The position numbers were made by a program, and so were the translations under genes. The notes beneath the pieces were generated by a model that ran no database searches, was not told the origin of the DNA, and worked only from the letters and a program-made list of their open reading frames with translations. This document shows, one piece after another, positions 1-64,000 of a stretch of 64,000 bases of DNA (position 1 is the stretch's first letter; each line of letters begins with the position of its first letter). Origin of the DNA: an uncultured Bdellovibrionales bacterium (GTDB lineage: Bacteria > Patescibacteriota > Minisyncoccia > Moranbacterales > GWC2-37-73). The DNA lies in assembly GCA_964609855.1 (NCBI GenBank), contig CAZSTB010000006.1:365-64364 (forward strand), given 5' to 3'.

Positions 1-78
1 ATCGGATGCAATAATGCGCCGAATAACAATGGTACTCGCCTTAAGGCATGCGTACCTAATCTACGGGAGGTAGATATT

Positions 79-612
79 ATGAAAAAAGCACCTTATAACA
101 GAATTTCAAGCAAGTACCCTGCAATCAAAACAGCACTGGAGCATCTGCTTGAGAAAACCACCATTTCTGCAAGGGTAATTGGCGATATTGAAGAAATAAT
201 TAAACGCCAAATTACACCAGACGACCTGGAAAGAGTGCCTGAGGATAGCTTGCGCATCGAAGCAAGTGCGAGTTGTGAGGAATTCCCAGTCCATTTTCCC
301 GAGTATTTCAGAGTTTCGAGAACTCTCAAAGAGATCGTGATTATAGTGGCTGAAAACGGCGCAGCAGAAGTTTGCGCAGGGCTGAATAGCAAATATTACT
401 ATTCAGAGTTTGATGAAGAAGACAACGATGCTTCAGCCGAAGAAGGTTATTGCTTAAAGGAAGCCCTGGAGGAAATTGGGTGCTTCAAATACATCATCTG
501 GGCATCAATGGTTCGCGACTCATTGGTAGAGTGCGACTTCGTGGGTGATCCTCGGGATGTGACCGTGACTAACCGAAGGTTTAAAGTGGAAGTACTCATG
601 CCAGAAAAATAG
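79..612 (+). CDS. hypothetical acidic protein
   Basis: 177-aa ORF with an ATG start after an AT-rich region. No motif recognised. Confidence 0.4.
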   Translation: MKKAPYNRISSKYPAIKTALEHLLEKTTISARVIGDIEEIIKRQITPDDLERVPEDSLRIEASASCEEFPVHFPEYFRVSRTLKEIVIIVAENGAAEVCAGLNSKYYYSEFDEEDNDASAEEGYCLKEALEEIGCFKYIIWASMVRDSLVECDFVGDPRDVTVTNRRFKVEVLMPEK

Positions 613-838
613 CATGGGTTGTTAAACTGAGGCGTTGCAAGCATATTGCAGCGCCCTTTTTATTTTTACAAAAAATTATCAATTAAAACGCTTTATTCAT
701 AAATCCAGTACTAACCGTATTGACTAGCCAGCTCAGTGAAAACGGCTTTTTGTTTTGCAATATTATAATATAATTGACTTTTAATTTTTTTTAGTGTAAA
801 CTTATAAGTTCATTAAAAACTATCAAAGGAGCTCGGAT

Positions 839-1294
839 ATGAAAATATTCATTGATGCCACATTTAAAGGGGTAGTTAGGTTGATTGTTGATGGAATATT
901 GCTTTTAATGATAGGATTTATTTCTTCATCAGCCCTCGCTTTACCAGCAATAATGATACAGGTCATTTTAGTTTCAGTGTTTTTTTATGAGAAGATATTT
1001 CTTGCAGACATTAAAGGTGATAAATTGAGAGAAGAAATTGAAAGGGAATTTCCTGTTCCAGATGGCATTATAAGTTTTATAATCATCTTGGACTTCGTGT
1101 GGAGTAACTTAAGGAATTTAGCATCAATAACTTTTTTTACTCTCGCTTTTTCGGCAGGAATCGTTTTGAATGAAGCTATGTTAAATCAGATAAATATTAT
1201 TAATTTATTTTCGATTTGTAGCCTCGTTTTCGTCGCAGTTTTGATCGGTTGTTTTTCTGGAGCATTAATTGGAAATCTGATAAAACAAGATTAG
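839..1294 (+). CDS. hypothetical integral membrane protein
   Basis: 151 aa with several hydrophobic helices. RBS-like AAAGGAGC lies 8 nt upstream of the ATG. Confidence 0.45.
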   Translation: MKIFIDATFKGVVRLIVDGILLLMIGFISSSALALPAIMIQVILVSVFFYEKIFLADIKGDKLREEIEREFPVPDGIISFIIILDFVWSNLRNLASITFFTLAFSAGIVLNEAMLNQINIINLFSICSLVFVAVLIGCFSGALIGNLIKQD

Positions 1295-1463
1295 TTCAAA
1301 ATTCTATTTTTGCTATTCCAATGCTCCTAGTCAATGCTTTGTTAAAGGTCGTCCCGATGCGGAACGATCTTTTTTATTTATAAATCAAAGCAAGCCGTTT
1401 CAATAAAAAGGGCTCTTATTTCATAGACCCAATGCCAACTATGCTCACTAGTTAGCTCAAAAA

Positions 1464-1495
1464 TTCAGAAGCACTCCATATGGAGTGCTTCTGAA
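1464..1495. terminator. 32-nt perfect palindrome (TTCAGAAGCACTCCATATGGAGTGCTTCTGAA) between convergent genes; likely bidirectional terminator
   Basis: Perfect inverted repeat in the gap between convergent ORFs 839-1294 (+) and 1530-1769 (-). Confidence 0.45.
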
Positions 1496-1529
1496 TTTGT
1501 GAATCAGATGTATTTTTGTTGCATTTTTT

Positions 1530-1769
1530 CTAACGTACGGCTTTTACGATGGCGATTAAAACAACAGCTCCAAGCAAGGCAACCAGCATGCTATATAGAT
1601 TGAAGCCTGTGACGCCGCTTTGCCCCAAAAAGCTCATGAGCCATCCTCCTAATACTGCGCCAACAATTCCTAAAACGATATCTAGAACTAAACCTTCATT
1701 GGTTCCCATAATTATTGAGGCTACCCAACCTACGATTGCACCAAAGACGATCCATAAAATAATTCCCAT
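1530..1769 (-). CDS. GlsB/YeaQ/YmgE family (transglycosylase-associated) small membrane protein
   Basis: 79 aa, Gly-rich two or three-helix pattern (GAIVGWVA...GIVGAVLGGWL) typical of PF04226. The overlapping plus-strand ORF 1549-1788 is judged spurious. Confidence 0.7.
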   Translation of the reverse strand: MGIILWIVFGAIVGWVASIIMGTNEGLVLDIVLGIVGAVLGGWLMSFLGQSGVTGFNLYSMLVALLGAVVLIAIVKAVR

Positions 1770-1804
1770 ATATTTTTTATTAATTTAGTTAATTTAATTT
1801 TTTT

Positions 1805-2164
1805 TTAATTTTTTTCTTGTTCGTCTAATTTTACGGCCGCTTCCTGCGTCGAAACAGTTTTGCCAAGTAAAAACAAATTAATGATGCCAAGCGCAATTAT
1901 CCAATATACGAACATTGCAAGAAGCGTTGTCCACTCAAAAACACTGTCTGCTAATTTTGAAATACGAAAGACGCTGAGAAATGGAGCAGTAAAAATGTGC
2001 GTTGCTCCATAGATGAAGTTAGTAAAGCCCGCATCGGCATTTGCGCCAAATAATTTTAGGACAAAACGAAAAGCAAGCAGTATCTCTAAGAGACTCAAAA
2101 GATACCAAACTATTCGTGTTCCGTGATAAAGAGGCTTTGTGCTGGGTGAGTTTGAGGAATTCAT
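1805..2164 (-). CDS. YggT family membrane protein
   Basis: 119 aa. Repeated LxxLExLLxFRFxLKLF / ...FTAPFLSxFR pattern resembles YGGT repeats. Confidence 0.5.
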   Translation of the reverse strand: MNSSNSPSTKPLYHGTRIVWYLLSLLEILLAFRFVLKLFGANADAGFTNFIYGATHIFTAPFLSVFRISKLADSVFEWTTLLAMFVYWIIALGIINLFLLGKTVSTQEAAVKLDEQEKN

Positions 2165-2222
2165 ATTTTTGAAGAATGTTATTGAACTAAGAATTTCTTA
2201 AGCAGCTTTTTTATGACATAAG

Positions 2223-2390
2223 CTATATATCAGCTTTTCTGATGATTGTTTCCGAAGGTAAATATGCAGCTAAGATTTTTTCTACAAGAGAAGTTAAGCT
2301 TAACCCCTCGACAATGGCCTGTGCTTTTGCTTGCCGTAAGACGTGCGGTTTCAAAAATAAGGTTACACGTTGTTTTTCAATTTTAGTCAT
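2223..2390 (-). CDS. small ribbon-helix-helix (CopG/ParD-like) DNA-binding protein
   Basis: 55-aa ORF absent from the ORF track: MTKIEKQRVTLFLKPHVLRQAKAQAIVEGLSLTSLVEKILAAYL. Beta-strand then two helices, typical of an RHH fold. ATG at 2390, TAG at 2223. Confidence 0.4.
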   Translation of the reverse strand: MTKIEKQRVTLFLKPHVLRQAKAQAIVEGLSLTSLVEKILAAYLPSETIIRKADI

Positions 2391-2550
2391 ATTCCTAATT
2401 TGAGAAATTAACTATTTGTAGTCGTTGTATAGGTATAATTACTACTACATATACAAGCGGCTTTATATTTCAAAAAATTTGGTTGCTTTAAATTAAGTAG
2501 CTAGCTATTTTTAAAAGTAAAATTTAAATTTGTTGTAAGTTATCTTTCGG

Positions 2551-3597
2551 CTAGTTCATTTTTTTTCTTAGGTCTTTCTTTAGTATTTTCTTATAAATAC
2601 TCACATAGCGCTCAGCCATCAATTTGGCATTAAATTTTTCAAGAGCATGCTCTCTGCAAAATTCTCGCTGGACAGTGTCAATTTTCTTGACTGCCTCAAT
2701 CATTTCGTGAATATCTGAAACAACGAACCCTGTTTTTTTATTGAGAATTATTTCAGGAATTGAGCCTTTCTTGAAAGCAATCACTGGGCAGCCGCATGCC
2801 ATGGCCTCAATCAGCGTTAAACCGAAAGGTTCTTTGAATGTAACTGGATGTAAAAAACACATTGCTTTGCTCATGAGCTTGTTTCTTTCATCTTCATTGA
2901 CCTCGCCAATCCATTTTATATTTTCTGAAAGTCTTGGTCCGACGAATTGATTAAAATAGGGCATATCAATTTCATCAAGTTTTGCTGCTATAATAAGAGG
3001 AAGATTTAGATGAAGTGCAGTCTGGATTGCAAAATGGACACCTTTTTCAAGAGAAATTCTTCCGACAAATAAGAGATAACCTTCGTGGGAATTCGAAAAC
3101 GGGTAATTTTCCATTGAAAGTCCATTGTACACATTTCCGATTGCATTCATACCGGAAATATTTTTTATTTGTGATTTAGAAATTGAAATTAAAAAAGGTT
3201 TTTGTAGGGCTTGATACATGTTTCTGACTTCAGGCGTGAATGAACCGTGATAGGTCATAGCAACTGGCCTTTGGCAGATGTTAGCAGTTGGCAAACCGAG
3301 ATAACCGGTATGATCATGAATAATATCGAATTCATCCTGTATTTGATATGCCTTTCCAATATGCAGCATCGTTAAGATATTGGCTCCATATAAATCCTCA
3401 ATTCTCGCAGCTCGAAGTGCACGTGGGTATATTGATTCCAGCTTGGCCGATGTTTTGGAATCGCCACTGGCAAAAAGTGTGACCTCGTGCCCCATTTTTA
3501 TGAGTTGTTCCGTTAATTCATGTATTACGCGTTCAGTTCCGCCATACTTAGCGGGTGGAACACGTTCAATAATTGGCGCAATTTGTGCAATTTTCAT
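2551..3597 (-). CDS. glycosyltransferase family 4 (GT-B, group 1)
   Basis: 348 aa. C-terminal FKEPFGLTLIEAMACGCPVIA motif (EX7E region) typical of GT4 enzymes. Confidence 0.8.
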   Translation of the reverse strand: MKIAQIAPIIERVPPAKYGGTERVIHELTEQLIKMGHEVTLFASGDSKTSAKLESIYPRALRAARIEDLYGANILTMLHIGKAYQIQDEFDIIHDHTGYLGLPTANICQRPVAMTYHGSFTPEVRNMYQALQKPFLISISKSQIKNISGMNAIGNVYNGLSMENYPFSNSHEGYLLFVGRISLEKGVHFAIQTALHLNLPLIIAAKLDEIDMPYFNQFVGPRLSENIKWIGEVNEDERNKLMSKAMCFLHPVTFKEPFGLTLIEAMACGCPVIAFKKGSIPEIILNKKTGFVVSDIHEMIEAVKKIDTVQREFCREHALEKFNAKLMAERYVSIYKKILKKDLRKKMN

Positions 3598-3788
3598 AAA
3601 GCAATGTGTATTTTGGATTAATACAAGATTCAGGCATGTTTATTCTTTGCTTGCCGCTGTTGAGGTGGCTATGCGAATAGGGTCGCGGTAGAGCCAAGGA
3701 AGAGCTTAAGAAAAAACAAAGGAGTTTGCTTTATTAGCAAACTCCTTTTTCATTCTCTATCAAGCGAAAATCTAAGAGAAGATAGGTA

Positions 3789-4811
3789 TTATAAATTTTT
3801 ATTAAAAAAATCCAAGGTTCGCCGCATGAAAATATTTTGCGACACATAAAAGACATGTCCTTCACTTGGATATTCAAAATAGCTGACGTCTTTACCTTGC
3901 GACTTTAATTCATTTGCCAAATCTCTCGACCACTGAACTGGAACATCGGGATCAAGTAATCCTTGGTGTATTATTAGCGGTCGCGTGATTTTGTCGAAAT
4001 AATTATTTGCCGAAATGCTTTTCCAAAATTCGGGATTTTCTTCGTATGTTCCATATGTTTCCAGGAAAGTTTTTGCTGTTTCGGAAAAGTCATTAGCAAC
4101 CCAGCGGTCATAATTTTTTTTGTAGTCTGCATTTATCGGCGCAAGTAGCGCATAAGCCTGAGCGCTATTTGGTTTGGTTACCATTACATTAAGTGCAATC
4201 CCTCCTCCCAACGAATGACCAAGCATAAAGATTTTTTCCCGGTTTAAAAAAGATAGCTCAGATTTTTTCAGCGCACTTATTCCATTAAGCACGTCTTCTA
4301 CATAGCCAGTACGTGGGCGCACGTCATTATATGGATCCCCATCAGAATTTCCGTAGCCTCTGTAATCAGAATAAAATGTAACGTATCCATTTCTCGCAAA
4401 AAAATCTTGCTCTCTTTGCATCCCGCCTTGTCCGATGCGATAAGCCGCTGGTTCAATATAGCCATGATTTATAATAACGATTGGGAATGGTCCTTCGCCA
4501 ATCGGAATATTCATAGCACCTGAAATTTTCAGACCTTCGCTTTTATAAGTTATGTAGTGGCGGGTATATAAATTATTTTGTGTAATAATTTTTTCCAGTT
4601 TTAAGTCAGTTCCTTGAAATTCTTTTTTTGACATTTCAAGAATTGATTCGGGCCAGGTTTTATTTTGCGTATCAGGTTGCATAATTTGCTGATTTTCAAT
4701 TGGAATATTTATTTTCCTGGAATTATTTTCAGACCAAAAAACTACAAAAATAATTGCAGCAAAGAGAATTCCTAAAAACAGAAGAATTTTTTTCATATTT
4801 TTATTGACCAC
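3789..4811 (-). CDS. alpha/beta hydrolase (S9 peptidase/esterase-like), membrane anchored
   Basis: N-terminal TM helix. GHSLGGG nucleophile elbow with downstream Asp and His candidates. Confidence 0.65.
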   Translation of the reverse strand: MVNKNMKKILLFLGILFAAIIFVVFWSENNSRKINIPIENQQIMQPDTQNKTWPESILEMSKKEFQGTDLKLEKIITQNNLYTRHYITYKSEGLKISGAMNIPIGEGPFPIVIINHGYIEPAAYRIGQGGMQREQDFFARNGYVTFYSDYRGYGNSDGDPYNDVRPRTGYVEDVLNGISALKKSELSFLNREKIFMLGHSLGGGIALNVMVTKPNSAQAYALLAPINADYKKNYDRWVANDFSETAKTFLETYGTYEENPEFWKSISANNYFDKITRPLIIHQGLLDPDVPVQWSRDLANELKSQGKDVSYFEYPSEGHVFYVSQNIFMRRTLDFFNKNL

Positions 4812-4971
4812 TGATAATTTTGAATGAAATATTTTTAATTATTGCAGGATTGCGGTTTGCATCTATTATTACAAAATACTTAGAAAGGATATTTTCTAGT
4901 TTCTATAATAATTAAGCTTAACGTGATAAGATAGTTTAGGCAAGACATTAATACAGCTAAAATAGAAATCC

Positions 4972-5463
4972 ATGTTTTCGAAAATACTAGCTTTGTTTAC
5001 AATTCCAGGCGTTGTTGTTCACGAGTTTGGTCATCAATTTTTTTGTCATTTAATGAGAGTTAAAGTTCGAGAAGTTTGTTACTTTCGTTTTGGAAATCCG
5101 GCAGGTTACGTAATGCATGATCAGGCGGGAAACTTCGTTCAAGCTTTTTTTATTAGTGCAGGACCGCTTCTTTTCGGATCGCTATTTTCTGCTGTGATGT
5201 TTTATTTTTTTCAGTCTGCAGGCGAATTGGAATGGAGGATGGTTTACATGTGGCTGGGATTTTCAGTGGCGATGCATTGCTTGCCAAGTAGAGGAGATGC
5301 AAAAAGTCTCTGGCAACAGAATTGGTCTCAGGCGAAGAGCAATATCTTGGCAATTTTTGGAATGCCGTTGGTTTTTATTATTTGGGTTTTGAGTATGTTG
5401 AATTTTCTTGTTTTTAATATTAGTTACGCTATTTTACTTTATATGATTTCGCAATATATTTAA
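4972..5463 (+). CDS. putative membrane zinc metallopeptidase (HEXXH, DUF3267-like)
   Basis: HEFGH motif within the first TM segment. Polytopic small protein. Confidence 0.5.
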   Translation: MFSKILALFTIPGVVVHEFGHQFFCHLMRVKVREVCYFRFGNPAGYVMHDQAGNFVQAFFISAGPLLFGSLFSAVMFYFFQSAGELEWRMVYMWLGFSVAMHCLPSRGDAKSLWQQNWSQAKSNILAIFGMPLVFIIWVLSMLNFLVFNISYAILLYMISQYI

Positions 5464-5498
5464 ATTTCCGCGAAACTGAAAAATTTCTAGTATGAAAA

Positions 5499-5530
5499 AG
5501 AAGCAACCTGTTTGGATTGCTTCTTTTTTA
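5499..5530 (+). terminator. rho-independent terminator
   Basis: GAAGCAA-loop-TTGCTTC hairpin followed by TTTTTT, directly after the 4972-5463 stop. Confidence 0.5.
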
Positions 5531-5779
5531 ATAAATGGCTCACCAGAGCCACGATTCAATGATTCCTGAAAAAAATTGGATTGAAAATGGCTTATTTGAG
5601 CCAAAAGGCCATGTTTATGGTTGACTGCATGGCAAAAAAGTGCTATTATTGACGGTTGACAATATGAGCCAGAGAAATTTAAGGTAGAAATCTGACCTTG
5701 GAAAATGGCTTAGTTGACCCAATTGCTTGTACTTAAAAGGGTGCAATGCAAGCGTTGGTTAACCAGTAAGTGATACTAC

Positions 5780-6343
5780 ATGCGTATAATCAGGATTGTT
5801 GTGATCCTCCTTGCTATGCTAATGATGGTTTTCCCATTTTTAGCTTCAGCAAACGAGACAATAAACTCTGATACAAATATAAATAAAACATTACTATATT
5901 TTTCAAAATTAATCGGTTCTGAAGTCGAAGCTGCTGAAACCGTGGTTAGCGAGCCTATTGAAATTGAAACACCAAAAACCGAAGAAGAAGTGAAAAGAGA
6001 TGCGATTTTAGGCAAATGGAAAACCAAACAAGCTTTAAAATGGGAAAATCTGCCAAAAGAAAGTTTTACAATCAATGCTTCGGCCTACACTGCTGCTGCC
6101 GATGAATGTGATAAGAGCGATGGTGTAACCGCTTCAGGGCTAGTTGTGAAAGCCAATAGAACTATTGCTTGTCCGCCGGAATTTCCCTTTGGAGTAAAAA
6201 TACAGATTGCTGATATGGGTATATTTGTGTGCGAAGACCGCGGCGGCGCTATCAAGGCTAACAAGATAGATATATACATGGAAACAAAAGACGAAGCTTT
6301 CAAATTTGGTAGACAAAATCTAATTGCCCAAGTTGTAGAGTAG
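5780..6343 (+). CDS. 3D domain (MltA-like) cell-wall binding/hydrolase protein, secreted
   Basis: Signal peptide. C-terminal region with conserved Asp residues (CEDRGGAI...IDIY) typical of the 3D domain (YuiC/YabE-like). Confidence 0.65.
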   Translation: MRIIRIVVILLAMLMMVFPFLASANETINSDTNINKTLLYFSKLIGSEVEAAETVVSEPIEIETPKTEEEVKRDAILGKWKTKQALKWENLPKESFTINASAYTAAADECDKSDGVTASGLVVKANRTIACPPEFPFGVKIQIADMGIFVCEDRGGAIKANKIDIYMETKDEAFKFGRQNLIAQVVE

Positions 6344-6348
6344 CTGCT

Positions 6349-6381
6349 AAAAATACCCCTATTGCAGGGGTATTTTTTGTT
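6349..6381 (+). terminator. rho-independent terminator
   Basis: AAATACCCCTATTGCAGGGGTATTTTTTG hairpin plus T-tract. Confidence 0.55.
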
Positions 6382-6480
6382 TTCAATTGACTTGGGGTGC
6401 GGATTTTGATAAGCTTATTAGGTGCAGCAGCCAGCCGCATGATTGAGTGTCAATTGTAAACTTGCGCTCAGTGAAAAAAA

Positions 6481-6551
6481 GGTCACATGGCGGAGTGGTT
6501 ACGCAGCGGTCTGCAAAACCGCGTACTCCGGTTCAATTCCGGATGTGACCT
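6481..6551 (+). tRNA. tRNA-Cys (GCA)
   Basis: Cloverleaf by eye: acceptor GGTCACA/TGTGACC, anticodon stem GCGGT/ACCGC with loop CTGCAAA, T-arm TCCGG-TTCAATT-CCGGA. Confidence 0.85.
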
Positions 6552-6562
6552 CAGGAGATTTT

Positions 6563-6646
6563 GCCGCGATGGTGAAATTGGTATACACTAGGGACTTAAA
6601 ATCCCTCGGGAGCAATCCCATGCGAGTTCGAGTCTCGCTCGCGGCA
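6563..6646 (+). tRNA. tRNA-Leu (TAA), long variable arm
   Basis: Acceptor GCCGCGA/TCGCGGC, anticodon loop CTTAAAA, long variable arm, T-arm GCGAG-TTCGAGT-CTCGC. Confidence 0.85.
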
Positions 6647-6770
6647 CAAGATGAGATAAAAACTTCTTTGAAAAAAGAGGTTTTTATTTTTTTAAAACAA
6701 AATTGATGTTATAATAAAGCTAAGTTAAAATCATCCTTCATTAATGGTACCTTAACAACAGGGGGTTATC

Positions 6771-7313
6771 ATGAGAAATATCGAACGGACCGAGGCGTCT
6801 CAATTTTTGCGGGCAGCTCTGCTCGAAGCTATGCATTCACCCTGCAGTACAGTAAAAGAAGGAATTGTCATAGTCAACGATAACAGAGAAATAATTAAAA
6901 CGGGATACAAGCGATTTGCTTCTCAGCGTGGAATCCTTTGTCGTGGCGGTGGAGAATGTCACAAGAGGGATATGTGGACGAGCTGCCCTGCGGAGCATAC
7001 GTTAAGAGCAACTCTTACGAGCACTTTTCACGATGGGCATTGCTTGAATGAAGCTACGTTATATATGGTTTCTATTGTGGGTGAGCGATTTTATATCGCA
7101 AACAACATCGCATGCTGCAATGTTTGCGAAGCGATAGTCATTCATTCCGGAATTAAGGTAGCGCTTTGGTCACATGGAGAAAAAGTCGTCGGGTGCGTGG
7201 AACATGATACAGCTGATTTGAAAAGATTGAAAATCATGCACATCGTTCAATCTAATGTAAATGTTGGATTTCCGCTTGAAACTTGGGAATCTCAATTTGC
7301 GGTCAATGCATAA
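6771..7313 (+). CDS. cytidine/deoxycytidylate deaminase family protein (CMP/dCMP deaminase zinc-binding-like)
   Basis: CPAEH ... CCNVC spacing resembles the H(A/C)E...PCxxC zinc motif. Assignment tentative. Confidence 0.45.
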   Translation: MRNIERTEASQFLRAALLEAMHSPCSTVKEGIVIVNDNREIIKTGYKRFASQRGILCRGGGECHKRDMWTSCPAEHTLRATLTSTFHDGHCLNEATLYMVSIVGERFYIANNIACCNVCEAIVIHSGIKVALWSHGEKVVGCVEHDTADLKRLKIMHIVQSNVNVGFPLETWESQFAVNA

Positions 7314-7320
7314 ATGCAAA

Positions 7321-7356
7321 AGAGGGCTAGCGCAAAACGTTAGCCCTCTATTTTAT
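7321..7356. terminator. bidirectional rho-independent terminator
   Basis: AGAGGGCTA-loop-TAGCCCTCT hairpin flanked by A- and T-tracts, between convergent genes. Confidence 0.6.
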
Positions 7357-7369
7357 TTCGTACATATGA

Positions 7370-7930
7370 TTATAGTAAGGTGGGAATTTTTCGAAAATCG
7401 TCTTCAAACAGTGCGCGCGTCTTTTTATTTTGACGAGCCGCAGCTGGATGATGGATGGGAAATAATTTTACTGCCGTCTCACCGATGGATACTTCGAAGA
7501 TTTTTCCATGTACTTGAGAAATTTTAGCATCAGGTAAAAAACAATTCAAAGCAAATCGACCAAGTGTTATGATTATTTTAGGATTGATTATCGCTATTTG
7601 TTTTTCGAGCAGGGGAATGCAAGCAGCAATTTCTTCCGCAAGTGGATCTCGATTTTCTGGCGGTCTACATTTTAAAATATTCGTCAGGTAAACATCGTCT
7701 CGCTTCAAATTTATTGATGCAAGCATTTTATCTAAAATTTTACCACTACTGCCAACAAAGGGAATTCCTGTTTCAGCCTCTTTTTTCCCAGGAGCTTCGC
7801 CGATAAACATTACTTCAGCATCGGTATTACCAGATCCAAAAACTAAAGCTGCTGAATTGCATTTAAGAGGACATCCTGTACAGCCGGAAAGTGTTAATTT
7901 TAAACTGTTTAATTTTTCTTGTTTATTCAT
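7370..7930 (-). CDS. udg: uracil-DNA glycosylase, family 4
   Basis: GEAPG motif, N-terminal CxxCxxxC Fe-S cysteines, and TNILKCRPP motif. Confidence 0.85.
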   Translation of the reverse strand: MNKQEKLNSLKLTLSGCTGCPLKCNSAALVFGSGNTDAEVMFIGEAPGKKEAETGIPFVGSSGKILDKMLASINLKRDDVYLTNILKCRPPENRDPLAEEIAACIPLLEKQIAIINPKIIITLGRFALNCFLPDAKISQVHGKIFEVSIGETAVKLFPIHHPAAARQNKKTRALFEDDFRKIPTLL

Positions 7931-7961
7931 GATCTAATAATATCTCAATAATTTCAATAAG

Positions 7962-7990
7962 AAAAGCGCCCGACTGGGCGCTTTGGGAGA
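7962..7990 (-). terminator. rho-independent terminator for the 8004-8981 gene
   Basis: GCGCCCGACTGGGCGC hairpin. T-tract on the minus strand. Confidence 0.5.
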
Positions 7991-8003
7991 AATTTACTTT
8001 TGT

Positions 8004-8981
8004 TTATTTGATGGTATATTTTGAAACTTTACTTTTTTTGTTAGTTTTCTGGTCTACGGCGTACCAGAAATATTTTCCCGCCGGTTTGTTGGCCACATAA
8101 TCTATACTGAATGAACCTTTAGGGCTCGTTGATACCTCGACTGGTGAGTAGTAGCCGCCTGATGTTTTTGAGAAGTAAACAAGCACAGTACTGTTTTTGG
8201 AAAATCTTTTGCCGCGCTGTGTCATTAGGGCCCCTCTGGAAACATTTTTTGCAGAAACTGAGATTTGTCGTAGAGGTTGATAGGTAACATGCTTTTTTAT
8301 TATTTCAGAAGTTGCTCCACTAGCATCTTTAAGTTTAAGGTAAAATTTATATTGCTTAGCCTCTGAATCCAAATCAATTGAAATAGAATCATCGATAGTT
8401 TTCCAAGATGCGCCTTTGAAATTAGATTTTTCTGATAGCATGTAATGTGTCGCTTCTCCGTAATTTTCGAGCTTCATCGTCAGTTCTCTTTCCGAGGTCT
8501 TTTTGACTGATTCATCTTCATCCTCAATGGATACTGATAATTTTGAAAAATCATTGATAATTTGAAGTTCACTTTTGGTTTCATCCGAGGCAATATTAGA
8601 AGCTATATCTGTTACTGTTGCAGTTACTTCATAAATGCCTATTGGCAAAGTAGAAATTGTATTATCAGCAATCTCCCATGTTTGCCAAGTGCCGGTAACT
8701 GCATTTTGATTGGTGATTGAAGTCGCATTTCCTTGCCAGACGCTTGCCCCGCTTGAATTGAATATTGCTACTTGAATACTTGTTACCGGACCATGCAAAT
8801 ATTCACCTCTTAGTGCAGGATTTTTATCAGTAGTTTTTATAGCCTGAATTTTAACCTGCGGAGGCGTAATATGGTCATATCCATAACCGATAGCAACATT
8901 CTCATCGCTAAATTTATCGAAAGCAGTTAAAACTCCTGTAAACATTAAGATGGTGAGAATCGTTTTTGCTTGTGCGTTCAT
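8004..8981 (-). CDS. secreted protein, probable Ig-like/beta-rich domains
   Basis: Signal peptide. Ser/Thr-rich beta-strand pattern. No catalytic motif. Confidence 0.5.
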   Translation of the reverse strand: MNAQAKTILTILMFTGVLTAFDKFSDENVAIGYGYDHITPPQVKIQAIKTTDKNPALRGEYLHGPVTSIQVAIFNSSGASVWQGNATSITNQNAVTGTWQTWEIADNTISTLPIGIYEVTATVTDIASNIASDETKSELQIINDFSKLSVSIEDEDESVKKTSERELTMKLENYGEATHYMLSEKSNFKGASWKTIDDSISIDLDSEAKQYKFYLKLKDASGATSEIIKKHVTYQPLRQISVSAKNVSRGALMTQRGKRFSKNSTVLVYFSKTSGGYYSPVEVSTSPKGSFSIDYVANKPAGKYFWYAVDQKTNKKSKVSKYTIK

Positions 8982-10444
8982 GGATTTTTTTGTTGTAACA
9001 TTTTATAGATGAAGATGTTTTGACCGACTTGATTTTTATTTTCAAAAACAAGTGCGGCATTTTTCTGAATAAATTTTACCATACTTTTATCAGATCTGGA
9101 AATTGACATATCATCCAGTATTATTAAAACTGAAGAATCACCCGCTATTTCTAATATCTGTGACGGTGTAAAAAGGCGCTGCGAATTTGTATAATATTCC
9201 GTTGAAAACAGCAAAGCGGAATCGTTAGGCAGTCCAGAATAGGATATGGGCAAGGCGAAATCAGATTTTCCTAAGTAGATATAATCCAAAAAGGGATATG
9301 CAGAGATAACGATATAATTTTCATTGGAGTGTGTAATGTGCTCATAAGCCGCCGAAAAATCTGGCTGCGGAGTATATGTCTCAAGAAAATAATGTGCAGA
9401 CGGCTTAAAGGTAATTGAAGCAAAGCTTATTTGATTAATAAGTAAGATTAATGTGAAAAATAGAAAAGTTAATCGGGTTTTTTCTTTAGTAAGAAAATTA
9501 ATACAATATGAAGCGTATATGAAGATTAGCGGCGAAATAAAAAAAAGATAGCGACGCTGGTTTATGAGCGAAAAAAAAGCAAAGAAAGTGATGGATAATA
9601 TGAAAATTAAAATATTTAATTTCGTTAATTGCTTTTCCTGTTGATGGTTATTTTTTAGATGCAAATACGCCCCGACTGCTGCAAGTACAAAAAATAGTCC
9701 ATAAAATTGCCACAGATAATCTACAACATAGTACTTTAAATAATTCTGATGAAAAGGCGAAAAAATCTTAATTAAAAAATTGTAGTTGAGCGCGATAAAA
9801 GAGCCGATTAGTGCGGCAAAAAGGGAGTATATATAATATGGCACCCTCTTTTTTCGATAGAAAATAAATATTAAAAATGAAATCGTAACTATTACTCCAA
9901 TATTGGATTTTGCTAGGATTGCAAAGCATAATGTTATCAGGAGCAACAGGAGCCATTTTTTATTTTGTGATTTTTCATAATACAAATAAAAAAGCTGGGC
10001 AAGTAAAAATAGGAACACGAATAGGGAATATGACCTAATCTGTCTGCTCCAGGCAATGTGCCAGTATGAAAAAGAAAGCAGAAATGCGGAAAATAAAGCA
10101 ATATTTTTATTGAAGTATGTTTTTGCAAGGAAGTAAATAACAAGAATTGAGGCAATTCCAAAAAAGGCGGCAGTAAGTCTAAAGCTTTGGATATTTTCGC
10201 CAGCTAGAAATCTCAAGCCACTCAATATGTATGGAAAAAGTACATCTTTGTATTCAATATTGCCAGACATCAGCAAGGGATAGCCGTGCTCAAAAATACT
10301 TTTTTCTTGCATCATTGTGAACCCTTCGTCAATCCATAGAGATTGTTTTCCGATGTCGTATACCCTTAAAAATGCTCCGTAGACAATTATGAAAAACAAT
10401 GAAAGAGCGTGTTTATATTTGGAGATTGTTTTAAATATAAACAT
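8978..10444 (-). CDS. ArnT/PMT (GT39/GT83)-family polytopic membrane glycosyltransferase
   Basis: 488 aa with about 11-13 TM helices. N-terminal loop with acidic residues (DEGF), as in dolichyl/undecaprenyl-phosphate-sugar transferases. ATGA stop/start overlap with 8004-8981. Confidence 0.55.
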   Translation of the reverse strand: MFIFKTISKYKHALSLFFIIVYGAFLRVYDIGKQSLWIDEGFTMMQEKSIFEHGYPLLMSGNIEYKDVLFPYILSGLRFLAGENIQSFRLTAAFFGIASILVIYFLAKTYFNKNIALFSAFLLSFSYWHIAWSRQIRSYSLFVFLFLLAQLFYLYYEKSQNKKWLLLLLITLCFAILAKSNIGVIVTISFLIFIFYRKKRVPYYIYSLFAALIGSFIALNYNFLIKIFSPFHQNYLKYYVVDYLWQFYGLFFVLAAVGAYLHLKNNHQQEKQLTKLNILIFILSITFFAFFSLINQRRYLFFISPLIFIYASYCINFLTKEKTRLTFLFFTLILLINQISFASITFKPSAHYFLETYTPQPDFSAAYEHITHSNENYIVISAYPFLDYIYLGKSDFALPISYSGLPNDSALLFSTEYYTNSQRLFTPSQILEIAGDSSVLIILDDMSISRSDKSMVKFIQKNAALVFENKNQVGQNIFIYKMLQQKNP

Positions 10445-10447
10445 AAA

Positions 10448-10978
10448 CTATGCAATGGAGTTTAACATAATCAGCTGAAATTTATAGTCATGAGTATCAA
10501 GAATTGCAAACGTCGGCGGATAATATTGATTGGCAACGTTTCCTGGATTTAGCATCTCACATTCTTTAACATTTCCATTTCGCTCGCCTTGAACTTTCTC
10601 AGTCCAAGGTTTATGTGTGTGTCCATAAAACACGTAGTCGAATTTTCCTTCCTCTGCCAAGCTCCGGGCATATTCAGGGAAATGGACAAAAGCAATTTTC
10701 TTATTGGCAATCTCAACTTCTCCATGTTTGGAAAAAATATTTATGCCTTTATATTTTCCATCGGCGAAAGGATAGTCGGCGGCATGACCCCGATCCATAT
10801 TCCCAAAGGTCCAAAAAATATCCCCTGAAAAATTTTCTTTCAGATAATCCAACGTTTCGATATCGGCAAGATCGCCGCAATGAATCAATTTTTCAACTTT
10901 ATTTTCCCTGCAATAATCCAAAACCTTTTTGAGGTTTGCGAGATTATCATGGGTGTCGGAGATGATTGCGATTAGCAT
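10448..10978 (-). CDS. YfcE/MJ0936-family metallophosphoesterase
   Basis: IISDTHDN ... HCGDL ... GHTH calcineurin-like motifs. Confidence 0.8.
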   Translation of the reverse strand: MLIAIISDTHDNLANLKKVLDYCRENKVEKLIHCGDLADIETLDYLKENFSGDIFWTFGNMDRGHAADYPFADGKYKGINIFSKHGEVEIANKKIAFVHFPEYARSLAEEGKFDYVFYGHTHKPWTEKVQGERNGNVKECEMLNPGNVANQYYPPTFAILDTHDYKFQLIMLNSIA

Positions 10979-11002
10979 ATTGTTTATTATAAGTATTTTA
11001 GC

Positions 11003-11482
11003 TTAAAGTTCTGTGATTTTATAATCTGTAATAGTATTCGAATCTTTCAAGTAAAATTTTGCTTTAAAATCTTTGCCTTGCAATATCAGTGGCAGCCAAA
11101 ATTTGTCATCGGGCCACATATTATTATACGGGATAGTATCGAAGTCAAACCATGCAGGAAGCATTTCACTTGTTTCAATGGGTTTATTTTCAAACTTCGT
11201 AACGGAATAAATGTGAACCTCAACAAGGGGTTTTCCCACAAAGGGATTTCCTGCTGGCTCAAATTTAAAAATAATCTCACCGCGCTTTTTCATGTCTAGC
11301 GGCTTGATTCCAGCTTCTTCAAAAAGTTCACGCTTAGCGGCCTGCTTAATGGATTCTCCTTTCTCAACTTTTCCACCAAAGCCGTTGAATCTATCTTTCA
11401 AGACGCCATCTTTTTTTATGCGTCCGAGTAGGATTTGCTTTTCATTGTAGACGCAGCAAAGCGTCATTATTTTTTTGCTCAT
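11003..11482 (-). CDS. NUDIX hydrolase (MutT-like)
   Basis: NUDIX box GFGGKVEKGESIKQAAKRELFEEAGI. Confidence 0.8.
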   Translation of the reverse strand: MSKKIMTLCCVYNEKQILLGRIKKDGVLKDRFNGFGGKVEKGESIKQAAKRELFEEAGIKPLDMKKRGEIIFKFEPAGNPFVGKPLVEVHIYSVTKFENKPIETSEMLPAWFDFDTIPYNNMWPDDKFWLPLILQGKDFKAKFYLKDSNTITDYKITEL

Positions 11483-11602
11483 GTTTTATGAAATCACACC
11501 GAATTAAATTCAGTAGCTGGCCCAGATAGATCCTGAAACTCGTCTTCACTTAAGTTTCGACGAGGTGATGCAAGTTCAGGATGACAAAATAAATCAATAC
11601 GA

Positions 11603-12424
11603 TTATCCGCGTATTTTTTTAATGAGTTCAATGTCTTCTTTTACAAAATCATATTCAGTTTCGCAGATCATGGTGATGTCTCTTTCTTTTGCGAAAGCCA
11701 CAATGTTTCTGAAAGCTTCTTCGCCGATCAGACCCTTGCCGAGATGTTCGTGGCGATCTTTGCGCGAACCGAATTCTGTTTTGCTGTCATTGGTGTGAAT
11801 CAGTTTTATTTTATCGAGTCCAAGTTCGGCGTCTATTCTTGCAAGGGTATTTTTAAAGTCGCGCCAATCATAACCTGATGCAAATGAATGTTGGGTGTCG
11901 ATGCAAATTCCCGTGAGTTTCGGATGATTTATTTTTTCTAAGATGTATAAGATTTCCGAAAATTTGTCCCCGATTATTTTTCCTGCTCCGGCGCAATTTT
12001 CAATCAGAAGTTCGGCGCTTCCAGTGTATCCTTCCAATGTTTTGGCGAGCATCTCAACAACTTTGTCGGAAGCTTCTCTCTCGGAAAGTGTTCCCGCACT
12101 TCCAAGATGGGTCATGACATATTTAGCACCAAGAAGACTCGCTCTTTCAAGTTCATCTCGAACCACACTGACACTTCCATGACGGATACGATTATTTTCG
12201 GATGCGAAATTTATATAGTAGGGAGTGTGGACCACGACTTCTTTAATTTTAAATTTTAAATTTGAAATTTTAAATTTATGACAGATCTCATCTGTCAGGG
12301 TTAGTGCTTTTCCTCCTTGTGGCGACCGCGTGAAAATCTGCATGGCTTCGCAGCCGAGTTCAGCGGCTCTTTCAGGGGCATTAAAAACTCCTCCAGCAAT
12401 TGAAACGTGACAACCTATGTACAT
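11603..12424 (-). CDS. nfo: deoxyribonuclease IV (endonuclease IV, AP endonuclease family 2)
   Basis: Full-length similarity pattern: MYIGCHVSIAGG...HxxY...metal ligands. TIM-barrel AP endonuclease 2. Confidence 0.85.
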   Translation of the reverse strand: MYIGCHVSIAGGVFNAPERAAELGCEAMQIFTRSPQGGKALTLTDEICHKFKISNLKFKIKEVVVHTPYYINFASENNRIRHGSVSVVRDELERASLLGAKYVMTHLGSAGTLSEREASDKVVEMLAKTLEGYTGSAELLIENCAGAGKIIGDKFSEILYILEKINHPKLTGICIDTQHSFASGYDWRDFKNTLARIDAELGLDKIKLIHTNDSKTEFGSRKDRHEHLGKGLIGEEAFRNIVAFAKERDITMICETEYDFVKEDIELIKKIRG

Positions 12425-12585
12425 AAATTTCTAATTTCCAATTTCCAATTTCTAATCAATGACTAATGTCTTAATATTCAAACATTAAATCATTAAAAAT
12501 TCAATCAAAATTCGAAATTCATAATTCAAAATTAAGACTTTCTTATCCTATTATACTTTATACGCAATGTAATGAACAATTTATG

Positions 12586-12660
12586 TTGGACAAGCGCCAA
12601 AAAATGTGCTATAATAGATAAGTAATAAGAAACGGGTGATTTTGCCCGTTTCTTTTCTTT
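12586..12660 (+). promoter_or_regulatory. promoter TTGGACA-N18-TGCTATAAT followed by leader hairpin AAACGGG/CCCGTTT plus U-tract
   Basis: Extended -10 TGCTATAAT at 12607-12615. GC hairpin at 12630-12650 followed by a T-run, ending about 15 nt before the ATG of 12675. Confidence 0.5.
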
Positions 12661-12674
12661 TTTAAAACAAAAAA

Positions 12675-13397
12675 ATGGAACTGAGTTACCAAAAAGAGGA
12701 TACAATCGTAATGAGTGATTTTCATTTAGGCTCTCGTAATAGTAAATCTAAAGAAATCGCAAGATTCCTAAATGAGCTCTTAAAAAAACCACTAAACAGG
12801 TTGGTTTTAGCAGGGGATATGTTTGAGTTTTGGAGTGCAAGCTATAAAAATATCGGAATCGAAGAGCATCGGATAATTAAGCTTATTGCGCAGCTCTCGG
12901 AAAATGGAACTAAGATAGTCTATATCCCGGGAAATCACGACAGGGCTTTCAGGGCTTTCCCGAAACTCACCTTTGGCCGTGTAAAGATGCGCAACGAATA
13001 TATTATCAAGCACGATCATAAGAAATACTTAGTGATGCACGGAGACGAATTCGACGCTTTCACGAGAAATCATGCGGTTGTTTCCATTTTAATAGACCAG
13101 CTGTATGTTTTTTTAATCAGAATAAACTCATTTTTGAGAACTTATTCTCGTTCAAAAAAATCACTTTCGGCGCTTAAACATTCGAGAACATACGCTGAAA
13201 CAGTGGAAAAAATTCGAAGTTTGGCAATTTCTTATGCGCGTTCAAGAAAATTAGACGGAATTATTATTGGTCACAGTCATTGGCCGGAACTTGTGCACGA
13301 AGCTGACGGTGTCATGTATGCAAATGCAGGCGACTGGATTGAGAGTTGCAGCTATGTGGTTATTGGCGACAATATAAGATTGGAATACTTTAAATAA
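12675..13397 (+). CDS. LpxH-like metallophosphoesterase (UDP-2,3-diacylglucosamine hydrolase family)
   Basis: VMSDFHLG ... LAGDMFEFW ... GNHD ... GHSH motifs of the calcineurin-like LpxH subfamily. Confidence 0.6.
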   Translation: MELSYQKEDTIVMSDFHLGSRNSKSKEIARFLNELLKKPLNRLVLAGDMFEFWSASYKNIGIEEHRIIKLIAQLSENGTKIVYIPGNHDRAFRAFPKLTFGRVKMRNEYIIKHDHKKYLVMHGDEFDAFTRNHAVVSILIDQLYVFLIRINSFLRTYSRSKKSLSALKHSRTYAETVEKIRSLAISYARSRKLDGIIIGHSHWPELVHEADGVMYANAGDWIESCSYVVIGDNIRLEYFK

Positions 13398-13490
13398 TAA
13401 TAGCAGCAAATTTTTAATTTTTAATTTACAATTTTAAATCAATTTATAATTTCTCAATTTATAAATGTTTAAACATTTGTTGATTAAGAT

Positions 13491-13633
13491 TTTATTGTCG
13501 AACGAAGTCGAGCGAAACGAAAATGATTTTTGTTTCCGAGCGAGTGATGACATCAAAAGGTTTAATACCTCGTGGCTTGCCGCGGAAACCCAAAGGGTTC
13601 GGGGCTTGCCCCGGGGTTAATACCTTTTATTTT
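13491..13633 (+). repeat. structured intergenic repeat / candidate ncRNA, copy A
   Basis: About 90% identical to 60682-60824. Two hairpins with compensatory changes between copies. Ends in AATACCTTTTATTT. Confidence 0.7.
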
Positions 13634-13663
13634 AAATTTCAAATTTCAAATTAAAAATTTATT

Positions 13664-14623
13664 TTAAACTATTTCCCAGCCACTGTCGGTTTCAATGATT
13701 TTTCCTTTTACTTCAAATCCGCTGGCAAGTTTATGCCCGCCGCCGCCAAAAAGGTGAGCTATTTCACTAACATCGACTCCTTTGTATTCCTCGCTTCGCA
13801 GCGAGCCTTTGATGACGCCGTTTTCGCGTTCTGAAAGTACGAGCGAAAATTTTGTGCCTGGCACGGTATTTAAAATTGAAGCAACTTGGCCGATGTCGTC
13901 AGTTGTGGCGCTGCATTCTTCGATATCCGCTTCGGTGAGCACCGTTGTAATCAGTCCATTTTTTGGATTGATTTTGGCTTTCTCAAAAGCGCGACCCCAT
14001 AATTTTAAGGTGGAAAGTTTTTTGTTGGCAAAGGTTGCTTCAATAATTTTAGAAACCGAGGCGCCTTTTTTCATTAAATCTGAAGATATTTCCATTACGC
14101 GACTTGAAGTGTTGGCATGCTGAAAATTCCCGGTGTCGGAAAGTATTCCGATCATTAAATAGGTAGCTATACTTTTTGAAATGCGCGCCTCCTGAGCCGC
14201 TAAGTATTCATAAATCAGTTCGCATGTAGAGGAACATTTAGCATCAATAATCACCACATCAGCTTTAATTGTAATGTCGGGATGATGATCAATGATAACC
14301 GTAACAGTTTCTTTTTTTAAATCGGGCAGAGTTTTTTGAAAGCCGCGCTCCACGCTGTCGCATCCGATTGCTGCATCGTATTGAGTCAAATCCAGCTTGC
14401 TTGGCAAATGGAATTCATGGTTGGTTAATTTTTCCATAAAATTCGGAAGCGGATCCAAGCATGCGATATCTGCCTCAATGCCAATAGAGTTGAGATATTC
14501 TTTGAATGCTAAAACACTCCCAGCAGTATCGCCGTCAGGACCAGAATGTGCAAAGAGCAAAATCTTTTTTGATTTGCTGATTACGTAGGCAAGCGTATTA
14601 AATTCTTGAGTGAAATCTTTCAT
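13664..14623 (-). CDS. nrnA: DHH-family phosphoesterase NrnA (oligoribonuclease/pAp phosphatase)
   Basis: Motifs HSGPDGDTAGS, DHHPD, and GGGGHKLASG (DHHA1). Confidence 0.8.
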   Translation of the reverse strand: MKDFTQEFNTLAYVISKSKKILLFAHSGPDGDTAGSVLAFKEYLNSIGIEADIACLDPLPNFMEKLTNHEFHLPSKLDLTQYDAAIGCDSVERGFQKTLPDLKKETVTVIIDHHPDITIKADVVIIDAKCSSTCELIYEYLAAQEARISKSIATYLMIGILSDTGNFQHANTSSRVMEISSDLMKKGASVSKIIEATFANKKLSTLKLWGRAFEKAKINPKNGLITTVLTEADIEECSATTDDIGQVASILNTVPGTKFSLVLSERENGVIKGSLRSEEYKGVDVSEIAHLFGGGGHKLASGFEVKGKIIETDSGWEIV

Positions 14624-14732
14624 GCAAGGTAGGCTAAACTGTGAAATAAAATGGAGAATCTAGGTTGGGCTTAAAAAAACTTAAACCCGCTAAGGTTTAA
14701 GAAGTTTTAAAAGAAAGTATTTTGTTTTGATG

Positions 14733-15062
14733 CTAAATTTGCGTAAGAATTTTTTCAATCTTATCCGCTTCTTCCTCAGTTGAATCAAGAAGAAATTCTA
14801 AACGTGGAAGAGGTCTCATTTTTAGTTTTTTGTTTAAAACCCCTTGAATGACGTAGACTTCTTTAGCAAGAGTTTTCATCGCATAATCCGCTTCCTTGTA
14901 TGGGAAAACACTTATGGATACTCGAGTATATCGAAGATCACTAGTCGTGTCAACCTTTGAAATACTAAGGAATAGCCCAGGTTTAATACTTAGCTCACGA
15001 GCTAAAATTTCACCTAAGTGCTGCTTGATAAGTTTATTGATTTTTAATACTCGTTCAGACAC
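14733..15062 (-). CDS. rbfA: ribosome-binding factor A
   Basis: 109 aa KH-like. Immediately downstream of infB on the same strand. Confidence 0.7.
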   Translation of the reverse strand: MSERVLKINKLIKQHLGEILARELSIKPGLFLSISKVDTTSDLRYTRVSISVFPYKEADYAMKTLAKEVYVIQGVLNKKLKMRPLPRLEFLLDSTEEEADKIEKILTQI

Positions 15063-15191
15063 AGGTTTAAAAATTTTTAATTTTCAATTTCTAATTTTTA
15101 AACAATTCCCAATGACTAAATGTTTTAAGCATTGGAAGTTTTGAAAATTGAATAATGGTTTGAAAATTGAAAATTGTGAATTGAAAATTAT
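15063..15191. repeat. AT-rich spacer with AATTTTC/GAAAATT heptamer repeats and an imperfect CCAATG...CATTGG palindrome
   Basis: Direct inspection: GAAAATTGAAAATTG..., CCAATGACTAAATGTTTTAAGCATTGG. Confidence 0.5.
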
Positions 15192-16973
15192 TTAAAGCGT
15201 TCTTTTCTTCTCTTCTTCGGTATATGCCATCAAAGTGTCGCCAACTTTGATTTTTGTATCTCCCTCGAAAACAACGCCGCATTCGTTACCTTTTCCAACT
15301 TCGGCGGTAACTTTCTTATCTTGTTGCAAGGCCTCAAGTTTTCCTTTGCCGATAATTTCGCCATCTCTTCGGATTTCAATCTGTGCTCCCTTGATAATCT
15401 TTCCTTCGGTTACTCTTCCTCCGACGATCATGTCACGCTTTCCGGTTTTGAAGATAGCTAAGACATTAACCATTCCATGGTCGGTGCGTACAATTTCTGG
15501 TGGCAACATGTCAACGATGGTTTTTTTGACTTCATCAACCAATTCATAAATGATTTTAAAAGTTTTTATTTTCACCCCGCTAGATTCCGCTAGGCGCTTA
15601 GCAACAGTGGTGGTTTCTACATTGAATCCAAGCACGATTGCTTGCGATGGCGCACCGACTTTAATGTCAGATTCTGTGATGTTTCCGATGCCAGTTTCTA
15701 CGTAGTTTACAATAACTTCATCAGTTTTGATAGTAGAAATGATCTGTTCGATTGCTTCAAGCGATCCTTGAACATCAGCTTTGAGAATAAGATTAAGCTT
15801 TTGAATCTTGTCTTCCTCCATGATGCGCATGAGTTTTTGAGAAGTAACCTTTTCTTTTCTCTCAATAAGTCCGCCTGAGAATTCCTTTGATTTTAAACGA
15901 GCCATTGATTTTCCGCTCACAACTTGCAGTACGTCGTTGGAGTTTGGGGTCCCATTGAGCCCCATAATCGTAATCGGAGTTGAGGGGCCGGCAGTTACTA
16001 AACTTCTGCCTGTGAAATCTTCAATTTTGCGGATACGACCATAGATAGTGCCGACTGTAACATCTTGACCGACTTTAAGTGTTCCTGTTTTAACCAAAAC
16101 GGTTGCAACTGGTCCTTTTTGTGGATCAAGGTTGGATTCAAGAACAATACCGAAGCCGTCGCGCTTGTCATCAGCTTTGAAATCCTCAACTTCAGCAACT
16201 AAAAGGATGCTTTCCAAAAGAGAGTCGATGCCTATGTTCTGTTTAGCGCTGATTTCTACGGCAATCACATCTCCACCCCATTGTTCAATTAAAATTCCAT
16301 TGTCAGCCAATTCTTGCTTTACTCTAGCTGGATTTGCATCTGGCTTATCAATTTTGTTGATTGCTACAACGGTTGGAATCTTTTTGTCTTTAAGATATTC
16401 AATAACTTCTTTAGTTTGAGGACGCACGCCGTCATCTGCTGCTACAACCAGGACTGCAACGTCAGCAATGCTCACTCCGCGTTCGCGCATTCCTGAAAAA
16501 GCCTCATGTCCAGGTGTGTCAATAAAGGTGATCAGCTTACCTTTCTTTTTCACTTGATAGGCGCTGATTGCTTGTGTTATCCCTCCGGCTTCCTTGGCAG
16601 CAACAGTGGCTTTTCTGATTGTGTCTAAAAGTGTTGTTTTTCCGTGATCAACGTGACCCAGGATAGTAACAACTGGTGGGCGAGGTCGCAGATTTTTGCC
16701 TGATTCCTTTTCTTTCTTGCAGATTTCAATCAATTTTTCCACAGTAATGGTTTCACTATCTTCTACCATCAAGTCTGCTTCAGTTTCAAAACCCAAATCT
16801 TGAGCAATTATGGCCGCGGTGTCAAAATCAATTTCCTCGTTGATTGTGGCTAGAATGTTGTTTTTTAGTAGCTCTGTAATCACATGAGAAACTGGCAAGC
16901 CCAAAAGCTCAGAAAATTTCTTTACCGTGACGCTTGTTGGAACTTTTATGATTTTTTTCGCTGGCTCTGTCAT
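15192..16973 (-). CDS. infB: translation initiation factor IF-2 (short form lacking N-terminal extension)
   Basis: G-domain [19 protein letters not shown]-terminal beta-barrels. Confidence 0.9.
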
Positions 16974-17013
16974 GATATGTTTGCTATTTAAGAATAAATA
17001 CTTGTATGGAGAA

Positions 17014-17517
17014 TTATAATTTCACTGGCTTTATTGTTTGGGCACTTTTGATGGCTTGTTTCTCTTCTTCGGTAAGGGTATATTTTTCAGATGCGCCTTT
17101 TGTGATTGGTTTTGAATAAATTCTGGTCCCTTCACGTGTGTGGAGCGATGAAATAACTATTCCCGCATCCTTACCGTCCAGCAGTGCTAATGCAAAACTT
17201 TGATCCCCGCCGATATCCTTAAAGGGGTTAAAGCGGATGATGCCAACTTTATGGATGCTGCGAAGTGTGAGGGCGTGTACTTTATTTAAAATTTCGAATA
17301 ATTCTTGGATTTCAGTGTCTAGCTCGGTAATTTGGCCTGCATGAGCCAAAAGAATGGATTCCAAATCTTTCGCTTCATTCCCACTAAATAAAACTTTCAT
17401 GTTCGCTTCCATCTTTCTTTGGCGAGAAGCGGTTAAAAGAGTCGAAATTAGACCGAGTGTCGCTAAAAAAACTCCAAAAATTGAAAGATAAAGCGTAATT
17501 TGTGATGTCTGTAACAT
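17014..17517 (-). CDS. hypothetical membrane-anchored protein (DUF4446-like?)
   Basis: N-terminal TM helix followed by a soluble domain. No catalytic motif. Confidence 0.4.
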   Translation of the reverse strand: MLQTSQITLYLSIFGVFLATLGLISTLLTASRQRKMEANMKVLFSGNEAKDLESILLAHAGQITELDTEIQELFEILNKVHALTLRSIHKVGIIRFNPFKDIGGDQSFALALLDGKDAGIVISSLHTREGTRIYSKPITKGASEKYTLTEEEKQAIKSAQTIKPVKL

Positions 17518-17719
17518 ATTGCAGTGTTATTTATGCGATATGTTTCTCATCGTAGCATCTATTTTGCTTTGTGTAAAGAAAAAAACAAGCCTAACGCCAG
17601 TTTCCACGTTATATCATAAAGTAAGAAATTCACACTCTTACGTGTTACAAATGAATCCCGCCTTCGCTCTATTTTCAGCGGACTTTGTCCGCCGAAGCCG
17701 AGCTATGGCGAGGCGAAGG

Positions 17720-17808
17720 CGGAAGGCACAGGATTTGAACCTGTGAAGAGATTTCTCCCTTACCGCATTTCGAGTGCGGCGCATTCGACCGGGCTCTGCC
17801 AGCCTTCC
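17720..17808 (-). tRNA. tRNA-Ser (CGA)
   Basis: Reverse complement folds as acceptor GGAAGGC/GCCTTCC, D-stem GCA/TGC, anticodon loop CTCGAAA, long variable arm, T-arm ACAGG-TTCAAAT-CCTGT. Confidence 0.8.
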
Positions 17809-17859
17809 CTGATAATCATTTAATCATGAAAACAGATAATCAGACAAATATGTGATCGT

Positions 17860-17945
17860 GTAATCATTTAAACATTTAAACACGCAATCATTTAAACATT
17901 TAAGTGCTTACTGCCGAATGATTAAATGTTTTAATGATTGGATGA
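17860..17945. repeat. cluster of AATCATTTAAACATTTAA direct repeats (x2) plus inverted copy
   Basis: 17866-17883 and 17890-17907 are direct copies. 17919-17940 is an inverted copy AATGATTAAATGTTTTAATGATT. Confidence 0.5.
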
Positions 17946-18015
17946 CCCATTCCTCTTTGTTGTTTTTGGGTTTTTGTTGTAAACTATAGAAGTACGATTC
18001 TATAAAAAAAATACT

Positions 18016-18570
18016 ATGGATGCTCAACAAGGTGGCGTTGGAAAATTTCTTGATCCTAATGCTATTATTGCACAATTGGATATTAAAAATGGAGAGATTG
18101 TCGCGGATTTCGGATGTGGCCCTGGTTATTTTTCTTTGCCATTTTCAAAAGCCGTTGGCGATGATGGAAAAGTTTTTTCGTTGGATATTCTTCCGCAAGC
18201 CCTGGAAAGTATTGAAAGTAAAGCTAAAAATTCTGGAATTGCCAACATTACAACAAAACGCGTAAATCTGGAAAAAGCCAATGGTTCAAAACTTGATGAT
18301 GATTTCGCAGATTGGATTGTCTTGAAAGATGTCTTGTTTCAAAACAAAGACAAAAATATTATCATTGCAGAAGCGTATAGAGTCTTAAAAATGGGTGGAA
18401 AGGTTTTACTGATTGAATGGAATCAAAAGGAATCTGCAATCGGACCTGATTTGGATATCCGTATTTTGCCAGAAACCCTTAAGCAGGCTTTTCAGTCGCT
18501 GGGATTTGAATTGGCGGGGGATATTCAAGCAGGAGCGTTTCATTACGCTTTTGTTGCTGTAAAGAAATAA
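18016..18570 (+). CDS. class I SAM-dependent methyltransferase
   Basis: Motif I VADFGCGPGYFS. Acidic motif II. Confidence 0.7.
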   Translation: MDAQQGGVGKFLDPNAIIAQLDIKNGEIVADFGCGPGYFSLPFSKAVGDDGKVFSLDILPQALESIESKAKNSGIANITTKRVNLEKANGSKLDDDFADWIVLKDVLFQNKDKNIIIAEAYRVLKMGGKVLLIEWNQKESAIGPDLDIRILPETLKQAFQSLGFELAGDIQAGAFHYAFVAVKK

Positions 18571-18580
18571 AAATTTTCTT

Positions 18581-20053
18581 ATGGAGCAAGTAACTATGAA
18601 AAATAAAATAAAAAACAAAATTCGGGTAATGATGTTGATTTTAGCAGTTGTGATAGTCCCGCTTTTTTCAGGATGTGGCGCTGAGCCTCAGGCTGGTTAT
18701 CTTGTGAATCTTGAAATTTGGGGAATATTTGATGACTCCACTGTTTATTCGCAAATAATAAATGATTACAAGATGATTAATCCCTACGTGGGAGAAATTA
18801 AATATCGAAAATTTTCAGAAGATACTTACAAACAAGAACTTATTGATGCCTTAGCATCCGGCACTGGGCCAGATATTTTTCTGATCAATAATGGTTGGCT
18901 TCCAGCTTTTCAAAATAAGGTTGAGCCTGCACCCTCGCCAATTGTCGGAGAAATTGATATGAAAAATAATTTTCCCGATATTGTTGCAGGAGATTTTATG
19001 AGTGAAGGAAAGGCATATGCTGTGCCGCTTAGTCTAGATTCGATGGCACTTTATTATAATAAAGACATGTTTAATGCTGCTGGAATTACAGCTCCACCTA
19101 AAACCTGGCAAGAATTTGATAATGCTGTAGCTAAATTGACTGTAATTGATTCCGTTGGAAACTTTAAACAATCAGGAGCTGCTTTTGGCACAGGTAGAAA
19201 CATAAATCGTTCCGCGGATATTTTTAGCATGCTTATGTTTCAAGCAGGAGTGGACTTGCCAACAAAAAAGGGGGTGCAAGTTAAATTAGATGAGGGGGTT
19301 ATTGGCGGAGATGGCAATGTTACCCAGGCTGGTGAAACCGCACTTGGGTATTATACCAAGTTTGCCAAGCTTTCAACTGAAAATAATATGCTAAATCCTT
19401 TGTATACCTGGAACTCAAGGAACCAATATTCAATAGATGCTTTTGCTGAAGGTAGTGCAGCAATGATGTTTAATTACTCTTGGCAGATGGCTGCCATTAA
19501 AAACATGAATTCAAAGCTGAATTTTGCAGTTGCTCCCGTTCCTCAACTGTATCCAGAAAAACCAGTTACGGTTGGTAATTATTGGGGGTTTGCAGTAGCG
19601 AAAAATAAGTTGACTCCCGTGACCCGGGCAGCGTCTGGGCAGGCAGCAGCTCCCGCGATACCAAATGAAATTCGCACCCATGAAGCATGGCAATTTTTAA
19701 GATTCCTAACTCTAAAGAATAATAAAGTTGTAACCCTATATAACGCAGTAACGAAAAATAAAAAAGATTTCCCCGTAAATATTGATCCTGCTCAGGAATA
19801 TCTAAAAAAGACAAAGCAACCGGCAGCTAGACGTGATCTGATTGATCTGCAAAAAAACGACAGCACGCTTAGTGTTTTTGCTACAGGCAATTTGATTGCA
19901 AAGCATTGGTATCAGGCTGATCAAGCATCAATTGATAACATTCTCATTGAGATGATAGAATCAGTGAACAGGGGCGATGTCTCCTACCATGACGCGTTAT
20001 CTTTAGCTAAAAATAGAATAAATTACCTCTCGCAAGGAAGCACCTCCAGATAA
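18581..20053 (+). CDS. extracellular solute-binding lipoprotein (ABC transporter SBP family 1-like)
   Basis: Lipobox LFSGCGA. Size and pattern typical of sugar/oligosaccharide SBPs. Confidence 0.65.
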   Translation: MEQVTMKNKIKNKIRVMMLILAVVIVPLFSGCGAEPQAGYLVNLEIWGIFDDSTVYSQIINDYKMINPYVGEIKYRKFSEDTYKQELIDALASGTGPDIFLINNGWLPAFQNKVEPAPSPIVGEIDMKNNFPDIVAGDFMSEGKAYAVPLSLDSMALYYNKDMFNAAGITAPPKTWQEFDNAVAKLTVIDSVGNFKQSGAAFGTGRNINRSADIFSMLMFQAGVDLPTKKGVQVKLDEGVIGGDGNVTQAGETALGYYTKFAKLSTENNMLNPLYTWNSRNQYSIDAFAEGSAAMMFNYSWQMAAIKNMNSKLNFAVAPVPQLYPEKPVTVGNYWGFAVAKNKLTPVTRAASGQAAAPAIPNEIRTHEAWQFLRFLTLKNNKVVTLYNAVTKNKKDFPVNIDPAQEYLKKTKQPAARRDLIDLQKNDSTLSVFATGNLIAKHWYQADQASIDNILIEMIESVNRGDVSYHDALSLAKNRINYLSQGSTSR

Positions 20054-20070
20054 TAGTTTAATCTAACACG

Positions 20071-20550
20071 ATGAAAAAATATTATAAAAAATTTAATAGC
20101 AATAGCGTTTTTTCAGCTAGCTTTAAGGTTGCATTAGTAGCTGTTTTTGCAGTTTTCTTGTTGACCTTGCCCCTTACTAGAATTGAAGCTGCTGAAAGTA
20201 TTGTTTCTTGTGGTAGATCAGATCAGAGCATGTGCACGCTGTGTGACATAATAAAGGGCATGAATATCATCATAAAATATTTGATGCAAATTTCTATTGG
20301 GGTGGCGCTTTTGGCTATAACTATCGGAGGTGTCATGTATATTATTTCTCCTGCTGATAAGGGAATGGTAGAAATGGGAAAAAAAGCGATGACCAACGCA
20401 TTTATCGGTTTCGCACTTATTTTTGCTGGATATTTGATTATAAATACAACTATTCAATATATCGGAACTAGACCTGGGATGGGCGTAAAAAGTGCGAATA
20501 GTACATTCCTATGGTCGAATTTTGATTGCAGCGCTCCTGCTGGAAAATAA
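20071..20550 (+). CDS. T4SS pilin-like (TrbC/VirB2-like) protein
   Basis: Signal peptide. C-terminal two-helix module with the loop motif MYIISPADKG...IGFALIFAGY. The same module is shared with paralogs at 39392-42616. Confidence 0.45.
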   Translation: MKKYYKKFNSNSVFSASFKVALVAVFAVFLLTLPLTRIEAAESIVSCGRSDQSMCTLCDIIKGMNIIIKYLMQISIGVALLAITIGGVMYIISPADKGMVEMGKKAMTNAFIGFALIFAGYLIINTTIQYIGTRPGMGVKSANSTFLWSNFDCSAPAGK

Positions 20551-20579
20551 TATAAAAACAGAATTTAATTTAAAAATTT

Positions 20580-21710
20580 ATGAAGAGTAAAAAGATTCTC
20601 GTATTAGCGGCACTTTATTTTTTAAGCGTATTTTTTGCCATAGATGATGCGAAAGCAGTCACAGAATGCACAAATAATCCGTCAATTTGTTCAGGTGGGA
20701 CCATATGCGCAGATGCTGGTTACGGACTCAAGACCTGTATTCAACCAAAAAATATTGGAAGCGCATGTAGTGAAAATGTAGAATGTGAGAGCGGAAATTG
20801 CGCAGATGCCGGTTATAATTTAAAAACATGTCAACTGGGAAGTGTTACTTTGCCTGCGAATGATTCCGATTTATGCAAAAGTTATAACATTAACTTCGCA
20901 TGTCGAAATGTTGATACTCTCTCTACATCAAGTGGTTGTCAAACTGGAAAATGTCCAGGAGCTGCCAATATTCAGTGTTGTCCCGAAAGCACTCCTCTTA
21001 AAGTGATTGCACCTATTGAAAATAGTTCGGAATGCTCAAATTTCAATGCCAATAATACTTGTACGAACATAAATACCTTGGCTAGCACCAGTGGTTGTCA
21101 AACTGGAAAATGTCCTGGAGCTGCTAATATTCAGTGTTGTCCTAAAAATGCTCCCTTGAAGCCAAATAATGGCTCAAATGAAACTGGTGGTTCAACAACC
21201 TTTACAAATCCACTCAAGTTTAATACTGTCGAATCTTTTCTGACCACTATCATGAGTGCGATCCAGCGGATCATTGTTTCGCTAGCGTTAGTGTTTATTG
21301 TAATCGGCGCATTGATGTATATATCTGCAGGGGCAAGTCCTGGTAATGCAGAAAAAGGAAAGGAGGCTATTACAATGGCTCTTGTTGGTTTAGCGATTGG
21401 AATTGCGGCGCCGTCCCTACTCAAAGAACTTGGATCTGTTTTAGGCTGGGGCGGTGTTGATAGTAGCGCCGTTGCTGGAGCTTTGACTTTATCACAGATT
21501 GCGATTAAGATTTTGAATTTCCTGTTAAGTATAACCGGTATTTTATCATTAATCATGTTGGTTATCGGAGCGATTATGTATCTTACTTCTGCAGGTGACT
21601 CGGATCGAATAAGTAAAGGCAAGGATATTTTCAAATATTCGTTGCTTGGTGTTATTATTGCAATGTCCGCAATGATTTTAGTACAGCAGATTGCGACGCT
21701 GTTTTCATAA
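20580..21710 (+). CDS. Cys-rich secreted protein with two tandem C-terminal T4SS pilin-like modules
   Basis: Repeats SSGCQTGKCPGAANIQCCP x2. Two modules with the xSAGxSx...KGK...IG motif. Confidence 0.45.
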   Translation: MKSKKILVLAALYFLSVFFAIDDAKAVTECTNNPSICSGGTICADAGYGLKTCIQPKNIGSACSENVECESGNCADAGYNLKTCQLGSVTLPANDSDLCKSYNINFACRNVDTLSTSSGCQTGKCPGAANIQCCPESTPLKVIAPIENSSECSNFNANNTCTNINTLASTSGCQTGKCPGAANIQCCPKNAPLKPNNGSNETGGSTTFTNPLKFNTVESFLTTIMSAIQRIIVSLALVFIVIGALMYISAGASPGNAEKGKEAITMALVGLAIGIAAPSLLKELGSVLGWGGVDSSAVAGALTLSQIAIKILNFLLSITGILSLIMLVIGAIMYLTSAGDSDRISKGKDIFKYSLLGVIIAMSAMILVQQIATLFS

Positions 21711-21801
21711 ATTGCATTTTTTTGAATACTTGAAAAAGTGAAGTATAATGAAGATGTGGAAATGAATTAGGGAAAAATATAAAAAATAAAAATATTCAAA
21801 A

Positions 21802-22251
21802 ATGTTAATCAGCGTTCCGCAATATATTGACGTAGAGGATAAAATCGTCGGCCCACTTACTGCAAAGCAATTGGGAATGTTTATCGGTCTTGGGGTAGCG
21901 ATGCTTGTTTTATGGAATGTTGTTCCTAAGCCGGTATTTTTTATCATAGCCTTGCCGATGTTGATCTTTGTAATCGCCCTGGCATTTTTTCGGCCATATG
22001 GACAACCATTGGGAAGTTTTTTACTTTTTGGACTTTTTTATTTCTTCAGACCAAAAGTTTATATTTGGAAAAGAATGCCACAAAATGTTATAAACATTCC
22101 GCAGAAAGAAAAAGTAGTAGATGTGAAAACGGAAGAAAAGCAAATTACGGCTCAGTCCTTGAGTGATTTGGCGCGGATGCTGGATAGTGAGGGTACTGCT
22201 CAAATTGAAGGAATAGAAGATATATTAAAAAAGGAACCTCGGAAGAAATAA
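21802..22251 (+). CDS. VirB3/PrgI-like small membrane protein
   Basis: 149 aa. GPLTAKQLGMFIGLG motif resembles VirB3 (xGLTRP). Two TM helices. Immediately upstream of the VirB4 ORFs. Confidence 0.4.
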   Translation: MLISVPQYIDVEDKIVGPLTAKQLGMFIGLGVAMLVLWNVVPKPVFFIIALPMLIFVIALAFFRPYGQPLGSFLLFGLFYFFRPKVYIWKRMPQNVINIPQKEKVVDVKTEEKQITAQSLSDLARMLDSEGTAQIEGIEDILKKEPRKK

Positions 22252-22295
22252 AAAAATCAGTTAATTGAGAGGGAGCAATATTTTTTTAATTAAGC

Positions 22296-23054
22296 TTGAG
22301 CGATCTCAAACCTTATTTAAAAAAGTTAAGCTTATTCTCAAATAAATTTTGTTTAAACAAAAAAATGGAATCATTGCATTCAAATAGTCTGACAAGTGGT
22401 AGTACTGGCGGCCTTAGCACTCAGAAATATGTGGACGTAGAAGAGGTCAGAGATGGTGTTATCATGCTGAAGAACGGGTCAATGCGCGGCGTTCTTATGG
22501 TCTCGTCTATTAATTTTGATCTAAAAGCCTCTGAAGAACAAGATTCAATAATCAGCCAATATCAAAATTTTCTCAACTCCTTGGATTTTCCAATTCAAAT
22601 TGTCATTAGTTCGAGAAAACTGAATGTAAATCCTTATTTGGATTATTTGAAGAAAAAAGAAGCTGAGCTTTCAAATGAACTCTTAATCTTGCAACTTGGA
22701 GAATATAGAAATTTTATAAAAAGCTTAGCAGAGGTATCAAGTATTATGTCTAAGTATTTTTATGTTGTAGTTCCGTTTTATCCGGTAGAAAATACGAAAT
22801 CAGGAATATTGGACAGATTATTCGGCTCAACAAATTCTCAAATGGCGGTCTCAAGGCGGCGCGCGCTGTTTGATACCTATAAGAACCAGCTTTGGCAAAG
22901 ACTCGATCATGTAAGTGCTGGACTTGGGAGTACTGGAGTAAAAGTGACTGCACTTAAAACGGAGGAACTGATTGAACTTCTATATAATTCCTATAATCCC
23001 TCCACGCAGAGTAATACAATTATTAAGGATACCGATAAAGTTGAGTTGCGATAG
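22296..23054 (+). CDS. VirB4/TrbE N-terminal domain-like protein (possible split-gene part)
   Basis: VEEVRDGVIMLKNGSMRGVLMVSSINFDLKASEEQD resembles the CagE/TrbE/VirB N-terminal region. Separated from the ATPase ORF by 99 nt containing stops. Confidence 0.4.
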   Translation: MSDLKPYLKKLSLFSNKFCLNKKMESLHSNSLTSGSTGGLSTQKYVDVEEVRDGVIMLKNGSMRGVLMVSSINFDLKASEEQDSIISQYQNFLNSLDFPIQIVISSRKLNVNPYLDYLKKKEAELSNELLILQLGEYRNFIKSLAEVSSIMSKYFYVVVPFYPVENTKSGILDRLFGSTNSQMAVSRRRALFDTYKNQLWQRLDHVSAGLGSTGVKVTALKTEELIELLYNSYNPSTQSNTIIKDTDKVELR

Positions 23055-23153
23055 TGCAGATTATGCAATTTAGCATAGGATAAGATTTTAAACTAATTCA
23101 ATATAGCTAAATAAATTTAAATTGACCAATGGTCATTTATATTAAATAACGGG

Positions 23154-24977
23154 ATGTTTGGACAAAATAAAACTCAAAAACCAAAAGTTGAAACAAACGC
23201 AGTTCTTCAAAGTGAAGCGCTATATCAACGCGGAGTTGCAACTATTAAGGACCTGATAGCACCATCAGCAATGAAAATAGGTGCTGATAATCTGCAGATC
23301 GGCGAAACTTATGCTAGGACTCTGTTTATTGTTGCTTATCCAAGATATCTTCATACGAATTGGTTTTCTCCGATTATAAACATCGATTTTTCAATGGACA
23401 CATCCATGTTTGTGCACCCAATTGATACCTCAGAGATTTTGAAAAACCTGAGAAAAAGCTCAACACAGGTGCAATCGCAAATCCACATGGAGGAACAATC
23501 AGGAAAAATTCGCGATCCGATTTTGGAAACTGCCTTGCAGGATATTGAAGATTTGCGGGATAAATTAATGCAGGGAACTGAAAAGTTCTTCCGGTTTGGT
23601 TTGTATATTACCATTTATGGAAAAACGCTGGAAGAATTAAACAAAGCGAATCAGCAGATAGAATCTATTTTAGAGGCCCAGTTGGTGTACCTTAAGCCAG
23701 CGGTATTAAAGGTGGAGCAGGGCTTTGCTTCAACGTTGCCATTAGCGAATGATGAACTGGATGTTGCAAACAATCTTAACACCGCACCGCTTTCAACAAC
23801 ATTTCCATTCGTTTCAGCTGATCTCTCATCAAATGAGGGAATTCTTTATGGAATAAACCGTCATAATAACAGCTTGATTTTGTTTGATCGTTTCAAAATG
23901 GAAAATGCCAACATGGTTGTTTTTGCGAAGTCTGGAGGAGGTAAAAGTTATACCGTAAAATTAGAGATTTTCCGGTCACTGATGGTTGGTACGAATGTAA
24001 TTGTAATCGATCCTGAAAATGAATATAAATATCTTTGCGAAACAGTCGGGGGAACTTTTATTAAGCTATCTTTAAATTCTGCATTTCACCTTAACCCATT
24101 TGATCTTCCTAATGTCGGTGAGGATGAAGATCCTGAGGATGTATTACGTTCAAATATCGCTAGTCTTATCGGCTTGCTGCATATCATGCTTGGGGCAGTT
24201 ACTCCTGAAGAGGATTCGATTTTAGATATCGCAATTCGCGAAACTTATGCAATGAGAGACATTACGCCACAAAGTAATTTCAAATCCTTTAATTCCAGCT
24301 CTTTCCCTACGATGTCTGACCTATACTCGGTAATCAGAAATTCCGAAGGAGGCGAATCCGTCGCAAAACGTTTAGAGAAATACACGGAAGGTATTTTCGC
24401 TGGAGTGCTTAATCACACGACAAATGTGCAAATTTCCAATCAACTTGTAGTTTTCAATATTCGCGATCTTGAAGAACAGCTGAGACCGATTGCGATGTAT
24501 ACTATCTTGCAATTTATTTGGAATGAGATGCGCTCAACCTTGAAAAAAAGAATCGTGGTTGTCGATGAAGCATGGGTAATGATGCAGAATGATGATGCTG
24601 CCTCATTCCTCTTTGGAATTGCAAAGCGTTGTCGTAAATATTACACAGGTCTAACAACTATCACTCAGGATATTGCCGACTTCATGAGCTCACGCTATGG
24701 AAAGCCTATTGTAACAAACTCCTCGCTGCAATTATTACTAAGGCAATCTCCTGCTGCTATTGAAACCATTTCGGATACTTTTTACCTTACAGAGCAGGAA
24801 AAGTTTCTTTTACTTGAAAGTAATGTTGGAGAAGGAATTTTGTTTGCCGGAGCTAAGCATGTGGCAATCAAAGTCATCGCTTCTTATGCAGAAGATCAGA
24901 TTATTACTTCAGATCCTCGCCAGCTTGTAGAGATAGAACAAGCCAAGAAAGAATTTGATGAAGAAGAAGGCAACTAG
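23154..24977 (+). CDS. virB4: VirB4/TraE-family T4SS ATPase (Gram-positive type)
   Basis: Walker A AKSGGGKS, Walker B VVVDEAW. YPRYL...W motif upstream of the ATPase core. Confidence 0.8.
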   Translation: MFGQNKTQKPKVETNAVLQSEALYQRGVATIKDLIAPSAMKIGADNLQIGETYARTLFIVAYPRYLHTNWFSPIINIDFSMDTSMFVHPIDTSEILKNLRKSSTQVQSQIHMEEQSGKIRDPILETALQDIEDLRDKLMQGTEKFFRFGLYITIYGKTLEELNKANQQIESILEAQLVYLKPAVLKVEQGFASTLPLANDELDVANNLNTAPLSTTFPFVSADLSSNEGILYGINRHNNSLILFDRFKMENANMVVFAKSGGGKSYTVKLEIFRSLMVGTNVIVIDPENEYKYLCETVGGTFIKLSLNSAFHLNPFDLPNVGEDEDPEDVLRSNIASLIGLLHIMLGAVTPEEDSILDIAIRETYAMRDITPQSNFKSFNSSSFPTMSDLYSVIRNSEGGESVAKRLEKYTEGIFAGVLNHTTNVQISNQLVVFNIRDLEEQLRPIAMYTILQFIWNEMRSTLKKRIVVVDEAWVMMQNDDAASFLFGIAKRCRKYYTGLTTITQDIADFMSSRYGKPIVTNSSLQLLLRQSPAAIETISDTFYLTEQEKFLLLESNVGEGILFAGAKHVAIKVIASYAEDQIITSDPRQLVEIEQAKKEFDEEEGN

Positions 24978-25000
24978 GGAATTAATTTCAATTCGCCAGC

Positions 25001-25037
25001 TGGCGAATCAATTTTCAATTTTCAATTTTCAATTTTC
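25001..25037. repeat. tandem heptamer AATTTTC x5
   Basis: CAATTTTCAATTTTCAATTTTCAATTTTCAAC directly after the virB4 stop and a short palindrome TTCGCCAGCTGGCGAA. Confidence 0.6.
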
Positions 25038-25055
25038 AACGAGTCCATTTATTAC

Positions 25056-25718
25056 TTGATTTGGTTGGGGAATAAATATCAAATTGAATTATTGAATTAT
25101 GTGGAATTGTGTTATTGCATGGGAAATGCGGCTGAAAAGTACGATGAAGAAAATTTAGGTGAAAAGATAACACACGCGAAATTGAATCCCGCCAGTTTTA
25201 ACGTGCCTAAAAATGGAAGTAGCGATAATTATGGAGCAGCTGAAAAAGATGCGGATAGTGGAGAAAGTGATTCGCAAAGACTCAATAATGCTAGACAAAA
25301 AAATAACGTTAGTAAATCTCTCAATGATGCGAAAGAATTAGCAAAAAACGCAACCCCGATGGGTGCAATCTCTCTGTTGGGTCATATACATTTTTTGGGC
25401 GATATGCCATACGTGGCTGCCTTGGGCGCTGCAATTTTAAAAGATATTTTAGACTTGGTTTTCGTGGGATCATTGCCAGGGTTAGGGACCGTAATTACAA
25501 TTCTCTGCTCGGTTTTTATCGCAATGATGATGATGCTTGTAGGTTCAGGCGGAAAGCGAAAGGCGGTAAGCGGAATGTTAAAAAAATTTGGAACACTCTT
25601 GGCAGGGACGTTGGCAGAAGGAGTCATTCCTGGAATTAATTTTTTACCGATGGAATCGATAATGGTTGCATCTGTCTATGTAATGACGCTTACAGAAAGA
25701 AAAAATGAAGGCGACTGA
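25056..25718 (+). CDS. hypothetical membrane protein (possible T4SS accessory)
   Basis: Soluble N-terminal part. C-terminal hydrophobic helices. Confidence 0.4.
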   Translation: MIWLGNKYQIELLNYVELCYCMGNAAEKYDEENLGEKITHAKLNPASFNVPKNGSSDNYGAAEKDADSGESDSQRLNNARQKNNVSKSLNDAKELAKNATPMGAISLLGHIHFLGDMPYVAALGAAILKDILDLVFVGSLPGLGTVITILCSVFIAMMMMLVGSGGKRKAVSGMLKKFGTLLAGTLAEGVIPGINFLPMESIMVASVYVMTLTERKNEGD

Positions 25719-25810
25719 AGTTCATAAGCTTTTTAAAGTTCATAAGTTATGGCGTAAATAGTTCACGCTAACTTGCAATCTTTAAAAATTTTAAAAACTC
25801 TATTTAACAT

Positions 25811-27337
25811 ATGTCTTCAAAAATTTATTCTGCCGCAACAATCGGCTTGGATGGTGAAATTGTTGAAGTTGAGGTGGACGTCTTAGGTGCTGGTCTACAT
25901 AATTTCACTATTGTGGGACTTCCTGATGTTGCCATCAAGGAATCGCGTGACAGAGTTAGTAGCGCGATTAAAAACAGTGGTTTTAAGCCGCCACATCAAT
26001 GCGGAAGAGTTACGGTTAATCTTGCTCCGGCTGATTTGCCAAAGGCGAGTCCGATTTATGATCTACCGATAGCCATTGGACTTTTACTGGCAACAAAGCA
26101 GCTGCAATTTGATAGCAATTCAAAGCTGCTTGTAGGCGAACTCTCTTTGGATGGAAGAGTGCGTTCCATTCAAGGGATTTTATCTATAACGCTACTAGCA
26201 AAGGAAAAAGGTTTTGAGGAATTGTATGTTCCCTCTGAAAATGCAGCTGAAGCGAGTGTAGTTAAAGGGATAAATATTATTCCAGTCGAAACGCTGTATG
26301 GACTCTGTGTGCATTTTTCTGGACCGAAGAAGTTGGCATATTATCCGCAAATTGACGGAGAAGCACTCTTTGATTGCTTGGAATATCCCAATGACATGGC
26401 GCATATAAGTGGTCAACAACATGCCAAAAGGGCATTGGAAATTGCGGCGGCAGGCGGGCATAATGTAATTTTAAATGGACCTCCTGGTAGCGGAAAAACC
26501 TTGCTTGCAAAAGCCATGCCGACGATTTTGCCACGACTAACTTTAGTGGAATCATTGGAAATTACGAAAATATTTTCCGTAGCAGGAAAACTGCATAAGG
26601 GGCAGTCGCTTGTAACCACACGCCCGTACAGAGCGCCGCACCATAGTGCAAGCAGTGTGTCATTGATTGGCGGAGGTTCTTATCCGCGGCCTGGAGAAAT
26701 CAGTTTGGCACACAGGGGTGTGCTGTTTCTGGATGAGTTCGCAGAATTTCCCAAAAGTGTCTTGGAGAATTTGCGCCAGCCACTTGAGGATGGTATGATA
26801 ACAATCTCAAGAGCAAAAGGCTCGCTGCACTTTCCTGCAAGATTTGTTTTGGTTGCCGCCATGAATCCCTGTTTTTGCGGAATGGCTACGGATCCTGAAA
26901 AGACATGTACATGCACACCGGCGCAGATAATCAGATATCAGCAAAAAATTTCCGGTCCAATTTTAGATCGCATCGATCTGCATATTGAAGTTCCGAGACT
27001 GAGTTTTGATAAGCTACAAGAAAACACAAATGAAGAAAAAAGTGAGACGATCCGTAAGCGGGTAGAATCAGCAAGGAAACTTCAGGCTAAAAGATTCCAG
27101 GAATTGAATATTATTTCGAACAGTGAAATGTCTTCAGACCAAATCAGAATTTTCTGCGAGTTGGATGAACAATCAAAAGAATTATTAAAAAGCGCTGTTT
27201 CGGCTTTAAAATTGAGTGCTCGCGGCTATCATCGGATAATTAAAATCGCCAGAACGATCGCTGATTTGGCCGGTAGTGAGGCAATTTTAGCTCAGCATAT
27301 TGGAGAGGCGATTCAATACCGGTTTAAAAGTGAATAG
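25811..27337 (+). CDS. comM: YifB/ComM-family AAA+ (Mg-chelatase-like) protein
   Basis: N-terminal MSSKIYSAATIGLDG, Walker A GPPGSGKT, and C-terminal ChlI-like domain. Confidence 0.85.
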   Translation: MSSKIYSAATIGLDGEIVEVEVDVLGAGLHNFTIVGLPDVAIKESRDRVSSAIKNSGFKPPHQCGRVTVNLAPADLPKASPIYDLPIAIGLLLATKQLQFDSNSKLLVGELSLDGRVRSIQGILSITLLAKEKGFEELYVPSENAAEASVVKGINIIPVETLYGLCVHFSGPKKLAYYPQIDGEALFDCLEYPNDMAHISGQQHAKRALEIAAAGGHNVILNGPPGSGKTLLAKAMPTILPRLTLVESLEITKIFSVAGKLHKGQSLVTTRPYRAPHHSASSVSLIGGGSYPRPGEISLAHRGVLFLDEFAEFPKSVLENLRQPLEDGMITISRAKGSLHFPARFVLVAAMNPCFCGMATDPEKTCTCTPAQIIRYQQKISGPILDRIDLHIEVPRLSFDKLQENTNEEKSETIRKRVESARKLQAKRFQELNIISNSEMSSDQIRIFCELDEQSKELLKSAVSALKLSARGYHRIIKIARTIADLAGSEAILAQHIGEAIQYRFKSE

Positions 27338-27344
27338 ACAAAAA

Positions 27345-28310
27345 ATGCGTAAGCAAGGTTTTAAAAAAATAAATTATAAAAAATCAGCAATAATTATTGG
27401 TGTTTTTTTATGTTTTACCGTTTTTAAAATTTCTTTTGCGCAGGAATCTTCACAAATTTTTAGCACCGCAGTGAAGAAAATTATAATCAATGATGAAGGT
27501 CTTGCTTTCCAAGTTCATTCTGAGGCTGAAACAGTCGAACAGTTTTTAAGGGAAAATGAAATCGAGTTAAGCAAAGATGACCAAGTTTTACCGGAAAAAA
27601 CTGAAAAAATATATTCAGGATCGCGAATTTTCATACACCGTGCCAAAAAAATTACCATCAAAGAAGGTGGCAAAGTTAAGGAGGTCATCACCTTTCAAAA
27701 CAATGTAGAAAAGGCTATTTGGGAAAATAAAGACATTGAATTGGGCGCTGATGATATTACCAAGCCAAGCAGACAAGCATTTATTAAGGACGGCTCGGTT
27801 ATAAATATAACGCATGTGCTAATAAAAGAAGAGATTGAACATGAGGATATCGCTTTTAAAACCGTTTCGAATGAGGACGATAAAATGGGGTGGCGTGAAA
27901 AGAAAGTCACGCAAAAAGGCGAAAAAGGTAAAAGAGAAGTGAAATATAAAGTGGTTTATAATGATGGAAAAGAAATTTCTCGAAAAGTTTTAGATAAAAC
28001 TACGCTTAAAGAGCCAGTTGAGGAGATTGTCACCCAGGGAACATATGTTAAAGTAGGAAAGGTTCATACGGGAGCTGCTAGTTGGTATGCATGGACGGGA
28101 ACGATGGCTGCAGCTAATCCTTGGCTTCCGATGGGAAGTTATGTTAGGGTTACAAATAAGGCAAACGGTAAGCAGGTAATTGTTAAAATAAATGACCGTG
28201 GCCCTTTTGGTCCAGGGCGAATAATTGATTTGGATAAAGTTGCTTTTGCACAAATAGCCTCGATCGGCGCAGGAGTTGTGGATGTAAAAATGGAAGTGAT
28301 TATCAATTAG
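27345..28310 (+). CDS. RlpA-like double-psi beta-barrel protein with G5/DUF348-like N-terminal region
   Basis: C-terminal GAASWYAW...PMGSYVRVTN...GKQVIVKINDRGPF motif (RlpA DPBB). N-terminal TM. ATG at 27345 preferred over 27300 because 27300 overlaps comM. Confidence 0.6.
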   Translation: MRKQGFKKINYKKSAIIIGVFLCFTVFKISFAQESSQIFSTAVKKIIINDEGLAFQVHSEAETVEQFLRENEIELSKDDQVLPEKTEKIYSGSRIFIHRAKKITIKEGGKVKEVITFQNNVEKAIWENKDIELGADDITKPSRQAFIKDGSVINITHVLIKEEIEHEDIAFKTVSNEDDKMGWREKKVTQKGEKGKREVKYKVVYNDGKEISRKVLDKTTLKEPVEEIVTQGTYVKVGKVHTGAASWYAWTGTMAAANPWLPMGSYVRVTNKANGKQVIVKINDRGPFGPGRIIDLDKVAFAQIASIGAGVVDVKMEVIIN

Positions 28311-28347
28311 CTTTTAGCTGTTAGTTTATAGCTTTTAGAGAAATTCC

Positions 28348-28710
28348 ATGATAAATTCATATAAAGACTTAATTGTTTGGCAAAAATCAAAGGATTTAGT
28401 CATTGAAATTTATAAAATTGTCGCTAATTTTCCTAAAGATGAAATTTATGGATTATCTTCCCAAATGCGCAGGTGTTCAATTTCAATACCATCAAATATC
28501 GCAGAGGGCAGATATAGGGGAACAAAAAAGGATTTCTTGCATTTTTTAAGAATTTCTTTTGGGTCAGGTGCTGAACTGGAAACACAGATATTAATTGCAA
28601 AGGAAATTTATGCTGATAGGGAAATTGATTTTGAAAAAGCTGAAAAATTATTAGAAGAAGTGATGAAGATGTTAAATGTTATGATTAAGAATTTAAATCC
28701 TAAAAGCTAA
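28348..28710 (+). CDS. four-helix-bundle protein (23S rRNA intervening-sequence protein family, TIGR02436)
   Basis: YKDLIVWQKSKDLVIEIYKI...SQMRRCSISIPSNIAEG...FLHFLRISFGS signature. Confidence 0.8.
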   Translation: MINSYKDLIVWQKSKDLVIEIYKIVANFPKDEIYGLSSQMRRCSISIPSNIAEGRYRGTKKDFLHFLRISFGSGAELETQILIAKEIYADREIDFEKAEKLLEEVMKMLNVMIKNLNPKS

Positions 28711-29522
28711 TGAAGCCAGAGAAGCTAAAAGCTAAAAAGAGTCTAGGGCAGAATTTTTTGAAAGACGATGAAATTTTGAATCGAATTATTGAACATGCAA
28801 ATTTAAATTTCAACGACACGGTAATTGAAATCGGTCCTGGTCAAGCTGCGCTTACGGAAAAATTGGCCAAGGTTTGCAAAAAAGTTATTGCGGTCGAAAT
28901 TGACGATAGACTTATTGAACCATTGCATACCAAATTAGTGGGAGATGAAAATGTTGAAATAATTCATGGCGATATCTTGAAAATAAACCTTCCTGAGCTA
29001 GTTTTAAATAGCGGTTTAGATAAGACTGGCTACAAAGTTGTTGCCAATATTCCTTATTACATAACTGCTCCAATCATTAGACTGCTATTGGAAACCAAAT
29101 TTCCAGCAAGTGAAATTATTCTAATGGTTCAAAAGGAAGTGGCTGAAAGAATTTCAGCCAAGCCTGGCGCCTTAAGTATTTTAGGTATTTCCGTGCAATA
29201 TTACGCTAAGGCCGAATATTTGTTTACCGTTTCCAAGGATGCTTTTGAACCTGTGCCTAAAATTGATAGCGCTATCATTAAGATTACAAGAAACAAGAAC
29301 CAAGAAAAAATAATCAATGAAGACACGAAGAAATTTTTCAAAGTTGTCAGGGCTGGATTTTCAGCAAAACGAAAAACTCTGGAAAATAATCTCTCCAATG
29401 GTTTACATTTAGATAAAACTGAAATTGCCAACAAGCTTGAATCCATTGGATTTTCAAAAAATACCAGAGCGCAAGAGCTTTCTGTTGAAGATTGGAAAAA
29501 GCTTACAGATTTACTGGCATAG
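28710..29522 (+). CDS. rsmA: 16S rRNA (adenine1518/1519-N6)-dimethyltransferase
   Basis: SLGQNFL, VIEIGPG, and NIPYYIT motifs. Confidence 0.85.
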   Translation: MKPEKLKAKKSLGQNFLKDDEILNRIIEHANLNFNDTVIEIGPGQAALTEKLAKVCKKVIAVEIDDRLIEPLHTKLVGDENVEIIHGDILKINLPELVLNSGLDKTGYKVVANIPYYITAPIIRLLLETKFPASEIILMVQKEVAERISAKPGALSILGISVQYYAKAEYLFTVSKDAFEPVPKIDSAIIKITRNKNQEKIINEDTKKFFKVVRAGFSAKRKTLENNLSNGLHLDKTEIANKLESIGFSKNTRAQELSVEDWKKLTDLLA

Positions 29523-29544
29523 CAGCTATTCTTAAATAGCATTA

Positions 29545-29578
29545 AAATCCTTGCTGGCTGGCAAGGATTTTAATTTTT
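29545..29578 (+). terminator. rho-independent terminator
   Basis: AAAATCCTTGC-loop-GCAAGGATTTT plus T-tract after rsmA. Confidence 0.55.
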
Positions 29579-29695
29579 GAGCGCAAGACAGTGGGAAATT
29601 CATATGCTACAATAGCGAAAGTAAACGCTAAGAATTGAGGACTTAAAAAATAAAAAAGCTCTGTCCCGAGATGTCGGGATGATTCGATATACATT

Positions 29696-31888
29696 ATGCA
29701 AGAAATACTTGAAGGTTTAAATGAACAACAAAAAGCGGCGGTCGTTACAGCTGAAGGACCACTTTTGATTATTGCTGGCGCTGGCTCAGGAAAAACCAAA
29801 ACCCTGACCCATCGCGTGGCCTACTTGATTAAGCACTATAAAATTCCGCCCAGAAATATTCTGGCGGTGACTTTTACCAATAAAGCCGCACAGGAAATGA
29901 AGGAGCGGGTTATGAAAATTTTATACCCCGAGGCGGATGCAAATTTCAAATATAGTTTGTATGGAAATTCAGATCTTCCGACACTGGGAACCTTTCATGC
30001 AATCTGCAGTAAAATTTTACGTGCTGAGATTGAAGCCCTGGGTTATGCGAAGACTTTCCATATTGTTGATGATCAGGATCAGCAGGTTCTGATGAAAAAA
30101 GTTCTAAAAGAATTGGAAATAGATGCGCAACAATTTGCGCCGCGCGCAATGCTCGCTACAATCAGTAAGGCAAAAAACGAACTGATGACAAGTGCGCAGT
30201 TTGCTTCTCAGGCAAATGGATATTTTGAGGAGATGGCGGCTAAAGCCTACAGCCTTTATCAGGCGAAACTCAAGGAAAATAATGGTTTGGATTTTGACGA
30301 CATCATCATGTTTACTGTTGATTTGTTTAAAAATTTTCCACAGATATTGGAAAATTATCAAAGACAGTTCCGCTATATCATGGTCGACGAGTATCAGGAT
30401 ACTAATCGTGCGCAATATCTGCTAATTAATCTTTTGGCTGGCGGCCATAGGAATTTGTGCGTGGTAGGTGATGACTGGCAGAGTATCTACAAATTTCGTG
30501 GCGCTGATATCAAGAACATTTTGAATTTTGAAAAAGATTACCCGGAAGCAAAGGTGATTCACTTGGAACAAAATTATCGTTCCTCGCAAGTTATTTTGGA
30601 TGCGGCATATGGGGTAATCTCAAAAAACATAAATCGCAAAGATAAAAAACTTTGGACCGAGCAAAAAGCCGGCCATCTGATCACATCCTTTGAAGCGGCG
30701 GATGAAAGAGATGAGGCAGAATTTATCGCCAGGGAGATTAAGCATAATAACGAGGGTGTTTATAAGAAATACGTGGTGCTCTACCGCACTAACGCACAAT
30801 CTCGAACAGTGGAGGAGATGTTTTTGAAAAATTCCATTCCATACCGCATCATCGGTGGAATAAAATTCTATCAACGTAAAGAAGTTAAGGATATCGTGGC
30901 CTACTTACGTTTGATTTCTAACAATACTGACATTGTTTCACTTGAACGGGTTATTAATGAACCGAAGAGAAATATTGGTGAAGCTACCGTAAAAAAGTGG
31001 GTAAGTATTTCCAGGGAAGTCGGGCTCAGTCCGATTGAGGCAGGATTGCAGCCAACTGTAATTAGTCAGCAAGTTGGAAATAATAAATTAGCCACCTCAA
31101 AGATAGAGGCGATAGCTAAATTTTGCGATTTTGTTCGTCGCATGGGCGAAATCAAAGGAAAAATCAAACTTACTGATTTTATAGAAAAAGTATTTTCAGA
31201 AAGCGGATACGAGCAAATGCTTTTAAAAGATGGTCCAGAGGGCGAGCTTCGCTGGGAGAATGTTAAAGAGCTTATTTCCGTTGCACATAAATACAATGAA
31301 AATGCAGCTGATTACGAAGATGTGCTAAGTGCATTTTTGGAAGAAGTGGCTCTAGCTTCAGATGTTGATAATGTCGATCAAAATCAGGACGCGGTACATC
31401 TGATGACACTGCACAGCGCTAAGGGATTGGAATTTCCAGTTGTCTTTATCGTTGGATTAGAAGAGGGTATCTTGCCTCATTCGCGTAGCTTATTGGCGTA
31501 CAGTGAGATGGAAGAGGAAAGAAGACTTATGTATGTTGGACTTACCCGTGCGAAAGAAAAAATATATTTACTTTTCACACGTCAGCGCACAATTTTTGGT
31601 ACTACTCAGATGAATTCTCCATCAAGATTCATCGAAGATATTCCAGAAAAATTGGTTTCAAAAAAAAGTTACCGCGAGCAGGAACAAAAAATATTCGAAT
31701 CTTTACTTAAGAAAAATTCCCAAACCAAGGTTTCCAGAACCGAATATAAAGGCGGGGAACGCGTCAGCCATAATGAATTTGGGGAAGGCATTGTTATTTC
31801 TGCGATGGGAGATGTTGTTGTGGTAGCTTTTAAGAAAGCAGGAATAAAGCGCTTGTCTGCTGAATTTGCGAAATTGAAGAAAATTTAG
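29696..31888 (+). CDS. pcrA: ATP-dependent DNA helicase PcrA/UvrD (SF1)
   Basis: GAGSGKT Walker A, DEYQDT, and the remaining SF1 helicase motifs along the full length. Confidence 0.85.
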   Translation: MQEILEGLNEQQKAAVVTAEGPLLIIAGAGSGKTKTLTHRVAYLIKHYKIPPRNILAVTFTNKAAQEMKERVMKILYPEADANFKYSLYGNSDLPTLGTFHAICSKILRAEIEALGYAKTFHIVDDQDQQVLMKKVLKELEIDAQQFAPRAMLATISKAKNELMTSAQFASQANGYFEEMAAKAYSLYQAKLKENNGLDFDDIIMFTVDLFKNFPQILENYQRQFRYIMVDEYQDTNRAQYLLINLLAGGHRNLCVVGDDWQSIYKFRGADIKNILNFEKDYPEAKVIHLEQNYRSSQVILDAAYGVISKNINRKDKKLWTEQKAGHLITSFEAADERDEAEFIAREIKHNNEGVYKKYVVLYRTNAQSRTVEEMFLKNSIPYRIIGGIKFYQRKEVKDIVAYLRLISNNTDIVSLERVINEPKRNIGEATVKKWVSISREVGLSPIEAGLQPTVISQQVGNNKLATSKIEAIAKFCDFVRRMGEIKGKIKLTDFIEKVFSESGYEQMLLKDGPEGELRWENVKELISVAHKYNENAADYEDVLSAFLEEVALASDVDNVDQNQDAVHLMTLHSAKGLEFPVVFIVGLEEGILPHSRSLLAYSEMEEERRLMYVGLTRAKEKIYLLFTRQRTIFGTTQMNSPSRFIEDIPEKLVSKKSYREQEQKIFESLLKKNSQTKVSRTEYKGGERVSHNEFGEGIVISAMGDVVVVAFKKAGIKRLSAEFAKLKKI

Positions 31889-31904
31889 ATTGTCCGGAAA
31901 AAGT

Positions 31905-31946
31905 GAGTTTAAACAAATTGGATTCTTAATCCAATTTGTTTTTTTT
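31905..31946. terminator. bidirectional terminator overlapping the xer 3' end
   Basis: AAACAAATTGGATT-loop-AATCCAATTTGTTTTTTTT. Confidence 0.55.
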
Positions 31947-32846
31947 ACCGTGAAACTTCTGATGAACATTTTTGAGTTGTTCGTTGGTGACATGTGTATA
32001 GATTTGAGTCGTGGTTATGGAAGAATGTCCGAGCATGGTTTGCACGCTGCGAATATCCGCGCCATTGGCAAGCAGGTCTGTTGCAAAGCTGTGTCTAAGG
32101 GTATGTGGATGCACATCTTTAACGATGCCAGCAATGGCAGCGTAATTCTTTACGATTCTTTGAATGGAGCGTGTTGTCAGTCTTTTGGTTTCCATTTCTG
32201 AATGTTTGCCTTGCGAATAACGGATGAAAAGTGCGGGATCAATGTCTGTGCGTTTTGCTAAATATTTTTGCAGCGCAATTTTGGCACTTTCTGAAATAAA
32301 GACGATTCGAATCTTATCGCCTTTTCCTCGGACGCTAAATTCTTGTCGTTCGATGTTTATTTGATCCCTGTTGATGTTTATCAGTTCGCTTACACGTAGT
32401 CCCGCAGAAAAAAGCAGTTCCAAAATAGCCTTATCTCTGAGAGACTTCAAATCTTGCTTGGAAGCTGCATTTAAAAGTCTGGCAACTTCCTCACCATCAA
32501 GGAATTCAATTTCATGGGAGGGATTTTTCCCAACTTCGATTTTTTCGCAAGCTAAACTTTTGATATCACGCTTGGAAAGATATTTCAAAAAACTCCTGAT
32601 TGCAATGATATGATAATTTTGTGTAGATCTTTTAAGGTTTGCGCCTTTAGTGTCGGTCAGGCGATTAAGATAAATGCGATACGCATGGACCAGCTCATTG
32701 GTAATATTTTCCGGGCGGTCAATCTTTGCCCAAGTAAAAAACCGCTTGAGATAATGATGATAGTTCTCAATTGTTTTTTGCGAACGTGTGCGTTCGATTT
32801 CCAGGTATTCCAAGAATTCTATTAAAAGTGTGTTTAAGTTTTGCAT
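31926..32846 (-). CDS. tyrosine site-specific recombinase (XerC/XerD family)
   Basis: C-terminal HTLRHSFATDLLANGADIRSVQTMLGHSSITTTQIYTHV with the catalytic R...HxxR...Y. Confidence 0.8.
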   Translation of the reverse strand: MQNLNTLLIEFLEYLEIERTRSQKTIENYHHYLKRFFTWAKIDRPENITNELVHAYRIYLNRLTDTKGANLKRSTQNYHIIAIRSFLKYLSKRDIKSLACEKIEVGKNPSHEIEFLDGEEVARLLNAASKQDLKSLRDKAILELLFSAGLRVSELININRDQINIERQEFSVRGKGDKIRIVFISESAKIALQKYLAKRTDIDPALFIRYSQGKHSEMETKRLTTRSIQRIVKNYAAIAGIVKDVHPHTLRHSFATDLLANGADIRSVQTMLGHSSITTTQIYTHVTNEQLKNVHQKFHGKKNKLD

Positions 32847-33026
32847 TTTTATTTGTGTATTTAAAATCCAGCGAAATTGAATCTAAATTTTAGCTGATTT
32901 GAATGATAACTGAATTTAAGGATTGAAGATGCTATTATTGTACCTCAAATTACATTTCTTATAAAATGACAATTAAAATAATGGCTTTAAATAGCTAAAA
33001 AATGACAATAAAGTGCATAAACCCTT

Positions 33027-33056
33027 TGACAAAACCAGTCAGCAGTATATACTCAA
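33027..33056 (+). promoter_or_regulatory. sigma70-like promoter TTGACA-N16-TATACT
   Basis: CTTTGACAAAACCAGTCAGCAGTATATACT about 300 nt upstream of the LysM-CHAP gene. Confidence 0.4.
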
Positions 33057-33358
33057 AAGCAGTTTAAAAATTAAGACTGCAGATTGATGGTAGCTGTAAA
33101 TCCGGCCCTTAATGCAATGCTGAACACCTGTTTGGGTATCCGCATTAAAGATTGGAAATCCTGAAGCAAATTCAGGATGACAGCAAATTTTGCCTAAAAT
33201 TGCACGTCGATTGAAAGGATTCAGCTATTAGTAAAAAACCATTTTTTTCTCATATCTCTGATCTCATAGAAAAGATTGACTTTAAAAGTCTTAACACAAA
33301 CCTTCATATCCGGCAACGCGCTATCGCGAACTTCATTAAAGAAAGAAGAACTTTAAAG

Positions 33359-34435
33359 TTGCTTCATCTTGTTCGTAATTATTCAGCTTTTGCTGTTGTC
33401 GTTAGTAGTGCCCTGCTTGTTAGTGCCACCAATGTAGCTTCATCCGGAAAGGGTGCTGGAAGCTTCCTTTTTGGTTATTGGGATTCATCAGCTCAAGCCT
33501 CGGCTGCACGTAGCAAGATTAGCGGACAAGTTGATAAGAAAAATGATTTAGCTTTAGTGCCACTTTCTAAGGCAAGCACAGCAGTTGATCCTGGAGCTAA
33601 AGAAGAGGAAGTAACTCAAAATATTATTCAAGGTCAGGGGATCATGGCTGCGGCTGGTGGAGCTAGCCCGATGAAAGATCCTGAACAAGATGGTGGGGTT
33701 AAAATGTATATCGTTCAATCAGGCGATACGCTTGGATCGATTGCTGCGAAAAATGAAGTTTCCATCAACACGATTTTGTGGGCCAACGATATTGATAATG
33801 TCGATTCGATCATGCCTGGCGACACTTTGTTTATTTTGCCTGTGTCTGGAATTAAATATGTCATAAAGGATGGCGACAAGATAGATGCCATCGCTGCTAA
33901 GTTTAAATCAGAAAAGGATAAGATTATCGCCTTTAATGATCTTCCGGCAAACGGAGATTTGGAGGCGGGAAAAGAGATTGTTATTCCTGACGGACAGGGA
34001 GAAGCTCCGAAACCTCAAGTGCCTGCAGCTAGTCCATCGACGCTTATTGAAAAAAGACAGTATGCAAACGCCACTGGTGGAACTCCTGAAGTTTCTACGG
34101 GAAAAATATTAGGCGGAAAACCTGGAACCGGACATAGGTTCCCATATGGATATTGCACGTGGTATGTTGCGCAAAAAAGACATGTCCCTTGGGGTGGAAA
34201 TGCTGGAACATGGCTATATCATGCAAAGGCTAGTGGATATGCAACCGGAAGAACACCTAAAGTCGGATCGATCATGGTTACCACTGAAAATCGCTACTAC
34301 GGCCACGTCGCTTATGTGGAAAAAGTTTCCGGAGATACGATAACAGTGAGCGAGATGAATTATGCCGGTTTTGCAAAAGTTTCTCGTCGCACACTTTCAG
34401 CAAAGAGTCGCGCAATCAAGGGATTTGTATATTAG
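33359..34435 (+). CDS. LysM-LysM-CHAP domain peptidoglycan hydrolase (secreted)
   Basis: Two LysM repeats (YIVQSGDTLGSIA..., YVIKDGDKIDAIA...). C-terminal CHAP with a Cys (CTWYV) and a His (YGHVAYV). TTG start per the ORF track. Confidence 0.75.
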   Translation: MLHLVRNYSAFAVVVSSALLVSATNVASSGKGAGSFLFGYWDSSAQASAARSKISGQVDKKNDLALVPLSKASTAVDPGAKEEEVTQNIIQGQGIMAAAGGASPMKDPEQDGGVKMYIVQSGDTLGSIAAKNEVSINTILWANDIDNVDSIMPGDTLFILPVSGIKYVIKDGDKIDAIAAKFKSEKDKIIAFNDLPANGDLEAGKEIVIPDGQGEAPKPQVPAASPSTLIEKRQYANATGGTPEVSTGKILGGKPGTGHRFPYGYCTWYVAQKRHVPWGGNAGTWLYHAKASGYATGRTPKVGSIMVTTENRYYGHVAYVEKVSGDTITVSEMNYAGFAKVSRRTLSAKSRAIKGFVY

Positions 34436-34454
34436 AAAGTGCTTGATATGAATA

Positions 34455-34487
34455 GAAAAAACTCAGTTATAATAGCTGAGTTTTTTT
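34455..34487 (+). terminator. rho-independent terminator
   Basis: AAAAAACTCAG-loop-CTGAGTTTTTTT. Confidence 0.6.
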
Positions 34488-34592
34488 CTTTTAAATAAGT
34501 TCTTCAAATATTATTTGCTACGGTAAAAAGGTTTCTATAAATATCGAAAATATGCTATAATTTTTTCATAGGAGATAACATAGAAATCCCGA

Positions 34593-36704
34593 ATGAATTG
34601 GATTTTCAAAAACAAAAACAAAAGAGCAAAGACGCTGCTTGTCGTCTTGTTTTTGGCGTTTGGATTCTCTTTTGTTAGTTTCGATGATGCGAAAGCGGCA
34701 GGTATTTGCGAAAGCGGCAGTACTGAAAAAACTTGCGAATGCTTTAATGGAAGTGCTTCATTAAGTTTTTTTCCGGCCGGACACAATATAAGTGATTTTA
34801 ATGCCCAGTTGACTACAGGTTTTTGTCATCAAGAATCTTGCATGCAATACTGCATGTTTAAATTTCCAGCTACGACTGCAGTTAAATATGACGGGGGAAC
34901 ATTTGGAACAAGCTCAATAAAAAATAGTTCAAGCGCTGTTATATCCGCACCCTCATTATCAGAGCAAGTTTGCGGCGGAACATTGAGCATGTTTAACCCT
35001 TCAACATGGCTGCAATGTGCGCTAATCATGGTTTTGCAACTCGTCGGCTATCTGTTCGCAATAGCGGCGACACTTTTTGCATGGGCAATTGATCCCTCAA
35101 ACGTTTCCGGGCCTAATGGTATTTTGGAAAAACAAGCCATCAAGGACGTGTGGATTATGGTTCGCGATCTTTTGAATATGACCTTTATTTTGATCTTACT
35201 TTTCTCGGCTTTCTGCACAATTTTTCAAATCGATAACTGGGGTCTTAAAAAAGTTTGGCTCAATATTTTGATAAACGCCCTCTTGGTAAATTTTTCCTTT
35301 CCAATTGCGCGTTTTATTATCGATATTTCAAACGTAACTTTTTATTATTTTGTAAAGCATTTGTTCGCATCTACTGGAACCTCAACTGTTACTGGTTCAA
35401 CAATCTTTTCAAGTTTTGCATCCACATCTGGAATCGGCGATTTGTTGCAGCCTGATAAATATGCGGACCATGCAATTCCATATCTGATTGCATCGATAAT
35501 TTTCGTTTTTATTTTCGGAATGACGCTGCTTATTATCGGAGCATTATTCATTGTTCGCCTTGTCGCGCTGGCAATGCTTATCATGTTTTCCCCGATCGGT
35601 TTTGTGGGTTATATTTTTCCTGAAAGTGCCAGTTATGCCAACAAGTGGTGGAAAAATCTTTTTAGCTACTCTTTCTTTGCGCCGATTATGATTTTTGTTA
35701 TGGCGATTTCGCTGCGAATCATGCAAGCCTTGCAGGCGGAGAATATGAGTTCGATGCAAGCGATCAGTGGAGTTAACGCCGTTTCAGATCAACAAGGTTG
35801 GGTGGCAAATGCAGCATTTTACACAATTCCGATTATCATTCTCTGGGGTGGAATGGGAATTGCAAAATCCTCAGGCATTGCCGGAGCGGACACCGTCGTC
35901 AATTCTGTGAAAAAAGGAGGAAAATGGGCTGCCACAAATCTTTCTGGTTACGGCTATATGAAAAAGAATTATGATGCTTACGCTGGAGCCAGAAAGAAAC
36001 GCGTAGAGGAAAAAGATAAGAAACGCTGGGGCGGCAAATTTGGCGATGGCGTAAATGATAAGCAAGATAAGCTATTGGCCAAGCTAGGCTCTGAAGCTGC
36101 GATGAAGCGATACAATAAGAGAAAAGAGACAGGAAATAAGGATGATATTAAAGATGGCGTTGAGGGAGCAGAAAGTAGAACTGCTGATGAATTAAAATCA
36201 CAAATCAAGACTTCTATGAACTCCACAACGCCACTGAGCGATAAGGAAAAAATGGATTATGCTATAAATGCTAAGTTGGCATTAAATCGTGGAGCTAAAT
36301 ATGAATCTGGATTTGAAGAAGATCTTAAGGCTGACATGAAAAACAATTTAACAACTGATTCTAGATTCGCCACATTGCATGCAAGTACTGTGGATCTCGC
36401 AAGGGCAGAGATGAATTTCAATAATCATCCAAAAAATCCTCCAACTGCAACTGGAACTAGTGCAAGCGCGCAGCGAAATCATCAAATTCAAATGGCGAAA
36501 TGGACTGCAGATAGAACCTTGCTGAAAGAAGCACATGAAAATGCAAAGAAGAAAGTCGAGTCAGATGAGAAAAAGATCATTCAAAGCGAAAAAACAAAGC
36601 ATCTCGACAACTTAAGAAAAGCAATTAAAGATGCCGAGGAGGTTGGAAAGATAAATAAACCGGCTCCAACTCCTGCACCTCCTGGCCCGACTCCAACACC
36701 ATAA
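34593..36704 (+). CDS. TrbL/VirB6-like polytopic T4SS membrane protein with Cys-rich N-terminal ectodomain and Pro-rich C-terminal tail
   Basis: Signal peptide plus Cys-rich region, then 6-7 TM helices. Charged Lys/Glu-rich tail ending PAPTPAPPGPTPTP. Promoter GAAAATATGCTATAAT at 34541-34557. Confidence 0.5.
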   Translation: MNWIFKNKNKRAKTLLVVLFLAFGFSFVSFDDAKAAGICESGSTEKTCECFNGSASLSFFPAGHNISDFNAQLTTGFCHQESCMQYCMFKFPATTAVKYDGGTFGTSSIKNSSSAVISAPSLSEQVCGGTLSMFNPSTWLQCALIMVLQLVGYLFAIAATLFAWAIDPSNVSGPNGILEKQAIKDVWIMVRDLLNMTFILILLFSAFCTIFQIDNWGLKKVWLNILINALLVNFSFPIARFIIDISNVTFYYFVKHLFASTGTSTVTGSTIFSSFASTSGIGDLLQPDKYADHAIPYLIASIIFVFIFGMTLLIIGALFIVRLVALAMLIMFSPIGFVGYIFPESASYANKWWKNLFSYSFFAPIMIFVMAISLRIMQALQAENMSSMQAISGVNAVSDQQGWVANAAFYTIPIIILWGGMGIAKSSGIAGADTVVNSVKKGGKWAATNLSGYGYMKKNYDAYAGARKKRVEEKDKKRWGGKFGDGVNDKQDKLLAKLGSEAAMKRYNKRKETGNKDDIKDGVEGAESRTADELKSQIKTSMNSTTPLSDKEKMDYAINAKLALNRGAKYESGFEEDLKADMKNNLTTDSRFATLHASTVDLARAEMNFNNHPKNPPTATGTSASAQRNHQIQMAKWTADRTLLKEAHENAKKKVESDEKKIIQSEKTKHLDNLRKAIKDAEEVGKINKPAPTPAPPGPTPTP

Positions 36705-36717
36705 TAAAAAAACAAAA

Positions 36718-37125
36718 ATGAGTAATAATTTGAGCGCATTGGAAGAATTTGATGCGCAAAGAAAAATTGAGATGCCGCATCTTTTGTATTCGGCAACTGA
36801 CCTGGTAGCGAAAAAAAATATCGCCTATGTTGTGTTGGCAAAAAAAGAAAAAGAGATACTGCTCATTAGTCCAGCTGGCTTCGGCGAGGCAGCTGTTGTC
36901 GCAGGCTTCAGCGAAAAAAATATTGAACATTTTGCCAAGTTTGCATCAAAGGAATGCAAAGAAAGAATGTTTGAAGTAATCAAGAATGATCTGCTTGCTA
37001 AGGATATTTGGGAAATCGCAGAGGCGATGGACGATGATTTAGGCAGAGATTCCAAGTCGCATCGCCAAAGAGTAAGAAAAGTGTTGCAATATATTTATAA
37101 TAATCAAACAGTTTTTCATTTTTGA
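36718..37125 (+). CDS. hypothetical protein
   Basis: 135 aa, no motif. Tightly packed after the virB6-like gene. Confidence 0.4.
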   Translation: MSNNLSALEEFDAQRKIEMPHLLYSATDLVAKKNIAYVVLAKKEKEILLISPAGFGEAAVVAGFSEKNIEHFAKFASKECKERMFEVIKNDLLAKDIWEIAEAMDDDLGRDSKSHRQRVRKVLQYIYNNQTVFHF

Positions 37126-39119
37126 TATCTATGGACTTTAATTTTGCGCAAAACAATTCAGCATCTCAAAAAACTGGTTCCTTGGAGCAGTCTTTTGTCG
37201 GCGTTGTGGAGAATGAAAAACAACGACTGGCGACTGGATATGCAGCTGTTGTTGAAGAAATTCAAGCAAAAAGAAACAAGGAAAATGCAGGTGCGCAAAT
37301 ATTTCCCGCTTCAGTTGCATCTTTACATCCTGATGTTGTTGATTTTTTACTAAATTTTGATTTGGTTTCAGTTTATGATGATATCGCCAAACAAAACAAC
37401 TTGGATGAGAAAGGCCGCAGTAGCTTGCCGCAAATAGTTTGGAAGCTTGTTAGAGAAGGAAATTGGAACGCCTTGGATGAAACGTTAGAAGCTAAAATTC
37501 CCTTGGTGCATTCCGTACATGTAAATGTCGCTAACCTTTTGCAGCAAAATATTTTAGCAAAAGTGAAAGCTCTGTCTGAAAAACCGGTTTCCAGAAAAGG
37601 TATTATCAGCGAAGCTACGAAGAAAATCGTAAGCATTCCGCTGAAGAAAGCTTTGCTTGATTATCCGAAACTTGGAGAGCAAAATGTGACAATCAGTCAG
37701 ATTGAGCTGAAATATTTTCCTACGCCTGTCAGGCCTTCGATTAAGAATTGGATTACAGACTTTCATGATCAGATGGGGGCAATTAAACATTCTCCAATTG
37801 ATCGCGGAAACTATTTGTTCCACAGCGAAAATGGAAAAAAACTTACCTCTCTGGAGCGGCAGAAGCTTTCAATGATTTTGAAAAGTTTAGATGAAGATAC
37901 GAATCTGGATATTGATGCTGAAGCGCAAGTCCTTATATTTGAAATAGAAAAACCGCAAATAAATCCAGTGGCGAATGATCGATATAAAACTGTGGTGAGT
38001 GATAATTTTACTGATGTGCAGAAAAACGTTCCAGCTGAACAGTTAATAAGTCGACCAGTATTGGATTTTGGACAAAGGCAGCAAACTATTGAGCAGGAAA
38101 AGCAGTCTGAAATAGAAAATAGTGAGGAATTACTAAAATCCCGCGAAGAAAAATTGAATAATCTTGGTAAATTTTTTGGCGAAAAAGCTGGCTTGCAGCC
38201 AGAAGTAAAAACGCCTGCGGATGATAACTTAGAACAGGTAGCTAAACCGCAAGTCAAGCCGTTGTCGTCAGAGCAGGCTACAGGCGGCCTTAAGGCTGCG
38301 TTAAATTTCTTTAAATTAAATAAAGTTAAAAATTCCAAATCGGAAGAAAGAGAAAACCAAGTTCCAACTGCGGAAATTATGCAAAAGGATTTATTCAAGT
38401 TGCCAACCTCGAAGCCGCAATTGGGGACTGAAGAATATAATGTAAGAAAAAGTTTTGTTGAGCAGAGTAATGTGGAAGAAAAAAAAGCTCAAGAGCTGCC
38501 GTTTCAAAGCGATATGATTTCAAATGTTAACAATGTAAAATTTTCAAACAGCGACAATATACATTTTTCATCGCCTCAGAAACTGCCTGCAGAGGAAAAA
38601 TTCGCCGCGCCTGCGAAAATGAGCGCCCCTAATTTTGCCTCCAACAGTATGGCATACGTTAGGCCTACAGCAACTTTCAAAGTTCAAGATGTTCCAGCTG
38701 TAGAGCCAGAAATTGTCACCCCTGCGCCAACTTTAGCAAGTCCGCAAATTAAAGCTGATTACGAGATGGCATCAAATTCAAGGATAAGTTCCACCTTGTC
38801 TCCCTCAACTACTATAAGCCGTCCAATTCCAGCTCCAATTCCAACTCCTATATCGGCGCCAATTCAGCAAGTAACTTCAATGACTGAACCAGTAGTTTCT
38901 CCAGTGCCAGTATTTTCTCCGATCGTTGATCTTAAGCGAGACTCAGCGCCAGTCCCCGTTGAAACAACTCAGCAAATTAGCAGCGAAGAGCATTCCATTA
39001 AAAAGGCGACTCCTGCAATCGCAAGAAATCCATTCAGAATCGTTCCAAGAAATTACTCAGAGGGAATTGAAGATGAAAAAATTTCAGCTCCAAAAAATGT
39101 TGTTAATCTAAAAGAATAA
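37122..39119 (+). CDS. hypothetical large protein with low-complexity Pro/Ser-rich C-terminus
   Basis: 665 aa. ATGA overlap with the previous gene. No TM and no catalytic motif. Confidence 0.5.
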   Translation: MISMDFNFAQNNSASQKTGSLEQSFVGVVENEKQRLATGYAAVVEEIQAKRNKENAGAQIFPASVASLHPDVVDFLLNFDLVSVYDDIAKQNNLDEKGRSSLPQIVWKLVREGNWNALDETLEAKIPLVHSVHVNVANLLQQNILAKVKALSEKPVSRKGIISEATKKIVSIPLKKALLDYPKLGEQNVTISQIELKYFPTPVRPSIKNWITDFHDQMGAIKHSPIDRGNYLFHSENGKKLTSLERQKLSMILKSLDEDTNLDIDAEAQVLIFEIEKPQINPVANDRYKTVVSDNFTDVQKNVPAEQLISRPVLDFGQRQQTIEQEKQSEIENSEELLKSREEKLNNLGKFFGEKAGLQPEVKTPADDNLEQVAKPQVKPLSSEQATGGLKAALNFFKLNKVKNSKSEERENQVPTAEIMQKDLFKLPTSKPQLGTEEYNVRKSFVEQSNVEEKKAQELPFQSDMISNVNNVKFSNSDNIHFSSPQKLPAEEKFAAPAKMSAPNFASNSMAYVRPTATFKVQDVPAVEPEIVTPAPTLASPQIKADYEMASNSRISSTLSPSTTISRPIPAPIPTPISAPIQQVTSMTEPVVSPVPVFSPIVDLKRDSAPVPVETTQQISSEEHSIKKATPAIARNPFRIVPRNYSEGIEDEKISAPKNVVNLKE

Positions 39120-39297
39120 AAGGTATTGTATCCCAGGGCAGAGCTCTGGACTCCCTTGGGCCCACGCAGCCCGTCTCGCCCGAGGCTTTGCCGAGGGGGA
39201 CAGAGCTGTGAGGTGCCTGCCCTGTCTACCGATAGGCAGGCGGTAGGCAGGGAAATGGAATATTAATTTTCATTTCGCTCGCTTCGTTTGATAATAA
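39113..39297 (-). repeat. structured intergenic repeat / candidate ncRNA, diverged copy C (GC-rich core)
   Basis: Minus-strand 5' module AAACGAAGCGAGCGAAATGAAAAT... and 3' end ...AATACCTTTTATT match copies A and B. The 120-nt core is about 65% GC. Confidence 0.55.
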
Positions 39298-39391
39298 AAC
39301 AATATCTTTGATTTGAGATTTTTTATCAAGTGTTTGCAAGGGAGAAAATCGACTGCTTGAGCGAGAAAGGTGCTTTAAGTTAAATATAAGA

Positions 39392-39676
39392 TTGGAAAGT
39401 ATGCTTGAATTCATAAATATAGCACAGGCCGGAATTATTAGTGATGCACCCAGTGTTTCGAGTCTGGGAATTAAGATTTTAAATTTTTTGTTGTCAGTAG
39501 TTGGATTTTTTGCTATAATTTCTTTAGTGTTGGCAGGGATAAAATACTTTTTTGCACTTGGTGATAAGAAGCAAATTGAAAATGCAAAAAATGCCGCGAC
39601 GGCTGCCGTTTGGGGAATTGCGCTTGCGATGGGAGGAATGATCCTGATAAGGTTTATTGGACAATTTTTTCAATAG
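39392..39676 (+). CDS. T4SS pilin-like (TrbC/VirB2-like) small protein
   Basis: 94 aa. Two-helix module with KYFFALGDKKQIENAKN...IG motif. Confidence 0.45.
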   Translation: MESMLEFINIAQAGIISDAPSVSSLGIKILNFLLSVVGFFAIISLVLAGIKYFFALGDKKQIENAKNAATAAVWGIALAMGGMILIRFIGQFFQ

Positions 39677-39754
39677 CACTAGCGAATGATAATATAACGA
39701 GATTTTGGGAAAAAAATATATAAAAAATAAAAACTAGGAAAGGAGGTGTAATTT

Positions 39755-40108
39755 ATGAACATTGTTAAAAAATTTGTATACGGAATCGCTTCAATTATCG
39801 TGGTGTTGCCGACAACCGTGGGAGCTCAACTTCAGACACCTGAAGGAACAGGTCTTCCAGCGGGAAGTGTGATAAATATCATAACCAATGGAATGAATTA
39901 TCTTTTGATTCTCGTTGGTGTTCTTGGAGTTATCGGATTCGTTATCGCTGGTATCATTTATTTGACTGCAGCTGGCGACGAAGATCAGATAGAAAGAGGA
40001 AAGAGAACTATGATCAATTCTATCATTGGAATCATCGTAGCGCTTTTGGGAATCATTGTTTTGACAGCCGTAAAAAGTATGCTTGGGGGAACTGATAAAA
40101 CTTTCTAG
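39755..40108 (+). CDS. T4SS pilin-like small protein
   Basis: Strong RBS AGGAAAGGAGGT. Motif IYLTAAGDEDQIERGKR...IIG. Confidence 0.5.
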   Translation: MNIVKKFVYGIASIIVVLPTTVGAQLQTPEGTGLPAGSVINIITNGMNYLLILVGVLGVIGFVIAGIIYLTAAGDEDQIERGKRTMINSIIGIIVALLGIIVLTAVKSMLGGTDKTF

Positions 40109-40129
40109 TTCTGCAAGTTACATTTTGTA

Positions 40130-40166
40130 CAAGCAAAAAACAACCTTAAGGGTTGTTTTTTGCTTG
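40130..40166 (+). terminator. rho-independent terminator
   Basis: CAAGCAAAAAACAACC-TTAA-GGGTTGTTTTTTGCTTG. Confidence 0.6.
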
Positions 40167-40328
40167 CGTAAAAATTATAAGACCTATATTTATATATACA
40201 CTTTTACTGAAAATATGCTATAATGAATATGAAAATATCTTAAAAATTTATTCTTCCGTTGTTTTTTGATCAGCTACGCTTGCTATTGAATTAGAAAGAT
40301 AGCTTTTGAAAAAAAATAAAAAATAAAA

Positions 40329-40784
40329 ATGAAAGTACAAAATAAGATTCTGTCACTAATTGTTTTCTCATTTGTCTTTTTTGCGCAAGTCCTGCCAGTA
40401 CTTGCTGGTCCAGAATGGAATGCATCAGTCGGGCCAGATGGAAATGTGGGTTTTCAAATAGGTACACAACAGGGTCTTAATGCTCTCAATGGAAATAATG
40501 CTGACGCAGCAATGAATAATCCATATGGCTTGCCGGGTGGAAGTATTTTGGATATAATTTCAAACCTCTTGTTTTGGCTGCTGGCTATTTTTTCCGTACT
40601 AGGAATCATTGGCTTTTTGATTTCTGGAATCTTGTATCTTCTGGCTGGTGCGGATGAGGATAATGCAAAAAAGGGAAAAGAGGGCATGAAAGCTTCAATT
40701 ATTGGAATCATTGTCGGTCTTTCAGGTTATGTTATCATGCAGGCAGTTGGAATATTTTTACGCGGAGATACGACAATGTTCTAA
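40329..40784 (+). CDS. T4SS pilin-like protein
   Basis: Signal peptide. Motif LYLLAGADEDNAKKGKE...IIG. Promoter GAAAATATGCTATAAT at 40210-40226. Confidence 0.5.
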   Translation: MKVQNKILSLIVFSFVFFAQVLPVLAGPEWNASVGPDGNVGFQIGTQQGLNALNGNNADAAMNNPYGLPGGSILDIISNLLFWLLAIFSVLGIIGFLISGILYLLAGADEDNAKKGKEGMKASIIGIIVGLSGYVIMQAVGIFLRGDTTMF

Positions 40785-40840
40785 AGTAGATTGATTAGGT
40801 TTGATTTAGATAAATACAGTAATCAGTTTTTATAACAAAA

Positions 40841-41710
40841 ATGAAAAATAAAAGCGCATATTTATTTGTTGGCATTTTCCTATTCTCAGGCTTACTTTTT
40901 TTTGGAGAAAGTGAAAAAGCTAACGCTCAAGCATTTTCTGGATCATATTCATACTCTGAATGCAAAAGTGATGGTGGAAGTGAGGCGTATTGCAGTCAAT
41001 TTAGCGGTGCACCTCAATCTTCCACAAATATCAGCAATGCATCCGCAGGAAGTTGCCGTTTCAATAGTGATTGCGGAAATAATTTTACGTGTTATCAGGA
41101 TACCTGTATGGATGATGCAACCTATCAGGAAAATGTTTCTTGGATTAATCGTACTGGTAACGCCGTGTCGCAGGTACTAACTCCTGGTGGGTCAATATTT
41201 GATGATGGTACGAATTCTACCTCTTCTTCATCAGGTGGGGAGCTAACGATGATTGCTTATGATATTAATGGTAACCCTGTTTTTGATCCTGACCAATATG
41301 CTGGAGCAGGAAATACGAATTCTAATATTGTTAACAATAACAACAACAGTAATAATACTGGATCCGGCAATACTAACGGAATTCAAACAGCAAAATGCAG
41401 CGGGGCAAATTTTACGGAAATCGGGGGAATCTGTTTTCCTGTAGACACAGGCATGCCGAATCCAGAATTCGGAATAGTCCAGATTATTGGCAATCTCTTT
41501 TCCTGGTTAATGGGTTTATTTTCCGTGCTTTCCTTGGCGGCTTTTGTGATATCCGGAATTCAGTATGTCACATCCGCTGGAGATTCTGGCCAAGCAGAGA
41601 CTGCTAAAAAGAACGCCCTAAATGCTGTTTTAGGAATTATTGTGGGTTTCTCTGGTTTTGTTATTGTTCAAGCTGTGAATTATGCACTAGAGGGGCAAGG
41701 TTTCTTTTAA
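40841..41710 (+). CDS. Cys-rich secreted protein fused to C-terminal T4SS pilin-like module
   Basis: Motif QYVTSAGDSGQAETAKKNA...GII. N-terminal Cys-rich region and an Asn-rich tract. Confidence 0.5.
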   Translation: MKNKSAYLFVGIFLFSGLLFFGESEKANAQAFSGSYSYSECKSDGGSEAYCSQFSGAPQSSTNISNASAGSCRFNSDCGNNFTCYQDTCMDDATYQENVSWINRTGNAVSQVLTPGGSIFDDGTNSTSSSSGGELTMIAYDINGNPVFDPDQYAGAGNTNSNIVNNNNNSNNTGSGNTNGIQTAKCSGANFTEIGGICFPVDTGMPNPEFGIVQIIGNLFSWLMGLFSVLSLAAFVISGIQYVTSAGDSGQAETAKKNALNAVLGIIVGFSGFVIVQAVNYALEGQGFF

Positions 41711-41734
41711 GATAGTTTTTATTGGAAGAATTTT

Positions 41735-42616
41735 ATGAAATTAAAAAAACTTTTATTTCTTAGCTTATTTCTTAGCTTATTTTTTGTTGGAAATGGCGTA
41801 GAAGCCGTAACTGAGTGCGAAACCGCCGGCGGAATTTGCAGTATTTTTTCGAATATGACTTGCGAATCCAGGCATTTATTGGGAAAGGAAGATATGGTAA
41901 CCACAAATCTCTCGTGCAACAATAGTGCAGCAAGTTGTTGCATGCCAAAAGTTGCCACTCCTGCAATAACAGCACCAGTTACAACACCAACCACACCAAC
42001 TACAACTCCAGTTACAACCCCAGTTACAGCCCCAACCATTAACACTCCAACTACAAATACCCCAACTGTTAATCCTCCAGTTACGGCTAATGCAAATGCT
42101 TGTTCAGATCTTGAGTATTTAGGTCGCGATGGAAATTGTTATCCCAAGGAGAATCTAAATATAGAAAATGGCAATTTATGTTCCGATATTGAGTATCTAG
42201 GTCTCGACGGAAATTGCTACCCAAGGGAAAACTTAAACATTGTAAATGAAAATAATAACACTTTCCCCGGTGTGCCTAGTGGCGGCGCTCAGACTGCCAA
42301 ATGCGGCAATGGCTTCTATGAGAAAGGAAATGTTTGTTTTCCAACACAAACGGGACTGCCAAGTCCAGAAAACGGTGTAGTTCAAATTCTCAGTAACCTT
42401 TTTTCCTGGTTAATGGGTTTATTTACCATACTTTCGTTGGCAGCTTTCACGGTTTCTGGCATTCAATATGTAATTTCTGCTGGAGATTCAGGTTTGGCTG
42501 AAACTGCCAAGAAAAACGCAGTCAATTCAATTATTGGAATTGCAGTGGGACTTTCTGGATTTATCATCGTACGGGCCATAAATGCGGCACTTACTGGGCA
42601 GGGTTTTTTCTTTTAG
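41735..42616 (+). CDS. Cys-rich, Thr/Pro-linker secreted protein fused to C-terminal T4SS pilin-like module (paralog of 40841-41710)
   Basis: Internal tandem duplication CSDLEYLGRDGNCYPKENLNIENGN / CSDIEYLGLDGNCYPRENLNIVNEN. PTTPTTTPVTTPV linker. Motif QYVISAGDSGLAETAKKNA. Confidence 0.5.
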   Translation: MKLKKLLFLSLFLSLFFVGNGVEAVTECETAGGICSIFSNMTCESRHLLGKEDMVTTNLSCNNSAASCCMPKVATPAITAPVTTPTTPTTTPVTTPVTAPTINTPTTNTPTVNPPVTANANACSDLEYLGRDGNCYPKENLNIENGNLCSDIEYLGLDGNCYPRENLNIVNENNNTFPGVPSGGAQTAKCGNGFYEKGNVCFPTQTGLPSPENGVVQILSNLFSWLMGLFTILSLAAFTVSGIQYVISAGDSGLAETAKKNAVNSIIGIAVGLSGFIIVRAINAALTGQGFFF

Positions 42617-42619
42617 CGA

Positions 42620-42700
42620 TTGACTTTGAAACAAAAACGTGCTAAACTACGTATAGATAGATGAGAGTATGGATTCGCTGGAAAGCGAATCTTTTTCTTT
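42620..42700 (+). promoter_or_regulatory. promoter TTGACT-N17-TGCTAAACT followed by leader hairpin GGATTCGCT/AGCGAATC plus U-tract
   Basis: Direct inspection, about 130 nt upstream of nusA. Confidence 0.45.
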
Positions 42701-42831
42701 TAAAATCTCCCATTTAATGAGCTTATCATCGGATTATCTGCCGAAATTACGCTCAAAAGGGGAATAAAAATTTAATATGTTGTCTTTTAAACTTCGGCTT
42801 TCGGGCTGGATTAAATAAGACACGAAAAATT

Positions 42832-44049
42832 ATGGTAGCAAAGAAAAAAGTGGCTGAAGAAAGCCAGGAGCAAGGAACTAGACTAGGGGAATTTGGAAGT
42901 GCAATCATGCAGATTGCTGAAGAAAAGGGTATACCTAAAAATGTGGTTATTGAGACTATTGAAGCTGCTCTTGCTGCAGCATATAAGAAAGATTACGGTA
43001 AAAGAGGTCAAAGAATTCGGGCAGAATTCCAGGAAGTCGGTGGAAATACTAAATTCTTCCTTATTAAAGATGTTGTTGATGAAACCCTGAGGGAATTTGT
43101 TGAGGGAGAAGAGGAAGATGAAGAGATTGAGCTTCCCGAAGAAGCTGGAGATGATGAAAAATTACCTCGCTACAATCCAGAAAGAGATATTTTGCTGGAT
43201 GAAGCCAAAAAACTTAAAAAAGATGCAAAAATCGGAGATATAATTGAAATTGAACTTGAGCCACAAACCGAGTATGGTCGCGTGGCTGCTCAGACTGCCA
43301 AGCAGGTCATTATTCAACGTATTCGCGAAGCTGAACGTGATTCTATGTTTTCTGAATACAAAGGAAAAGAAGGAGAAGTGATGAGCGGAACTGTGCAAAG
43401 AATTGAGGGTAGAAACACTTATATCGACCTTGGAAAATCTGTAGGAGTTTTGTTCCCATCCGAGCAAGCTCCAGGCGAAATGCTTAGAATGGGGCAGCGC
43501 GTAAAAGTTTATCTTTACAAGGTTGAATCAGATCCTAAAGGTCCTGGAATTACTTTGAGCCGAACTCATCCTGACATGGTTCGTAAACTTTTTGAATTGG
43601 AAGTTCCTGAAATCTTTGCTGGTACTGTCGAAATCAAGTCAATCGCAAGAGAAGCTGGATCTCGCACAAAGATGGCGGTTTTTTCTAGCGAAGAGGGAAT
43701 TGATCCGATTGGTTCATGTGTTGGGCAAAAAGGGACTCGCGTGCAAGCTGTAATTGAAGAACTTGGCGGAGAAAAGATTGATATCATTGAATGGAGCGAA
43801 AAACCAGAAAAATATATTGCTGCTGCAATCAGTCCAGCAAAAGTACTTTCTGTTGAACTAAATACTGACAGAAAAGAGGCTAAGGCGACTGTGCCAGAAG
43901 ATCAGCTTTCACTAGCGATAGGCAAACAAGGTCAGAATGTGCGCTTGGCTGCAAAATTGACTGGTTGGAAGATCGACGTTATCGGCGCAAAAGTTGAGCC
44001 TAAAAAGGAAACTGAAGCTGAGGCACTGGAAACAGAAGTAACTGAATAG
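42832..44049 (+). CDS. nusA: transcription termination/antitermination factor NusA
   Basis: N-terminal domain, S1 (GEVMSGTVQRIE...), and two KH domains (GxxG). Confidence 0.85.
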   Translation: MVAKKKVAEESQEQGTRLGEFGSAIMQIAEEKGIPKNVVIETIEAALAAAYKKDYGKRGQRIRAEFQEVGGNTKFFLIKDVVDETLREFVEGEEEDEEIELPEEAGDDEKLPRYNPERDILLDEAKKLKKDAKIGDIIEIELEPQTEYGRVAAQTAKQVIIQRIREAERDSMFSEYKGKEGEVMSGTVQRIEGRNTYIDLGKSVGVLFPSEQAPGEMLRMGQRVKVYLYKVESDPKGPGITLSRTHPDMVRKLFELEVPEIFAGTVEIKSIAREAGSRTKMAVFSSEEGIDPIGSCVGQKGTRVQAVIEELGGEKIDIIEWSEKPEKYIAAAISPAKVLSVELNTDRKEAKATVPEDQLSLAIGKQGQNVRLAAKLTGWKIDVIGAKVEPKKETEAEALETEVTE

Positions 44050-44128
44050 TCAGCTTATAAATTGTCAGTCGCTCTGAAAAATGAGTGACTGATATATTTA
44101 ATTTTTTATCCATTTATCAAACAAATAT

Positions 44129-45058
44129 ATGGGAAAAGTTATTATTGTCGGACATAAAAATCCGGATACGGATTCGATAATCTCAGCTTTGGGAGCTGTG
44201 GAATACTTTGATAAAGTTTTGGGAAAAGAAGCAAAAGCCTTTCGTGCAGGACAGCTTAATAATGAAACAAAATTTATTTTGGAATATTTCGGCGTGGAAA
44301 CACCTGATCTTATAAATTCATTAGAAGCTGATAGTAGCGTTGCTTTAGTGGATCATAATGAGAAATCGCAGGTTTTTGATCAGCTGGATTTCAGCAGTGT
44401 TGACTATATTTTTGATCACCATAAATTAAGTGTAACGACAGAAAAACCGATTTCTTGTCGCATGGAACCCATTGGAAGTACATCTTCGCTGATTGCAAAA
44501 ATGCTTTTTGAGAAATCCGTAGCTCCATCTGCCGAAGTTGCGCCACTTCTCTTGGCTGGGATATTGTCAGATACTTTGAATCTTGTGTCGCCGACAACTA
44601 CTGCGGAAGATAAAGAATTGGTGGAAAAGCTTAATGCGATAGCAAAAATAGATATCGCTGATTTTGTCTCACAAATGTTTAAGGCTAAATCAAGTCTCGA
44701 AGGAATCTCCATCGAAGAAATCATTTCAATAGATTTCAAACCTTTTGAAATGGGAAAAAGTCTGGTTGGCGTCGGAACCTGGGAAACAACTGATAGTGAA
44801 AGTGTAAATTCCAAAAAGGATGAGATTATTAAAGCGTTGCTTGCAAAAAAACAGGCAGATAAGATGGACTTCATGTTTTTCATGGTTGTCGATATCATTG
44901 CTCAAAATTGCGAGCTGTATATTATCGGTGAAGCTGAAAAAGTTTTAGCTGAAAAAGTTTTTGGTGGACAGATAGAAAGCCAAAGCATGTTTTTGCCAGG
45001 TGTCGTTTCCAGGAAAAAACAGATTATTCCTCAATTGACTGAAGAATTAAGTAAATAA
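44129..45058 (+). CDS. ppaC: manganese-dependent inorganic pyrophosphatase (family II, DHH-DHHA2)
   Basis: Motifs GHKNPDTDS, VDHNE, FDHHKL. DHHA2-like C-terminal half. Confidence 0.75.
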   Translation: MGKVIIVGHKNPDTDSIISALGAVEYFDKVLGKEAKAFRAGQLNNETKFILEYFGVETPDLINSLEADSSVALVDHNEKSQVFDQLDFSSVDYIFDHHKLSVTTEKPISCRMEPIGSTSSLIAKMLFEKSVAPSAEVAPLLLAGILSDTLNLVSPTTTAEDKELVEKLNAIAKIDIADFVSQMFKAKSSLEGISIEEIISIDFKPFEMGKSLVGVGTWETTDSESVNSKKDEIIKALLAKKQADKMDFMFFMVVDIIAQNCELYIIGEAEKVLAEKVFGGQIESQSMFLPGVVSRKKQIIPQLTEELSK

Positions 45059-45154
45059 GATTTCAATAATTAGTTTTAAATTTTTCAATCCGTCAGCAGT
45101 AACAGTCAGCAATTTTTGATGGCAGTTTACTGATTACCGATGAGCGCTTAAGTT

Positions 45155-46450
45155 ATGATAAATTCTGAAGTTAAAAAAATGCCTGAGTCTCAAGTTGAAG
45201 TTAGCGTGACCGTTTCTTGGGATGAATGGAAAAAATACTTGGATCTTGCAGCAGCAGATTTTTCAAAGGAAATTAAAATCCAAGGATTTCGCGGGGGAAA
45301 AGCTCCTCGCGATATGGTTGAAAAGAAAGTTGGAACCGCTGCACTATTAGATGCTGCCGCTCAAAAAGCTGTGCAGGCAACTTATCCAAAAGTATTAGCT
45401 GAAAAGAAAATTGAAGCTATTGGAGCTCCGAAAGCTGAAATTGTAAAATTGGCTGAAGGGAACGACTTGGAATACAAAGTTTTGACAGCGACTGTGCCGG
45501 TGGCAACTTTAAAGCCTTGGAAAAGTGCTGCTCAAAAAATTAATAAGGAATATGCCAAAAAGTCCTTGGAAGTTACCGCTGAAGAGGTGGAAAAGGAAAT
45601 TCAAGAAATTGCAAAGAGTCGTGTTCAGCATGTAACTGTTGAAAGAGCAGCTCAAAATGAGGACAATGTGATTTTGGACTTCGAAGTTAAGCAAAGCGGC
45701 GTACCGATTGAAAACGGTTCCAGTAAAAATCACCCGATGATTTTAGGAAGAGGAGTTTTCATTCCCGGTTTTGAGGAGCAGGTTGTTGGAATGAAAGCTG
45801 GCGAAATTAAAGATTTTGAGTTAACTTTTCCGAAAGATTATCACGCAAATGGATTAGCAGGAAAGCCTGCGCAATTTACGGTCACTGTTAACACGGTCCA
45901 AGAAAGAAAGACACCGGATGTTACCGATGAATTTGCACGTTCACTTGGAAAATTCAAAGATCTAGAGGATATGCGCAAAAATGTGAAAGAAGGAATGGAA
46001 TCCGAGAAAAAAGCTGAAACCAAGGAAAAGCAGCGCGCCGAACTTATTGACGCTCTGATTGCGGTGACAGAAGTTGAAATTCCTCACGTCCTCATTCATG
46101 AAGAACTTCATAAGATGATCGGTGAATTTGAGATGCAGCTTCAAGGAATGAACATGACTTTTGAACAATATTTGACTCAAATCGGAAAGACTGTTGATGA
46201 GCTTGAAAAAGAATGGGAGCCACAAGCGATTAAGAGAATCAAAGCTGCACTAGCTCTTGAAGAAGTTGCTAAAGAAAATGAAATTGAAATTCCGAATGAA
46301 GAAGTGGAGGCTGAGATGAATAAGACCCTGGCTCAATACAAGAAAGTTCAGGACATAGAAAAGAATATTGATTTAGGAAAATTGTATAGCTATGTAAAGG
46401 GCATGATGCAGAACGAGAAAGTGTTGGAGCTTTTGGAGGGCGTAAAATAA
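45155..46450 (+). CDS. tig: trigger factor
   Basis: GFRGGKAP ribosome-binding motif, FKBP-like middle domain. Directly upstream of clpP. Confidence 0.85.
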   Translation: MINSEVKKMPESQVEVSVTVSWDEWKKYLDLAAADFSKEIKIQGFRGGKAPRDMVEKKVGTAALLDAAAQKAVQATYPKVLAEKKIEAIGAPKAEIVKLAEGNDLEYKVLTATVPVATLKPWKSAAQKINKEYAKKSLEVTAEEVEKEIQEIAKSRVQHVTVERAAQNEDNVILDFEVKQSGVPIENGSSKNHPMILGRGVFIPGFEEQVVGMKAGEIKDFELTFPKDYHANGLAGKPAQFTVTVNTVQERKTPDVTDEFARSLGKFKDLEDMRKNVKEGMESEKKAETKEKQRAELIDALIAVTEVEIPHVLIHEELHKMIGEFEMQLQGMNMTFEQYLTQIGKTVDELEKEWEPQAIKRIKAALALEEVAKENEIEIPNEEVEAEMNKTLAQYKKVQDIEKNIDLGKLYSYVKGMMQNEKVLELLEGVK

Positions 46451-46547
46451 AAGGAGCAAAATTAAATAGTTTGACCATGAATAATTAAGAGTCATCAGTA
46501 ATCAGCCATCAATCTTTTTATTGTCGATGACCGATGATGAGTGACTA

Positions 46548-47141
46548 ATGTCGCCTATGCAAAACAATTATTTAATCCCGACAGTAATTGAAAAAACAAA
46601 TTACGGCGAGCGCGCTTATGATATCTACTCGCGCCTATTAAAGGATCGTATAATTTTTTTGGGAACGCCGATTGATGATGGTGTTGCTAATGCGATTATT
46701 GCGCAGCTTTTATTCTTGGAGCAACAAAATCCCAAGGAGGATATCAAGCTCTATATAAATTCCCCTGGAGGAGTTGTTTCCAGCGCGCTGGCGATTTATG
46801 ACACGATGCAATATGTGCGTCCAGATGTGCAGACAATCTGTATGGGATTGGCTGCTTCCGGCGCCGCACTTCTTTTGGGTGCAGGAAAAAAAGGCAAGCG
46901 TTTCGTGCTACCAAATGCCGAAGTTATGATCCATCAAGTTATGGGAGGAACGTCCGGACAAGCTTCCGATGTGGATATCCATGCAAGACATATTTTGAAG
47001 ACCAAAGATGCGCTTAATAAAATCTTAGCCAAGCATACTGGGCAAAAAATCGCTAAGGTTGAAAAGGATACTGACCGTGATTATTTCATGAGCGCCGAAG
47101 AAGCAGTTGCTTATGGAATCGTAGATAAGTTGATATCGTAG
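46548..47141 (+). CDS. clpP: ATP-dependent Clp protease proteolytic subunit
   Basis: Catalytic triad context GLAASGAA (Ser), HQVMGG (His), and Asp. Confidence 0.9.
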
Positions 47142-47145
47142 GGCA

Positions 47146-47263
47146 GGAATTAGGAATTAGGAATTAGGAATTAGGAAAATTCAAAATAAAAAACACCATC
47201 AAGGTGTTTTTTATTTTCTCTGAATTTTGCTACAACCTACAACCTAATTCCTAATGCCTAGGA
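47146..47263. repeat. GGAATTA x4 tandem heptamers, inverted partial copy, enclosing a bidirectional terminator
   Basis: GGAATTAGGAATTAGGAATTAGGAATTAGG ... AACACC-ATCAA-GGTGTT ... CCTAATTCCTAATGCCTAGG. Confidence 0.5.
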
Positions 47264-47265
47264 AG

Positions 47266-48840
47266 CTATTTAAGCATTGGCAGTAGACTCTCTCCATTCA
47301 TGTCTGCTGGTTTTGGAATTCCTAGGATTTCTAAAATTGTGGGCGCAATGTCGCTAAGTAGTCCGCCGACTTCGCTTTGTTGCCTGACAATTTCTTCAGC
47401 TTTCTTTTCGCGATGATTGTCTGGGGTTATAAACCAAAAGGGGACAGGATTTGAAGAGTGTTCCGTATCAATTTGTCCGGTATGATAATTTTTGATTTCT
47501 TCAACATTCCCATGGTCGGCCGTAATCAGCACGCAACCACCCTTTTTTAAGATCGCGGGTATCAGCACGGAAAGGCTTTTGTCGATAGTTTGCACGGCGA
47601 TTGTGCAAGCAGCTTCATTCCCGGTATGACCAACCATATCGGCATTGGCGTAATTGGCAATAATAACGTCATATTTCTCCTCTTCGATGGCATCAATCAT
47701 TTTTTCAGTGAGCAAAGCAGCGCTCATTTCCGGGGCTTCATCGAATTTCGAAACGGCTGGTGAAGGAATCAGTACTCGATCTTCTCCGGGCCACGGCTCT
47801 TCTTTTCCTCCGTTGAAAAAGTAGGTAACATGCGCGTATTTTTCAGTTTCGGCGATTCGAAGTTGTTTTAATTTGTTCTCACTCAAAACTTGTCCGAGGC
47901 CGCCTTCAAGAGTTGATGGCGGGAAAGCAATTCCAACTGGAAGATCTTTTTCATATTCAACCAATGTGACAAAATCAATTTTTAAGAGATCTCGCTTAAA
48001 TCCTTCAAAGCCTGGAAGCACGAAAGCTTTGGTTATTTCGCGCGCACGATCTTCGCGAAAGTTGAAAAAAATAACTGCGTCGTCATCTTTCACTGTGGCC
48101 ACAGGTTTACCGTCCTCCATTATCACTGAAGGTTCTATATATTCATCAGTAATATCTTTTGCGTAAGATTCCTGCAGGCAGGCAATCGGGTCAGTCGCTT
48201 GGATACCAGTCCCTTCTGTTAAAAGACGATAGGCTTTTTCTACGCGGTCCCAGTTGTTGTTTCGATCCATACCCCAGTTTCTACCGCTTAGGCTGGCAAT
48301 TTTTCCAATCCCAATGGATTTCAGGTGATTTTGCAGATCTTGAATTGCTTTAGTGCCTGATGTTTGCGGTGAGTCACGTCCATCAGTGAAGACATGAATA
48401 AAGACCTTTGTGAGGCCTTTTTCTTTGGCCATTTCTAAGATTGCAAAAAGATGTTCAGCATATGAATGGACACTCCCTTGTCCGATTAATCCCATAAGAT
48501 GAAGTGAGGAGTCTTTGGTTTTAACGCTTTCCATGGCCTTGGAGAGAGCCTCATTTTGAAAAAAGCTGCGATCTTGAATGGATAAAGTTATCCTGGGAAG
48601 GTTTTGATAGACAATTTTTCCTGCGCCCATTGCCATGTGACCAACTTCACTGTTGCCGGATTCGCCCCAAAAAAGTCCCACAGAGATTCCGGAAGCTTGA
48701 AGCGTGGTCATGGGATAATATTGATCTAACTTTTCTATGGTTGGAAGTTTAGTCTCTTTCAGGACATTGCCTTGGGAATTATTACTGATGCCCCATCCGT
48801 CAAGAACAACTAGTGCGACTGGTTTATACATAATTTTCAT
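47266..48840 (-). CDS. gpmI: 2,3-bisphosphoglycerate-independent phosphoglycerate mutase
   Basis: N-terminal VALVVLDGWG. Mn-binding His/Asp residues and the catalytic Ser region along the full length. Confidence 0.85.
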   Translation of the reverse strand: MKIMYKPVALVVLDGWGISNNSQGNVLKETKLPTIEKLDQYYPMTTLQASGISVGLFWGESGNSEVGHMAMGAGKIVYQNLPRITLSIQDRSFFQNEALSKAMESVKTKDSSLHLMGLIGQGSVHSYAEHLFAILEMAKEKGLTKVFIHVFTDGRDSPQTSGTKAIQDLQNHLKSIGIGKIASLSGRNWGMDRNNNWDRVEKAYRLLTEGTGIQATDPIACLQESYAKDITDEYIEPSVIMEDGKPVATVKDDDAVIFFNFREDRAREITKAFVLPGFEGFKRDLLKIDFVTLVEYEKDLPVGIAFPPSTLEGGLGQVLSENKLKQLRIAETEKYAHVTYFFNGGKEEPWPGEDRVLIPSPAVSKFDEAPEMSAALLTEKMIDAIEEEKYDVIIANYANADMVGHTGNEAACTIAVQTIDKSLSVLIPAILKKGGCVLITADHGNVEEIKNYHTGQIDTEHSSNPVPFWFITPDNHREKKAEEIVRQQSEVGGLLSDIAPTILEILGIPKPADMNGESLLPMLK

Positions 48841-49203
48841 TTAAACATTTAAGCATTTAAACATTCAAACATATGTTAAACATAAAAGCCTCAATAATAA
48901 TCTTTGTATTTATGTTTATTGCTCGTATGTTTGTATGCTCACATGACATAGTTTAGCATTCCCTGAGCCTTTTGACAAAATGGGCCTTTTCCTTTAATAT
49001 AGGGCTAGCGTATAACTAAGTTAATATTGATCGGTTCGATTTGATAAGTGATACAAATTTCCTCGCATTAAAGCGATTTTGCAATATAATTATGATTTAT
49101 TTTTCTCAGCAAAAACATAAAACTTTAGAAGAGAAAATTTAAGGTATTTTAAGATACCTTGCTTCAGTGCGTATTGCCCATCAAACGAAACGAATGAAAA
49201 AGT

Positions 49204-50730
49204 ATGGGAATCGGTGAATTAATAAGTATAATCTTGGGCCTCGCAGTTGGTGGAGGAGCTGGATACTATTTCAGGCAGTCTATTGCCAAGAAGCAATTAG
49301 ATAGCGCAGAAGGCAAAGCTGAAAAGTTGATAGAAGATTCTGAGAAAAAATCTCAGGAGACAATTTTGGCTGCCAAAAATAAGGCAGTTGAAATTCTGGA
49401 AGAAGCTAAGAGGCAGGAAAAAGAGCGCGAAGACCAAATTCTTCGCAGTGAGCAGCGTTTGGAAAAACGCGAGACTGCTTTGGACCAAAAAACTGAAGAG
49501 GTTGAGAATAGCAAAAAATTGCTTGAACAGAAAATTGAAGAAGTTAAAAAAATTCGTGAAGAATCTGAAGAAACCCGCAATCGGGAACTGGATAGGCTGG
49601 AGAAGATCGCTGGACTTTCAAAAGAACAAGCTAAAGCTATCTTGCTTCAACTTACTGAAGAAGAGAATCGCGACGCTTTAGCGCAACGCATTGCTAAGAT
49701 TGAAAAAGAGGGACGCGAGGATATTGAAAAACGCGCTAAGAATTTGATGACAAGCGTAATTCAAAAATATGCCGGTTCTCATGCTGCTGAAGTTGTAACC
49801 ACAACGGTTTCTATTCCTTCCGATGAAGTTAAGGGAAGAATTATCGGACGCGAAGGACGAAACATCAAAGCGCTTGAAAAACTTACAGGTGTGGAAATTA
49901 TTGTTGATGATACCCCTGAAGCAGTTGTAATTTCAGGATTCGACCCAGTTCGCAGAGAGATCGCCAGACTGACACTGGAAAAACTTATCGGGGACGGTCG
50001 CATTCATCCTACAAGGATTGAAGAAGCGGTGGAATTTGCCAAGAAAGAAATTGACAACAAGATTAAGGAAGCTGGCGAGGCTGCAACTTACGACCTGGGA
50101 ATTGCCGGTCTTGATCCAAAATTAGTGTATCTTATCGGAAGACTTAGATATCGCACAAGTTTCGGACAAAATGTTTTGCTGCATTCCCTGGAAGTTGCGC
50201 ATCTTTCTGGAGCCTTGGCTGCAGAGTTGGGGGCTGACGTATCAGTGGCTAAAAAAGCTGGACTTCTTCATGACATCGGAAAAGCTGTTGATCATGAAAT
50301 TCAAGGAACTCATGTGGAAATCGGAATTAAGATCATGGAAAAATTCAATATGCCTAAAGAGGTTATTGATGCAATGAAATCGCACCATGAGGATTATCCT
50401 TTCGAAACTCCCGAATCCTTTATTATCGCGGCTGCTGATGCAATTTCAGCTAGTCGTCCAGGAGCTAGAAAAGATACGCTGGAGAAATATCTGAAACGCC
50501 TTGAAGAGCTTGAAGCAACGGCGAATTCATTTCCAGGGGTTGAGAAAACTTATGCGATTCAAGCTGGAAGAGAAATTCGTGTATTTGTAAAACCAGAGGA
50601 AGTGGATGACTTGGGTGCTCTAAAAATGGCAAGAGAAATTGCTGATAAAATTGAAGCTGATCTTAAATATCCGGGAGAAATTAAAGTTAATGTTTTGAGA
50701 GAAACAAGGTCAGTGGAGTATGCAAGATAG
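49204..50730 (+). CDS. rny: ribonuclease Y
   Basis: N-terminal TM, coiled coil, KH domain (GRIIGREGRNI), and HD domain (LLHDIGK). Confidence 0.85.
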   Translation: MGIGELISIILGLAVGGGAGYYFRQSIAKKQLDSAEGKAEKLIEDSEKKSQETILAAKNKAVEILEEAKRQEKEREDQILRSEQRLEKRETALDQKTEEVENSKKLLEQKIEEVKKIREESEETRNRELDRLEKIAGLSKEQAKAILLQLTEEENRDALAQRIAKIEKEGREDIEKRAKNLMTSVIQKYAGSHAAEVVTTTVSIPSDEVKGRIIGREGRNIKALEKLTGVEIIVDDTPEAVVISGFDPVRREIARLTLEKLIGDGRIHPTRIEEAVEFAKKEIDNKIKEAGEAATYDLGIAGLDPKLVYLIGRLRYRTSFGQNVLLHSLEVAHLSGALAAELGADVSVAKKAGLLHDIGKAVDHEIQGTHVEIGIKIMEKFNMPKEVIDAMKSHHEDYPFETPESFIIAAADAISASRPGARKDTLEKYLKRLEELEATANSFPGVEKTYAIQAGREIRVFVKPEEVDDLGALKMAREIADKIEADLKYPGEIKVNVLRETRSVEYAR

Positions 50731-50965
50731 TGATACAATTTTGAATTTCGAATTTCCAATTTTGAATAAAATTATGATGATCAAATGTTTCAAGCATTCG
50801 AAAATTTATTTATTTGGAGTTGATTTAAAATTAAAAATTTAAAATTAAAAATTTTCGTCTTGTAATCAAGACAGTTGTGTATAACTAAATTTGCTTTATC
50901 TGCAACAAAAAGAGTATAATCGGGTAAGTGAGATAAACATAAAACTAGAAAGGATGGTGACTACT

Positions 50966-51247
50966 ATGGCAAATGTAAACAAAGACGCTCTTGTTGATGC
51001 GATCGCTTCGAAAACTGAACTTTCAAAGAAGGCAGTGGAAAGCGTGCTGGAAGCACTTCTAGAAAAGATCACCGAAGAAATCAGACAAGAAAACAAAGTA
51101 ACATTGACTGGTTTTGGAACTTTTAAAGTTTCTCAACGCGCAGCTCGCGAAGGAATCAATCCTCAGACAAAAGCAAAAATCCAAATTCCTGCAATGACAG
51201 TACCAAAATTCACAGCTGGTAAGGCTTTGAAAGAGGCTGTTAAATAG
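50966..51247 (+). CDS. hup: HU-family DNA-binding protein
   Basis: Internal ATG at 50966 with RBS AGGATGG. MANVNKDALVDAIASKTELSKK...GFGTFKV...RNPQT signature. Confidence 0.8.
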   Translation: MANVNKDALVDAIASKTELSKKAVESVLEALLEKITEEIRQENKVTLTGFGTFKVSQRAAREGINPQTKAKIQIPAMTVPKFTAGKALKEAVK

Positions 51248-51300
51248 AGTTATCTTATATTGAAAATATATTTTTTGAATATATCTACAAAAAGATGGAA

Positions 51301-51332
51301 ACAAAATCCTGCGCAAGCAGGATTTTGTTGTT
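51301..51332 (+). terminator. rho-independent terminator
   Basis: ACAAAATCCTGC-GCAA-GCAGGATTTTGTTGTT. Confidence 0.6.
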
Positions 51333-51430
51333 CCTGGAAACGTTTGACTAAAATTTAAATTGTGTGTATCATTGATATTAGTTTGAAATGAGGCGCTGAC
51401 AGGATTTTCTTGTCCAGAGGTCAAATATAT

Positions 51431-51503
51431 CGGGGCGTGGTGTCAACGGCTAGCACGAGTGCTTTGGGAGCATTTAGACAGGGTTCGAATCCCTGCGCCC
51501 CGA
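51431..51503 (+). tRNA. tRNA-Pro (TGG)
   Basis: Acceptor CGGGGCG/CGCCCCG, D-stem GTGT/GCAC, anticodon stem AGTGC/GCATT with loop TTTGGGA, T-arm CAGGG-TTCGAAT-CCCTG. Confidence 0.8.
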
Positions 51504-51518
51504 CATCAACAAAAAAAT

Positions 51519-51553
51519 AAGGCAGACTTCAAAAGAGTCTGTCTTATTTTTTG
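51519..51553 (+). terminator. rho-independent terminator after tRNA-Pro
   Basis: AAGGCAGACT-TCAAAAG-AGTCTGTCTT followed by ATTTTTTG. Confidence 0.6.
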
Positions 51554-51741
51554 TTGTATATGGAGTTCGCAGGGATTCGAACGGGCAGAAGCTAAGCAAG
51601 ATGTTGTTCAGCAGGACAGCATCGCAGTGTGCGTCGATGAATGCGACCATAGAAGCATTCAGCGCTGCCCAGGGCAAGGAAATTGTGAGCGACGGCGAAC
51701 AAGTGACGAGGAAATCCCTGCCTCTGCGCCCCGACCATGTG

Positions 51742-51770
51742 AAAAAATCCACCTTTTGGGTGGATTTTTG
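51742..51770. terminator. bidirectional terminator-like hairpin
   Basis: AAAAAATCCACC-TTTT-GGGTGGATTTTTG. Confidence 0.55.
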
Positions 51771-51898
51771 CTTTTATATTGATAAACTCTTTGGTTCTGA
51801 TATTTGAAAAATAGCTTTTTATACTTTGCCTTATTTGAGCCGTTATTTTATTTAATAGATATGGAATCAGAACCATGTGTTATAATTGATTTAATATT

Positions 51899-52093
51899 AT
51901 GGCTTGGGGAAAATTAACTTACTTTTTGGATATAGATATGACAGTAGAAAAATATAAACAGGCTTGGGAAAAATTCCAAAATAAAATGGCTGAACTTCGC
52001 AAGAGACGTCATGAAATTTTGGCAAGCATTTCTGAAAAATTAGATCAGCAGCATATGGAAAAATTAAGAAAAAAATTAAATGGCGATGAATAA
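51899..52093 (+). CDS. hypothetical small coiled-coil protein
   Basis: 64 aa. Overlaps the start of the next gene by 14 nt. Confidence 0.35.
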   Translation: MAWGKLTYFLDIDMTVEKYKQAWEKFQNKMAELRKRRHEILASISEKLDQQHMEKLRKKLNGDE

Positions 52094-53687
52094 AGAACAA
52101 TTCAAATCAACTGAAAATGCTGAACAACAAGAAGCGCATGAAACTCATGAAGCTCTAAAAAGCGTTGAAAAATCAGCTGCTGAAATTGGTGTGCAGATGA
52201 TTGAGCGATCGGATAAGGAAGTCGTTGATTTTCAGCAAGAAGGTATTACTGAAATTAATCAAATGGAAGCGAGAGCTGAAAAAGACGGACTACAGGTTGA
52301 TAAAGAAGATAATGAGGAATTGCTAGTGTTAAATCATGAAGCTGCGATTGCGAAAAAAGAATTGGAGTCTGAAATTGATAGTCACGGTGAAAAGGAAAAC
52401 TTAGTGGAGAAATCATATTCAAAAGAAGACATAATTAAAGAATTTTCAGTAGAACATTTGAAATCCATTTCAACTGAAGATTACATTAAATTACTTCAAC
52501 GATTTCCGGGTGAAATGTTAACACATGTGACTAGGCGTGGCATTCGAGATCATGCAGATTTTGGAAATCATAAGGCTGGATTAGGCGAATATCATAGCTC
52601 ATTTCAAACCATTCTTCAAAAGAAGGAGCTTAGATCAGCTCTCGGTATAACTTTGCAAGAGTCTTCAGAGGAAGATGCTGTGTCAAAATTTTTAAAATTG
52701 AATGAATGTGATTCAAGAAATACTGCACTAGGGAGAATAAGCGGCGGTTTTGATACTGGATTAATAGGTGATCCTAGGGCATTTGCTGATTCAAGCGCGG
52801 TACATCTCGCAGCAGAATCTGTTGCAGATAGTACTTACGGAGGAGAAAGTGGTAATGAGATATTCTTTGCTTTCCCATCGGTTATGATTGCTTCTCAATA
52901 TGAATTTTCTGGAAATTTATCTGCAAGTGGTGCAAATAATGACCAGTATGTTTGGCCAGAAATTGATAAGGGATTATCAGTCGATTCCGGTATTGCATTT
53001 ATTCCAGAGGACGCTAGAGTTAATCCTGAAAAAGGATCAAAATATGAGCTTGACCAAGAGAATAAAACAAAGCCAACTGAGGGTATACAAGAGGTACTAA
53101 ATGCTAGATTTGGCGACAAACCGGGTTTCGTACAGGCATTTATTCAAGAAAGCTATAAATATAATGACTTACCAGAAAACGAAAGGAATGACGCCATTGA
53201 GAAAATATTAGATGAATTTGAAGTTAAAGATGGTAAAGCAAGAGAACTATTGTCTGACAGTGGCCTTGTGGAAAAATTATCGGAAATATGGGGTTTGGAA
53301 AATGAAAAGATGGAATATGAAAAAATATTAACAACATATTTTCAAGAAAAAGGACTTAATCCTTATAAATTAGCTGAGAATCCTGTTTCTTCGAAAGAAT
53401 ATTGGGAGGATTACTTTCATAAAAATCCAGAATCACGTCCAAAACATATAGTTTATTATTCAGGAGGAAATCCTACGAAAGCCATGAATCAATGGAGGGA
53501 GCAAAATGGAATCACAATAAAAGACGGTAGACCGGATATGGGCTTTTCTGAAAATGAAGCTTCTCGTGAGGAAAAAAATAAAAATGATACACAACAGCGT
53601 TTTGTTTCGATAGCTCGCAGCATAGTCGATAAGCACTTTCCAACAACTGCTCAAAATCCTTCTTATGAATATGATTGGCGCAAATAA
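52080..53687 (+). CDS. hypothetical acidic protein
   Basis: 535 aa, no recognisable motif. Confidence 0.5.
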   Translation: MAMNKEQFKSTENAEQQEAHETHEALKSVEKSAAEIGVQMIERSDKEVVDFQQEGITEINQMEARAEKDGLQVDKEDNEELLVLNHEAAIAKKELESEIDSHGEKENLVEKSYSKEDIIKEFSVEHLKSISTEDYIKLLQRFPGEMLTHVTRRGIRDHADFGNHKAGLGEYHSSFQTILQKKELRSALGITLQESSEEDAVSKFLKLNECDSRNTALGRISGGFDTGLIGDPRAFADSSAVHLAAESVADSTYGGESGNEIFFAFPSVMIASQYEFSGNLSASGANNDQYVWPEIDKGLSVDSGIAFIPEDARVNPEKGSKYELDQENKTKPTEGIQEVLNARFGDKPGFVQAFIQESYKYNDLPENERNDAIEKILDEFEVKDGKARELLSDSGLVEKLSEIWGLENEKMEYEKILTTYFQEKGLNPYKLAENPVSSKEYWEDYFHKNPESRPKHIVYYSGGNPTKAMNQWREQNGITIKDGRPDMGFSENEASREEKNKNDTQQRFVSIARSIVDKHFPTTAQNPSYEYDWRK

Positions 53688-53787
53688 ACCCAGGATCGTA
53701 CTTCAGTGTTTCAAATCTGGAATATAAACGTACTCATTCTTCTGTTAGAATACAGCTCTAAAATCGTCTACAACCTGCGACATTAAT

Positions 53788-53826
53788 CAAAAAGCATACT
53801 TTTCGATAAGTATGCTTTTTGATTTC
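53788..53826. terminator. bidirectional rho-independent terminator
   Basis: AAAAAGCATACTT-TTCGAT-AAGTATGCTTTTTGATTT. Confidence 0.55.
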
Positions 53827-53923
53827 CTGGGTTTGTTTTCAATTAAACTTAAAATAAAACAAAGGAGACATTTATTGAGCTCCTTGTTTTTAATGGAAAA
53901 TTTAACTTAAGCTCTAAATCGGC

Positions 53924-54370
53924 TTAACGAAAATTATTTTTCTTCATTTCGCTATGAATTTTTTCTACATGACGCTCAGTCTCCTTGTTCATCTTGAAGA
54001 GGACCGCCTTAACCTGCTCACTGGAATGGGCAAAAATTTCGAAACATTTTCTTTCGAGCATTGATTGCTCGATTCGCAATGCTGCCAGCAGTGCTTCGTG
54101 GTGGCTCATTTCTTTCGCTTGCGCTCTTTGTATCTCTTTTAAAACTGAATCCATAACGTAGTGAATTACGCCTCGGGAAAATTTATTTTCCTCCATTGGG
54201 TCCTCACCATCTTTTTGATTCCCGATTTGAGCCGCATGAGCCGTTTCCTCATTTGAAAGTTCTTCCCAAAAGTCCTTTTTAGCCGGTATTTTTTGCGAAT
54301 AAAGCGAATAGAGCGTCGCAATATTCAGTTCATTTTCTTCAAAAAGATGCAGTAGAGGTTTATTGTTCAT
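53924..54370 (-). CDS. hypothetical helical protein (ferritin-like?)
   Basis: 148 aa with helical heptad pattern and His/Glu residues. Assignment weak. Confidence 0.45.
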   Translation of the reverse strand: MNNKPLLHLFEENELNIATLYSLYSQKIPAKKDFWEELSNEETAHAAQIGNQKDGEDPMEENKFSRGVIHYVMDSVLKEIQRAQAKEMSHHEALLAALRIEQSMLERKCFEIFAHSSEQVKAVLFKMNKETERHVEKIHSEMKKNNFR

Positions 54371-54507
54371 AAATGTAATTTATATTTTACATAATTCTAT
54401 CAAGCAATTTTGTATTTTGCAATTTAAAATGTGAATTAATTGGCTTGGCAGGTAATTAAAAGTTATAAGAAGTAGGAGTGATAAAAAGGTAGACGTCGAA
54501 ATTATTA

Positions 54508-54577
54508 TTGGACAAAAGTTAAAAAACATGCTATAATGAAAAAAGATAAAGAAAGCGGGTGAAAGCCCGCTTTTTTG
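54508..54577 (+). promoter_or_regulatory. promoter TTGGACA-N18-TGCTATAAT followed by leader hairpin AAAGCGGG/CCCGCTTT plus U-tract
   Basis: Same architecture and near-identical sequence as 12586-12660. Hairpin ends 8 nt before the ATG at 54585. Confidence 0.5.
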
Positions 54578-54584
54578 TATATTT

Positions 54585-56021
54585 ATGGGACCAAAAGATA
54601 TTAACACCGAATATAAGATTTCACAGTCGCATGAAGAAATGGAGGCTGGTTTTGATATTTCTCAGTCTGAGTGCGGAAAGGGTGAGGTTTTTAATAAACC
54701 TCATTTGGTAACTGAAAAAGAAATTCAGGATATTAAAAAAGCAAAACAAGAGAAAGACGCCAAGAATTTGGAAGTTATCAAAATAATGGAGGAAAAGTTA
54801 CTGGATGCAAATCTTGGAAAAATAAGAATTAGGGATATTAAGAAATTTGCTAGAAACGAATATAAGTATGTTTGTGACAATATTAAGAATGAACATGGCG
54901 ATATAGACTGGGAATATGTTGAAGAAAGATTAAGCTTTGAGCTTCCAAAAAATAAGCACTTTTTAACATTTGAATTCGCAGTTAATGAATTAAGAGATAA
55001 GTTGATATCAGATAACCTATTTAGTTTTACTCCAGTTTATGTTGAAAGAAATTGTCCCAAGGCGTATGGTTTTTTCAAACGAAACATCAAAGATGCCGAA
55101 GGAAAAATTGATTGGGGTAAAATTAAAGAAGAGTTGCACTTAGAAGCGCCAGATGGGTATTATGAATCGAAGTGCATAGAGAGTTTAAACAAAGCTATTT
55201 TAGAGACAGCTAAGCCAGTTACTACGATAACAGATTTACACAATCATTATTTTGCTATTTTTCAAGATGTGAAAGCATACTTTCCAGATCAAAAAGGAAC
55301 TATTGATTGGCCGAAAGTCGTTCCTTGTCTTTCTGCAGAAGCTCGCAAAAAATTAAAATTGCCACCCCCTGCACTAACAATGGAATCTGCATTAAAGAAA
55401 CTTGATGATATATTTAAAAGTGTACCTGCCGGAAGAAAAATAACATTTCAACAAATTAAAATGCAAAACCGGGCTCTTTATGCTTTTTTGTTGTTAAATT
55501 TTAAGGATGTTAAAGGCGGTGTTGATTGGAAATTGGTGTCTGAGCAATCAGGTATTGATTTTGATGATAAATTCTTACCTCCTAAAAATCACAAGCGTTC
55601 AACACCAGAGCAACAGTATGAGAATAATGAAGAAATGCAAAAGGCAATTGGTGATAATAAAAAATATTTATATACTTTTTTGCAATCTGATCCAGGGCGA
55701 GAATTTGAAAAACGAAATGAGATTTGTACGGTTCTGATAAACTTGGCGAAAAAAGGCAATAAATCAGCTGAGAATGAGATTATAAATTTAATTTCTTATT
55801 TAGCCGATAGGTGGGTGGAAACAATTCCAAATTTTGAGGTATGGAAATATCATAAGGATCGAGAACTAGAAATAATTAGACGTTGTATATATAATTTTGA
55901 GCCTAAGGTGCCCTTTGTAGGTTATGTGTATAAAACATTAAAAATGGCATCTCTTGGCTTGGAAAGAAGAACTGAAATTGAATACAATGATGGAGTAAGG
56001 ATAAGGCATGCAACTAAATAA
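54585..56021 (+). CDS. hypothetical protein with four internal (D/G)xIDW...V repeats
   Basis: GDIDWEYVEERL, GKIDWGKIKEEL, GTIDWPKVVPCL, and GGVDWKLVSEQS spaced about 60-70 aa apart. Confidence 0.5.
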   Translation: MGPKDINTEYKISQSHEEMEAGFDISQSECGKGEVFNKPHLVTEKEIQDIKKAKQEKDAKNLEVIKIMEEKLLDANLGKIRIRDIKKFARNEYKYVCDNIKNEHGDIDWEYVEERLSFELPKNKHFLTFEFAVNELRDKLISDNLFSFTPVYVERNCPKAYGFFKRNIKDAEGKIDWGKIKEELHLEAPDGYYESKCIESLNKAILETAKPVTTITDLHNHYFAIFQDVKAYFPDQKGTIDWPKVVPCLSAEARKKLKLPPPALTMESALKKLDDIFKSVPAGRKITFQQIKMQNRALYAFLLLNFKDVKGGVDWKLVSEQSGIDFDDKFLPPKNHKRSTPEQQYENNEEMQKAIGDNKKYLYTFLQSDPGREFEKRNEICTVLINLAKKGNKSAENEIINLISYLADRWVETIPNFEVWKYHKDRELEIIRRCIYNFEPKVPFVGYVYKTLKMASLGLERRTEIEYNDGVRIRHATK

Positions 56022-56090
56022 AAAATTGGCTTGCAAAAAAGTAAATAAAAGTGGAAACTATAATGTATAAGCTTTAAGCTATGCTGTTTT

Positions 56091-57218
56091 ATGCTTTCAT
56101 ATATTGAAATTTCCAAGGAAAATTTGCTACATAATCTTAGGCTGATGAGGGGCCTGGTTGTGCCTGGCGTCAAACTCGCATGCGTGATAAAAGCTAATGC
56201 TTATGGGCATGGCCAAAATGAAGTGGCTAAAATTTTGGAAAATGAAGTTGATTTCTTTCAGGTGGACGATGCCGATGAGCTAAGATTACTGCGAGAAGTT
56301 TCCACGAAGCCTACGTTGGTTTTGGGCTATGTTTCTAGCGATGAAATTGCTAAGGTTATTGAATTAGGTGCGATTATGGGAGTTTACGCTGAGCAGCAGA
56401 TCTTAATGATCGAGCAAGTTGCTGAAAGCTTAAACAAGAAAGTTTCAGTGCATGTTAAAATAGATGCGTGTCTTGGCAGGCAAGGTGTACTGCTGGAAAA
56501 TCTTCAACATTTTATTGATGCTCTAAAAACTTGCGAACATGTTCAGGTTGATGGCATTTATTCACATTTTGCCAACATCGAAGATACTAGCAATTTTTCA
56601 CATGCAAAAAAACAGCTGGAATGCTTTGAAAAAGCGATAACTATTTTTAAGGAAAATGGTTACAAAAATTTAGATACACATATCTCTGCAAGCTCCGGTA
56701 TTATGGCGTATGAAGCGGACGGCCAGAGTCCAAGTTCAATTGTGCGCCCAGGAATCGCAACTTATGGCATGTGGCCATCTGTGGAGTTGGCGGAAAAGCT
56801 TGGAAGCGTCGAATTTAAATTAAAGCCGGCAATGCGCTGGATAACACGTGTGGCCCAGGTTAAGACGGTGCCTGCTAATTATTCAATTGGCTATGGTTTA
56901 ACATTCATCACTTCAGTGCCGACTAAAATCGCGGTGATTCCGCAAGGATATAGCGATGGTTTTGATCGGGGATTTTCCAATTGCGGGGAGGTTTTAATCA
57001 AAGGAACTCGCTGCAAGGTTTTGGGCCGGGTTGCAATGAATATGTTCGTGGTTGATGTTTCACATCTGGAAAATGTCGAAGCCGAAGAAGAAGTTGTGCT
57101 GCTAGGGACTCAGGGTGAAGCGGCAATTACCGCTGAAGAAATGGCTGCTAAGATAGAAAGTATAAATTATGAAATAACGACGCGCATCTCACCTTTACTT
57201 AAAAGAATAATTGTATAA
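56091..57218 (+). CDS. alr: alanine racemase
   Basis: PLP-lysine motif VIKANAYGHG. C-terminal beta domain. Confidence 0.85.
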   Translation: MLSYIEISKENLLHNLRLMRGLVVPGVKLACVIKANAYGHGQNEVAKILENEVDFFQVDDADELRLLREVSTKPTLVLGYVSSDEIAKVIELGAIMGVYAEQQILMIEQVAESLNKKVSVHVKIDACLGRQGVLLENLQHFIDALKTCEHVQVDGIYSHFANIEDTSNFSHAKKQLECFEKAITIFKENGYKNLDTHISASSGIMAYEADGQSPSSIVRPGIATYGMWPSVELAEKLGSVEFKLKPAMRWITRVAQVKTVPANYSIGYGLTFITSVPTKIAVIPQGYSDGFDRGFSNCGEVLIKGTRCKVLGRVAMNMFVVDVSHLENVEAEEEVVLLGTQGEAAITAEEMAAKIESINYEITTRISPLLKRIIV

Positions 57219-57237
57219 ATAGTAAGCAAAAAACGAT

Positions 57238-59022
57238 ATGGAAAAGTTACCTTTATGGAATTTGTCGGATCTTTTTACATCGATTAGTGACCCACGCATA
57301 AATGAATCGCTGGAAGATGTTTCCAGGCGCGCAAAAAAATTCAGAGATGATTACCATCTGAAAATTAAAGATATTACGAGTCCAAGCAAGATGCTTGAGG
57401 TATTTAAGGAGTATGAATCTATTATTTCCCTTGCTGTGAAGCCGCAGGCATATGCAGAGTTGCTGCATAGTACGAACACCGCTAATCCTGAATATGGGGC
57501 ATTCATGCAGAAAGCTAGCACAACTTCAGCGGAAATATTTTCGCAGCTGATTTTTTTTGAATTGGAGCTGACTTTTTTGCCGGAAAAAGAGTTTGCAAGT
57601 TTTCTTGAAAGCGTTGAGCTGGCTAATTATCGACACTATTTTGAAAAACTTAGCGCTTGGAAAAAACACAGACTCAGTGAAAAGGAGGAGCAGATATTGG
57701 AATTTAAAAGATTAACCGGAAAACAAGCATTTCAGAGACTATATGAGCAGGAGCTTACAAAGCAGCAGTTTTCATTGGAAATTGACGGTGAAAAAAAGAA
57801 TTTAAATCAGTCGGAGATCCTGAACATTTTGTACACAAGCAGCAATCAGACCAAAAGAGCTGATGCTGCGGCAGCTTTTACTGTAGGACTTTCAGAAAAA
57901 GAGAGTATATTGACCTTTGTCATGAACACTTTAGCTGAAGATAAAAAAATTGAGGATAAGCTGCTTGGCTTTGAATATCCTGAGCAGGCTAGACATCTAA
58001 ATAACGAAGCGAATCGCGATGCGGTTGAAACTATGGTAAAAGTGGTTGAAGAAAGTTATGCGCTGGTTCAGGAATATTACACTTTCAAAAAAGAGGTTTT
58101 GGGACTTGAGAAAATGTACGATTACGATCGCTATGCTCCGGTTGGAAGTAAAAACAAGTCAATTGAATTTAAGGAAGCGCAAGAAATTGTGCTGGGCGCT
58201 TTCAGTGATTTCGACGGCGACTTTGGTAAGATTGCGACAGACTTTTTCGACAAGCAATGGATCGACGCCGCTCCAATGACGGGAAAAAGAGGCGGAGCAT
58301 ATTGCGAAGGGGCAACGCCAGATGTGCATCCTTACGTCTTCATGAATTTCACGGGTTCAATTAATGACGTTATGACGCTGGCTCATGAATTAGGACATGG
58401 AATCAATTTCGAGCTTGCACGCAAACAATCAATCGTGAATTATAATTGTCCGCTTACGCTCGCTGAAACTGCAAGTATTTTTGCGGAAACGTTAGCCTTT
58501 AGGAAAACAACTGAAAATGAAACAGACAAGGAAGTTTTATTGGGAATGTATATGCAAAAAATTGAAAGTATTTTCGCAAGCGTGCAAAGGCAGATTTCAA
58601 TGTTCAGGTTCGAGCAGGATTTTCATAATGCCTACCGAAAAGGTGGGGAATTAACTGCGGCGCAGATTAATGTCCTGTGGATTGGTCGCCAGCGCGAGAT
58701 GTTCGGCAATGTCGTTTCTTTGACTGCAAATTACGAGAGTTGGTGGTCTTATGTTTCGCATTTTATCCGCACACCTTTCTATGTTTATGCTTATGCCTTT
58801 GGCGAATTGCTTGCTTTTGGGTTATTGCATAAAGCTGAAAAAAAACCTGAGCAATTCCCAGGTATGTACAGGGAATTTCTAGAAGGTGGCGGTTCAAAAT
58901 CGCCGCAGGAGCTGGCTCAGATTTTCAATATCGACTTGGAAGATGAAAATTTTTGGCGCAGCGGAATTGAAACAATCGCGGAATATATTAAAAAGGCTAA
59001 AAAACTTAAGTCAGAGCTGTAG
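57238..59022 (+). CDS. pepF: oligoendopeptidase F (M3B)
   Basis: HELGHGINF HEXXH motif. Length and pattern of the M3B family. Confidence 0.85.
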   Translation: MEKLPLWNLSDLFTSISDPRINESLEDVSRRAKKFRDDYHLKIKDITSPSKMLEVFKEYESIISLAVKPQAYAELLHSTNTANPEYGAFMQKASTTSAEIFSQLIFFELELTFLPEKEFASFLESVELANYRHYFEKLSAWKKHRLSEKEEQILEFKRLTGKQAFQRLYEQELTKQQFSLEIDGEKKNLNQSEILNILYTSSNQTKRADAAAAFTVGLSEKESILTFVMNTLAEDKKIEDKLLGFEYPEQARHLNNEANRDAVETMVKVVEESYALVQEYYTFKKEVLGLEKMYDYDRYAPVGSKNKSIEFKEAQEIVLGAFSDFDGDFGKIATDFFDKQWIDAAPMTGKRGGAYCEGATPDVHPYVFMNFTGSINDVMTLAHELGHGINFELARKQSIVNYNCPLTLAETASIFAETLAFRKTTENETDKEVLLGMYMQKIESIFASVQRQISMFRFEQDFHNAYRKGGELTAAQINVLWIGRQREMFGNVVSLTANYESWWSYVSHFIRTPFYVYAYAFGELLAFGLLHKAEKKPEQFPGMYREFLEGGGSKSPQELAQIFNIDLEDENFWRSGIETIAEYIKKAKKLKSEL

Positions 59023-59219
59023 TCTCACTTTTCAGTTGGCAAATTTTTCGTAAATAAAAATGGAGTAAAAGTGGAATTATCCCTTTTACTTTTAGTGTGT
59101 TGTATGGTATACTACGTTGGTTATAGAGATTTATCAATTGAAAATATAAGCGCTGGGCGTCAGATTGTGAAAGCATAGAATGCGAATGCGCGTATGAATT
59201 AATATGCGCGCCCGGTAAA

Positions 59220-59831
59220 TTGCAAATGTCACTATTTAAGAAAAATGAGAAAAAGCAAATAGCTGCGGCCGATCCGACAGATGAGGAGTTGGTTTTTTTG
59301 ACCATAAAAAATCCTGATGTTTATAGTCAGCTCATCGAGCGTTATGAAGAAAAACTCTTGAGATACATTCTACGCATCTCGGCATGTTCAAAAGAAGACG
59401 CGGAAGACATTTTACAGGACGTTTTTTTGAGTGCGTACAAAAATCTTAATGATTTTGATCAGGAACTTAAATTTTCATCTTGGATTTATCGAATTACGCA
59501 TAATAAAGTTATCAGTCATTTTCGTAAGGTTACGGCTCGGCCAAAAACAACCACTTATGAAGGTGACAACCAACTTTTAAACATCTTGGCTAGCGATGAG
59601 GACATTTTTCGAGATTTGGAAAAAAAATATACTGCCGAGCAAGTCAGAGACACGATCGATAAATTAGATGAAAGATACAGAGATGTATTGGTCTTAAAAT
59701 TTTTGGAAGAAAAAGATTACAAGGAAATTTCAGATATTTTGGAAAAACCTATGGGAACAGTTGCAACCCTAATAAACAGGGCAAAAAAACAGTTTAAGGA
59801 AAAAACCCTTGAGCTTGAGAAGGATAAATAA
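59220..59831 (+). CDS. RNA polymerase sigma-70 family (ECF-type) sigma factor
   Basis: Region 2 DAEDILQDVFLSAYKNLNDFD...FSSWIYRITHN. Region 4 HTH KEISDILEKPMGTVATLINRAKKQFKE. Confidence 0.75.
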   Translation: MQMSLFKKNEKKQIAAADPTDEELVFLTIKNPDVYSQLIERYEEKLLRYILRISACSKEDAEDILQDVFLSAYKNLNDFDQELKFSSWIYRITHNKVISHFRKVTARPKTTTYEGDNQLLNILASDEDIFRDLEKKYTAEQVRDTIDKLDERYRDVLVLKFLEEKDYKEISDILEKPMGTVATLINRAKKQFKEKTLELEKDK

Positions 59832-59858
59832 TTATAAATGCTTGGAAATTTTTGAGCA

Positions 59859-60605
59859 ATGCTCAGTAAGATTTCCGCCAAGGAAATGACAACATTTAGC
59901 GATAAGATTATCAATAAGATAAAATGCGACAGTATCGAACCTGTTCCAAGGTGGCATTTCTTATTTAAAGGTTGCGCTTTTTGGGCATTATTCGTTATTT
60001 CTATGATTTTGGGCAGTCTTTCTTTCTCTGTAATTGTGCATATAGCGAGTTCTGGAGATTTCGGTTTTTTAAATCATTTGCAAGGAAACCTGATTACCTC
60101 CGCAGTTATGCTGCTGCCATATTTTTGGATTTTGTTTTTAATTTTATTCGCAATTTCTGCTTATCTAAACTGGAAGTGTACCAAGAGAGGTTATCGCTAT
60201 AAACGGCGCTGGATCGTTTTGGGTAGTTTTGCGTTAAGTATTCTCTTCGGCTATATTTTTTTTCTAATGGGGATGGCTAAGGAAGTTGATAAATTAATGT
60301 CTCGAGCGATTCCGTTTTATGATAAATCAAAACATGATGCACGCGTTGAGCTTTGGTTTCAACCTGATAGCGGTTTTCTGACGGGGAAAATTATTGAAAT
60401 AGATGAAGAAAAAGAAAAATTGATTGTTAGAGATGAGAATGGAGCAAATTGGGAAGTTGATGACCTAAATGTTAAATGGGAGAATCAAAGTCTTGAAAAT
60501 AAGGGCAAAGTCGTAAAAATTATCGGTAACCGAGATGGAGATTACAAATTTTCAGCCAAAGAAATTAGAAGGTGTAACAATTGTCAGGATGATGAGGACA
60601 ATTAG
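59859..60605 (+). CDS. membrane protein downstream of ECF sigma (candidate anti-sigma factor)
   Basis: N-terminal cytoplasmic segment, 4 TM helices, C-terminal extracytoplasmic domain. Position suggests a sigma/anti-sigma pair. Confidence 0.4.
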   Translation: MLSKISAKEMTTFSDKIINKIKCDSIEPVPRWHFLFKGCAFWALFVISMILGSLSFSVIVHIASSGDFGFLNHLQGNLITSAVMLLPYFWILFLILFAISAYLNWKCTKRGYRYKRRWIVLGSFALSILFGYIFFLMGMAKEVDKLMSRAIPFYDKSKHDARVELWFQPDSGFLTGKIIEIDEEKEKLIVRDENGANWEVDDLNVKWENQSLENKGKVVKIIGNRDGDYKFSAKEIRRCNNCQDDEDN

Positions 60606-60681
60606 TTGTTTTCAAGGGAAATAAAAAACGCAGCTGGTGCTGTGTTTTTTTGTTGTCGCAAAATAGCGTTATGTAAGTTTG

Positions 60682-60824
60682 TTTATTGTCGAACGAAGTC
60701 GAGCGAAATGAAAATGAATTTTCGTTTCCGAGCGAGTGATGACATCAAAAGGTTTAATACCTCGCGGCGGGCCGCGAAAACCCAGGGGGTTTGGGGCTTG
60801 CCCCGGGGTTAATACCTTTTATTT
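60682..60824 (+). repeat. structured intergenic repeat / candidate ncRNA, copy B
   Basis: About 90% identical to 13491-13633. ORF-track entries 60606-60812 and 60736-60960 overlap it and are judged spurious. Confidence 0.7.
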
Positions 60825-61994
60825 AACAATTTCAATTTTTGCTAAAGTTTGCTTGACCAATGCGGGAATATCCAAGGCTTTCTCTGCTTCCAATACTTCA
60901 AGAATTTTGGAACGTGTTTCAGGTTTTTTGGGCATTAGTCGCGTGCAACAATCGTCATGAGGCAAGATCGAGATTTCATAAGTTCCGATGTCTTTCGCTT
61001 TCTGCATTATTTCTTCCTTGTCTAAGCCGATAAGTGGTCTAAAGATCGGAAGTGTTGCGGCTTCACTTACGGTTAAGATATTTTCCAAGGTCTGAGAAGC
61101 AACTTGGCCGATGGAATCTCCAGTGATAAGCGCCATGCAGCGTTCTCTCTTAGCAAGTGCCTCTGCGATTCTAATCATCATGCGGCGATAAAGAATAACA
61201 CGAAATTTTTCTGGCGTTTTCATCATGATCTCTTTTTGCACGTCTGCAAAAGGTATTAGATAAAGTTTAGTTTTACTGCCAAATTTAGCCAATTCTTGAC
61301 TAAGGCTAACCACCTTTTCTATAGATGCTTTTGATGTGAATGGAGCGCTATGAAAATGAGCATAGCGGATTTGGACTCCGCGCTTCAATATTTGCCAAGC
61401 AGCAACAGGAGAATCAAATCCACCTGAGAGCATTGCCATCGCCCTGCCTCCTGTTCCAACCGGCATTCCGCCCAGACCCTGATTTCTCATTAAGGCGACT
61501 AAGGCAAATTTATCAACGATGGTTATGCGGCATTCGCAATCAGCATGCTTCAAGCTAACGGATTTTTTTCCATCAAGTTTGTCATATATGTAGCCACCAA
61601 CTTCGCGATTAATTTGTTCACTGGTGAGAGGGAAATCCTTATTTGAGCGCTGAGTTGAAACTCTGAAAGTCTCAAACTTTTCGTCTTTTATCATTTCCCA
61701 GCAGAAAGTCTTTATGGTTTCAATATCTTGGGAAACACTGGCTACAAAGGAATAATTAGTGATTCCAAACGTATGCCTAAGCGAATTTTCAATGGCGCCA
61801 GGGTTGGAAATTCCTTTTTGGTTAAGCTTGATCAGAATTCCTCCATACATCTGTTTTACAAATTCAAAGCCTGCAGGACAAAAAAGCTCAAGTTGAGATT
61901 TGATATTCAATAGGAGTTGTTTTTCAAAATATCGGCGGTTGCCACCTTTAAGGGCAATTTCGCCATAATGACAGAGGATATGGTCTTTTTCCAT
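60819..61994 (-). CDS. thiI: tRNA 4-thiouridine(8) synthase ThiI
   Basis: THUMP-like N-terminal half. PP-loop SGGFDSPVA. Confidence 0.85.
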   Translation of the reverse strand: MEKDHILCHYGEIALKGGNRRYFEKQLLLNIKSQLELFCPAGFEFVKQMYGGILIKLNQKGISNPGAIENSLRHTFGITNYSFVASVSQDIETIKTFCWEMIKDEKFETFRVSTQRSNKDFPLTSEQINREVGGYIYDKLDGKKSVSLKHADCECRITIVDKFALVALMRNQGLGGMPVGTGGRAMAMLSGGFDSPVAAWQILKRGVQIRYAHFHSAPFTSKASIEKVVSLSQELAKFGSKTKLYLIPFADVQKEIMMKTPEKFRVILYRRMMIRIAEALAKRERCMALITGDSIGQVASQTLENILTVSEAATLPIFRPLIGLDKEEIMQKAKDIGTYEISILPHDDCCTRLMPKKPETRSKILEVLEAEKALDIPALVKQTLAKIEIVK

Positions 61995-62194
61995 GAAATT
62001 TAGTATAAAATTAGGCGAAAATGCTGAAAAGCATCAAGTATTTATAGCATGGACGGGATTGAAAGTAAAGTTAGTCAGTGGCGTTTTAAAAGTACATTAT
62101 TGCTTATTTTCGGCTTTTCTAGTATCTTAATAGAGATCTGCAAAAGGCTTATTCTTGGCTTTTTAATGATCTTTAAATTTATGAGTTTACATTT

Positions 62195-63247
62195 ATGGCT
62201 TTGCAAATAGGAATCGTAGGACTACCAAATGTGGGTAAATCAACCCTTTTTAAGGCTTTAACGAGGAATCCTGTAGATATTAATAATTATCCGTTTTGTA
62301 CTATCGAACCGAATGTTGGTGTAGTCAAAGTTCCTGATGAGCGACTGGACAAGCTTTCAGAAATGTCTCAGACGGAAAAAATTGTGCCCGCGGTTGTGGA
62401 ATTTGTGGATATTGCAGGAATTGTGAAAGGCGCTTCTGAGGGTGAGGGCTTGGGAAATAAATTTCTGGCGAATATCCGCGAAGTTGATGCAATTGCTCAG
62501 GTGGTGCGGGTTTTTCGCAATGATAATATTATCCATGTACACAACAAGGTTGATCCACTGGAGGACATTGAAATTATCAATACCGAACTTATCTTGGCAG
62601 ATCTTGAATCTATGATTAAGCGCATGGAAAAGCTGCAAAAAGATGCGCGTGGAAATGATAAGGATGCCCAGTTTAAATTGGGAATTGCTGAAAAGATTAA
62701 ACATGTTTTGCAACAGGGACTTTTGGCAAACACTGCTGAGCTTGACTTCCAAGAACCAAATACAAAGTTGGCAGTGCGCGAATTCCAATTACTTACCATG
62801 AAACCGTTCCTTTATATTTACAATGTGAGCGATGTGGATGAGATTTTACCCGAAATTCTGGAAAACAGAAGACACGTAAAGCTGGATATTAAAATAGAGG
62901 AAGAACTGATTGATATGACATCGGAGGAAATTGAAGAAATGGGACTTACTTCAAACATAAGCCAACTTATTGTTCAGGCTTATGATCTTTTGGGTTTGCA
63001 GACGTTTTTAACGACTGGAAAAATTGAAACACGTGCTTGGACCATCAAAAAGGGCTCGACAGCACCAGAAGCTGGGGCTGCGATCCATACGGATTTTCAG
63101 GAAAAATTCATCAGAGCGGATGTTATTATGTGGGATAAACTTTTGGAGATTGGTTCGTGGGGAAAAGCTAAGGAGCTAGGCGCTGTAAAGACGGTCGGAA
63201 GGGACTATGTCATGAATGATGGGGAGGTGGTTGAATTTAAAGTTTAA
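62195..63247 (+). CDS. ychF: redox-regulated ATPase YchF (Obg-like)
   Basis: [18 protein letters not shown]-terminal domain. Confidence 0.9.
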
Positions 63248-63417
63248 AATCTCCTGTGTTTTTTGTGATTAACGGACTTGTGTAGTGTGGGGATATTATT
63301 GGTTGGGATATTGGGACAGTAGTCATGCGGCTACTGTTTTTTCGTAAAAATAAATTAGTCACAAATATGCATATGCACAATATTGACTAATATGTGTTAG
63401 AAGCATATTATGTTGGT

Positions 63418-64000
63418 ATGAAGAACAAGTTAACAAAAAATTTAAATTCAAAAGAGAAAATTCAATCAAAATCTTTGAAAAAGATTGCAGAGGATTTCAT
63501 TGAATCTGACAGCGCTGCCTCAACTGCTGGAAAATTTTTGCTGATGACTTTGGCATTGGGCGGAGTTGCTTTTGGTGGAGCTCTTGTTCCTGGTTTATTG
63601 TTTGCCTCAAAAGAATTCAGCAAATCAAAAAAATACACAAAAAAGCAACTGCAAAATGCTGTTTATAATTTGAAGAAAAGAAATCTTATCGAGGTTATCA
63701 AAATGAAAGATGAAAAAATTCAAGTAAAATTAACAAATAAGGGCAAGGAAAGAATAAGAGAATTTTCATTTGAAACTTTGAAAATAAAAAAGCCTTTCAG
63801 ATGGGACAGGAAGTGGAGAATACTTATTTTTGATATTCCTACGAAGCCTGCGATATATAATCAAGCAAGAAATGCTCTTCGCAAAAAAATTAAGGACCTA
63901 GGATTTTATCAAATGCAAAAAAGCGTTTGGGTTTATCCATATGAATGCGAGGATGAAATCCTGTTGATTGCTGAGCTTTACCATGTCCAAAAGCACATAG
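63418..64000 (+). CDS. hypothetical membrane-anchored protein with Cas2-like/PaaX-like motif, 3'-truncated by window end
   Basis: ATG at 63418, no stop before the window end. TM helix FLLMTLALGGVAFGGALVPGLLFA, then WRILIFDIPTKPAIYNQARNALRKKIKDLGFYQMQKSVWVYPYE. Confidence 0.4.
   Translation, partial: MKNKLTKNLNSKEKIQSKSLKKIAEDFIESDSAASTAGKFLLMTLALGGVAFGGALVPGLLFASKEFSKSKKYTKKQLQNAVYNLKKRNLIEVIKMKDEKIQVKLTNKGKERIREFSFETLKIKKPFRWDRKWRILIFDIPTKPAIYNQARNALRKKIKDLGFYQMQKSVWVYPYECEDEILLIAELYHVQKHI

What the first reader, a model, noticed from the sequence alone, without database searches (positions are those of the whole stretch)
12586..12674. Conserved promoter plus immediate GC-hairpin/U-tract leader shared by two unrelated genes (and a variant upstream of nusA)
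12586-12660 and 54508-54577 both read TTGGACA-N18-TGCTATAAT, then about 13 nt A/G-rich, then AAGAAA(C/G)CGGGTGA(TTTT/AA)GCCCG(T/C)TTTTT. Each hairpin ends only 8-25 nt before the start codon: 12675 for the LpxH-like gene and 54585 for the IDW-repeat protein. A related arrangement sits upstream of nusA (42620-42700: TTGACT-N17-TGCTAAACT, then GGATTCGCTGGAAAGCGAATC plus TTTTTCTTTT). These look like intrinsic terminators placed at about +15 to +40 of the transcripts. That would make them attenuators, a pausing or processing signal, or 5' stabilising stem-loops. The near-identity between two unlinked loci suggests a shared regulatory module.
Basis: seen in the sequence. Interest (0 to 1): 0.6.

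Follow-up and report, generated by a model that had tools for sequence, protein, structure and literature searches.

The report
Promoter-adjacent terminator leader in Moranbacteria
Two unrelated genes in this uncultured groundwater bacterium (Candidate Phyla Radiation, Moranbacteria-like) each sit behind a near-perfect promoter followed at once by a conserved stop-signal hairpin, and relatives keep this arrangement, so it is most likely a shared "brake" on transcription of a kind not yet catalogued.

Summary
Both sites read TTGGACA-N14-TGCTATAAT-N11-AAGAAA-(G)CGGGTGA…GCCCG-T-run. The spacer is N14, not N18. That gives 2 matches against 0 expected by chance.

The window comes from a Moranbacteria-like member of the Candidate Phyla Radiation (CPR). 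Both sites lie between divergent genes, so the hairpins cannot terminate an upstream gene.

- **Conservation.** 21 of 25 orthologous loci of the LpxH-like gene (51-84% protein identity) keep the promoter, hairpin and T-tract. So does the 38%-identical orthologue of the second gene. Three further unrelated genes in relatives carry the same unit.
- **Hairpin.** The lower stem covaries (A-U to G-C). The top, C-GGG-Y-G…CCC-G, never varies.
- **Specificity.** Of 137 terminator-like hairpins in 372 kb, all 21 with GGGYG are these leaders, and none of the other 116 has it.
- **Strength.** By stem energy they match genuine 3' terminators, and their T-tract scores are higher.
- **No switch in cis.** No alternative antiterminator structure can form, and longer variants only extend the same hairpin.
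- **nusA site.** It shows a conserved promoter-then-terminator arrangement but belongs to a different sequence family.

Best reading: a promoter-proximal attenuator set by a trans-acting factor. It has the GGGc…gCCC signature of the published rimP-leader but sits before other genes. Rfam has no match. Function is inferred, because no transcript data were available.

The parts
12586..12592 (+). Copy 1, -35 region TTGGACA (TGGACA with a 17-nt spacer)
   Evidence: TTGGACA or a close variant is kept in most orthologous loci.
12607..12615 (+). Copy 1, extended -10 TGCTATAAT
   Evidence: TG-TATAAT is invariant in 19 of 19 aligned modules.
12616..12626 (+). Copy 1, initially transcribed stretch AGATAAGTAAT. 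The start site is inferred at about 12621-12623 and was not mapped.
   Evidence: Sequence. A WGATA-like start is shared by many orthologues.
12627..12654 (+). Copy 1, terminator-like hairpin AAGAAACGGGTG / ATTT / TGCCCGTTTCTT, with the conserved core GGGTGA at 12634-12639
   Evidence: -15.8 kcal/mol, z -3.5; covariance model (CM) R1, 52.7 bits; covariation.
12655..12663 (+). Copy 1, T-tract TTCTTTTTT that continues the T-rich 3' arm
12664..12677 (+). Copy 1, A-rich spacer without a Shine-Dalgarno sequence (SD), then the ATG (12675) of the LpxH-like metallophosphoesterase gene 12675-13397
   Evidence: The start is supported by the N-termini of orthologues.
54508..54514 (+). Copy 2, -35 region TTGGACA
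54529..54537 (+). Copy 2, extended -10 TGCTATAAT
54549..54576 (+). Copy 2, hairpin AAGAAAGCGGGT / GAAA / GCCCGCTTTTTT. It has a GNRA tetraloop and the core GGGTGA at 54557-54562. The T-run lies inside and just after the 3' arm.
   Evidence: -17.5 kcal/mol, z -4.6; 47.1 bits. It is conserved in the 38%-identical orthologue L044.
54577..54587 (+). Copy 2, 8-nt spacer GTATATTT and the ATG (54585) of the 478-aa IDW-repeat protein gene 54585-56021
42620..42648 (+). nusA leader promoter TTGACT-N14-TGCTAAACT. It starts 3 nt after the stop codon (42614-42616) of the T4SS-pilin gene.
   Evidence: TTGACA-N14-TGnTAnnnT is kept in L126, L128 and L129.
42671..42702 (+). nusA leader hairpin GGATTCGCT/GGAA/AGCGAATCT plus the T-run TTTTCTTTT. 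This is a separate sequence family without GGGYG…CCC. nusA starts at 42832.
   Evidence: conserved, with an A-U to G-C compensatory change against L126 and L128.

Best explanation
Each copy is one transcription unit's front end.

**Proposed sequence of events.**
1. A near-consensus housekeeping promoter (TGGACA, 17-nt spacer, TG-n-TATAAT) starts an RNA.
2. The first 5-40 nucleotides of that RNA fold into a GC-topped hairpin, A-rich arm / C-GGG-Y-G…CCC-G / U-rich arm.
3. A long U-tract follows, so the whole is an intrinsic terminator.
4. Most polymerases should stop there and release an RNA of about 40 nt. Only read-through polymerases transcribe the gene, which begins 8-25 nt further on.

The RNA cannot form an alternative structure, so the fraction that reads through must be set in trans. 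The setting factor would be a termination or antitermination protein, with NusA the obvious candidate, or RNA chaperones such as cold-shock proteins. This is the mechanism Naville and Gautheret proposed for the rimP-leader, which has the same GGGc…gCCC signature.

**Shown.** Sequence, position, conservation, covariation, terminator-grade parameters and recurrence before unrelated genes.

**Inferred.** The start site, actual termination, dependence of the gene on read-through, and the existence and identity of a trans-acting factor.
For: 1. **Leader position.** Both copies lie between divergent genes. There is no room for a second promoter between the hairpin and the ATG (8-20 nt).
2. **Conservation.**
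   - 21 of 25 non-redundant orthologous loci of the LpxH-like gene (51-84% identity) keep the promoter, hairpin and T-tract.
   - The orthologue of the second gene at 38% identity keeps it too.
   - Further copies precede three unrelated hypothetical genes: L061 at 9535, L062 at 2111 and L065 at 2573.
3. **RNA pairing.**
   - 90.4% of cells are paired, against at most 70.7% when the partner columns are slid.
   - Three pairs show A-U to G-C double changes (14 cells).
   - 0 of 500 shuffles reach the covariation score.
   - The U-to-C change at the Y position creates a C-G pair.
4. **Terminator grade.** Mean energy is -12.0 against -13.5 kcal/mol for 50 genuine 3'-end terminators of the same loci (not significant). 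The T-tract score is 4.86 against 4.00 (p = 0.001).
5. **Specific signature.** All 21 GGGYG hairpins among 137 terminator-like hairpins in 372 kb are these leaders. None of the other 116 has GGGYG or a TGnTATAAT promoter within 40 nt upstream. Leader-position terminators are almost exclusively this type.
6. **No cis switch.** In the short forms GGG lies only 13 nt after the -10. The long forms fold into a single extended hairpin with the same outer stem.
7. **Precedent.** The rimP-leader is described as a terminator with conserved GGGc…gCCC, a G-rich 5' arm, a C-rich 3' arm and a T-stretch. It has no antiterminator and lies 4-130 nt before the gene. Recognition by a protein such as NusA was proposed (PMC2965389).
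8. **A second example nearby.** A separate promoter-then-terminator leader is conserved before nusA in the same genomes.
Against: - No transcript 5' or 3' ends were available, so the start site and termination are not demonstrated.
- A strong hairpin with no cis antiterminator predicts very low expression unless a factor intervenes, and no factor is identified.
- The invariant GGG:CCC orientation could be explained without specific recognition. If all copies share descent, G-C pairs cannot flip through viable intermediates.
- Rfam's rimP model (RF01770) does not hit either copy at E up to 10.
- A model I built from published proteobacterial rimP-leaders puts module hairpins at the top (23.8 bits, E 0.018). 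It does not separate them from ordinary terminators. The two window copies score only 16.5 and 14.2 bits.
- Termination properties of CPR RNA polymerase are unknown.
Confidence: 0.5

Rival explanations
1. 5' stabiliser. The hairpin sits at the extreme 5' end of the mRNA and protects it from 5'-end-dependent decay (RNase J or RNase Y type). The U- and A-rich stretch after it serves as an unstructured ribosome landing site in a genome that hardly uses Shine-Dalgarno sequences. Termination would be an unselected side effect, or inefficient.
For: - The base of the hairpin lies 8-17 nt after the -10, about 1-10 nt from the inferred start.
- RNase Y is encoded in these genomes.
- Almost no gene in the window has an SD, so an unstructured A/U leader could matter for initiation.
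- That 5'-terminal stem-loops stabilise mRNAs (ompA, aprE, ermC) is established knowledge, recalled from memory.
Against: - A stabiliser needs no U-tract directly after the stem. Every copy has one, and it scores higher than at genuine terminators.
- Other 5' leaders in the window are not T-rich.
- Stabilisers need no conserved sequence, yet C-GGG-Y-G…CCC-G is invariant.
- In several copies 8 or more nt would be unpaired at the 5' end, and in the long forms the structure is far larger than protection requires.
Confidence: 0.22
2. Tiny RNA gene. The unit is an independent gene for an abundant hairpin RNA of about 35-45 nt, whose loop or upper stem (GGGUGA) acts in trans. Expression of the downstream gene by read-through would be secondary.
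For: - A consensus promoter followed directly by a full terminator is the anatomy of a small RNA gene.
- The core is conserved.
Against: - Every copy found is followed within 8-170 nt by a co-directional gene that has no other promoter. None stands alone.
- Loop sequence and length vary: GAAA, GAUUUU, GUUGC, GAGAAA.
- Four lineages carry 25-45-nt insertions in the loop, which is hard to reconcile with a loop that acts in trans.
Confidence: 0.1
3. DNA operator. The inverted repeat is the binding site of a dimeric repressor that blocks the polymerase just downstream of the promoter.
For: An inverted repeat with invariant GGG/CCC halves sits at about +10 to +35, a classic roadblock position.
Against: - The outer stem positions covary instead of keeping a fixed half-site sequence.
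- Loop length varies from 4 to 8 nt, and in the long forms the two halves are 30-90 nt apart.
- The flanking T-tract is conserved.
- The distance from the promoter varies from 13 to 66 nt.
Confidence: 0.03
4. Riboswitch-like cis sensor with an aptamer embedded in the terminator, as in the HMP-PP (thiS) class. A small ligand binding the hairpin region would decide whether termination occurs.
For: - There is a precedent for aptamers hidden in terminator stems (PMC6478431).
- One regulated gene is a nucleotide-sugar or nucleotide phosphoesterase homologue.
- L065 has a long leader with competing helices.
Against: - The short forms are a perfect hairpin with a 4-8-nt loop, no internal loop or bulge, and almost no 5' sequence.
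- No alternative pairing is available.
- The downstream genes are unrelated and mostly of unknown function.
- There is no Rfam match.
Confidence: 0.05

Closest known systems
rimP-leader (Naville & Gautheret 2010, Genome Biol 11:R97, PMC2965389; Rfam RF01770)
   Same: - A leader intrinsic terminator whose stem carries a conserved GGGc…gCCC, with a G-rich 5' arm, a C-rich 3' arm and a T-stretch.
- No antiterminator, and a position 4-130 nt before the gene.
- Published examples such as GATGGGCGTTTCGCCCATTTTTT and AGTGGGTTAATGCCCACTTTTTTT closely resemble module hairpins such as GATGGGTGAAAGCCATCTTTTT and AGCGGGTGAAAGCCCGCTTTTTT.
- The same logic points to a trans-acting protein.
   Different: - It does not lie before rimP, nusA or infB. 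It precedes an LpxH-like phosphoesterase and several unrelated hypothetical genes.
- It follows its promoter directly.
- An extra invariant G follows GGGY.
- RF01770 does not match.
- My model built from published examples gives only weak scores.
- The real nusA leader hairpin in these genomes has a different sequence.
E. coli metY-rimP-nusA-infB leader terminators (NusA autoregulation, cited in PMC2965389 as refs 42, 43; cold-shock-protein antitermination, from my own knowledge of Bae et al. 2000)
   Same: Strong leader terminators with no cis switch, whose read-through is set by general RNA-binding transcription factors. The nusA leader in the window (42620-42702) fits this context.
   Different: The E. 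coli terminators follow a tRNA gene and lie further from the promoter. Nothing is known about NusA or Csp action in CPR bacteria.
Bacillus subtilis pyrG attenuator (reiterative transcription; from my own knowledge)
   Same: Only the first few transcribed nucleotides and a nearby terminator hairpin are needed, with no aptamer or leader peptide.
   Different: The pyrG mechanism relies on a G-run at the start site that is extended and pairs with the terminator's 5' arm. The modules have no conserved homopolymer at the start, and no 5' sequence complementary to the arm.
HMP-PP (thiS) riboswitch with a terminator-embedded aptamer (PMC6478431)
   Same: Conserved nucleotides sit inside what looks like a plain terminator.
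   Different: The modules are perfect hairpins without internal loops or a preceding helix, and their downstream genes are unrelated in function.
Promoter-coupled terminators (Fletcher et al., bioRxiv 10.64898/2026.08.19.745784)
   Same: A promoter and a terminator share a few tens of base pairs.
   Different: The order is reversed. There the terminator of the upstream unit overlaps the next promoter, with the stem as the -35 and the -10 after the T-tract. Here the terminator lies downstream of its own promoter, and no conserved -10 follows the T-tract.
5'-terminal stabilising stem-loops (ompA, aprE, ermC leaders; from my own knowledge)
   Same: A stable hairpin within a few nucleotides of the mRNA 5' end.
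   Different: Those have no obligatory U-tract and no conserved stem sequence.

Membership tests
Intrinsic (Rho-independent) terminator | GC-rich hairpin followed directly by a U-tract | tested here: met
   Stem energy is comparable to that of 50 genuine 3'-end terminators of the same genomes, and the T-tract score is higher.
Intrinsic (Rho-independent) terminator | RNA 3' ends generated at the U-tract | not testable with these tools
   No transcriptome or in vitro data are available.
rimP-leader (RF01770) | Terminator stem with conserved GGGc…gCCC, a G-rich 5' arm, a C-rich 3' arm and a T-stretch | tested here: met
   C-GGG-Y-G…CCC-G occurs in all 25 module sequences. Compared with the published description and sequences.
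rimP-leader (RF01770) | Lies in the 5' leader of the rimP-nusA-infB operon | tested here: not met
   - The downstream genes are a metallophosphoesterase and hypothetical proteins.
- infB and rbfA are on the opposite strand.
- The nusA leader is a separate element.
rimP-leader (RF01770) | No alternative antiterminator structure | tested here: met
   GGG begins 13-21 nt after the -10, and the long forms are single extended hairpins.
rimP-leader (RF01770) | Match to the Rfam covariance model | tested here: not met
   No RF01770 hit at E up to 10 at either copy or at the nusA leader.
rimP-leader (RF01770) | Match to a model built from published rimP-leader sequences (R2, 16 proteobacterial and clostridial examples) | tested here: inconclusive
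   - The best hits are modules: L040 and L051 at 23.8 bits (E 0.018), and L038 at E 0.049.
- Ordinary terminators score alike.
- The window copies reach only 16.5 and 14.2 bits.
Riboswitch or other cis-sensing attenuator | Conserved sensor domain with mutually exclusive terminator and antiterminator pairings | tested here: not met
   No room and no alternative pairing in the short forms. No Rfam family matches.
Leader-peptide attenuator | Conserved short ORF whose translation controls the hairpin | tested here: not met
   The GTG in the loop is GCG in 4 lineages, and the reading frames and stops are inconsistent.
5' stabilising stem-loop | Hairpin within about 4 nt of the mapped 5' end, lengthening the mRNA half-life | not testable with these tools
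   The start site is only inferred. The distance from the -10 to the stem base is 8-17 nt.

The most novel reading that the evidence does not exclude
The GGGY…CCC terminator is the recognition site of a conserved trans-acting termination or antitermination factor (NusA or a partner). This would be the same site that has marked the near-universal rimP-leader since 2010 without a proven reader. In Moranbacteria it would have been coupled to a consensus promoter and spread as a portable "promoter plus brake" cassette, putting a small regulon of non-ribosomal genes under that factor's control. That would make the rimP-leader recognition problem testable in a minimal system: a transcript of about 40 nt with no other RNA elements.
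Probability: 0.2. Interest if true: 0.7.

Novelty: new variant of a known kind. Interest (0 to 1): 0.5.

Why it matters
CPR bacteria have tiny genomes and few recognisable transcription factors, and almost nothing is known about how they regulate genes. This finding gives a conserved leader element that is absent from Rfam. It controls several unrelated genes from an otherwise constitutive consensus promoter, which points to control at termination and not at initiation.

Its signature matches the rimP-leader, the most widespread bacterial attenuator, whose reader has never been established. The short forms are about the smallest possible attenuator, a hairpin that starts almost at +1. They would be a clean substrate for asking which protein reads GGGc…gCCC terminators.

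If termination turns out to be constitutive or weak, the element is still a useful marker of strong promoters and 5' ends in these uncultured genomes.

Tried and rejected
- **Genome-wide pattern scan.** TGCTATAAT-N11-AAGAAA-N0-1-CGGG in 185,579 species genomes gave 34 hits. All were chance matches with no hairpin, and the source genome is not among the representatives.
- **Viral contigs.** 0 hits.
- **Rfam.**
  - At gathering and at permissive thresholds on both copies and the nusA leader, only terminator-like noise came up.
  - Seven related loci scanned at gathering threshold gave only tRNAs.
  - The long L065 leader at a permissive threshold gave only hairpin-like noise.
- **Leader peptide starting at the GTG in GGGTGA.** Rejected, because four lineages have GCG and the frames and stops are inconsistent.
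- **GGGUGA as an SD-like site pairing with the 16S 3' end.** Weakened. The genome barely uses SD, and the U-to-C variants break that pairing while improving the hairpin.
- **The inserts in the long forms as an aptamer or antiterminator.** Rejected. They fold as an extension of the same hairpin.
- **Hairpin as the terminator of an upstream gene.** Rejected for both copies, because the neighbours are divergent. It cannot be excluded as an extra role at nusA, where the pilin gene's stop codon abuts the promoter.
- **Promoter-coupled terminator model (terminator as the -35 of a downstream promoter).** There is no conserved -10 after the T-tract.
- **Sigma-factor-like C-terminus of the IDW protein.** This was my impression only, and Pfam gave no support.
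- **Model built from published rimP-leaders.** Inconclusive.
- **Mondal et al. 2016 on B. subtilis NusA autoregulation.** The paper is not held in the library, so it was not used.

Full report
**Observation**

The two sites exist as described, with two small corrections.
- Copy 1 reads TTGGACA (12586-12592), 14 nt, TGCTATAAT (12607-12615), 11 nt, then the hairpin AAGAAACGGGTG/ATTT/TGCCCGTTTCTT (12627-12654). TTCTTTTTT follows, then an A-rich spacer and the ATG at 12675.
- Copy 2 reads TTGGACA (54508-54514), 14 nt, TGCTATAAT (54529-54537), 11 nt, then AAGAAAGCGGGT/GAAA/GCCCGCTTTTTT (54549-54576). Eight nt later comes the ATG at 54585.
That equals TGGACA, a 17-nt spacer, then TATAAT with an extended -10.
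- The joint pattern TGCTATAAT-N11-AAGAAA-N0-1-CGGGTGA occurs twice, against 0.00 expected in shuffles.
- The promoters are among the best sigma-70 matches in the window.
- The hairpins fold at -15.8 and -17.5 kcal/mol, with z-scores of -3.5 and -4.6.

**Context**

The window is from a CPR bacterium of the Parcubacteria, Moranbacteria-like.
- Homologues are named Moranbacteria or Parcubacteria, the genes include T4SS-pilin families typical of the group, and the exact proteins occur in Logan assemblies of SRR446576 and SRR446577.
- Copy 1 lies between a minus-strand AP-endonuclease-family gene (11603-12424) and the plus-strand LpxH-like metallophosphoesterase gene (12675-13397).
- Copy 2 lies between a minus-strand hypothetical gene (53924-54370) and the plus-strand 478-aa IDW-repeat gene.
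- Both regions are divergent, so neither hairpin can be the terminator of an upstream gene.
- The 8-20 nt between hairpin and ATG leave no room for another promoter.
- Most genes in the window lack a Shine-Dalgarno sequence, so its absence here is unremarkable.

**Conservation**

I collected orthologous loci of the LpxH-like gene by exact-protein look-ups and one metagenome scan.
- In 21 of 25 non-redundant loci (51-84% protein identity) the upstream region keeps three things: a TTGGACA-like -35, an invariant TG-TATAAT, and a hairpin with the core C-GGG-Y-G followed by CCC-G and a T-tract.
- The second gene has few homologues. Its 38%-identical orthologue (L044/L045) still carries the same unit just before the true ATG.
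- The same promoter-hairpin unit also precedes three unrelated hypothetical genes in relatives: L061 at 9535, L062 at 2111, and a long form at L065 2573.

**RNA pairing**

I built a covariance model from 11 copies (R1).
- It recovers all known copies at 27-53 bits.
- It finds nothing convincing elsewhere in 683 kb, which included control loci from other phyla.
- On the model-fitted alignment 90.4% of cells pair, against 47-71% when partners are slid.
- Three lower-stem pairs show A-U to G-C double changes (14 cells), and 0 of 500 shuffles reach the covariation score. The four top pairs are invariant. An alignment fitted to the model leans toward the structure, but the slid controls use the same alignment.
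- The only variable core position, Y, changes from U (a U·G pair) to C (a C-G pair) in four lineages.

**Specificity and strength**

- Among 137 terminator-like hairpins in 372 kb of non-redundant Parcubacteria sequence, 21 carry GGGYG at the top of the 5' arm, and all 21 are these leaders.
- None of the other 116 has GGGYG or a TGnTATAAT promoter within 40 nt.
- Terminators in leader position are almost exclusively of this type.
- Their stem energy does not differ from that of 50 genuine 3'-end terminators (-12.0 against -13.5 kcal/mol).
- Their T-tract score is higher, 4.86 against 4.00 (p = 0.001).
- By sequence criteria they are full-strength terminators.

**No switch in cis**

- GGG begins 13 nt after the -10 in four lineages, 18-21 nt in most, and 35-66 nt in five long forms.
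- With a start about 7 nt after the -10, the short forms begin essentially at the base of the hairpin, so no upstream antiterminator can exist.
- Four long forms carry 25-45-nt inserts, flanked by direct repeats of the 5' arm (for example AAGATGGG…AAGATGGG in L047).
- Those four and the long L065 leader each fold as one extended hairpin with the same outer stem and T-tract.
- L061a instead has a separate small hairpin ahead of the module hairpin.
- A leader peptide from the GTG in GGGTGA is not supported.
- Pairing of GGGUGA with the 16S 3' end is contradicted by the U-to-C variants.
- A DNA operator is contradicted by the covariation, the variable loop length and the variable distance from the promoter.

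**The nusA site**

The arrangement TTGACA-N14-TGnTAnnnT, about 22 nt, the hairpin GG(A/G)TTCGC-TGGAAA-GCGAA(T)C, a T-run, 110-130 nt and then nusA is conserved in L126, L128 and L129.
- There is an A-U to G-C compensatory change between the window and L126/L128.
- The stop codon of the upstream pilin gene abuts the -35, so this hairpin may also end pilin transcripts.

**Comparison with what is known**

No Rfam family matches.

The closest described element is the rimP-leader of Naville and Gautheret (PMC2965389).
- It has no antiterminator and lies 4-130 nt from the gene.
- They reported this signature in no other 5' or 3' terminator, and argued for a sequence-specific termination or antitermination protein, probably NusA.
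- Their listed sequences closely resemble the module hairpins.

Two membership features fail. The modules are not in a rimP-nusA-infB leader, and RF01770 does not hit them. A model I built from 16 published examples (R2) ranks module hairpins first (23.8 bits, E 0.018). It does not separate them from ordinary terminators, and it scores the window copies at 16.5 and 14.2 bits. That test is inconclusive.

I therefore describe the element as working like a rimP-leader-type attenuator, and I do not file it as a member of that family.

The recent promoter-coupled terminators have the opposite order.

**Verdict**

This is a real, conserved leader element that recurs before several genes in Moranbacteria-like CPR bacteria. 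It consists of a consensus promoter followed immediately by a terminator hairpin with a fixed GGGYG…CCC top.
- The most likely function is transcription attenuation set by a trans-acting factor (confidence 0.5).
- A 5' stabiliser is the main rival (0.22).
- Termination itself, the start site and the factor are all inferred.
- Term-seq, or simple read mapping, would decide.

Noticed in passing
window 51553-51742 (+): A GC-rich stretch of about 190 nt with no gene lies between tRNA-Pro with its terminator (51431-51552) and a second terminator (51743-51769). It starts with a T-arm-like GGAGTTCGCAGGGATTCGAAC. It ends ...AATCCCTGCCTCTGCGCCCCGACCA, which repeats the 3' end of the tRNA-Pro. ARAGORN does not call it, and no Rfam family matches, even at a permissive threshold. 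It could be an odd tRNA-like RNA or an att-site duplication.
   Followed up: partly
L047 2780-2860, L068 6806-6890, L054 377-470, L046 9848-9930: In four lineages the module hairpin carries a 25-45-nt insertion in its loop. The inserts are flanked by 6-8-nt direct repeats of the 5' arm and share the end words YYGCCTYG…CGA(A/G)G. This looks like insertion of a small element with target duplication, or like slippage. The RNA still folds as one longer hairpin.
   Followed up: partly
L126 20950-21060: Another arrangement of promoter, leader and terminator occurs before a 212-aa gene: TATAAT, about 44 nt containing ATATAGATCTGAGAAG (similar to the nusA leader's ACGTATAGATAGATGAGAG), then the hairpin GGGTGAATTCTT/ACGT/AAGGATTCGCTT and a T-run. 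Leader terminators may form several families in these genomes.
   Followed up: no
window, all long ORFs: Only about 7 of 54 long ORFs have any SD-like word within 22 nt of the start. This genome appears to initiate translation largely without Shine-Dalgarno pairing.
   Followed up: no
window 54585-56021: The "IDW-repeat" protein has four or more repeats of the type G-x-(I/V)-D-W-x-x-(V/I). They give sub-threshold hits to a Myb-like DNA-binding domain (PF22980, E 0.0011; 7.5e-05 in the L044 orthologue). It may be a DNA-binding protein. It has very few homologues.
   Followed up: partly
window 42614-42625; L128 and L129 around 9880-9895: The stop codon of the last T4SS-pilin gene lies 0-3 nt before the -35 of the nusA promoter, with no terminator in between. 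Pilin-operon transcripts would therefore run into the nusA leader hairpin.
   Followed up: no
L065 2573-2720: This is a long form of the leader. A GGGUGUACCC mini-hairpin is followed by a 13-bp helix, CCCCCACACCAAU/AUUGGUGUGGGGG, that encloses a second terminator-like hairpin. Then comes GGGGG-UGAA-CCGCU and a U-run. Overall energy is -54 kcal/mol with z -8.6. The Metallophos gene is the second gene downstream there.
   Followed up: partly

Follow-up and report, generated by a model that had tools for sequence, protein, structure and literature searches.

Repeat Copies in the Window

The window, by which is meant the whole 64-kb stretch of DNA analysed, contains three copies of a hairpin-forming repeat, designated A, B, and C. 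Copy A is found in the spacer between the genes for a metallophosphoesterase (12675-13397, + strand) and nrnA (13664-14623, - strand), while copy B separates a gene for a membrane protein (59859-60605, + strand) from thiI (60819-61994, - strand). Both pairs of genes are convergent, as the first-pass annotation had described. The stop codon of thiI (60819-60821, - strand) falls within the terminal TTTTAT of copy B. The neighbours of copy C are two + strand genes, to both of which it is antisense; a T4SS-pilin-like paralogous gene array with internal DNA repeats (39392-42616) is located directly downstream of it. The features are:

13491-13633, + strand: copy A, a full-length subfamily-1 element, core 13496-13630
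13496-13552, + strand: 5' domain of copy A, a rod hairpin closed by UGUC/GACA and capped by the variable hairpin 1 (13514-13537)
13555-13628, + strand: 3' domain of copy A, with the outer helix AAAAGGU/ACCUUUU followed by the TTAATACC / GGTTAA helix
13571-13584, 13587-13599, and 13600-13613: GC-rich hairpins 2 (CUUG loop), 3, and 4 (CUUG loop) inside the 3' domain of copy A
39116-39299, - strand: copy C, a rearranged or decayed element, search score 23 bits, E = 0.02
60623-60650, + strand: ordinary intrinsic-terminator-like hairpin with a T-run that belongs to the gene upstream; it precedes copy B by 30 nt and lies outside the repeat
60682-60824, + strand: copy B, a full-length subfamily-1 element, core 60687-60822
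60687-60744 and 60747-60820, + strand: 5' and 3' domains of copy B

The sequence TTTTAT stands directly 5' of the core of copy A (13490-13495) and again forms its last 6 nt (13625-13630). The hairpin and T-run at 60623-60650 show that the gene upstream of copy B has its own terminator.

Copies A and B, both on the + strand, align unambiguously at about 90% identity over 143 nt, in agreement with the earlier description. Core words of 21-24 nt from them occur exactly twice each in the window, while shuffled sequences are expected to give none. The left limit of the identity is TTTATT and the right limit TTTTATTT. Loosely similar stretches of 20 nt precede A (13471-13495) and B (60660-60686) (GTTGATTAAGATTT vs GTTATGTAAGTTTG), a likeness absent in the copies of other genomes, and this may mean that the unit extends further in this genome, or may be due to chance.

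The two copies differ by nine substitutions and one indel. Five of the substitutions and the indel are found in loops or junctions, and all four substitutions in stems retain the pair, as G.U or G-C. In a simulation with random placement of the same mix of transitions and transversions the probability that no pair is lost was 0.014. The first reading of these differences as compensatory thus holds insofar as pairing is kept, but they are not double swaps; with the related copy L003 as the inferred outgroup they are single transitions to wobble pairs, and true double compensatory changes do not become visible until the comparison is widened to copies of other genomes. The plus strand is favoured, as 46 of the 49 model pairs form on the + strand and 41 of 49 on the - strand, and the folding z-scores of A and B, taken singly, are -4.0 and -4.5 on the + strand against -1.5 and -1.8 on the - strand. 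A and B also share a G-C pair in hairpin 4 where the other aligned copies have A-U, as well as a GG--TTAATACC deletion. These signatures in the sequences suggest that both copies stem from a master copy peculiar to this genome, or that they have evolved in concert.

A third copy had been counted but not placed in the first-pass annotation; the third copy of the window in the present analysis is the rearranged copy C. It retains a subfamily-2-like 5' strand with hairpin 1, and the 3' end CCTTTTAT. The 3' strand of the rod has been swapped for other GC-rich palindromic modules (CCTGCCTACCG and others) that are shared with loci L004 and L002.

Copies in Related Genomes

Scanning of genomes and metagenomes with conserved words led to 14 related loci, with L006 and L009 left out as chance 21-mer matches within GC-rich coding DNA. 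A profile search with nhmmer and a search with a covariance model built on the 5' domain, the latter of the kind proposed at the outset, then recovered additional copies in those loci and in the nrnA-anchored loci of relatives. Altogether there are 20 independent loci from at least four genome lineages, comprising the window and related Moranbacteria contigs. The window has three copies, L011 has four within 14.5 kb, L021 and L024 have two each, and L030 has one; no copy was detected by the profile or covariance-model search in L026, L028, L031, or L032. The window belongs to a Candidatus Moranbacteria genome; its NrnA is 100% identical to a protein encoded on an NCBI contig of 65.6 kb, and the relatives at 82-85% identity are Moranbacteria MAGs. 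Judged by their sequences, copies A, B, and C are members of a previously undescribed modular family of hairpin-forming repeats in a clade of Candidatus Moranbacteria (CPR/Patescibacteria), which are ultra-small bacteria of groundwater.

The Logan contigs assembled from short reads of the source samples (runs SRR446575-7) that encode identical NrnA and ThiI terminate inside copies A and B, at window positions 13610 and 60795, which is how assemblers behave at repeats. The Rfam scan asked for earlier matched no family: Rfam 15 gave nothing at the gathering score across the window and nothing at the four copies of L011 (E <= 1). Around copy A only noise was seen at E <= 10, such as the C/D-box-like sR16 (GUGAUGA) with 18.6 bits against a threshold of 70 bits. 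The conserved words had no match in the scanned viral contigs, and a phage as vector was rejected on this ground. A search of the literature on CPR, Patescibacteria, or Moranbacteria for repeats of this kind gave nothing relevant.

Structure and Covariation

The fold, strongly supported by the 20 loci, consists of two unlike domains, a 5' rod and a 3' domain. In the helix that closes the rod, U(G/A)U(C/U) pairs with (G/A)A(C/U)A. Beyond it, Watson-Crick steps of 2 bp that covary alternate with invariant internal loops, in which either strand reads 5'-GA-3'. These GA/GA loop sequences suggest tandem G.A pairs. Hairpin 1 caps the rod and varies freely in both sequence and length, but its pairing is always kept.

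The alignment of the rod takes in three subfamilies (GUC/GAC, AUC/GAU, and GUU/AAC). In it 97.6% of the cells are paired, compared to 34-54% in slid controls, and 9 of the 19 pairs have changed on both sides. For the whole element 96.7% of the cells are paired, with seven compensatory pairs, and the slid controls gave 38-49%. The same fold and the same rod register were recovered independently by RNAalifold. Its register was the one used, as the manual register gave 92.8% paired cells and fewer compensatory pairs.

In the 3' domain AAAAGG(U)/(A)CC(C)UUUU makes up the closing helix, in line with the outer helix proposed from copies A and B, and the second helix inside it is formed by two copies of the palindrome GGTATTAATACC. 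In the long forms this second helix encloses three GC-rich hairpins, two of which have CUUG loops. Covariation is seen in hairpin 2, where one position has U.G, C-G, or A-U and the next G-C or A-U.

The alignment contains 31 G.U cells and 9 A.C cells, which is a modest bias towards the + strand. The case for conserved hairpins with real covariation, favouring the + strand, thus became stronger as copies were added up to the 20 loci. The compensatory changes are common to all copies within a genome, which means that selection for folding has acted on the lineage that propagates. This fits a fold that would be needed for propagation, either as one DNA strand or as RNA.

Ends, Modules, and Length Forms

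The element is 85-190 nt long (multi-copy, 20 loci), with a core of about 85-100 nt and long forms of about 135-190 nt. The core unit is the 5' rod hairpin together with a short A-tract/U-tract hairpin on the palindrome GGTATTAATACC. The long forms add GC-rich palindromic modules, hairpins 2-4 as well as others, nested in the loops. Short forms have one TTAATACC and long forms two. Four independent copies (L010a, L011b, L024a, and L010b) are short forms without hairpins 2-4, while extra nested palindromes are found within hairpin 2 in L002 and L030, and within the rod in L004, L010b, and copy C. Near-identical strains differ at orthologous loci by clean deletions at microhomologies: hairpin 1 is deleted when L005 is compared to L016 and L012 to L015, and the 3' end is lost when L001 is compared to L015.

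Essentially all copies have the ends (T)TTAT|T(G/A)TC ... CC(C)TTTTAT|. The left junction is (T)TTAT in most copies (ATTAT, CTTAT, and CTAT in three), and the last 6 nt are TTTTAT in all of them. Terminal inverted repeats are absent, since the 5' end (TGTCGAACGAAG) and the reverse-complemented 3' end (ATAAAAGGGTATT) display no complementarity. The minimal repeat common to both ends is TAT; at 3-4 nt and AT-rich, it is possibly just a part of the element.

The upstream flanks of the copies are unrelated to one another, and no promoter therefore belongs to the repeat unit. Scanning identified no + strand promoter near A or B, and a simple scan of 13300-13800 and 60500-61000 found no terminator-like site. 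The latter result is explained by the U-tract not adjoining a GC stem: it pairs with the upstream A-tract, and 12 nt separate it from hairpin 4. An intrinsic terminator in the usual sense was thus rejected, as no GC-rich stem immediately precedes the U-tract.

Placement Relative to Genes

Synteny was compared in eight genomes over a block of about 20 kb, T4SS-SBP-methyltransferase-infB-rbfA-nrnA-metallophosphoesterase. The element is found in five spacers of this block, and each of these is filled in merely one or two of the eight genomes. The nrnA/metallophosphoesterase spacer is filled only in the window, by subfamily 1, and in L024, by a divergent subfamily; in L021/22/23, L028/29, and L030 it is empty or holds a plain terminator. 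As the two filled sites have the element in the same orientation, it could have been retained there from an ancestor. The VirB4/TraC and SBP/methyltransferase spacers are filled in L021-L023 only and are empty in the window and six other genomes, while the PrgI/pilin spacer is filled in L024 only. Presence/absence polymorphism between strains was not seen, as all the orthologous strain pairs compared carry the element. Further mobile genes come and go in this region: genes encoding HNH and LAGLIDADG-like endonucleases and an Mrr-like restriction gene (L021 14618-15091; L030 16929-17651 and 19777-20496) are present or absent among the syntenic relatives.

Relative to the adjacent genes 12 of the 20 copies are sense and eight antisense. 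Several of the antisense copies are found within strings of co-directional genes, including a spacer of the T4SS operon.

Two copies are found inside genes. In L002 the element lies within a DUF192 gene, between the N-terminal transmembrane helix and the domain, as a 174-nt segment that is in frame and free of stops. The homologue P0121 lacks this 58-codon insert, and its helix runs straight into the domain. In L007/L011 an element of 144 nt is in frame in the N-terminal region of a 1029-aa DUF4012 ORF. Both copies are multiples of three and use the sole + frame that is free of stops. This frame 0 is open in intact subfamily-1 copies; among the intergenic copies there are frameshifted ones, for instance copy B, and subfamily 2 has stops in nearly all frames. 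The frame-0 peptide had no match among 5.8 billion proteins. From the empty peptide search and the stops in subfamily 2, a protein-coding repeat was rejected. The gene call for a solute-binding protein at L021 4502-6028, which spans 4502-5971 in the corresponding record L022, runs 19 codons into the element; this extension is an annotation artefact caused by the open frame of the element.

Other Repeats in the Window and Its Relatives

Many spacers of the window contain AT-rich tandem repeats with a 7-nt period (AATTTTY, AGGAATT), which form long inverted repeats across the spacer. They are located as follows:

13408-13442 and 13626-13660, no strand assigned: AT-rich inverted repeats with a 7-nt period that bracket copy A, spanning 13408-13660
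12245-12275, 13408-13473, 13626-13660, 15070-15144, 25010-25039, 47145-47259, and 50736-50855: 7-nt-period repeats

Copy A thus occupies the loop of an AT-rich spacer hairpin, and equivalent heptamer inverted repeats are found in the empty orthologous spacers. The orthologous spacers of relatives have other heptamers (AATTACG, AATCATG) in the same arrangement. From their sequences, the heptamer arrays may be lineage-specific bidirectional terminators.

The genes of the window are mostly on the - strand from 2.5 to 17.5 kb and mostly on the + strand from 18 to 47 kb, with the switch at tRNA-Ser (17718-17808). Beside this tRNA gene is a cluster of TCATTTAAACAT-type repeats with an 8-nt period (17500-18020, 17816-17899), which recurs at 48837-48880. 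The switch in orientation and these repeats could mark a replication origin or terminus, or the repeats could be another family. A GC-rich island (GACCCGGGCAGCGTCTGGGCAGGCAGCAGC and following) is found at 19605-19667 within the gene for a solute-binding protein (18581-20053), in a genome of 38% GC. It resembles the GCAGGCAGG-type palindromic modules of copy C, L004, and L026, and by this resemblance it may be an in-frame module insertion. The nrnA spacer of an ACD_56C-like genome (L026 at about 10960-11103, L027 2088-2170) contains a different GC-rich palindrome, GCCTGCCCGGCGGGCAGGGCAGGCAGG, where both contigs end. It probably represents a further family of repeats or modules at which assemblies break off. 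The window ORF at 28348-28710, directly upstream of ksgA/RrnaAD, matches PF05635, the family of 23S rRNA intervening-sequence proteins, with 127 bits, and also has a weak bAvd-like match.

Comparison with Known Repeats

The Rickettsia palindromic elements (RPEs) are dispersed, hairpin-forming, and about 100-150 bp long, and they occur in a small genome rich in AT. No transposase is known for them, and they are found both in spacers and in frame inside protein genes, to which they add a peptide segment (PMC10969869). The present family is like them in its in-frame insertion into coding sequence, seen at 2 of the 20 loci, although the likeness is one of features, and with the phylum being different a common origin of the sequences is unlikely. 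It differs in that nearly half of some RPE families lie in ORFs, and in that the Moranbacteria family is strongly modular with optional hairpins, while its G.A-rich rod is conserved.

The enterobacterial ERIC forms a single long imperfect palindrome, whereas the Moranbacteria element consists of two unlike domains. ERIC also has terminal inverted repeats (PMC10969869), which the Moranbacteria element does not. ERIC and the pneumococcal BOX/RUP/SPRITE are small structured spacer repeats that occur in either orientation and have length variants arising through internal indels; BOX has the modular build A-B(n)-C, elements of the ERIC/BOX type nest in one another, and their copy number is lineage-specific (PMC10969869). 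The Moranbacteria family shares with these the modularity, the nesting, the occurrence in either orientation, the length variants, and the lineage-specific copy number. We know of no sequence similarity between them.

Like a classical MITE such as Correia, the element is short (less than about 300 bp), non-coding, and multi-copy, is found at AT-rich sites, and has a possible short target duplication. Unlike such a MITE it lacks terminal inverted repeats, the analysis turned up no IS related to it, and the putative duplication is TAT/TTAT and not a clean TA. With the ends of IS200/IS605, PATEs, and REP/RAYT, systems whose HUH/Y1 transposases are strand-specific and recognise hairpins, it has in common the absence of terminal inverted repeats and the presence of hairpins near both ends. 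As in elements of the IS200/IS605 type, the left end borders on a constant TTAT that recurs at the right end, and the fold is strand-biased and tolerates G.T/G.U. By this analogy a relation to IS200/IS605 is possible. It differs from IS200/IS605 and REP/RAYT in that the DNA examined revealed no gene for TnpA, TnpB, or RAYT. The geometry of the hairpins relative to the ends also differs between IS608 and the Moranbacteria element.

A number of other candidates were rejected. REP sequences are 20-40 nt long with a GTAG/CGTC head (PMC3733652); the present unit is 85-190 nt and without such a head, and no Y1 transposase is found among the 36 window ORFs scanned, so that REP/BIME with RAYT was set aside. 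The differences between A and B (C/T, T/C, T/G, G/A, A/G) are not adenine-specific and no reverse transcriptase is found in the scanned ORFs, which speaks against a DGR template/variable pair. Inspected manually, the loops consist of tandem G.A in a 2x2 or 3x2 arrangement, while a k-turn is a 3-nt bulge with GA/GA. A hammerhead or hairpin ribozyme core is not supported, since GUGAUGA is found instead of CUGAUGA and Rfam is empty. For an integron attC site the order of the GTT/AAC boxes is reversed; moreover, both orientations occur and there is no cassette array.

Nature of the Family

The family is probably a dispersed, non-autonomous, modular repeat of the insertion type, akin to MITE, RPE, ERIC, and BOX, and not a dedicated small RNA gene; most likely it is selfish mobile-type DNA. 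Three options had been put forward in the first-pass annotation, a small RNA gene family, a structured 3' UTR or terminator module, and a MITE-like element. The last of these fits best, with the reservation that the absence of terminal inverted repeats separates the family from classical MITEs. New copies turn up at T-rich (T)TAT sites in spacers and, now and then, in frame within genes; the family may still insert at such sites, or may once have done so. The copies then decay or are remodelled through deletions at microhomologies and swapping of modules, in the simplest account by way of instability of the palindromes. We infer that one strand, the + strand as ssDNA or RNA, must fold for propagation, and such a requirement would account for stems that covary and accept G.U pairs and for G.A loops that stay invariant, the latter being a likely surface for protein recognition. 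The mobilising enzyme would act in trans, and a strand-specific, hairpin-recognising enzyme of the HUH/Y1 type is a guess. No transposase was identified by a Pfam scan among the 36 window ORFs, where the sole recombinase-type match is XerD-like, and no autonomous parent or cognate IS with the same ends was seen in the about 0.4 Mb of sequence examined. A co-transcribed copy would form a very stable multi-hairpin structure and may incidentally affect mRNA 3' ends, as a by-product and not as the reason for the family.

The invariant G.A loops, the covarying stems, the G.U bias of the + strand, and the CUUG tetraloops are equally expected of a functional RNA, and the covariation had at first been taken to argue for one. 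If this were a multi-copy family of small RNA genes, the + strand of every copy would give rise to a transcript of its own, which would act in trans or use the G.A-rich rod to bind a protein. The helices that covary around invariant non-canonical loops would suit such an RNA, as would a + strand that folds much better than the - strand, the excess of G.U over A.C cells, the recurring CUUG loops of hairpins 2 and 4, and the U-rich tail after the closing helix. Yet the unit starts at TTATT and its upstream flanks are unrelated, so that no conserved promoter exists, and none was found by scanning near A and B. The sites are moreover lineage-specific and non-orthologous, the orientations are mixed, two copies are in frame within ORFs, whole domains are dispensable in many copies, and modules are gained or lost between near-identical strains. 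The lack of both a terminator-scan match and an Rfam match points in the same direction, and a small RNA family is hence considered improbable.

It seems unlikely, too, that the element is a domesticated cis-acting module of transcript ends (a terminator, 3' UTR stabiliser, or RNase barrier) selected for its effect on the flanking mRNAs, in which case mRNA 3' ends would be expected at CCUUUUAU. Copies A and B lie between convergent genes, the copies in L016, L003/L013, L008b, and L015 come straight after a gene or after the terminator of that gene, the closing helix of A-tract and U-tract looks like a bidirectional terminator, and the orthologous empty spacers have ordinary terminators at the same place. 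On the other hand, a simple terminator scan gives nothing within the element, copy B and several others are redundant since they come just after a separate canonical terminator, and the short forms do without the GC hairpins. Eight of the 20 copies are also antisense, several of them in co-directional strings, including the T4SS operon spacer, where a terminator would be polar. As for a simple segmental duplication, or a chance likeness without any family, just two close copies are obvious by eye in the window; with core-word, profile, and covariance-model matches at about 20 loci with unrelated flanks, from several genomes and samples, its probability is negligible.

A more far-reaching version, which can be put forward only tentatively, is that the (GA-NN)n rod would be the recognition module of a new strand-specific CPR system for mobilisation or RNA binding. 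The family would then represent either a class of hairpin-guided mobile elements without terminal inverted repeats or a protein-bound structured RNA, present at about one copy per 10 kb in genomes of about 1 Mb and exapted as translated linkers in membrane proteins.

Implications

The genomes of CPR/Patescibacteria are tiny and are usually considered to be poor in repeats. The structured repeat described here occurs about once every 10 kb; it alters spacers, interrupts assemblies, and provides genes with additional peptide segments. The family thus bears on the quality of MAG assemblies and on strain typing, and it is also relevant for annotation through false N-terminal extensions, as for the solute-binding-protein gene of L021, and spurious small ORFs. 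It constitutes an independent parallel to the Rickettsia RPEs in another lineage with reduced genomes. The (GA-NN)n rod with its covarying steps is the feature of the family most worth following up, as the invariant G.A loops together with these steps offer a practical starting point in the search for the protein by which the element is recognised.

What the first reader, a model, noticed from the sequence alone, without database searches (positions are those of the whole stretch)
20071..42616. Two-part Gram-positive/ComB-like type IV secretion-like locus without relaxase, coupling protein or VirB11
Part 1 (20071-25718) encodes two VirB2/TrbC-like pilin genes, a VirB3-like gene, VirB4, and a membrane protein. 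Part 2 (33359-42616) encodes a LysM-CHAP peptidoglycan hydrolase, a TrbL/VirB6-like polytopic protein, two unknown proteins (135 and 665 aa), and five more pilin-like genes. The hydrolase is a functional analog of VirB1/PrgK/TcpG. No VirD4, relaxase, or VirB11 is visible in the window. This argues for a minimal non-conjugative T4SS-like apparatus, used for DNA uptake (as in the Helicobacter ComB system) or cell-cell attachment, rather than a conjugative element. Both operon promoters share GAAAATATGCTATAAT (34541-34557 and 40210-40226).
Basis: partly seen in the sequence, partly recalled or inferred. Interest (0 to 1): 0.75.

Follow-up and report, generated by a model that had tools for sequence, protein, structure and literature searches.

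The report
Patescibacteria chromosomal type IV secretion system
This is the chromosomal, pilus-encoding, relaxase-less type IV secretion system typical of ultrasmall Patescibacteria (here a Moranbacteria genome); it is real and biologically important, but it was already described in 2023-2025 papers.

Summary
All ORFs exist at the stated coordinates. HMMs confirm seven VirB2-like pilin genes (eight PF18895 domains), PrgI/VirB3, VirB4, a LysM-CHAP hydrolase and a TrbL/VirB6 protein. No T4CP, relaxase or VirB11 occurs anywhere in the 64 kb.

A TrsD-like ORF (22365-23054) encodes the detached N-terminal part of VirB4.

The two parts are one system. In more distant Moranbacteria the same genes form a single cluster: LysM-CHAP, VirB6, u135, u665, PrgI, TrsD, VirB4, membrane protein.

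The 135-aa and 665-aa unknowns are conserved cytoplasmic proteins. Their models are confident but have no VirB8/VirB10/PrgL-like or other recognisable fold.

The shared 16-mer is exact, with slightly shifted coordinates. It is a generic extended -10 promoter that also precedes unrelated genes.

The organism is a Candidatus Moranbacteria (Patescibacteria). This system is already published, including its TrsD, pilin arrays, missing relaxase, nearby KsgA and essentiality for epibiotic growth (PMC10633639, PMC12102498, PMC12857230). The ComB-like DNA-uptake idea is also in print (PMC11665869). Cargo and direction remain unknown.

Verdict: correct reading, known system, modest interest.

The parts
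20071..20550 (+). VirB2-like pilin 1 (159 aa): Sec signal peptide followed by a two-helix pilin domain
   Evidence: PF18895 1e-6, 29.1 bits, above cut-off. TM segments. Syntenic in close relatives.
20580..21710 (+). Pilin 2 (376 aa): signal peptide, Cys-rich repeated ectodomain (20 Cys), then two tandem pilin domains
   Evidence: PF18895 4.7e-17 with 2 stretches. Weak hit to the Mbov_0395 pilin-like family. Cys positions and domain alignment. Internal DNA repeat 20914-20995 / 21073-21154.
21802..22251 (+). PrgI / VirB3-like small membrane protein (149 aa)
   Evidence: PF12666 PrgI 1.5e-8, 35.5 bits against a cut-off of 27. Lies next to TrsD-VirB4 in all relatives.
22365..23054 (+). TrsD-like protein (229 aa; the ORF is open from TTG at 22296). 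It is the detached N-terminal module of VirB4.
   Evidence: NCBIfam VirB4_plasma positions 104-231 (1.4e-10), TrsD (3.2e-7), CD1110 positions 3-76. It is a separate gene of about 225-231 aa in 65 relatives.
23154..24977 (+). VirB4 ATPase (607 aa), with Walker A (GGGKS) and Walker B (VVVDEAW) motifs intact
   Evidence: NCBIfam conju_CD1110 374 bits, above the 325 cut-off, covering profile positions 178-734. Pfam P-loop_TraG 1e-28. PDB 4ag5 VirB4 2e-48. 71-93% identity in 80 Moranbacteria/Patescibacteria genomes.
25119..25718 (+). Conserved membrane protein (199 aa; the ORF is open from 25056). It has a soluble N-terminal part and C-terminal TM helices. No family assignment.
   Evidence: No Pfam or NCBIfam hit. 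TM segments. Follows VirB4 in 62 related loci. A 199-aa form at 100% identity is on record.
33359..34435 (+). Membrane-anchored peptidoglycan hydrolase with two LysM domains and a CHAP domain (a functional analogue of VirB1)
   Evidence: CHAP 4.4e-19 and LysM 7.7e-19. Lies directly upstream of VirB6 in most related loci that extend that far, in both layouts; some contiguous-layout loci have other genes there instead.
34455..34487 (+). Terminator hairpin after the hydrolase gene
   Evidence: 15-bp stem followed by a T run.
34546..34561 (+). Extended -10 promoter GAAAATATGCTATAAT in front of virB6
   Evidence: Exact match. Sequence context.
34593..36704 (+). Extended VirB6/TrbL-like polytopic membrane protein (703 aa). 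It has a Cys-rich N-terminal ectodomain and a C-terminal tail of about 250 aa that is charged and Pro-rich.
   Evidence: TrbL 3.3e-5, 24.2 bits, just below the 25.9 cut-off. Twelve of 31 orthologues hit TrbL, best 8.5e-8. At least 6 TM segments.
36718..37125 (+). u135: conserved, all-helical cytoplasmic protein of unknown function
37131..39119 (+). u665 (662 aa; the ORF is open from 37122). It is a conserved cytoplasmic accessory protein. The N-terminal ~280 aa are folded. The tail is long and disordered and carries conserved short motifs.
39401..39676 (+). Pilin 3 (about 91 aa; the ORF is open from 39392), without a signal peptide
   Evidence: PF18895 7.4e-6, 26.4 bits against a cut-off of 26.6. 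Aligns with the other pilin domains.
39755..40108 (+). Pilin 4 (117 aa)
   Evidence: PF18895 5.2e-9.
40135..40161 (+). Terminator-like hairpin followed by a T run after pilin 4
   Evidence: Read directly from the sequence. The pattern scan did not flag it.
40209..40224 (+). Second copy of the extended -10 promoter GAAAATATGCTATAAT, in front of pilins 5-7
   Evidence: Exact match. The promoter scan scores it 10/12 with a TG.
40329..40784 (+). Pilin 5 (151 aa)
   Evidence: PF18895 9.9e-8.
40841..41710 (+). Pilin 6 (289 aa), with a Cys-rich and Asn-rich ectodomain
   Evidence: PF18895 2.8e-9. Pilin domain 72% identical to pilin 7.
41735..42616 (+). Pilin 7 (293 aa), with a Cys-rich and Thr/Pro-rich ectodomain
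   Evidence: PF18895 5e-7. Paralogue of pilin 6.
42671..42692 (+). Terminator after the pilin array
   Evidence: 9-bp stem followed by a T run.

Best explanation
The two parts are the chromosomal type IV secretion system characteristic of Patescibacteria (CPR), here in a Candidatus Moranbacteria genome. It descends from monoderm (MPF_FATA) conjugation machinery but has lost the conjugation-specific parts.

Shown here:
- A split VirB4 ATPase (TrsD plus VirB4).
- A VirB3-like PrgI protein.
- An extended VirB6.
- A LysM-CHAP wall hydrolase.
- Seven VirB2-like pilin genes carrying eight pilin domains. Three of these genes have large Cys-rich ectodomains.
- Three lineage-specific conserved proteins: a membrane protein after VirB4, and the cytoplasmic u135 and u665.

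Inferred mechanism:
- TrsD/VirB4 docks on the VirB3-VirB6 membrane platform.
- It uses ATP to pull Sec-inserted pilins out of the membrane and polymerise them.
- The filament passes through a gap in the wall cut by the CHAP hydrolase.
- The diverse pilins, some carrying ectodomains, let the filament bind the envelope of a host bacterium.
- The channel and pilus then serve the epibiotic lifestyle, either as an attachment organelle or as a conduit for macromolecules.

No coupling protein or relaxase lies nearby. The one activity the gene set clearly supports is therefore VirB4-driven pilus biogenesis and host contact. Cargo and direction of transport are not established.
For: Gene identities.

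One system: in Moranbacteria with VirB4 at 71-76% identity, the order is LysM-CHAP, VirB6, (u135), u665, PrgI, TrsD, VirB4, membrane protein, all contiguous. In close relatives the same split layout as the window is conserved.

Fixed chromosomal trait:
- VirB4 is 71-93% identical across 80 species-level genomes. The record titles that give an informative taxon all read Moranbacteria, Parcubacteria or Patescibacteria; the rest carry generic or apparently mislabelled titles.
- The flanks are IF-2, ComM, KsgA, PcrA, Xer, NusA, Tig and ClpP.
- GC content is even.
- No att-like repeats bound the region.

No T4CP, relaxase or VirB11 in the 64 kb.

Likely functional:
- Walker motifs in VirB4 and the catalytic Cys/His in CHAP are intact (sequence).
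- Sec signal peptides are present on six of the seven pilins and on VirB6 (sequence).

Literature:
- The same component set (TrsD, PrgI, VirB6, arrays of 2-11 pilins, LysM-bearing VirB1 analogues, no relaxase, KsgA nearby) is described across Patescibacteria (PMC12102498).
- The T4SS genes and the pilin array are essential for epibiotic growth of Southlakia epibionticum (PMC10633639; PMC12857230).
- Tubular structures that may be T4SS pili were seen at a parasite-host interface (bioRxiv 10.64898/2026.06.21.733656).
Against: No experiment bears on this organism, which is an uncultured MAG lineage.

Pilus formation by PF18895 proteins has not been demonstrated in any Patescibacterium.

The rest of the genome is not available. 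A T4CP or relaxase elsewhere cannot be excluded. The 2025 survey found many VirD4 homologues far from virB4.

No VirB8-like subunit was found, so the channel architecture is incomplete by known standards.

The window's own VirB6 and its third pilin score just below the Pfam cut-offs.

The pilin array is absent or short in some relatives (L087, L123, L124, L117). The downstream array is therefore dispensable or replaceable in at least some lineages.
Confidence: 0.8

Rival explanations
1. ComB-like nucleic-acid import machine. The system takes up DNA, or host RNA/DNA as a nucleotide source, from the environment or the host, as the Helicobacter ComB T4SS does. It does not export anything.
For: No T4CP, relaxase or VirB11 in the window, as in ComB.

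A ComM-type helicase gene lies next to part 1 and belongs to the block upstream of virB6 in relatives.

Patescibacteria cannot make nucleotides. Competence is dispensable in Southlakia while the T4SS is essential, and the T4SS has been proposed as the alternative route (PMC11665869). Host-RNA feeding has been reported for a cultivated representative.
Against: No homologues of the ComB7-10 (VirB7-10) core are present.

Transformation in Southlakia depends on ComEC, with type IV pili implicated in competence.

ComM-KsgA adjacency looks like conserved housekeeping synteny. KsgA near virB4 is common across the phylum.

No nuclease or DNA-binding component was identified in the cluster.
Confidence: 0.15
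2. Ordinary integrative conjugative element or its remnant, with the relaxase and coupling protein lying just outside the window.
For: VirB4 is of the CD1110 (CTn2 ICE) type. A tyrosine recombinase gene (31926-32846) and a tRNA-Ser (17718-17808) lie in the region.
Against: The region between the tRNA and the recombinase holds essential housekeeping genes (ComM, KsgA, PcrA).

The recombinase is Xer-like and keeps its position in dozens of genomes.

No bounding direct repeats. GC content is uniform.

VirB4 identity falls in step with that of the flanking housekeeping genes across 80 genomes.

Relaxases are rare in Patescibacteria and are seldom near virB4.
Confidence: 0.03
3. Effector-translocating T4SS. 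It injects proteins into the host bacterium to manipulate or lyse it.
For: Published speculation for Saccharibacteria. Some effector T4SSs work without a T4CP, such as Ptl and Brucella VirB. u665 has a long disordered tail with conserved terminal motifs. It could be a substrate or an adaptor.
Against: No identifiable effector, chaperone or T4CP lies in the cluster. u665 has no signal peptide or toxin domain, and no structural analogue was found for it.
Confidence: 0.15
4. Part 2 is unrelated to part 1. It would be a separate membrane-protein and surface-protein locus that happens to lie nearby.
For: The parts are separated by 7.6 kb of housekeeping genes. They have separate promoters and terminators.
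Against: The two gene sets are directly adjacent in one cluster in many more distant relatives. The same pilin family occurs in both parts.
Confidence: 0.02

Closest known systems
Patescibacteria-clade T4SS (Southlakia epibionticum SEML1_0006-0019; survey of Quinonero-Coronel et al. 2025, PMC12102498)
   Same: It shares the MPF_FATA-type VirB4, an adjacent TrsD, PrgI/VirB3, VirB6 and an array of divergent PF18895 VirB2-like pilins. It also has a cell-wall hydrolase with LysM, no relaxase or T4CP nearby, and a chromosomal location beside KsgA and other housekeeping genes.
   Different: The cluster is split into two blocks by ComM, KsgA, PcrA and Xer in this sub-lineage. The hydrolase is LysM-CHAP, whereas Southlakia has a peptidase plus lysozyme. 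The papers read here do not describe the lineage-specific accessory proteins (u135, u665, 199-aa membrane protein) or the pilins with Cys-rich ectodomains and a tandem double pilin domain.
Monoderm conjugative MPF_FATA T4SSs (pGO1 TrsC/D/E, pCF10 PrgH/I/J/K/L, CTn2 CD1110)
   Same: The VirB4 belongs to the CD1110 family. A TrsD-like separate N-terminal module, a PrgI-type VirB3, a VirB6-like polytopic protein and a CHAP-containing hydrolase are all present.
   Different: There is no relaxase, no T4CP and no recognisable VirB8-like PrgL/TcpC. VirB2-like pilins are present, which Gram-positive systems lack. The locus is not on a mobile element.
Helicobacter pylori ComB DNA-uptake T4SS
   Same: It lacks VirD4, VirB11 and a relaxase. 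It retains VirB2-, VirB3-, VirB4- and VirB6-like parts (ComB composition is from my own knowledge).
   Different: ComB is a diderm MPF_T-type system with a ComB7-10 outer-membrane core, for which nothing was found here. The resemblance is one of reduction, not of ancestry.
Mycoplasma ICE T4SS (Mbov_0395 pilin-like, Mbov_0397 VirB4)
   Same: TrsD and VirB4 hit the VirB4_plasma model. Two pilins weakly hit the Mbov_0395 pilin-like model. Both hosts are wall-reduced or monoderm with small genomes.
   Different: All scores are far below the equivalog cut-offs. The mycoplasma system is on a mobile ICE with DNA-processing genes.

Membership tests
Patescibacteria-clade T4SS | VirB4 of MPF_FATA affinity | tested here: met
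   conju_CD1110 equivalog at 374 bits, above the 325 cut-off. PDB 4ag5 VirB4 2e-48.
Patescibacteria-clade T4SS | VirB4 falls in the monophyletic Patescibacteria clade | not tested
   No tree was built. Indirect support: among the 80 best genome hits (71-93% identity), every record title that names an informative taxon names Patescibacteria; many others are generic or apparently mislabelled, such as 'uncultured Bdellovibrionales'.
Patescibacteria-clade T4SS | TrsD homologue next to virB4 | tested here: met
   ORF 22365-23054 hits TrsD at 3.2e-7 and VirB4 N-terminal regions at 1.4e-10. It is a separate gene in 65 relatives.
Patescibacteria-clade T4SS | VirB3 (PrgI) and VirB6 homologues near virB4 | tested here: met
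   PrgI scores above the cut-off. VirB6 scores 24.2 against 25.9 bits in the window, but 12 of 31 orthologues hit TrbL, best 8.5e-8.
Patescibacteria-clade T4SS | Array of divergent VirB2-like (PF18895) pilin genes | tested here: met
   Seven genes and eight domains, at 17-72% pairwise identity.
Patescibacteria-clade T4SS | No relaxase associated; chromosomal housekeeping context | tested here: met
   No MOB, T4CP or VirB11 domains in the window. Synteny is conserved. The rest of the genome was not available.
Conjugative MPF_FATA T4SS / ICE | Relaxase and type IV coupling protein | tested here: not met
   None found in the 64 kb. Cannot be tested for the rest of the genome.
Conjugative MPF_FATA T4SS / ICE | VirB8-like (NTF2-fold) subunit such as PrgL, TraM or TcpC | tested here: not met
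Conjugative MPF_FATA T4SS / ICE | Mobile-element boundaries (integrase with att repeats, atypical composition, patchy distribution) | tested here: not met
   The Xer-like recombinase is positionally conserved. There are no bounding repeats. GC content is uniform at 0.36-0.41. The locus is present in all 80 related genomes retrieved.
ComB-type DNA-uptake T4SS | VirB7-VirB10 (ComB7-10) envelope core | tested here: not met
   No Pfam or NCBIfam hit to the VirB8, VirB9 or VirB10 families in any ORF of the locus.
ComB-type DNA-uptake T4SS | Required for natural transformation | not testable with these tools
   Needs genetics. In Southlakia, transformation depends on ComEC, with type IV pili also implicated in competence.

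The most novel reading that the evidence does not exclude
The cytoplasmic u135/u665 pair may replace the missing coupling protein. u665 belongs to a large unannotated family. It has a folded N-terminal domain without structural relatives and a long disordered tail bearing three conserved short motifs. In this reading it acts as a new kind of substrate-recruitment or gating module for a VirB4-only T4SS. The pilins carrying Cys-rich ectodomains would act as host-specific tip adhesins. The machine would import host nucleic acids or other macromolecules, which would make it a feeding organelle rather than a secretion system.
Probability: 0.1. Interest if true: 0.8.

Novelty: already known. Interest (0 to 1): 0.3.

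Why it matters
Patescibacteria make up a large share of bacterial diversity and live attached to other microbes. Their T4SS is the first one reported to be essential for the survival of its bearer (PMC12857230), yet its cargo and direction are unknown. This window adds a clean Moranbacteria example. It also shows, by comparative synteny, which unannotated genes travel with the core: u665, u135 and the membrane protein after VirB4. These are concrete candidates for the missing VirB8-like or coupling functions. The window does not change the published picture.

Tried and rejected

2. A system-specific shared regulatory motif. The 16-mer is an extended -10 promoter, and near-identical copies precede unrelated genes. 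Rejected as a specific regulator.

3. VirB4 split by a frameshift or pseudogene. TrsD is a separate gene of constant length in 65 relatives. Rejected.

4. ICE boundaries. I looked at the tRNA-Ser, the Xer recombinase and direct repeats, and found nothing.

5. PDB sequence searches. TrsD, VirB6 alone and the VirB6 profile all gave no hits.

6. afdb50 fold search. The library was unavailable.

7. Exact look-up of the 199-aa membrane protein's contig. Not on record.

8. Hidden T4CP or relaxase among the Pfam-less ORFs of the window, at a relaxed E-value. None found.

Full report
**What is in the sequence.**

- Pilin genes at 20071-20550 and 20580-21710. Both hit PF18895 T4SS_pilin, and the second carries two pilin domains.
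- A PrgI/VirB3-like gene at 21802-22251, PF12666 above the gathering score.
- VirB4 at 23154-24977.
- A small membrane protein at 25056-25718.

The unlisted ORF matches the N-terminal region of VirB4 models and the TrsD family. The 607-aa VirB4 matches the CD1110 equivalog only from profile position 178 onward, at 374 bits against a cut-off of 325. VirB4 is therefore encoded in two pieces, as TrsD/TrsE are in pGO1. This is not a frameshift: TrsD is a separate gene of 225-231 aa in 65 related loci.

Part 2 holds:
- A membrane-anchored hydrolase with two LysM domains and a CHAP domain (33359-34435).
- A 703-aa polytopic protein with a TrbL/VirB6 match just under the Pfam cut-off. At family level the assignment is supported, because 12 of 31 orthologues hit TrbL, best 8.5e-8.
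- Two proteins without any family (36718-37125 and 37122-39119).
- Five more PF18895 pilin genes.

The eight pilin domains are 17-72% identical to each other.

**Absence of conjugation parts.** All remaining ORFs of 100 aa or more in the window, apart from shadow ORFs inside longer genes, were scanned against Pfam, including the Pfam-less ones at relaxed thresholds. They are housekeeping genes: IF-2, ComM/YifB, a G5-DPBB wall enzyme, KsgA, PcrA/UvrD, a Xer-type recombinase, NusA, trigger factor, ClpP, RNase Y and others. No VirD4/TcpA-type coupling protein, relaxase or VirB11 was found. GC content is even across the region, and no att-like direct repeats bound it.

**The promoter claim.** GAAAATATGCTATAAT occurs exactly twice, at 34546-34561 and 40209-40224. 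Each copy follows a terminator hairpin and precedes an operon, virB6 and pilins 5-7 respectively. The motif is an extended -10 element (TGnTATAAT). Two-mismatch versions sit upstream of an unrelated phosphoesterase gene (12600) and of an unknown gene (54522). It is therefore a strong generic promoter, not a system-specific signal.

**Organism and conservation.** VirB4 has relatives at 71-93% identity in 80 species-level genomes. Wherever the record title gives an informative taxon, it reads Candidatus Moranbacteria/Moraniibacteriota, Parcubacteria or Patescibacteria; a large share carry generic titles or the apparently mislabelled 'uncultured Bdellovibrionales'. Exact copies of window proteins occur in assemblies of SRR446575 and SRR446577 and on a 65.6-kb NCBI contig.

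**The two parts are one system.** I mapped all window proteins onto 80 genome loci and 39 metagenome loci. Two layouts appear.
- Close relatives (VirB4 at 82% identity or more) share the window's split layout. It runs SBP, pilin 1, pilin 2, PrgI, TrsD, VirB4, membrane protein. Then come ComM, G5-DPBB, KsgA, PcrA and Xer. Then come LysM-CHAP, VirB6, (u135), u665, the pilins and NusA.
- More distant Moranbacteria (VirB4 at 68-76% identity) have a single contiguous cluster: (Xer, LysM-CHAP), VirB6, (u135), u665, PrgI, TrsD, VirB4, membrane protein.

This rearrangement-proof association shows that part 2 belongs with part 1. It also shows that u665 and the post-VirB4 membrane protein are conserved components. 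The downstream pilin array varies from zero to five genes among relatives.

**The unknown proteins.** u135 and u665 have no signal peptide or TM segment.

Neither protein is VirB8-, VirB10- or PrgL-like. No VirB8 analogue was identified.

**Comparison with the literature.** The system is published.
- Wang et al. 2023 (PMC10633639) described a Gram-positive-like T4SS with an essential pilin series and no relaxase or coupling protein in Southlakia epibionticum. They showed by Tn-seq that it is essential for epibiotic growth.
- Quinonero-Coronel et al. 2025 (PMC12102498) surveyed 2,474 virB4 genes across Patescibacteria. They reported the MPF_FATA affinity of VirB4, TrsD as the commonest partner, PrgI-type VirB3 and VirB6. 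They also reported VirB2 arrays of 2-11 genes averaging 25% identity, VirB1 analogues with LysM (associated with virB4 in Paceibacteria), rare relaxases, T4CPs encoded far away, and KsgA among the frequent neighbours.
- A 2025 review (PMC12857230) presents these systems as unique among monoderms.
- A 2024 perspective (PMC11665869) already raises the ComB-like DNA-uptake idea.
- A 2026 preprint reports tubular structures that may be T4SS pili at a parasite-host interface.

**Mechanism.** Shown: gene content, intact ATPase and hydrolase motifs, Sec signals on the pilins and on VirB6, conserved chromosomal inheritance, and the unity of the two parts.

Inferred: TrsD/VirB4 on a VirB3-VirB6 platform polymerises VirB2-like pilins through a hydrolase-cut gap in the wall. 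The varied pilins, three of which carry Cys-rich ectodomains, contact the host cell. With no coupling protein nearby, pilus biogenesis and host contact is the best-supported activity. Whether anything is transported, and in which direction, is open.

Rivals are graded in the report sections: ComB-like import, effector export, ICE remnant, and two unrelated loci. The last two are contradicted by the synteny and composition data.

**Verdict.** However, the locus is an instance of an already described, phylum-wide system. Three points here are not covered in the papers read:
- The evidence that the split cluster is a derived arrangement of a contiguous one.
- The delineation of the u665/u135/membrane-protein accessory set.
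- The pilin-ectodomain fusions.

These are incremental. Interest is modest.

Noticed in passing
window 20580-21710 (also 40841-41710 and 41735-42616): Three 'pilins' are much larger than a VirB2. Each has a signal peptide, a Cys-rich ectodomain (20, 8 and 12 Cys; internally repeated, for example DNA repeat 20914-20995 / 21073-21154 at 82% identity) and then the pilin domain. The first carries two pilin domains in tandem. They may be pilin-adhesin fusions that stand in for a VirB5-like tip protein.
   Followed up: partly
window 37131-39119: The u665 family combines a confidently folded N-terminal region that has no structural relatives with a long disordered tail. The tail varies in length but keeps three short motifs: FSSxQKLPxEK (aa 482), P[FY]RIxP, and a C-terminal GNxVDL[KR]. 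The family is large (1,593 representative clusters) and has no Pfam model.
   Followed up: partly
window 18581-20053: An orphan SBP_bac_1 solute-binding lipoprotein gene ends 18 nt before the first pilin gene. It stays next to the pilins in close relatives. No ABC permease or ATPase gene is adjacent.
   Followed up: no
window 25811-27337 and 27300-28310: A ComM/YifB Mg-chelatase-like helicase gene and a bitopic DUF348-G5-DPBB (RlpA-like) wall enzyme gene sit between the two T4SS parts. The same ComM, G5-DPBB, KsgA block lies upstream of virB6 in the contiguous layout too. This is probably housekeeping synteny, but a functional link to wall remodelling or DNA processing is not excluded.
   Followed up: partly
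L103 17990-18970 and 15127-17919: In a relative with the contiguous layout, a protein fuses a PF18895 pilin-like segment to an SLT lytic transglycosylase domain. It sits beside a 930-aa protein with no family, just downstream of the VirB4 cluster.
   Followed up: no
window 17813-17899: A short run of A/T-rich direct repeats (TAATCATTTAAACAT-like) lies immediately beside tRNA-Ser (17718-17808), upstream of the methyltransferase gene.
   Followed up: no
window 28348-28710: A gene for a 23S rRNA intervening-sequence protein (PF05635) lies between the wall-enzyme gene and ksgA. It is present at this position in only some relatives.
   Followed up: no
window 52080-53687 and 54585-56021: Two large ORFs (535 and 478 aa) have no Pfam match. 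The second is preceded at 54522 by a near-copy of the same extended -10 promoter seen in the T4SS locus.
   Followed up: no
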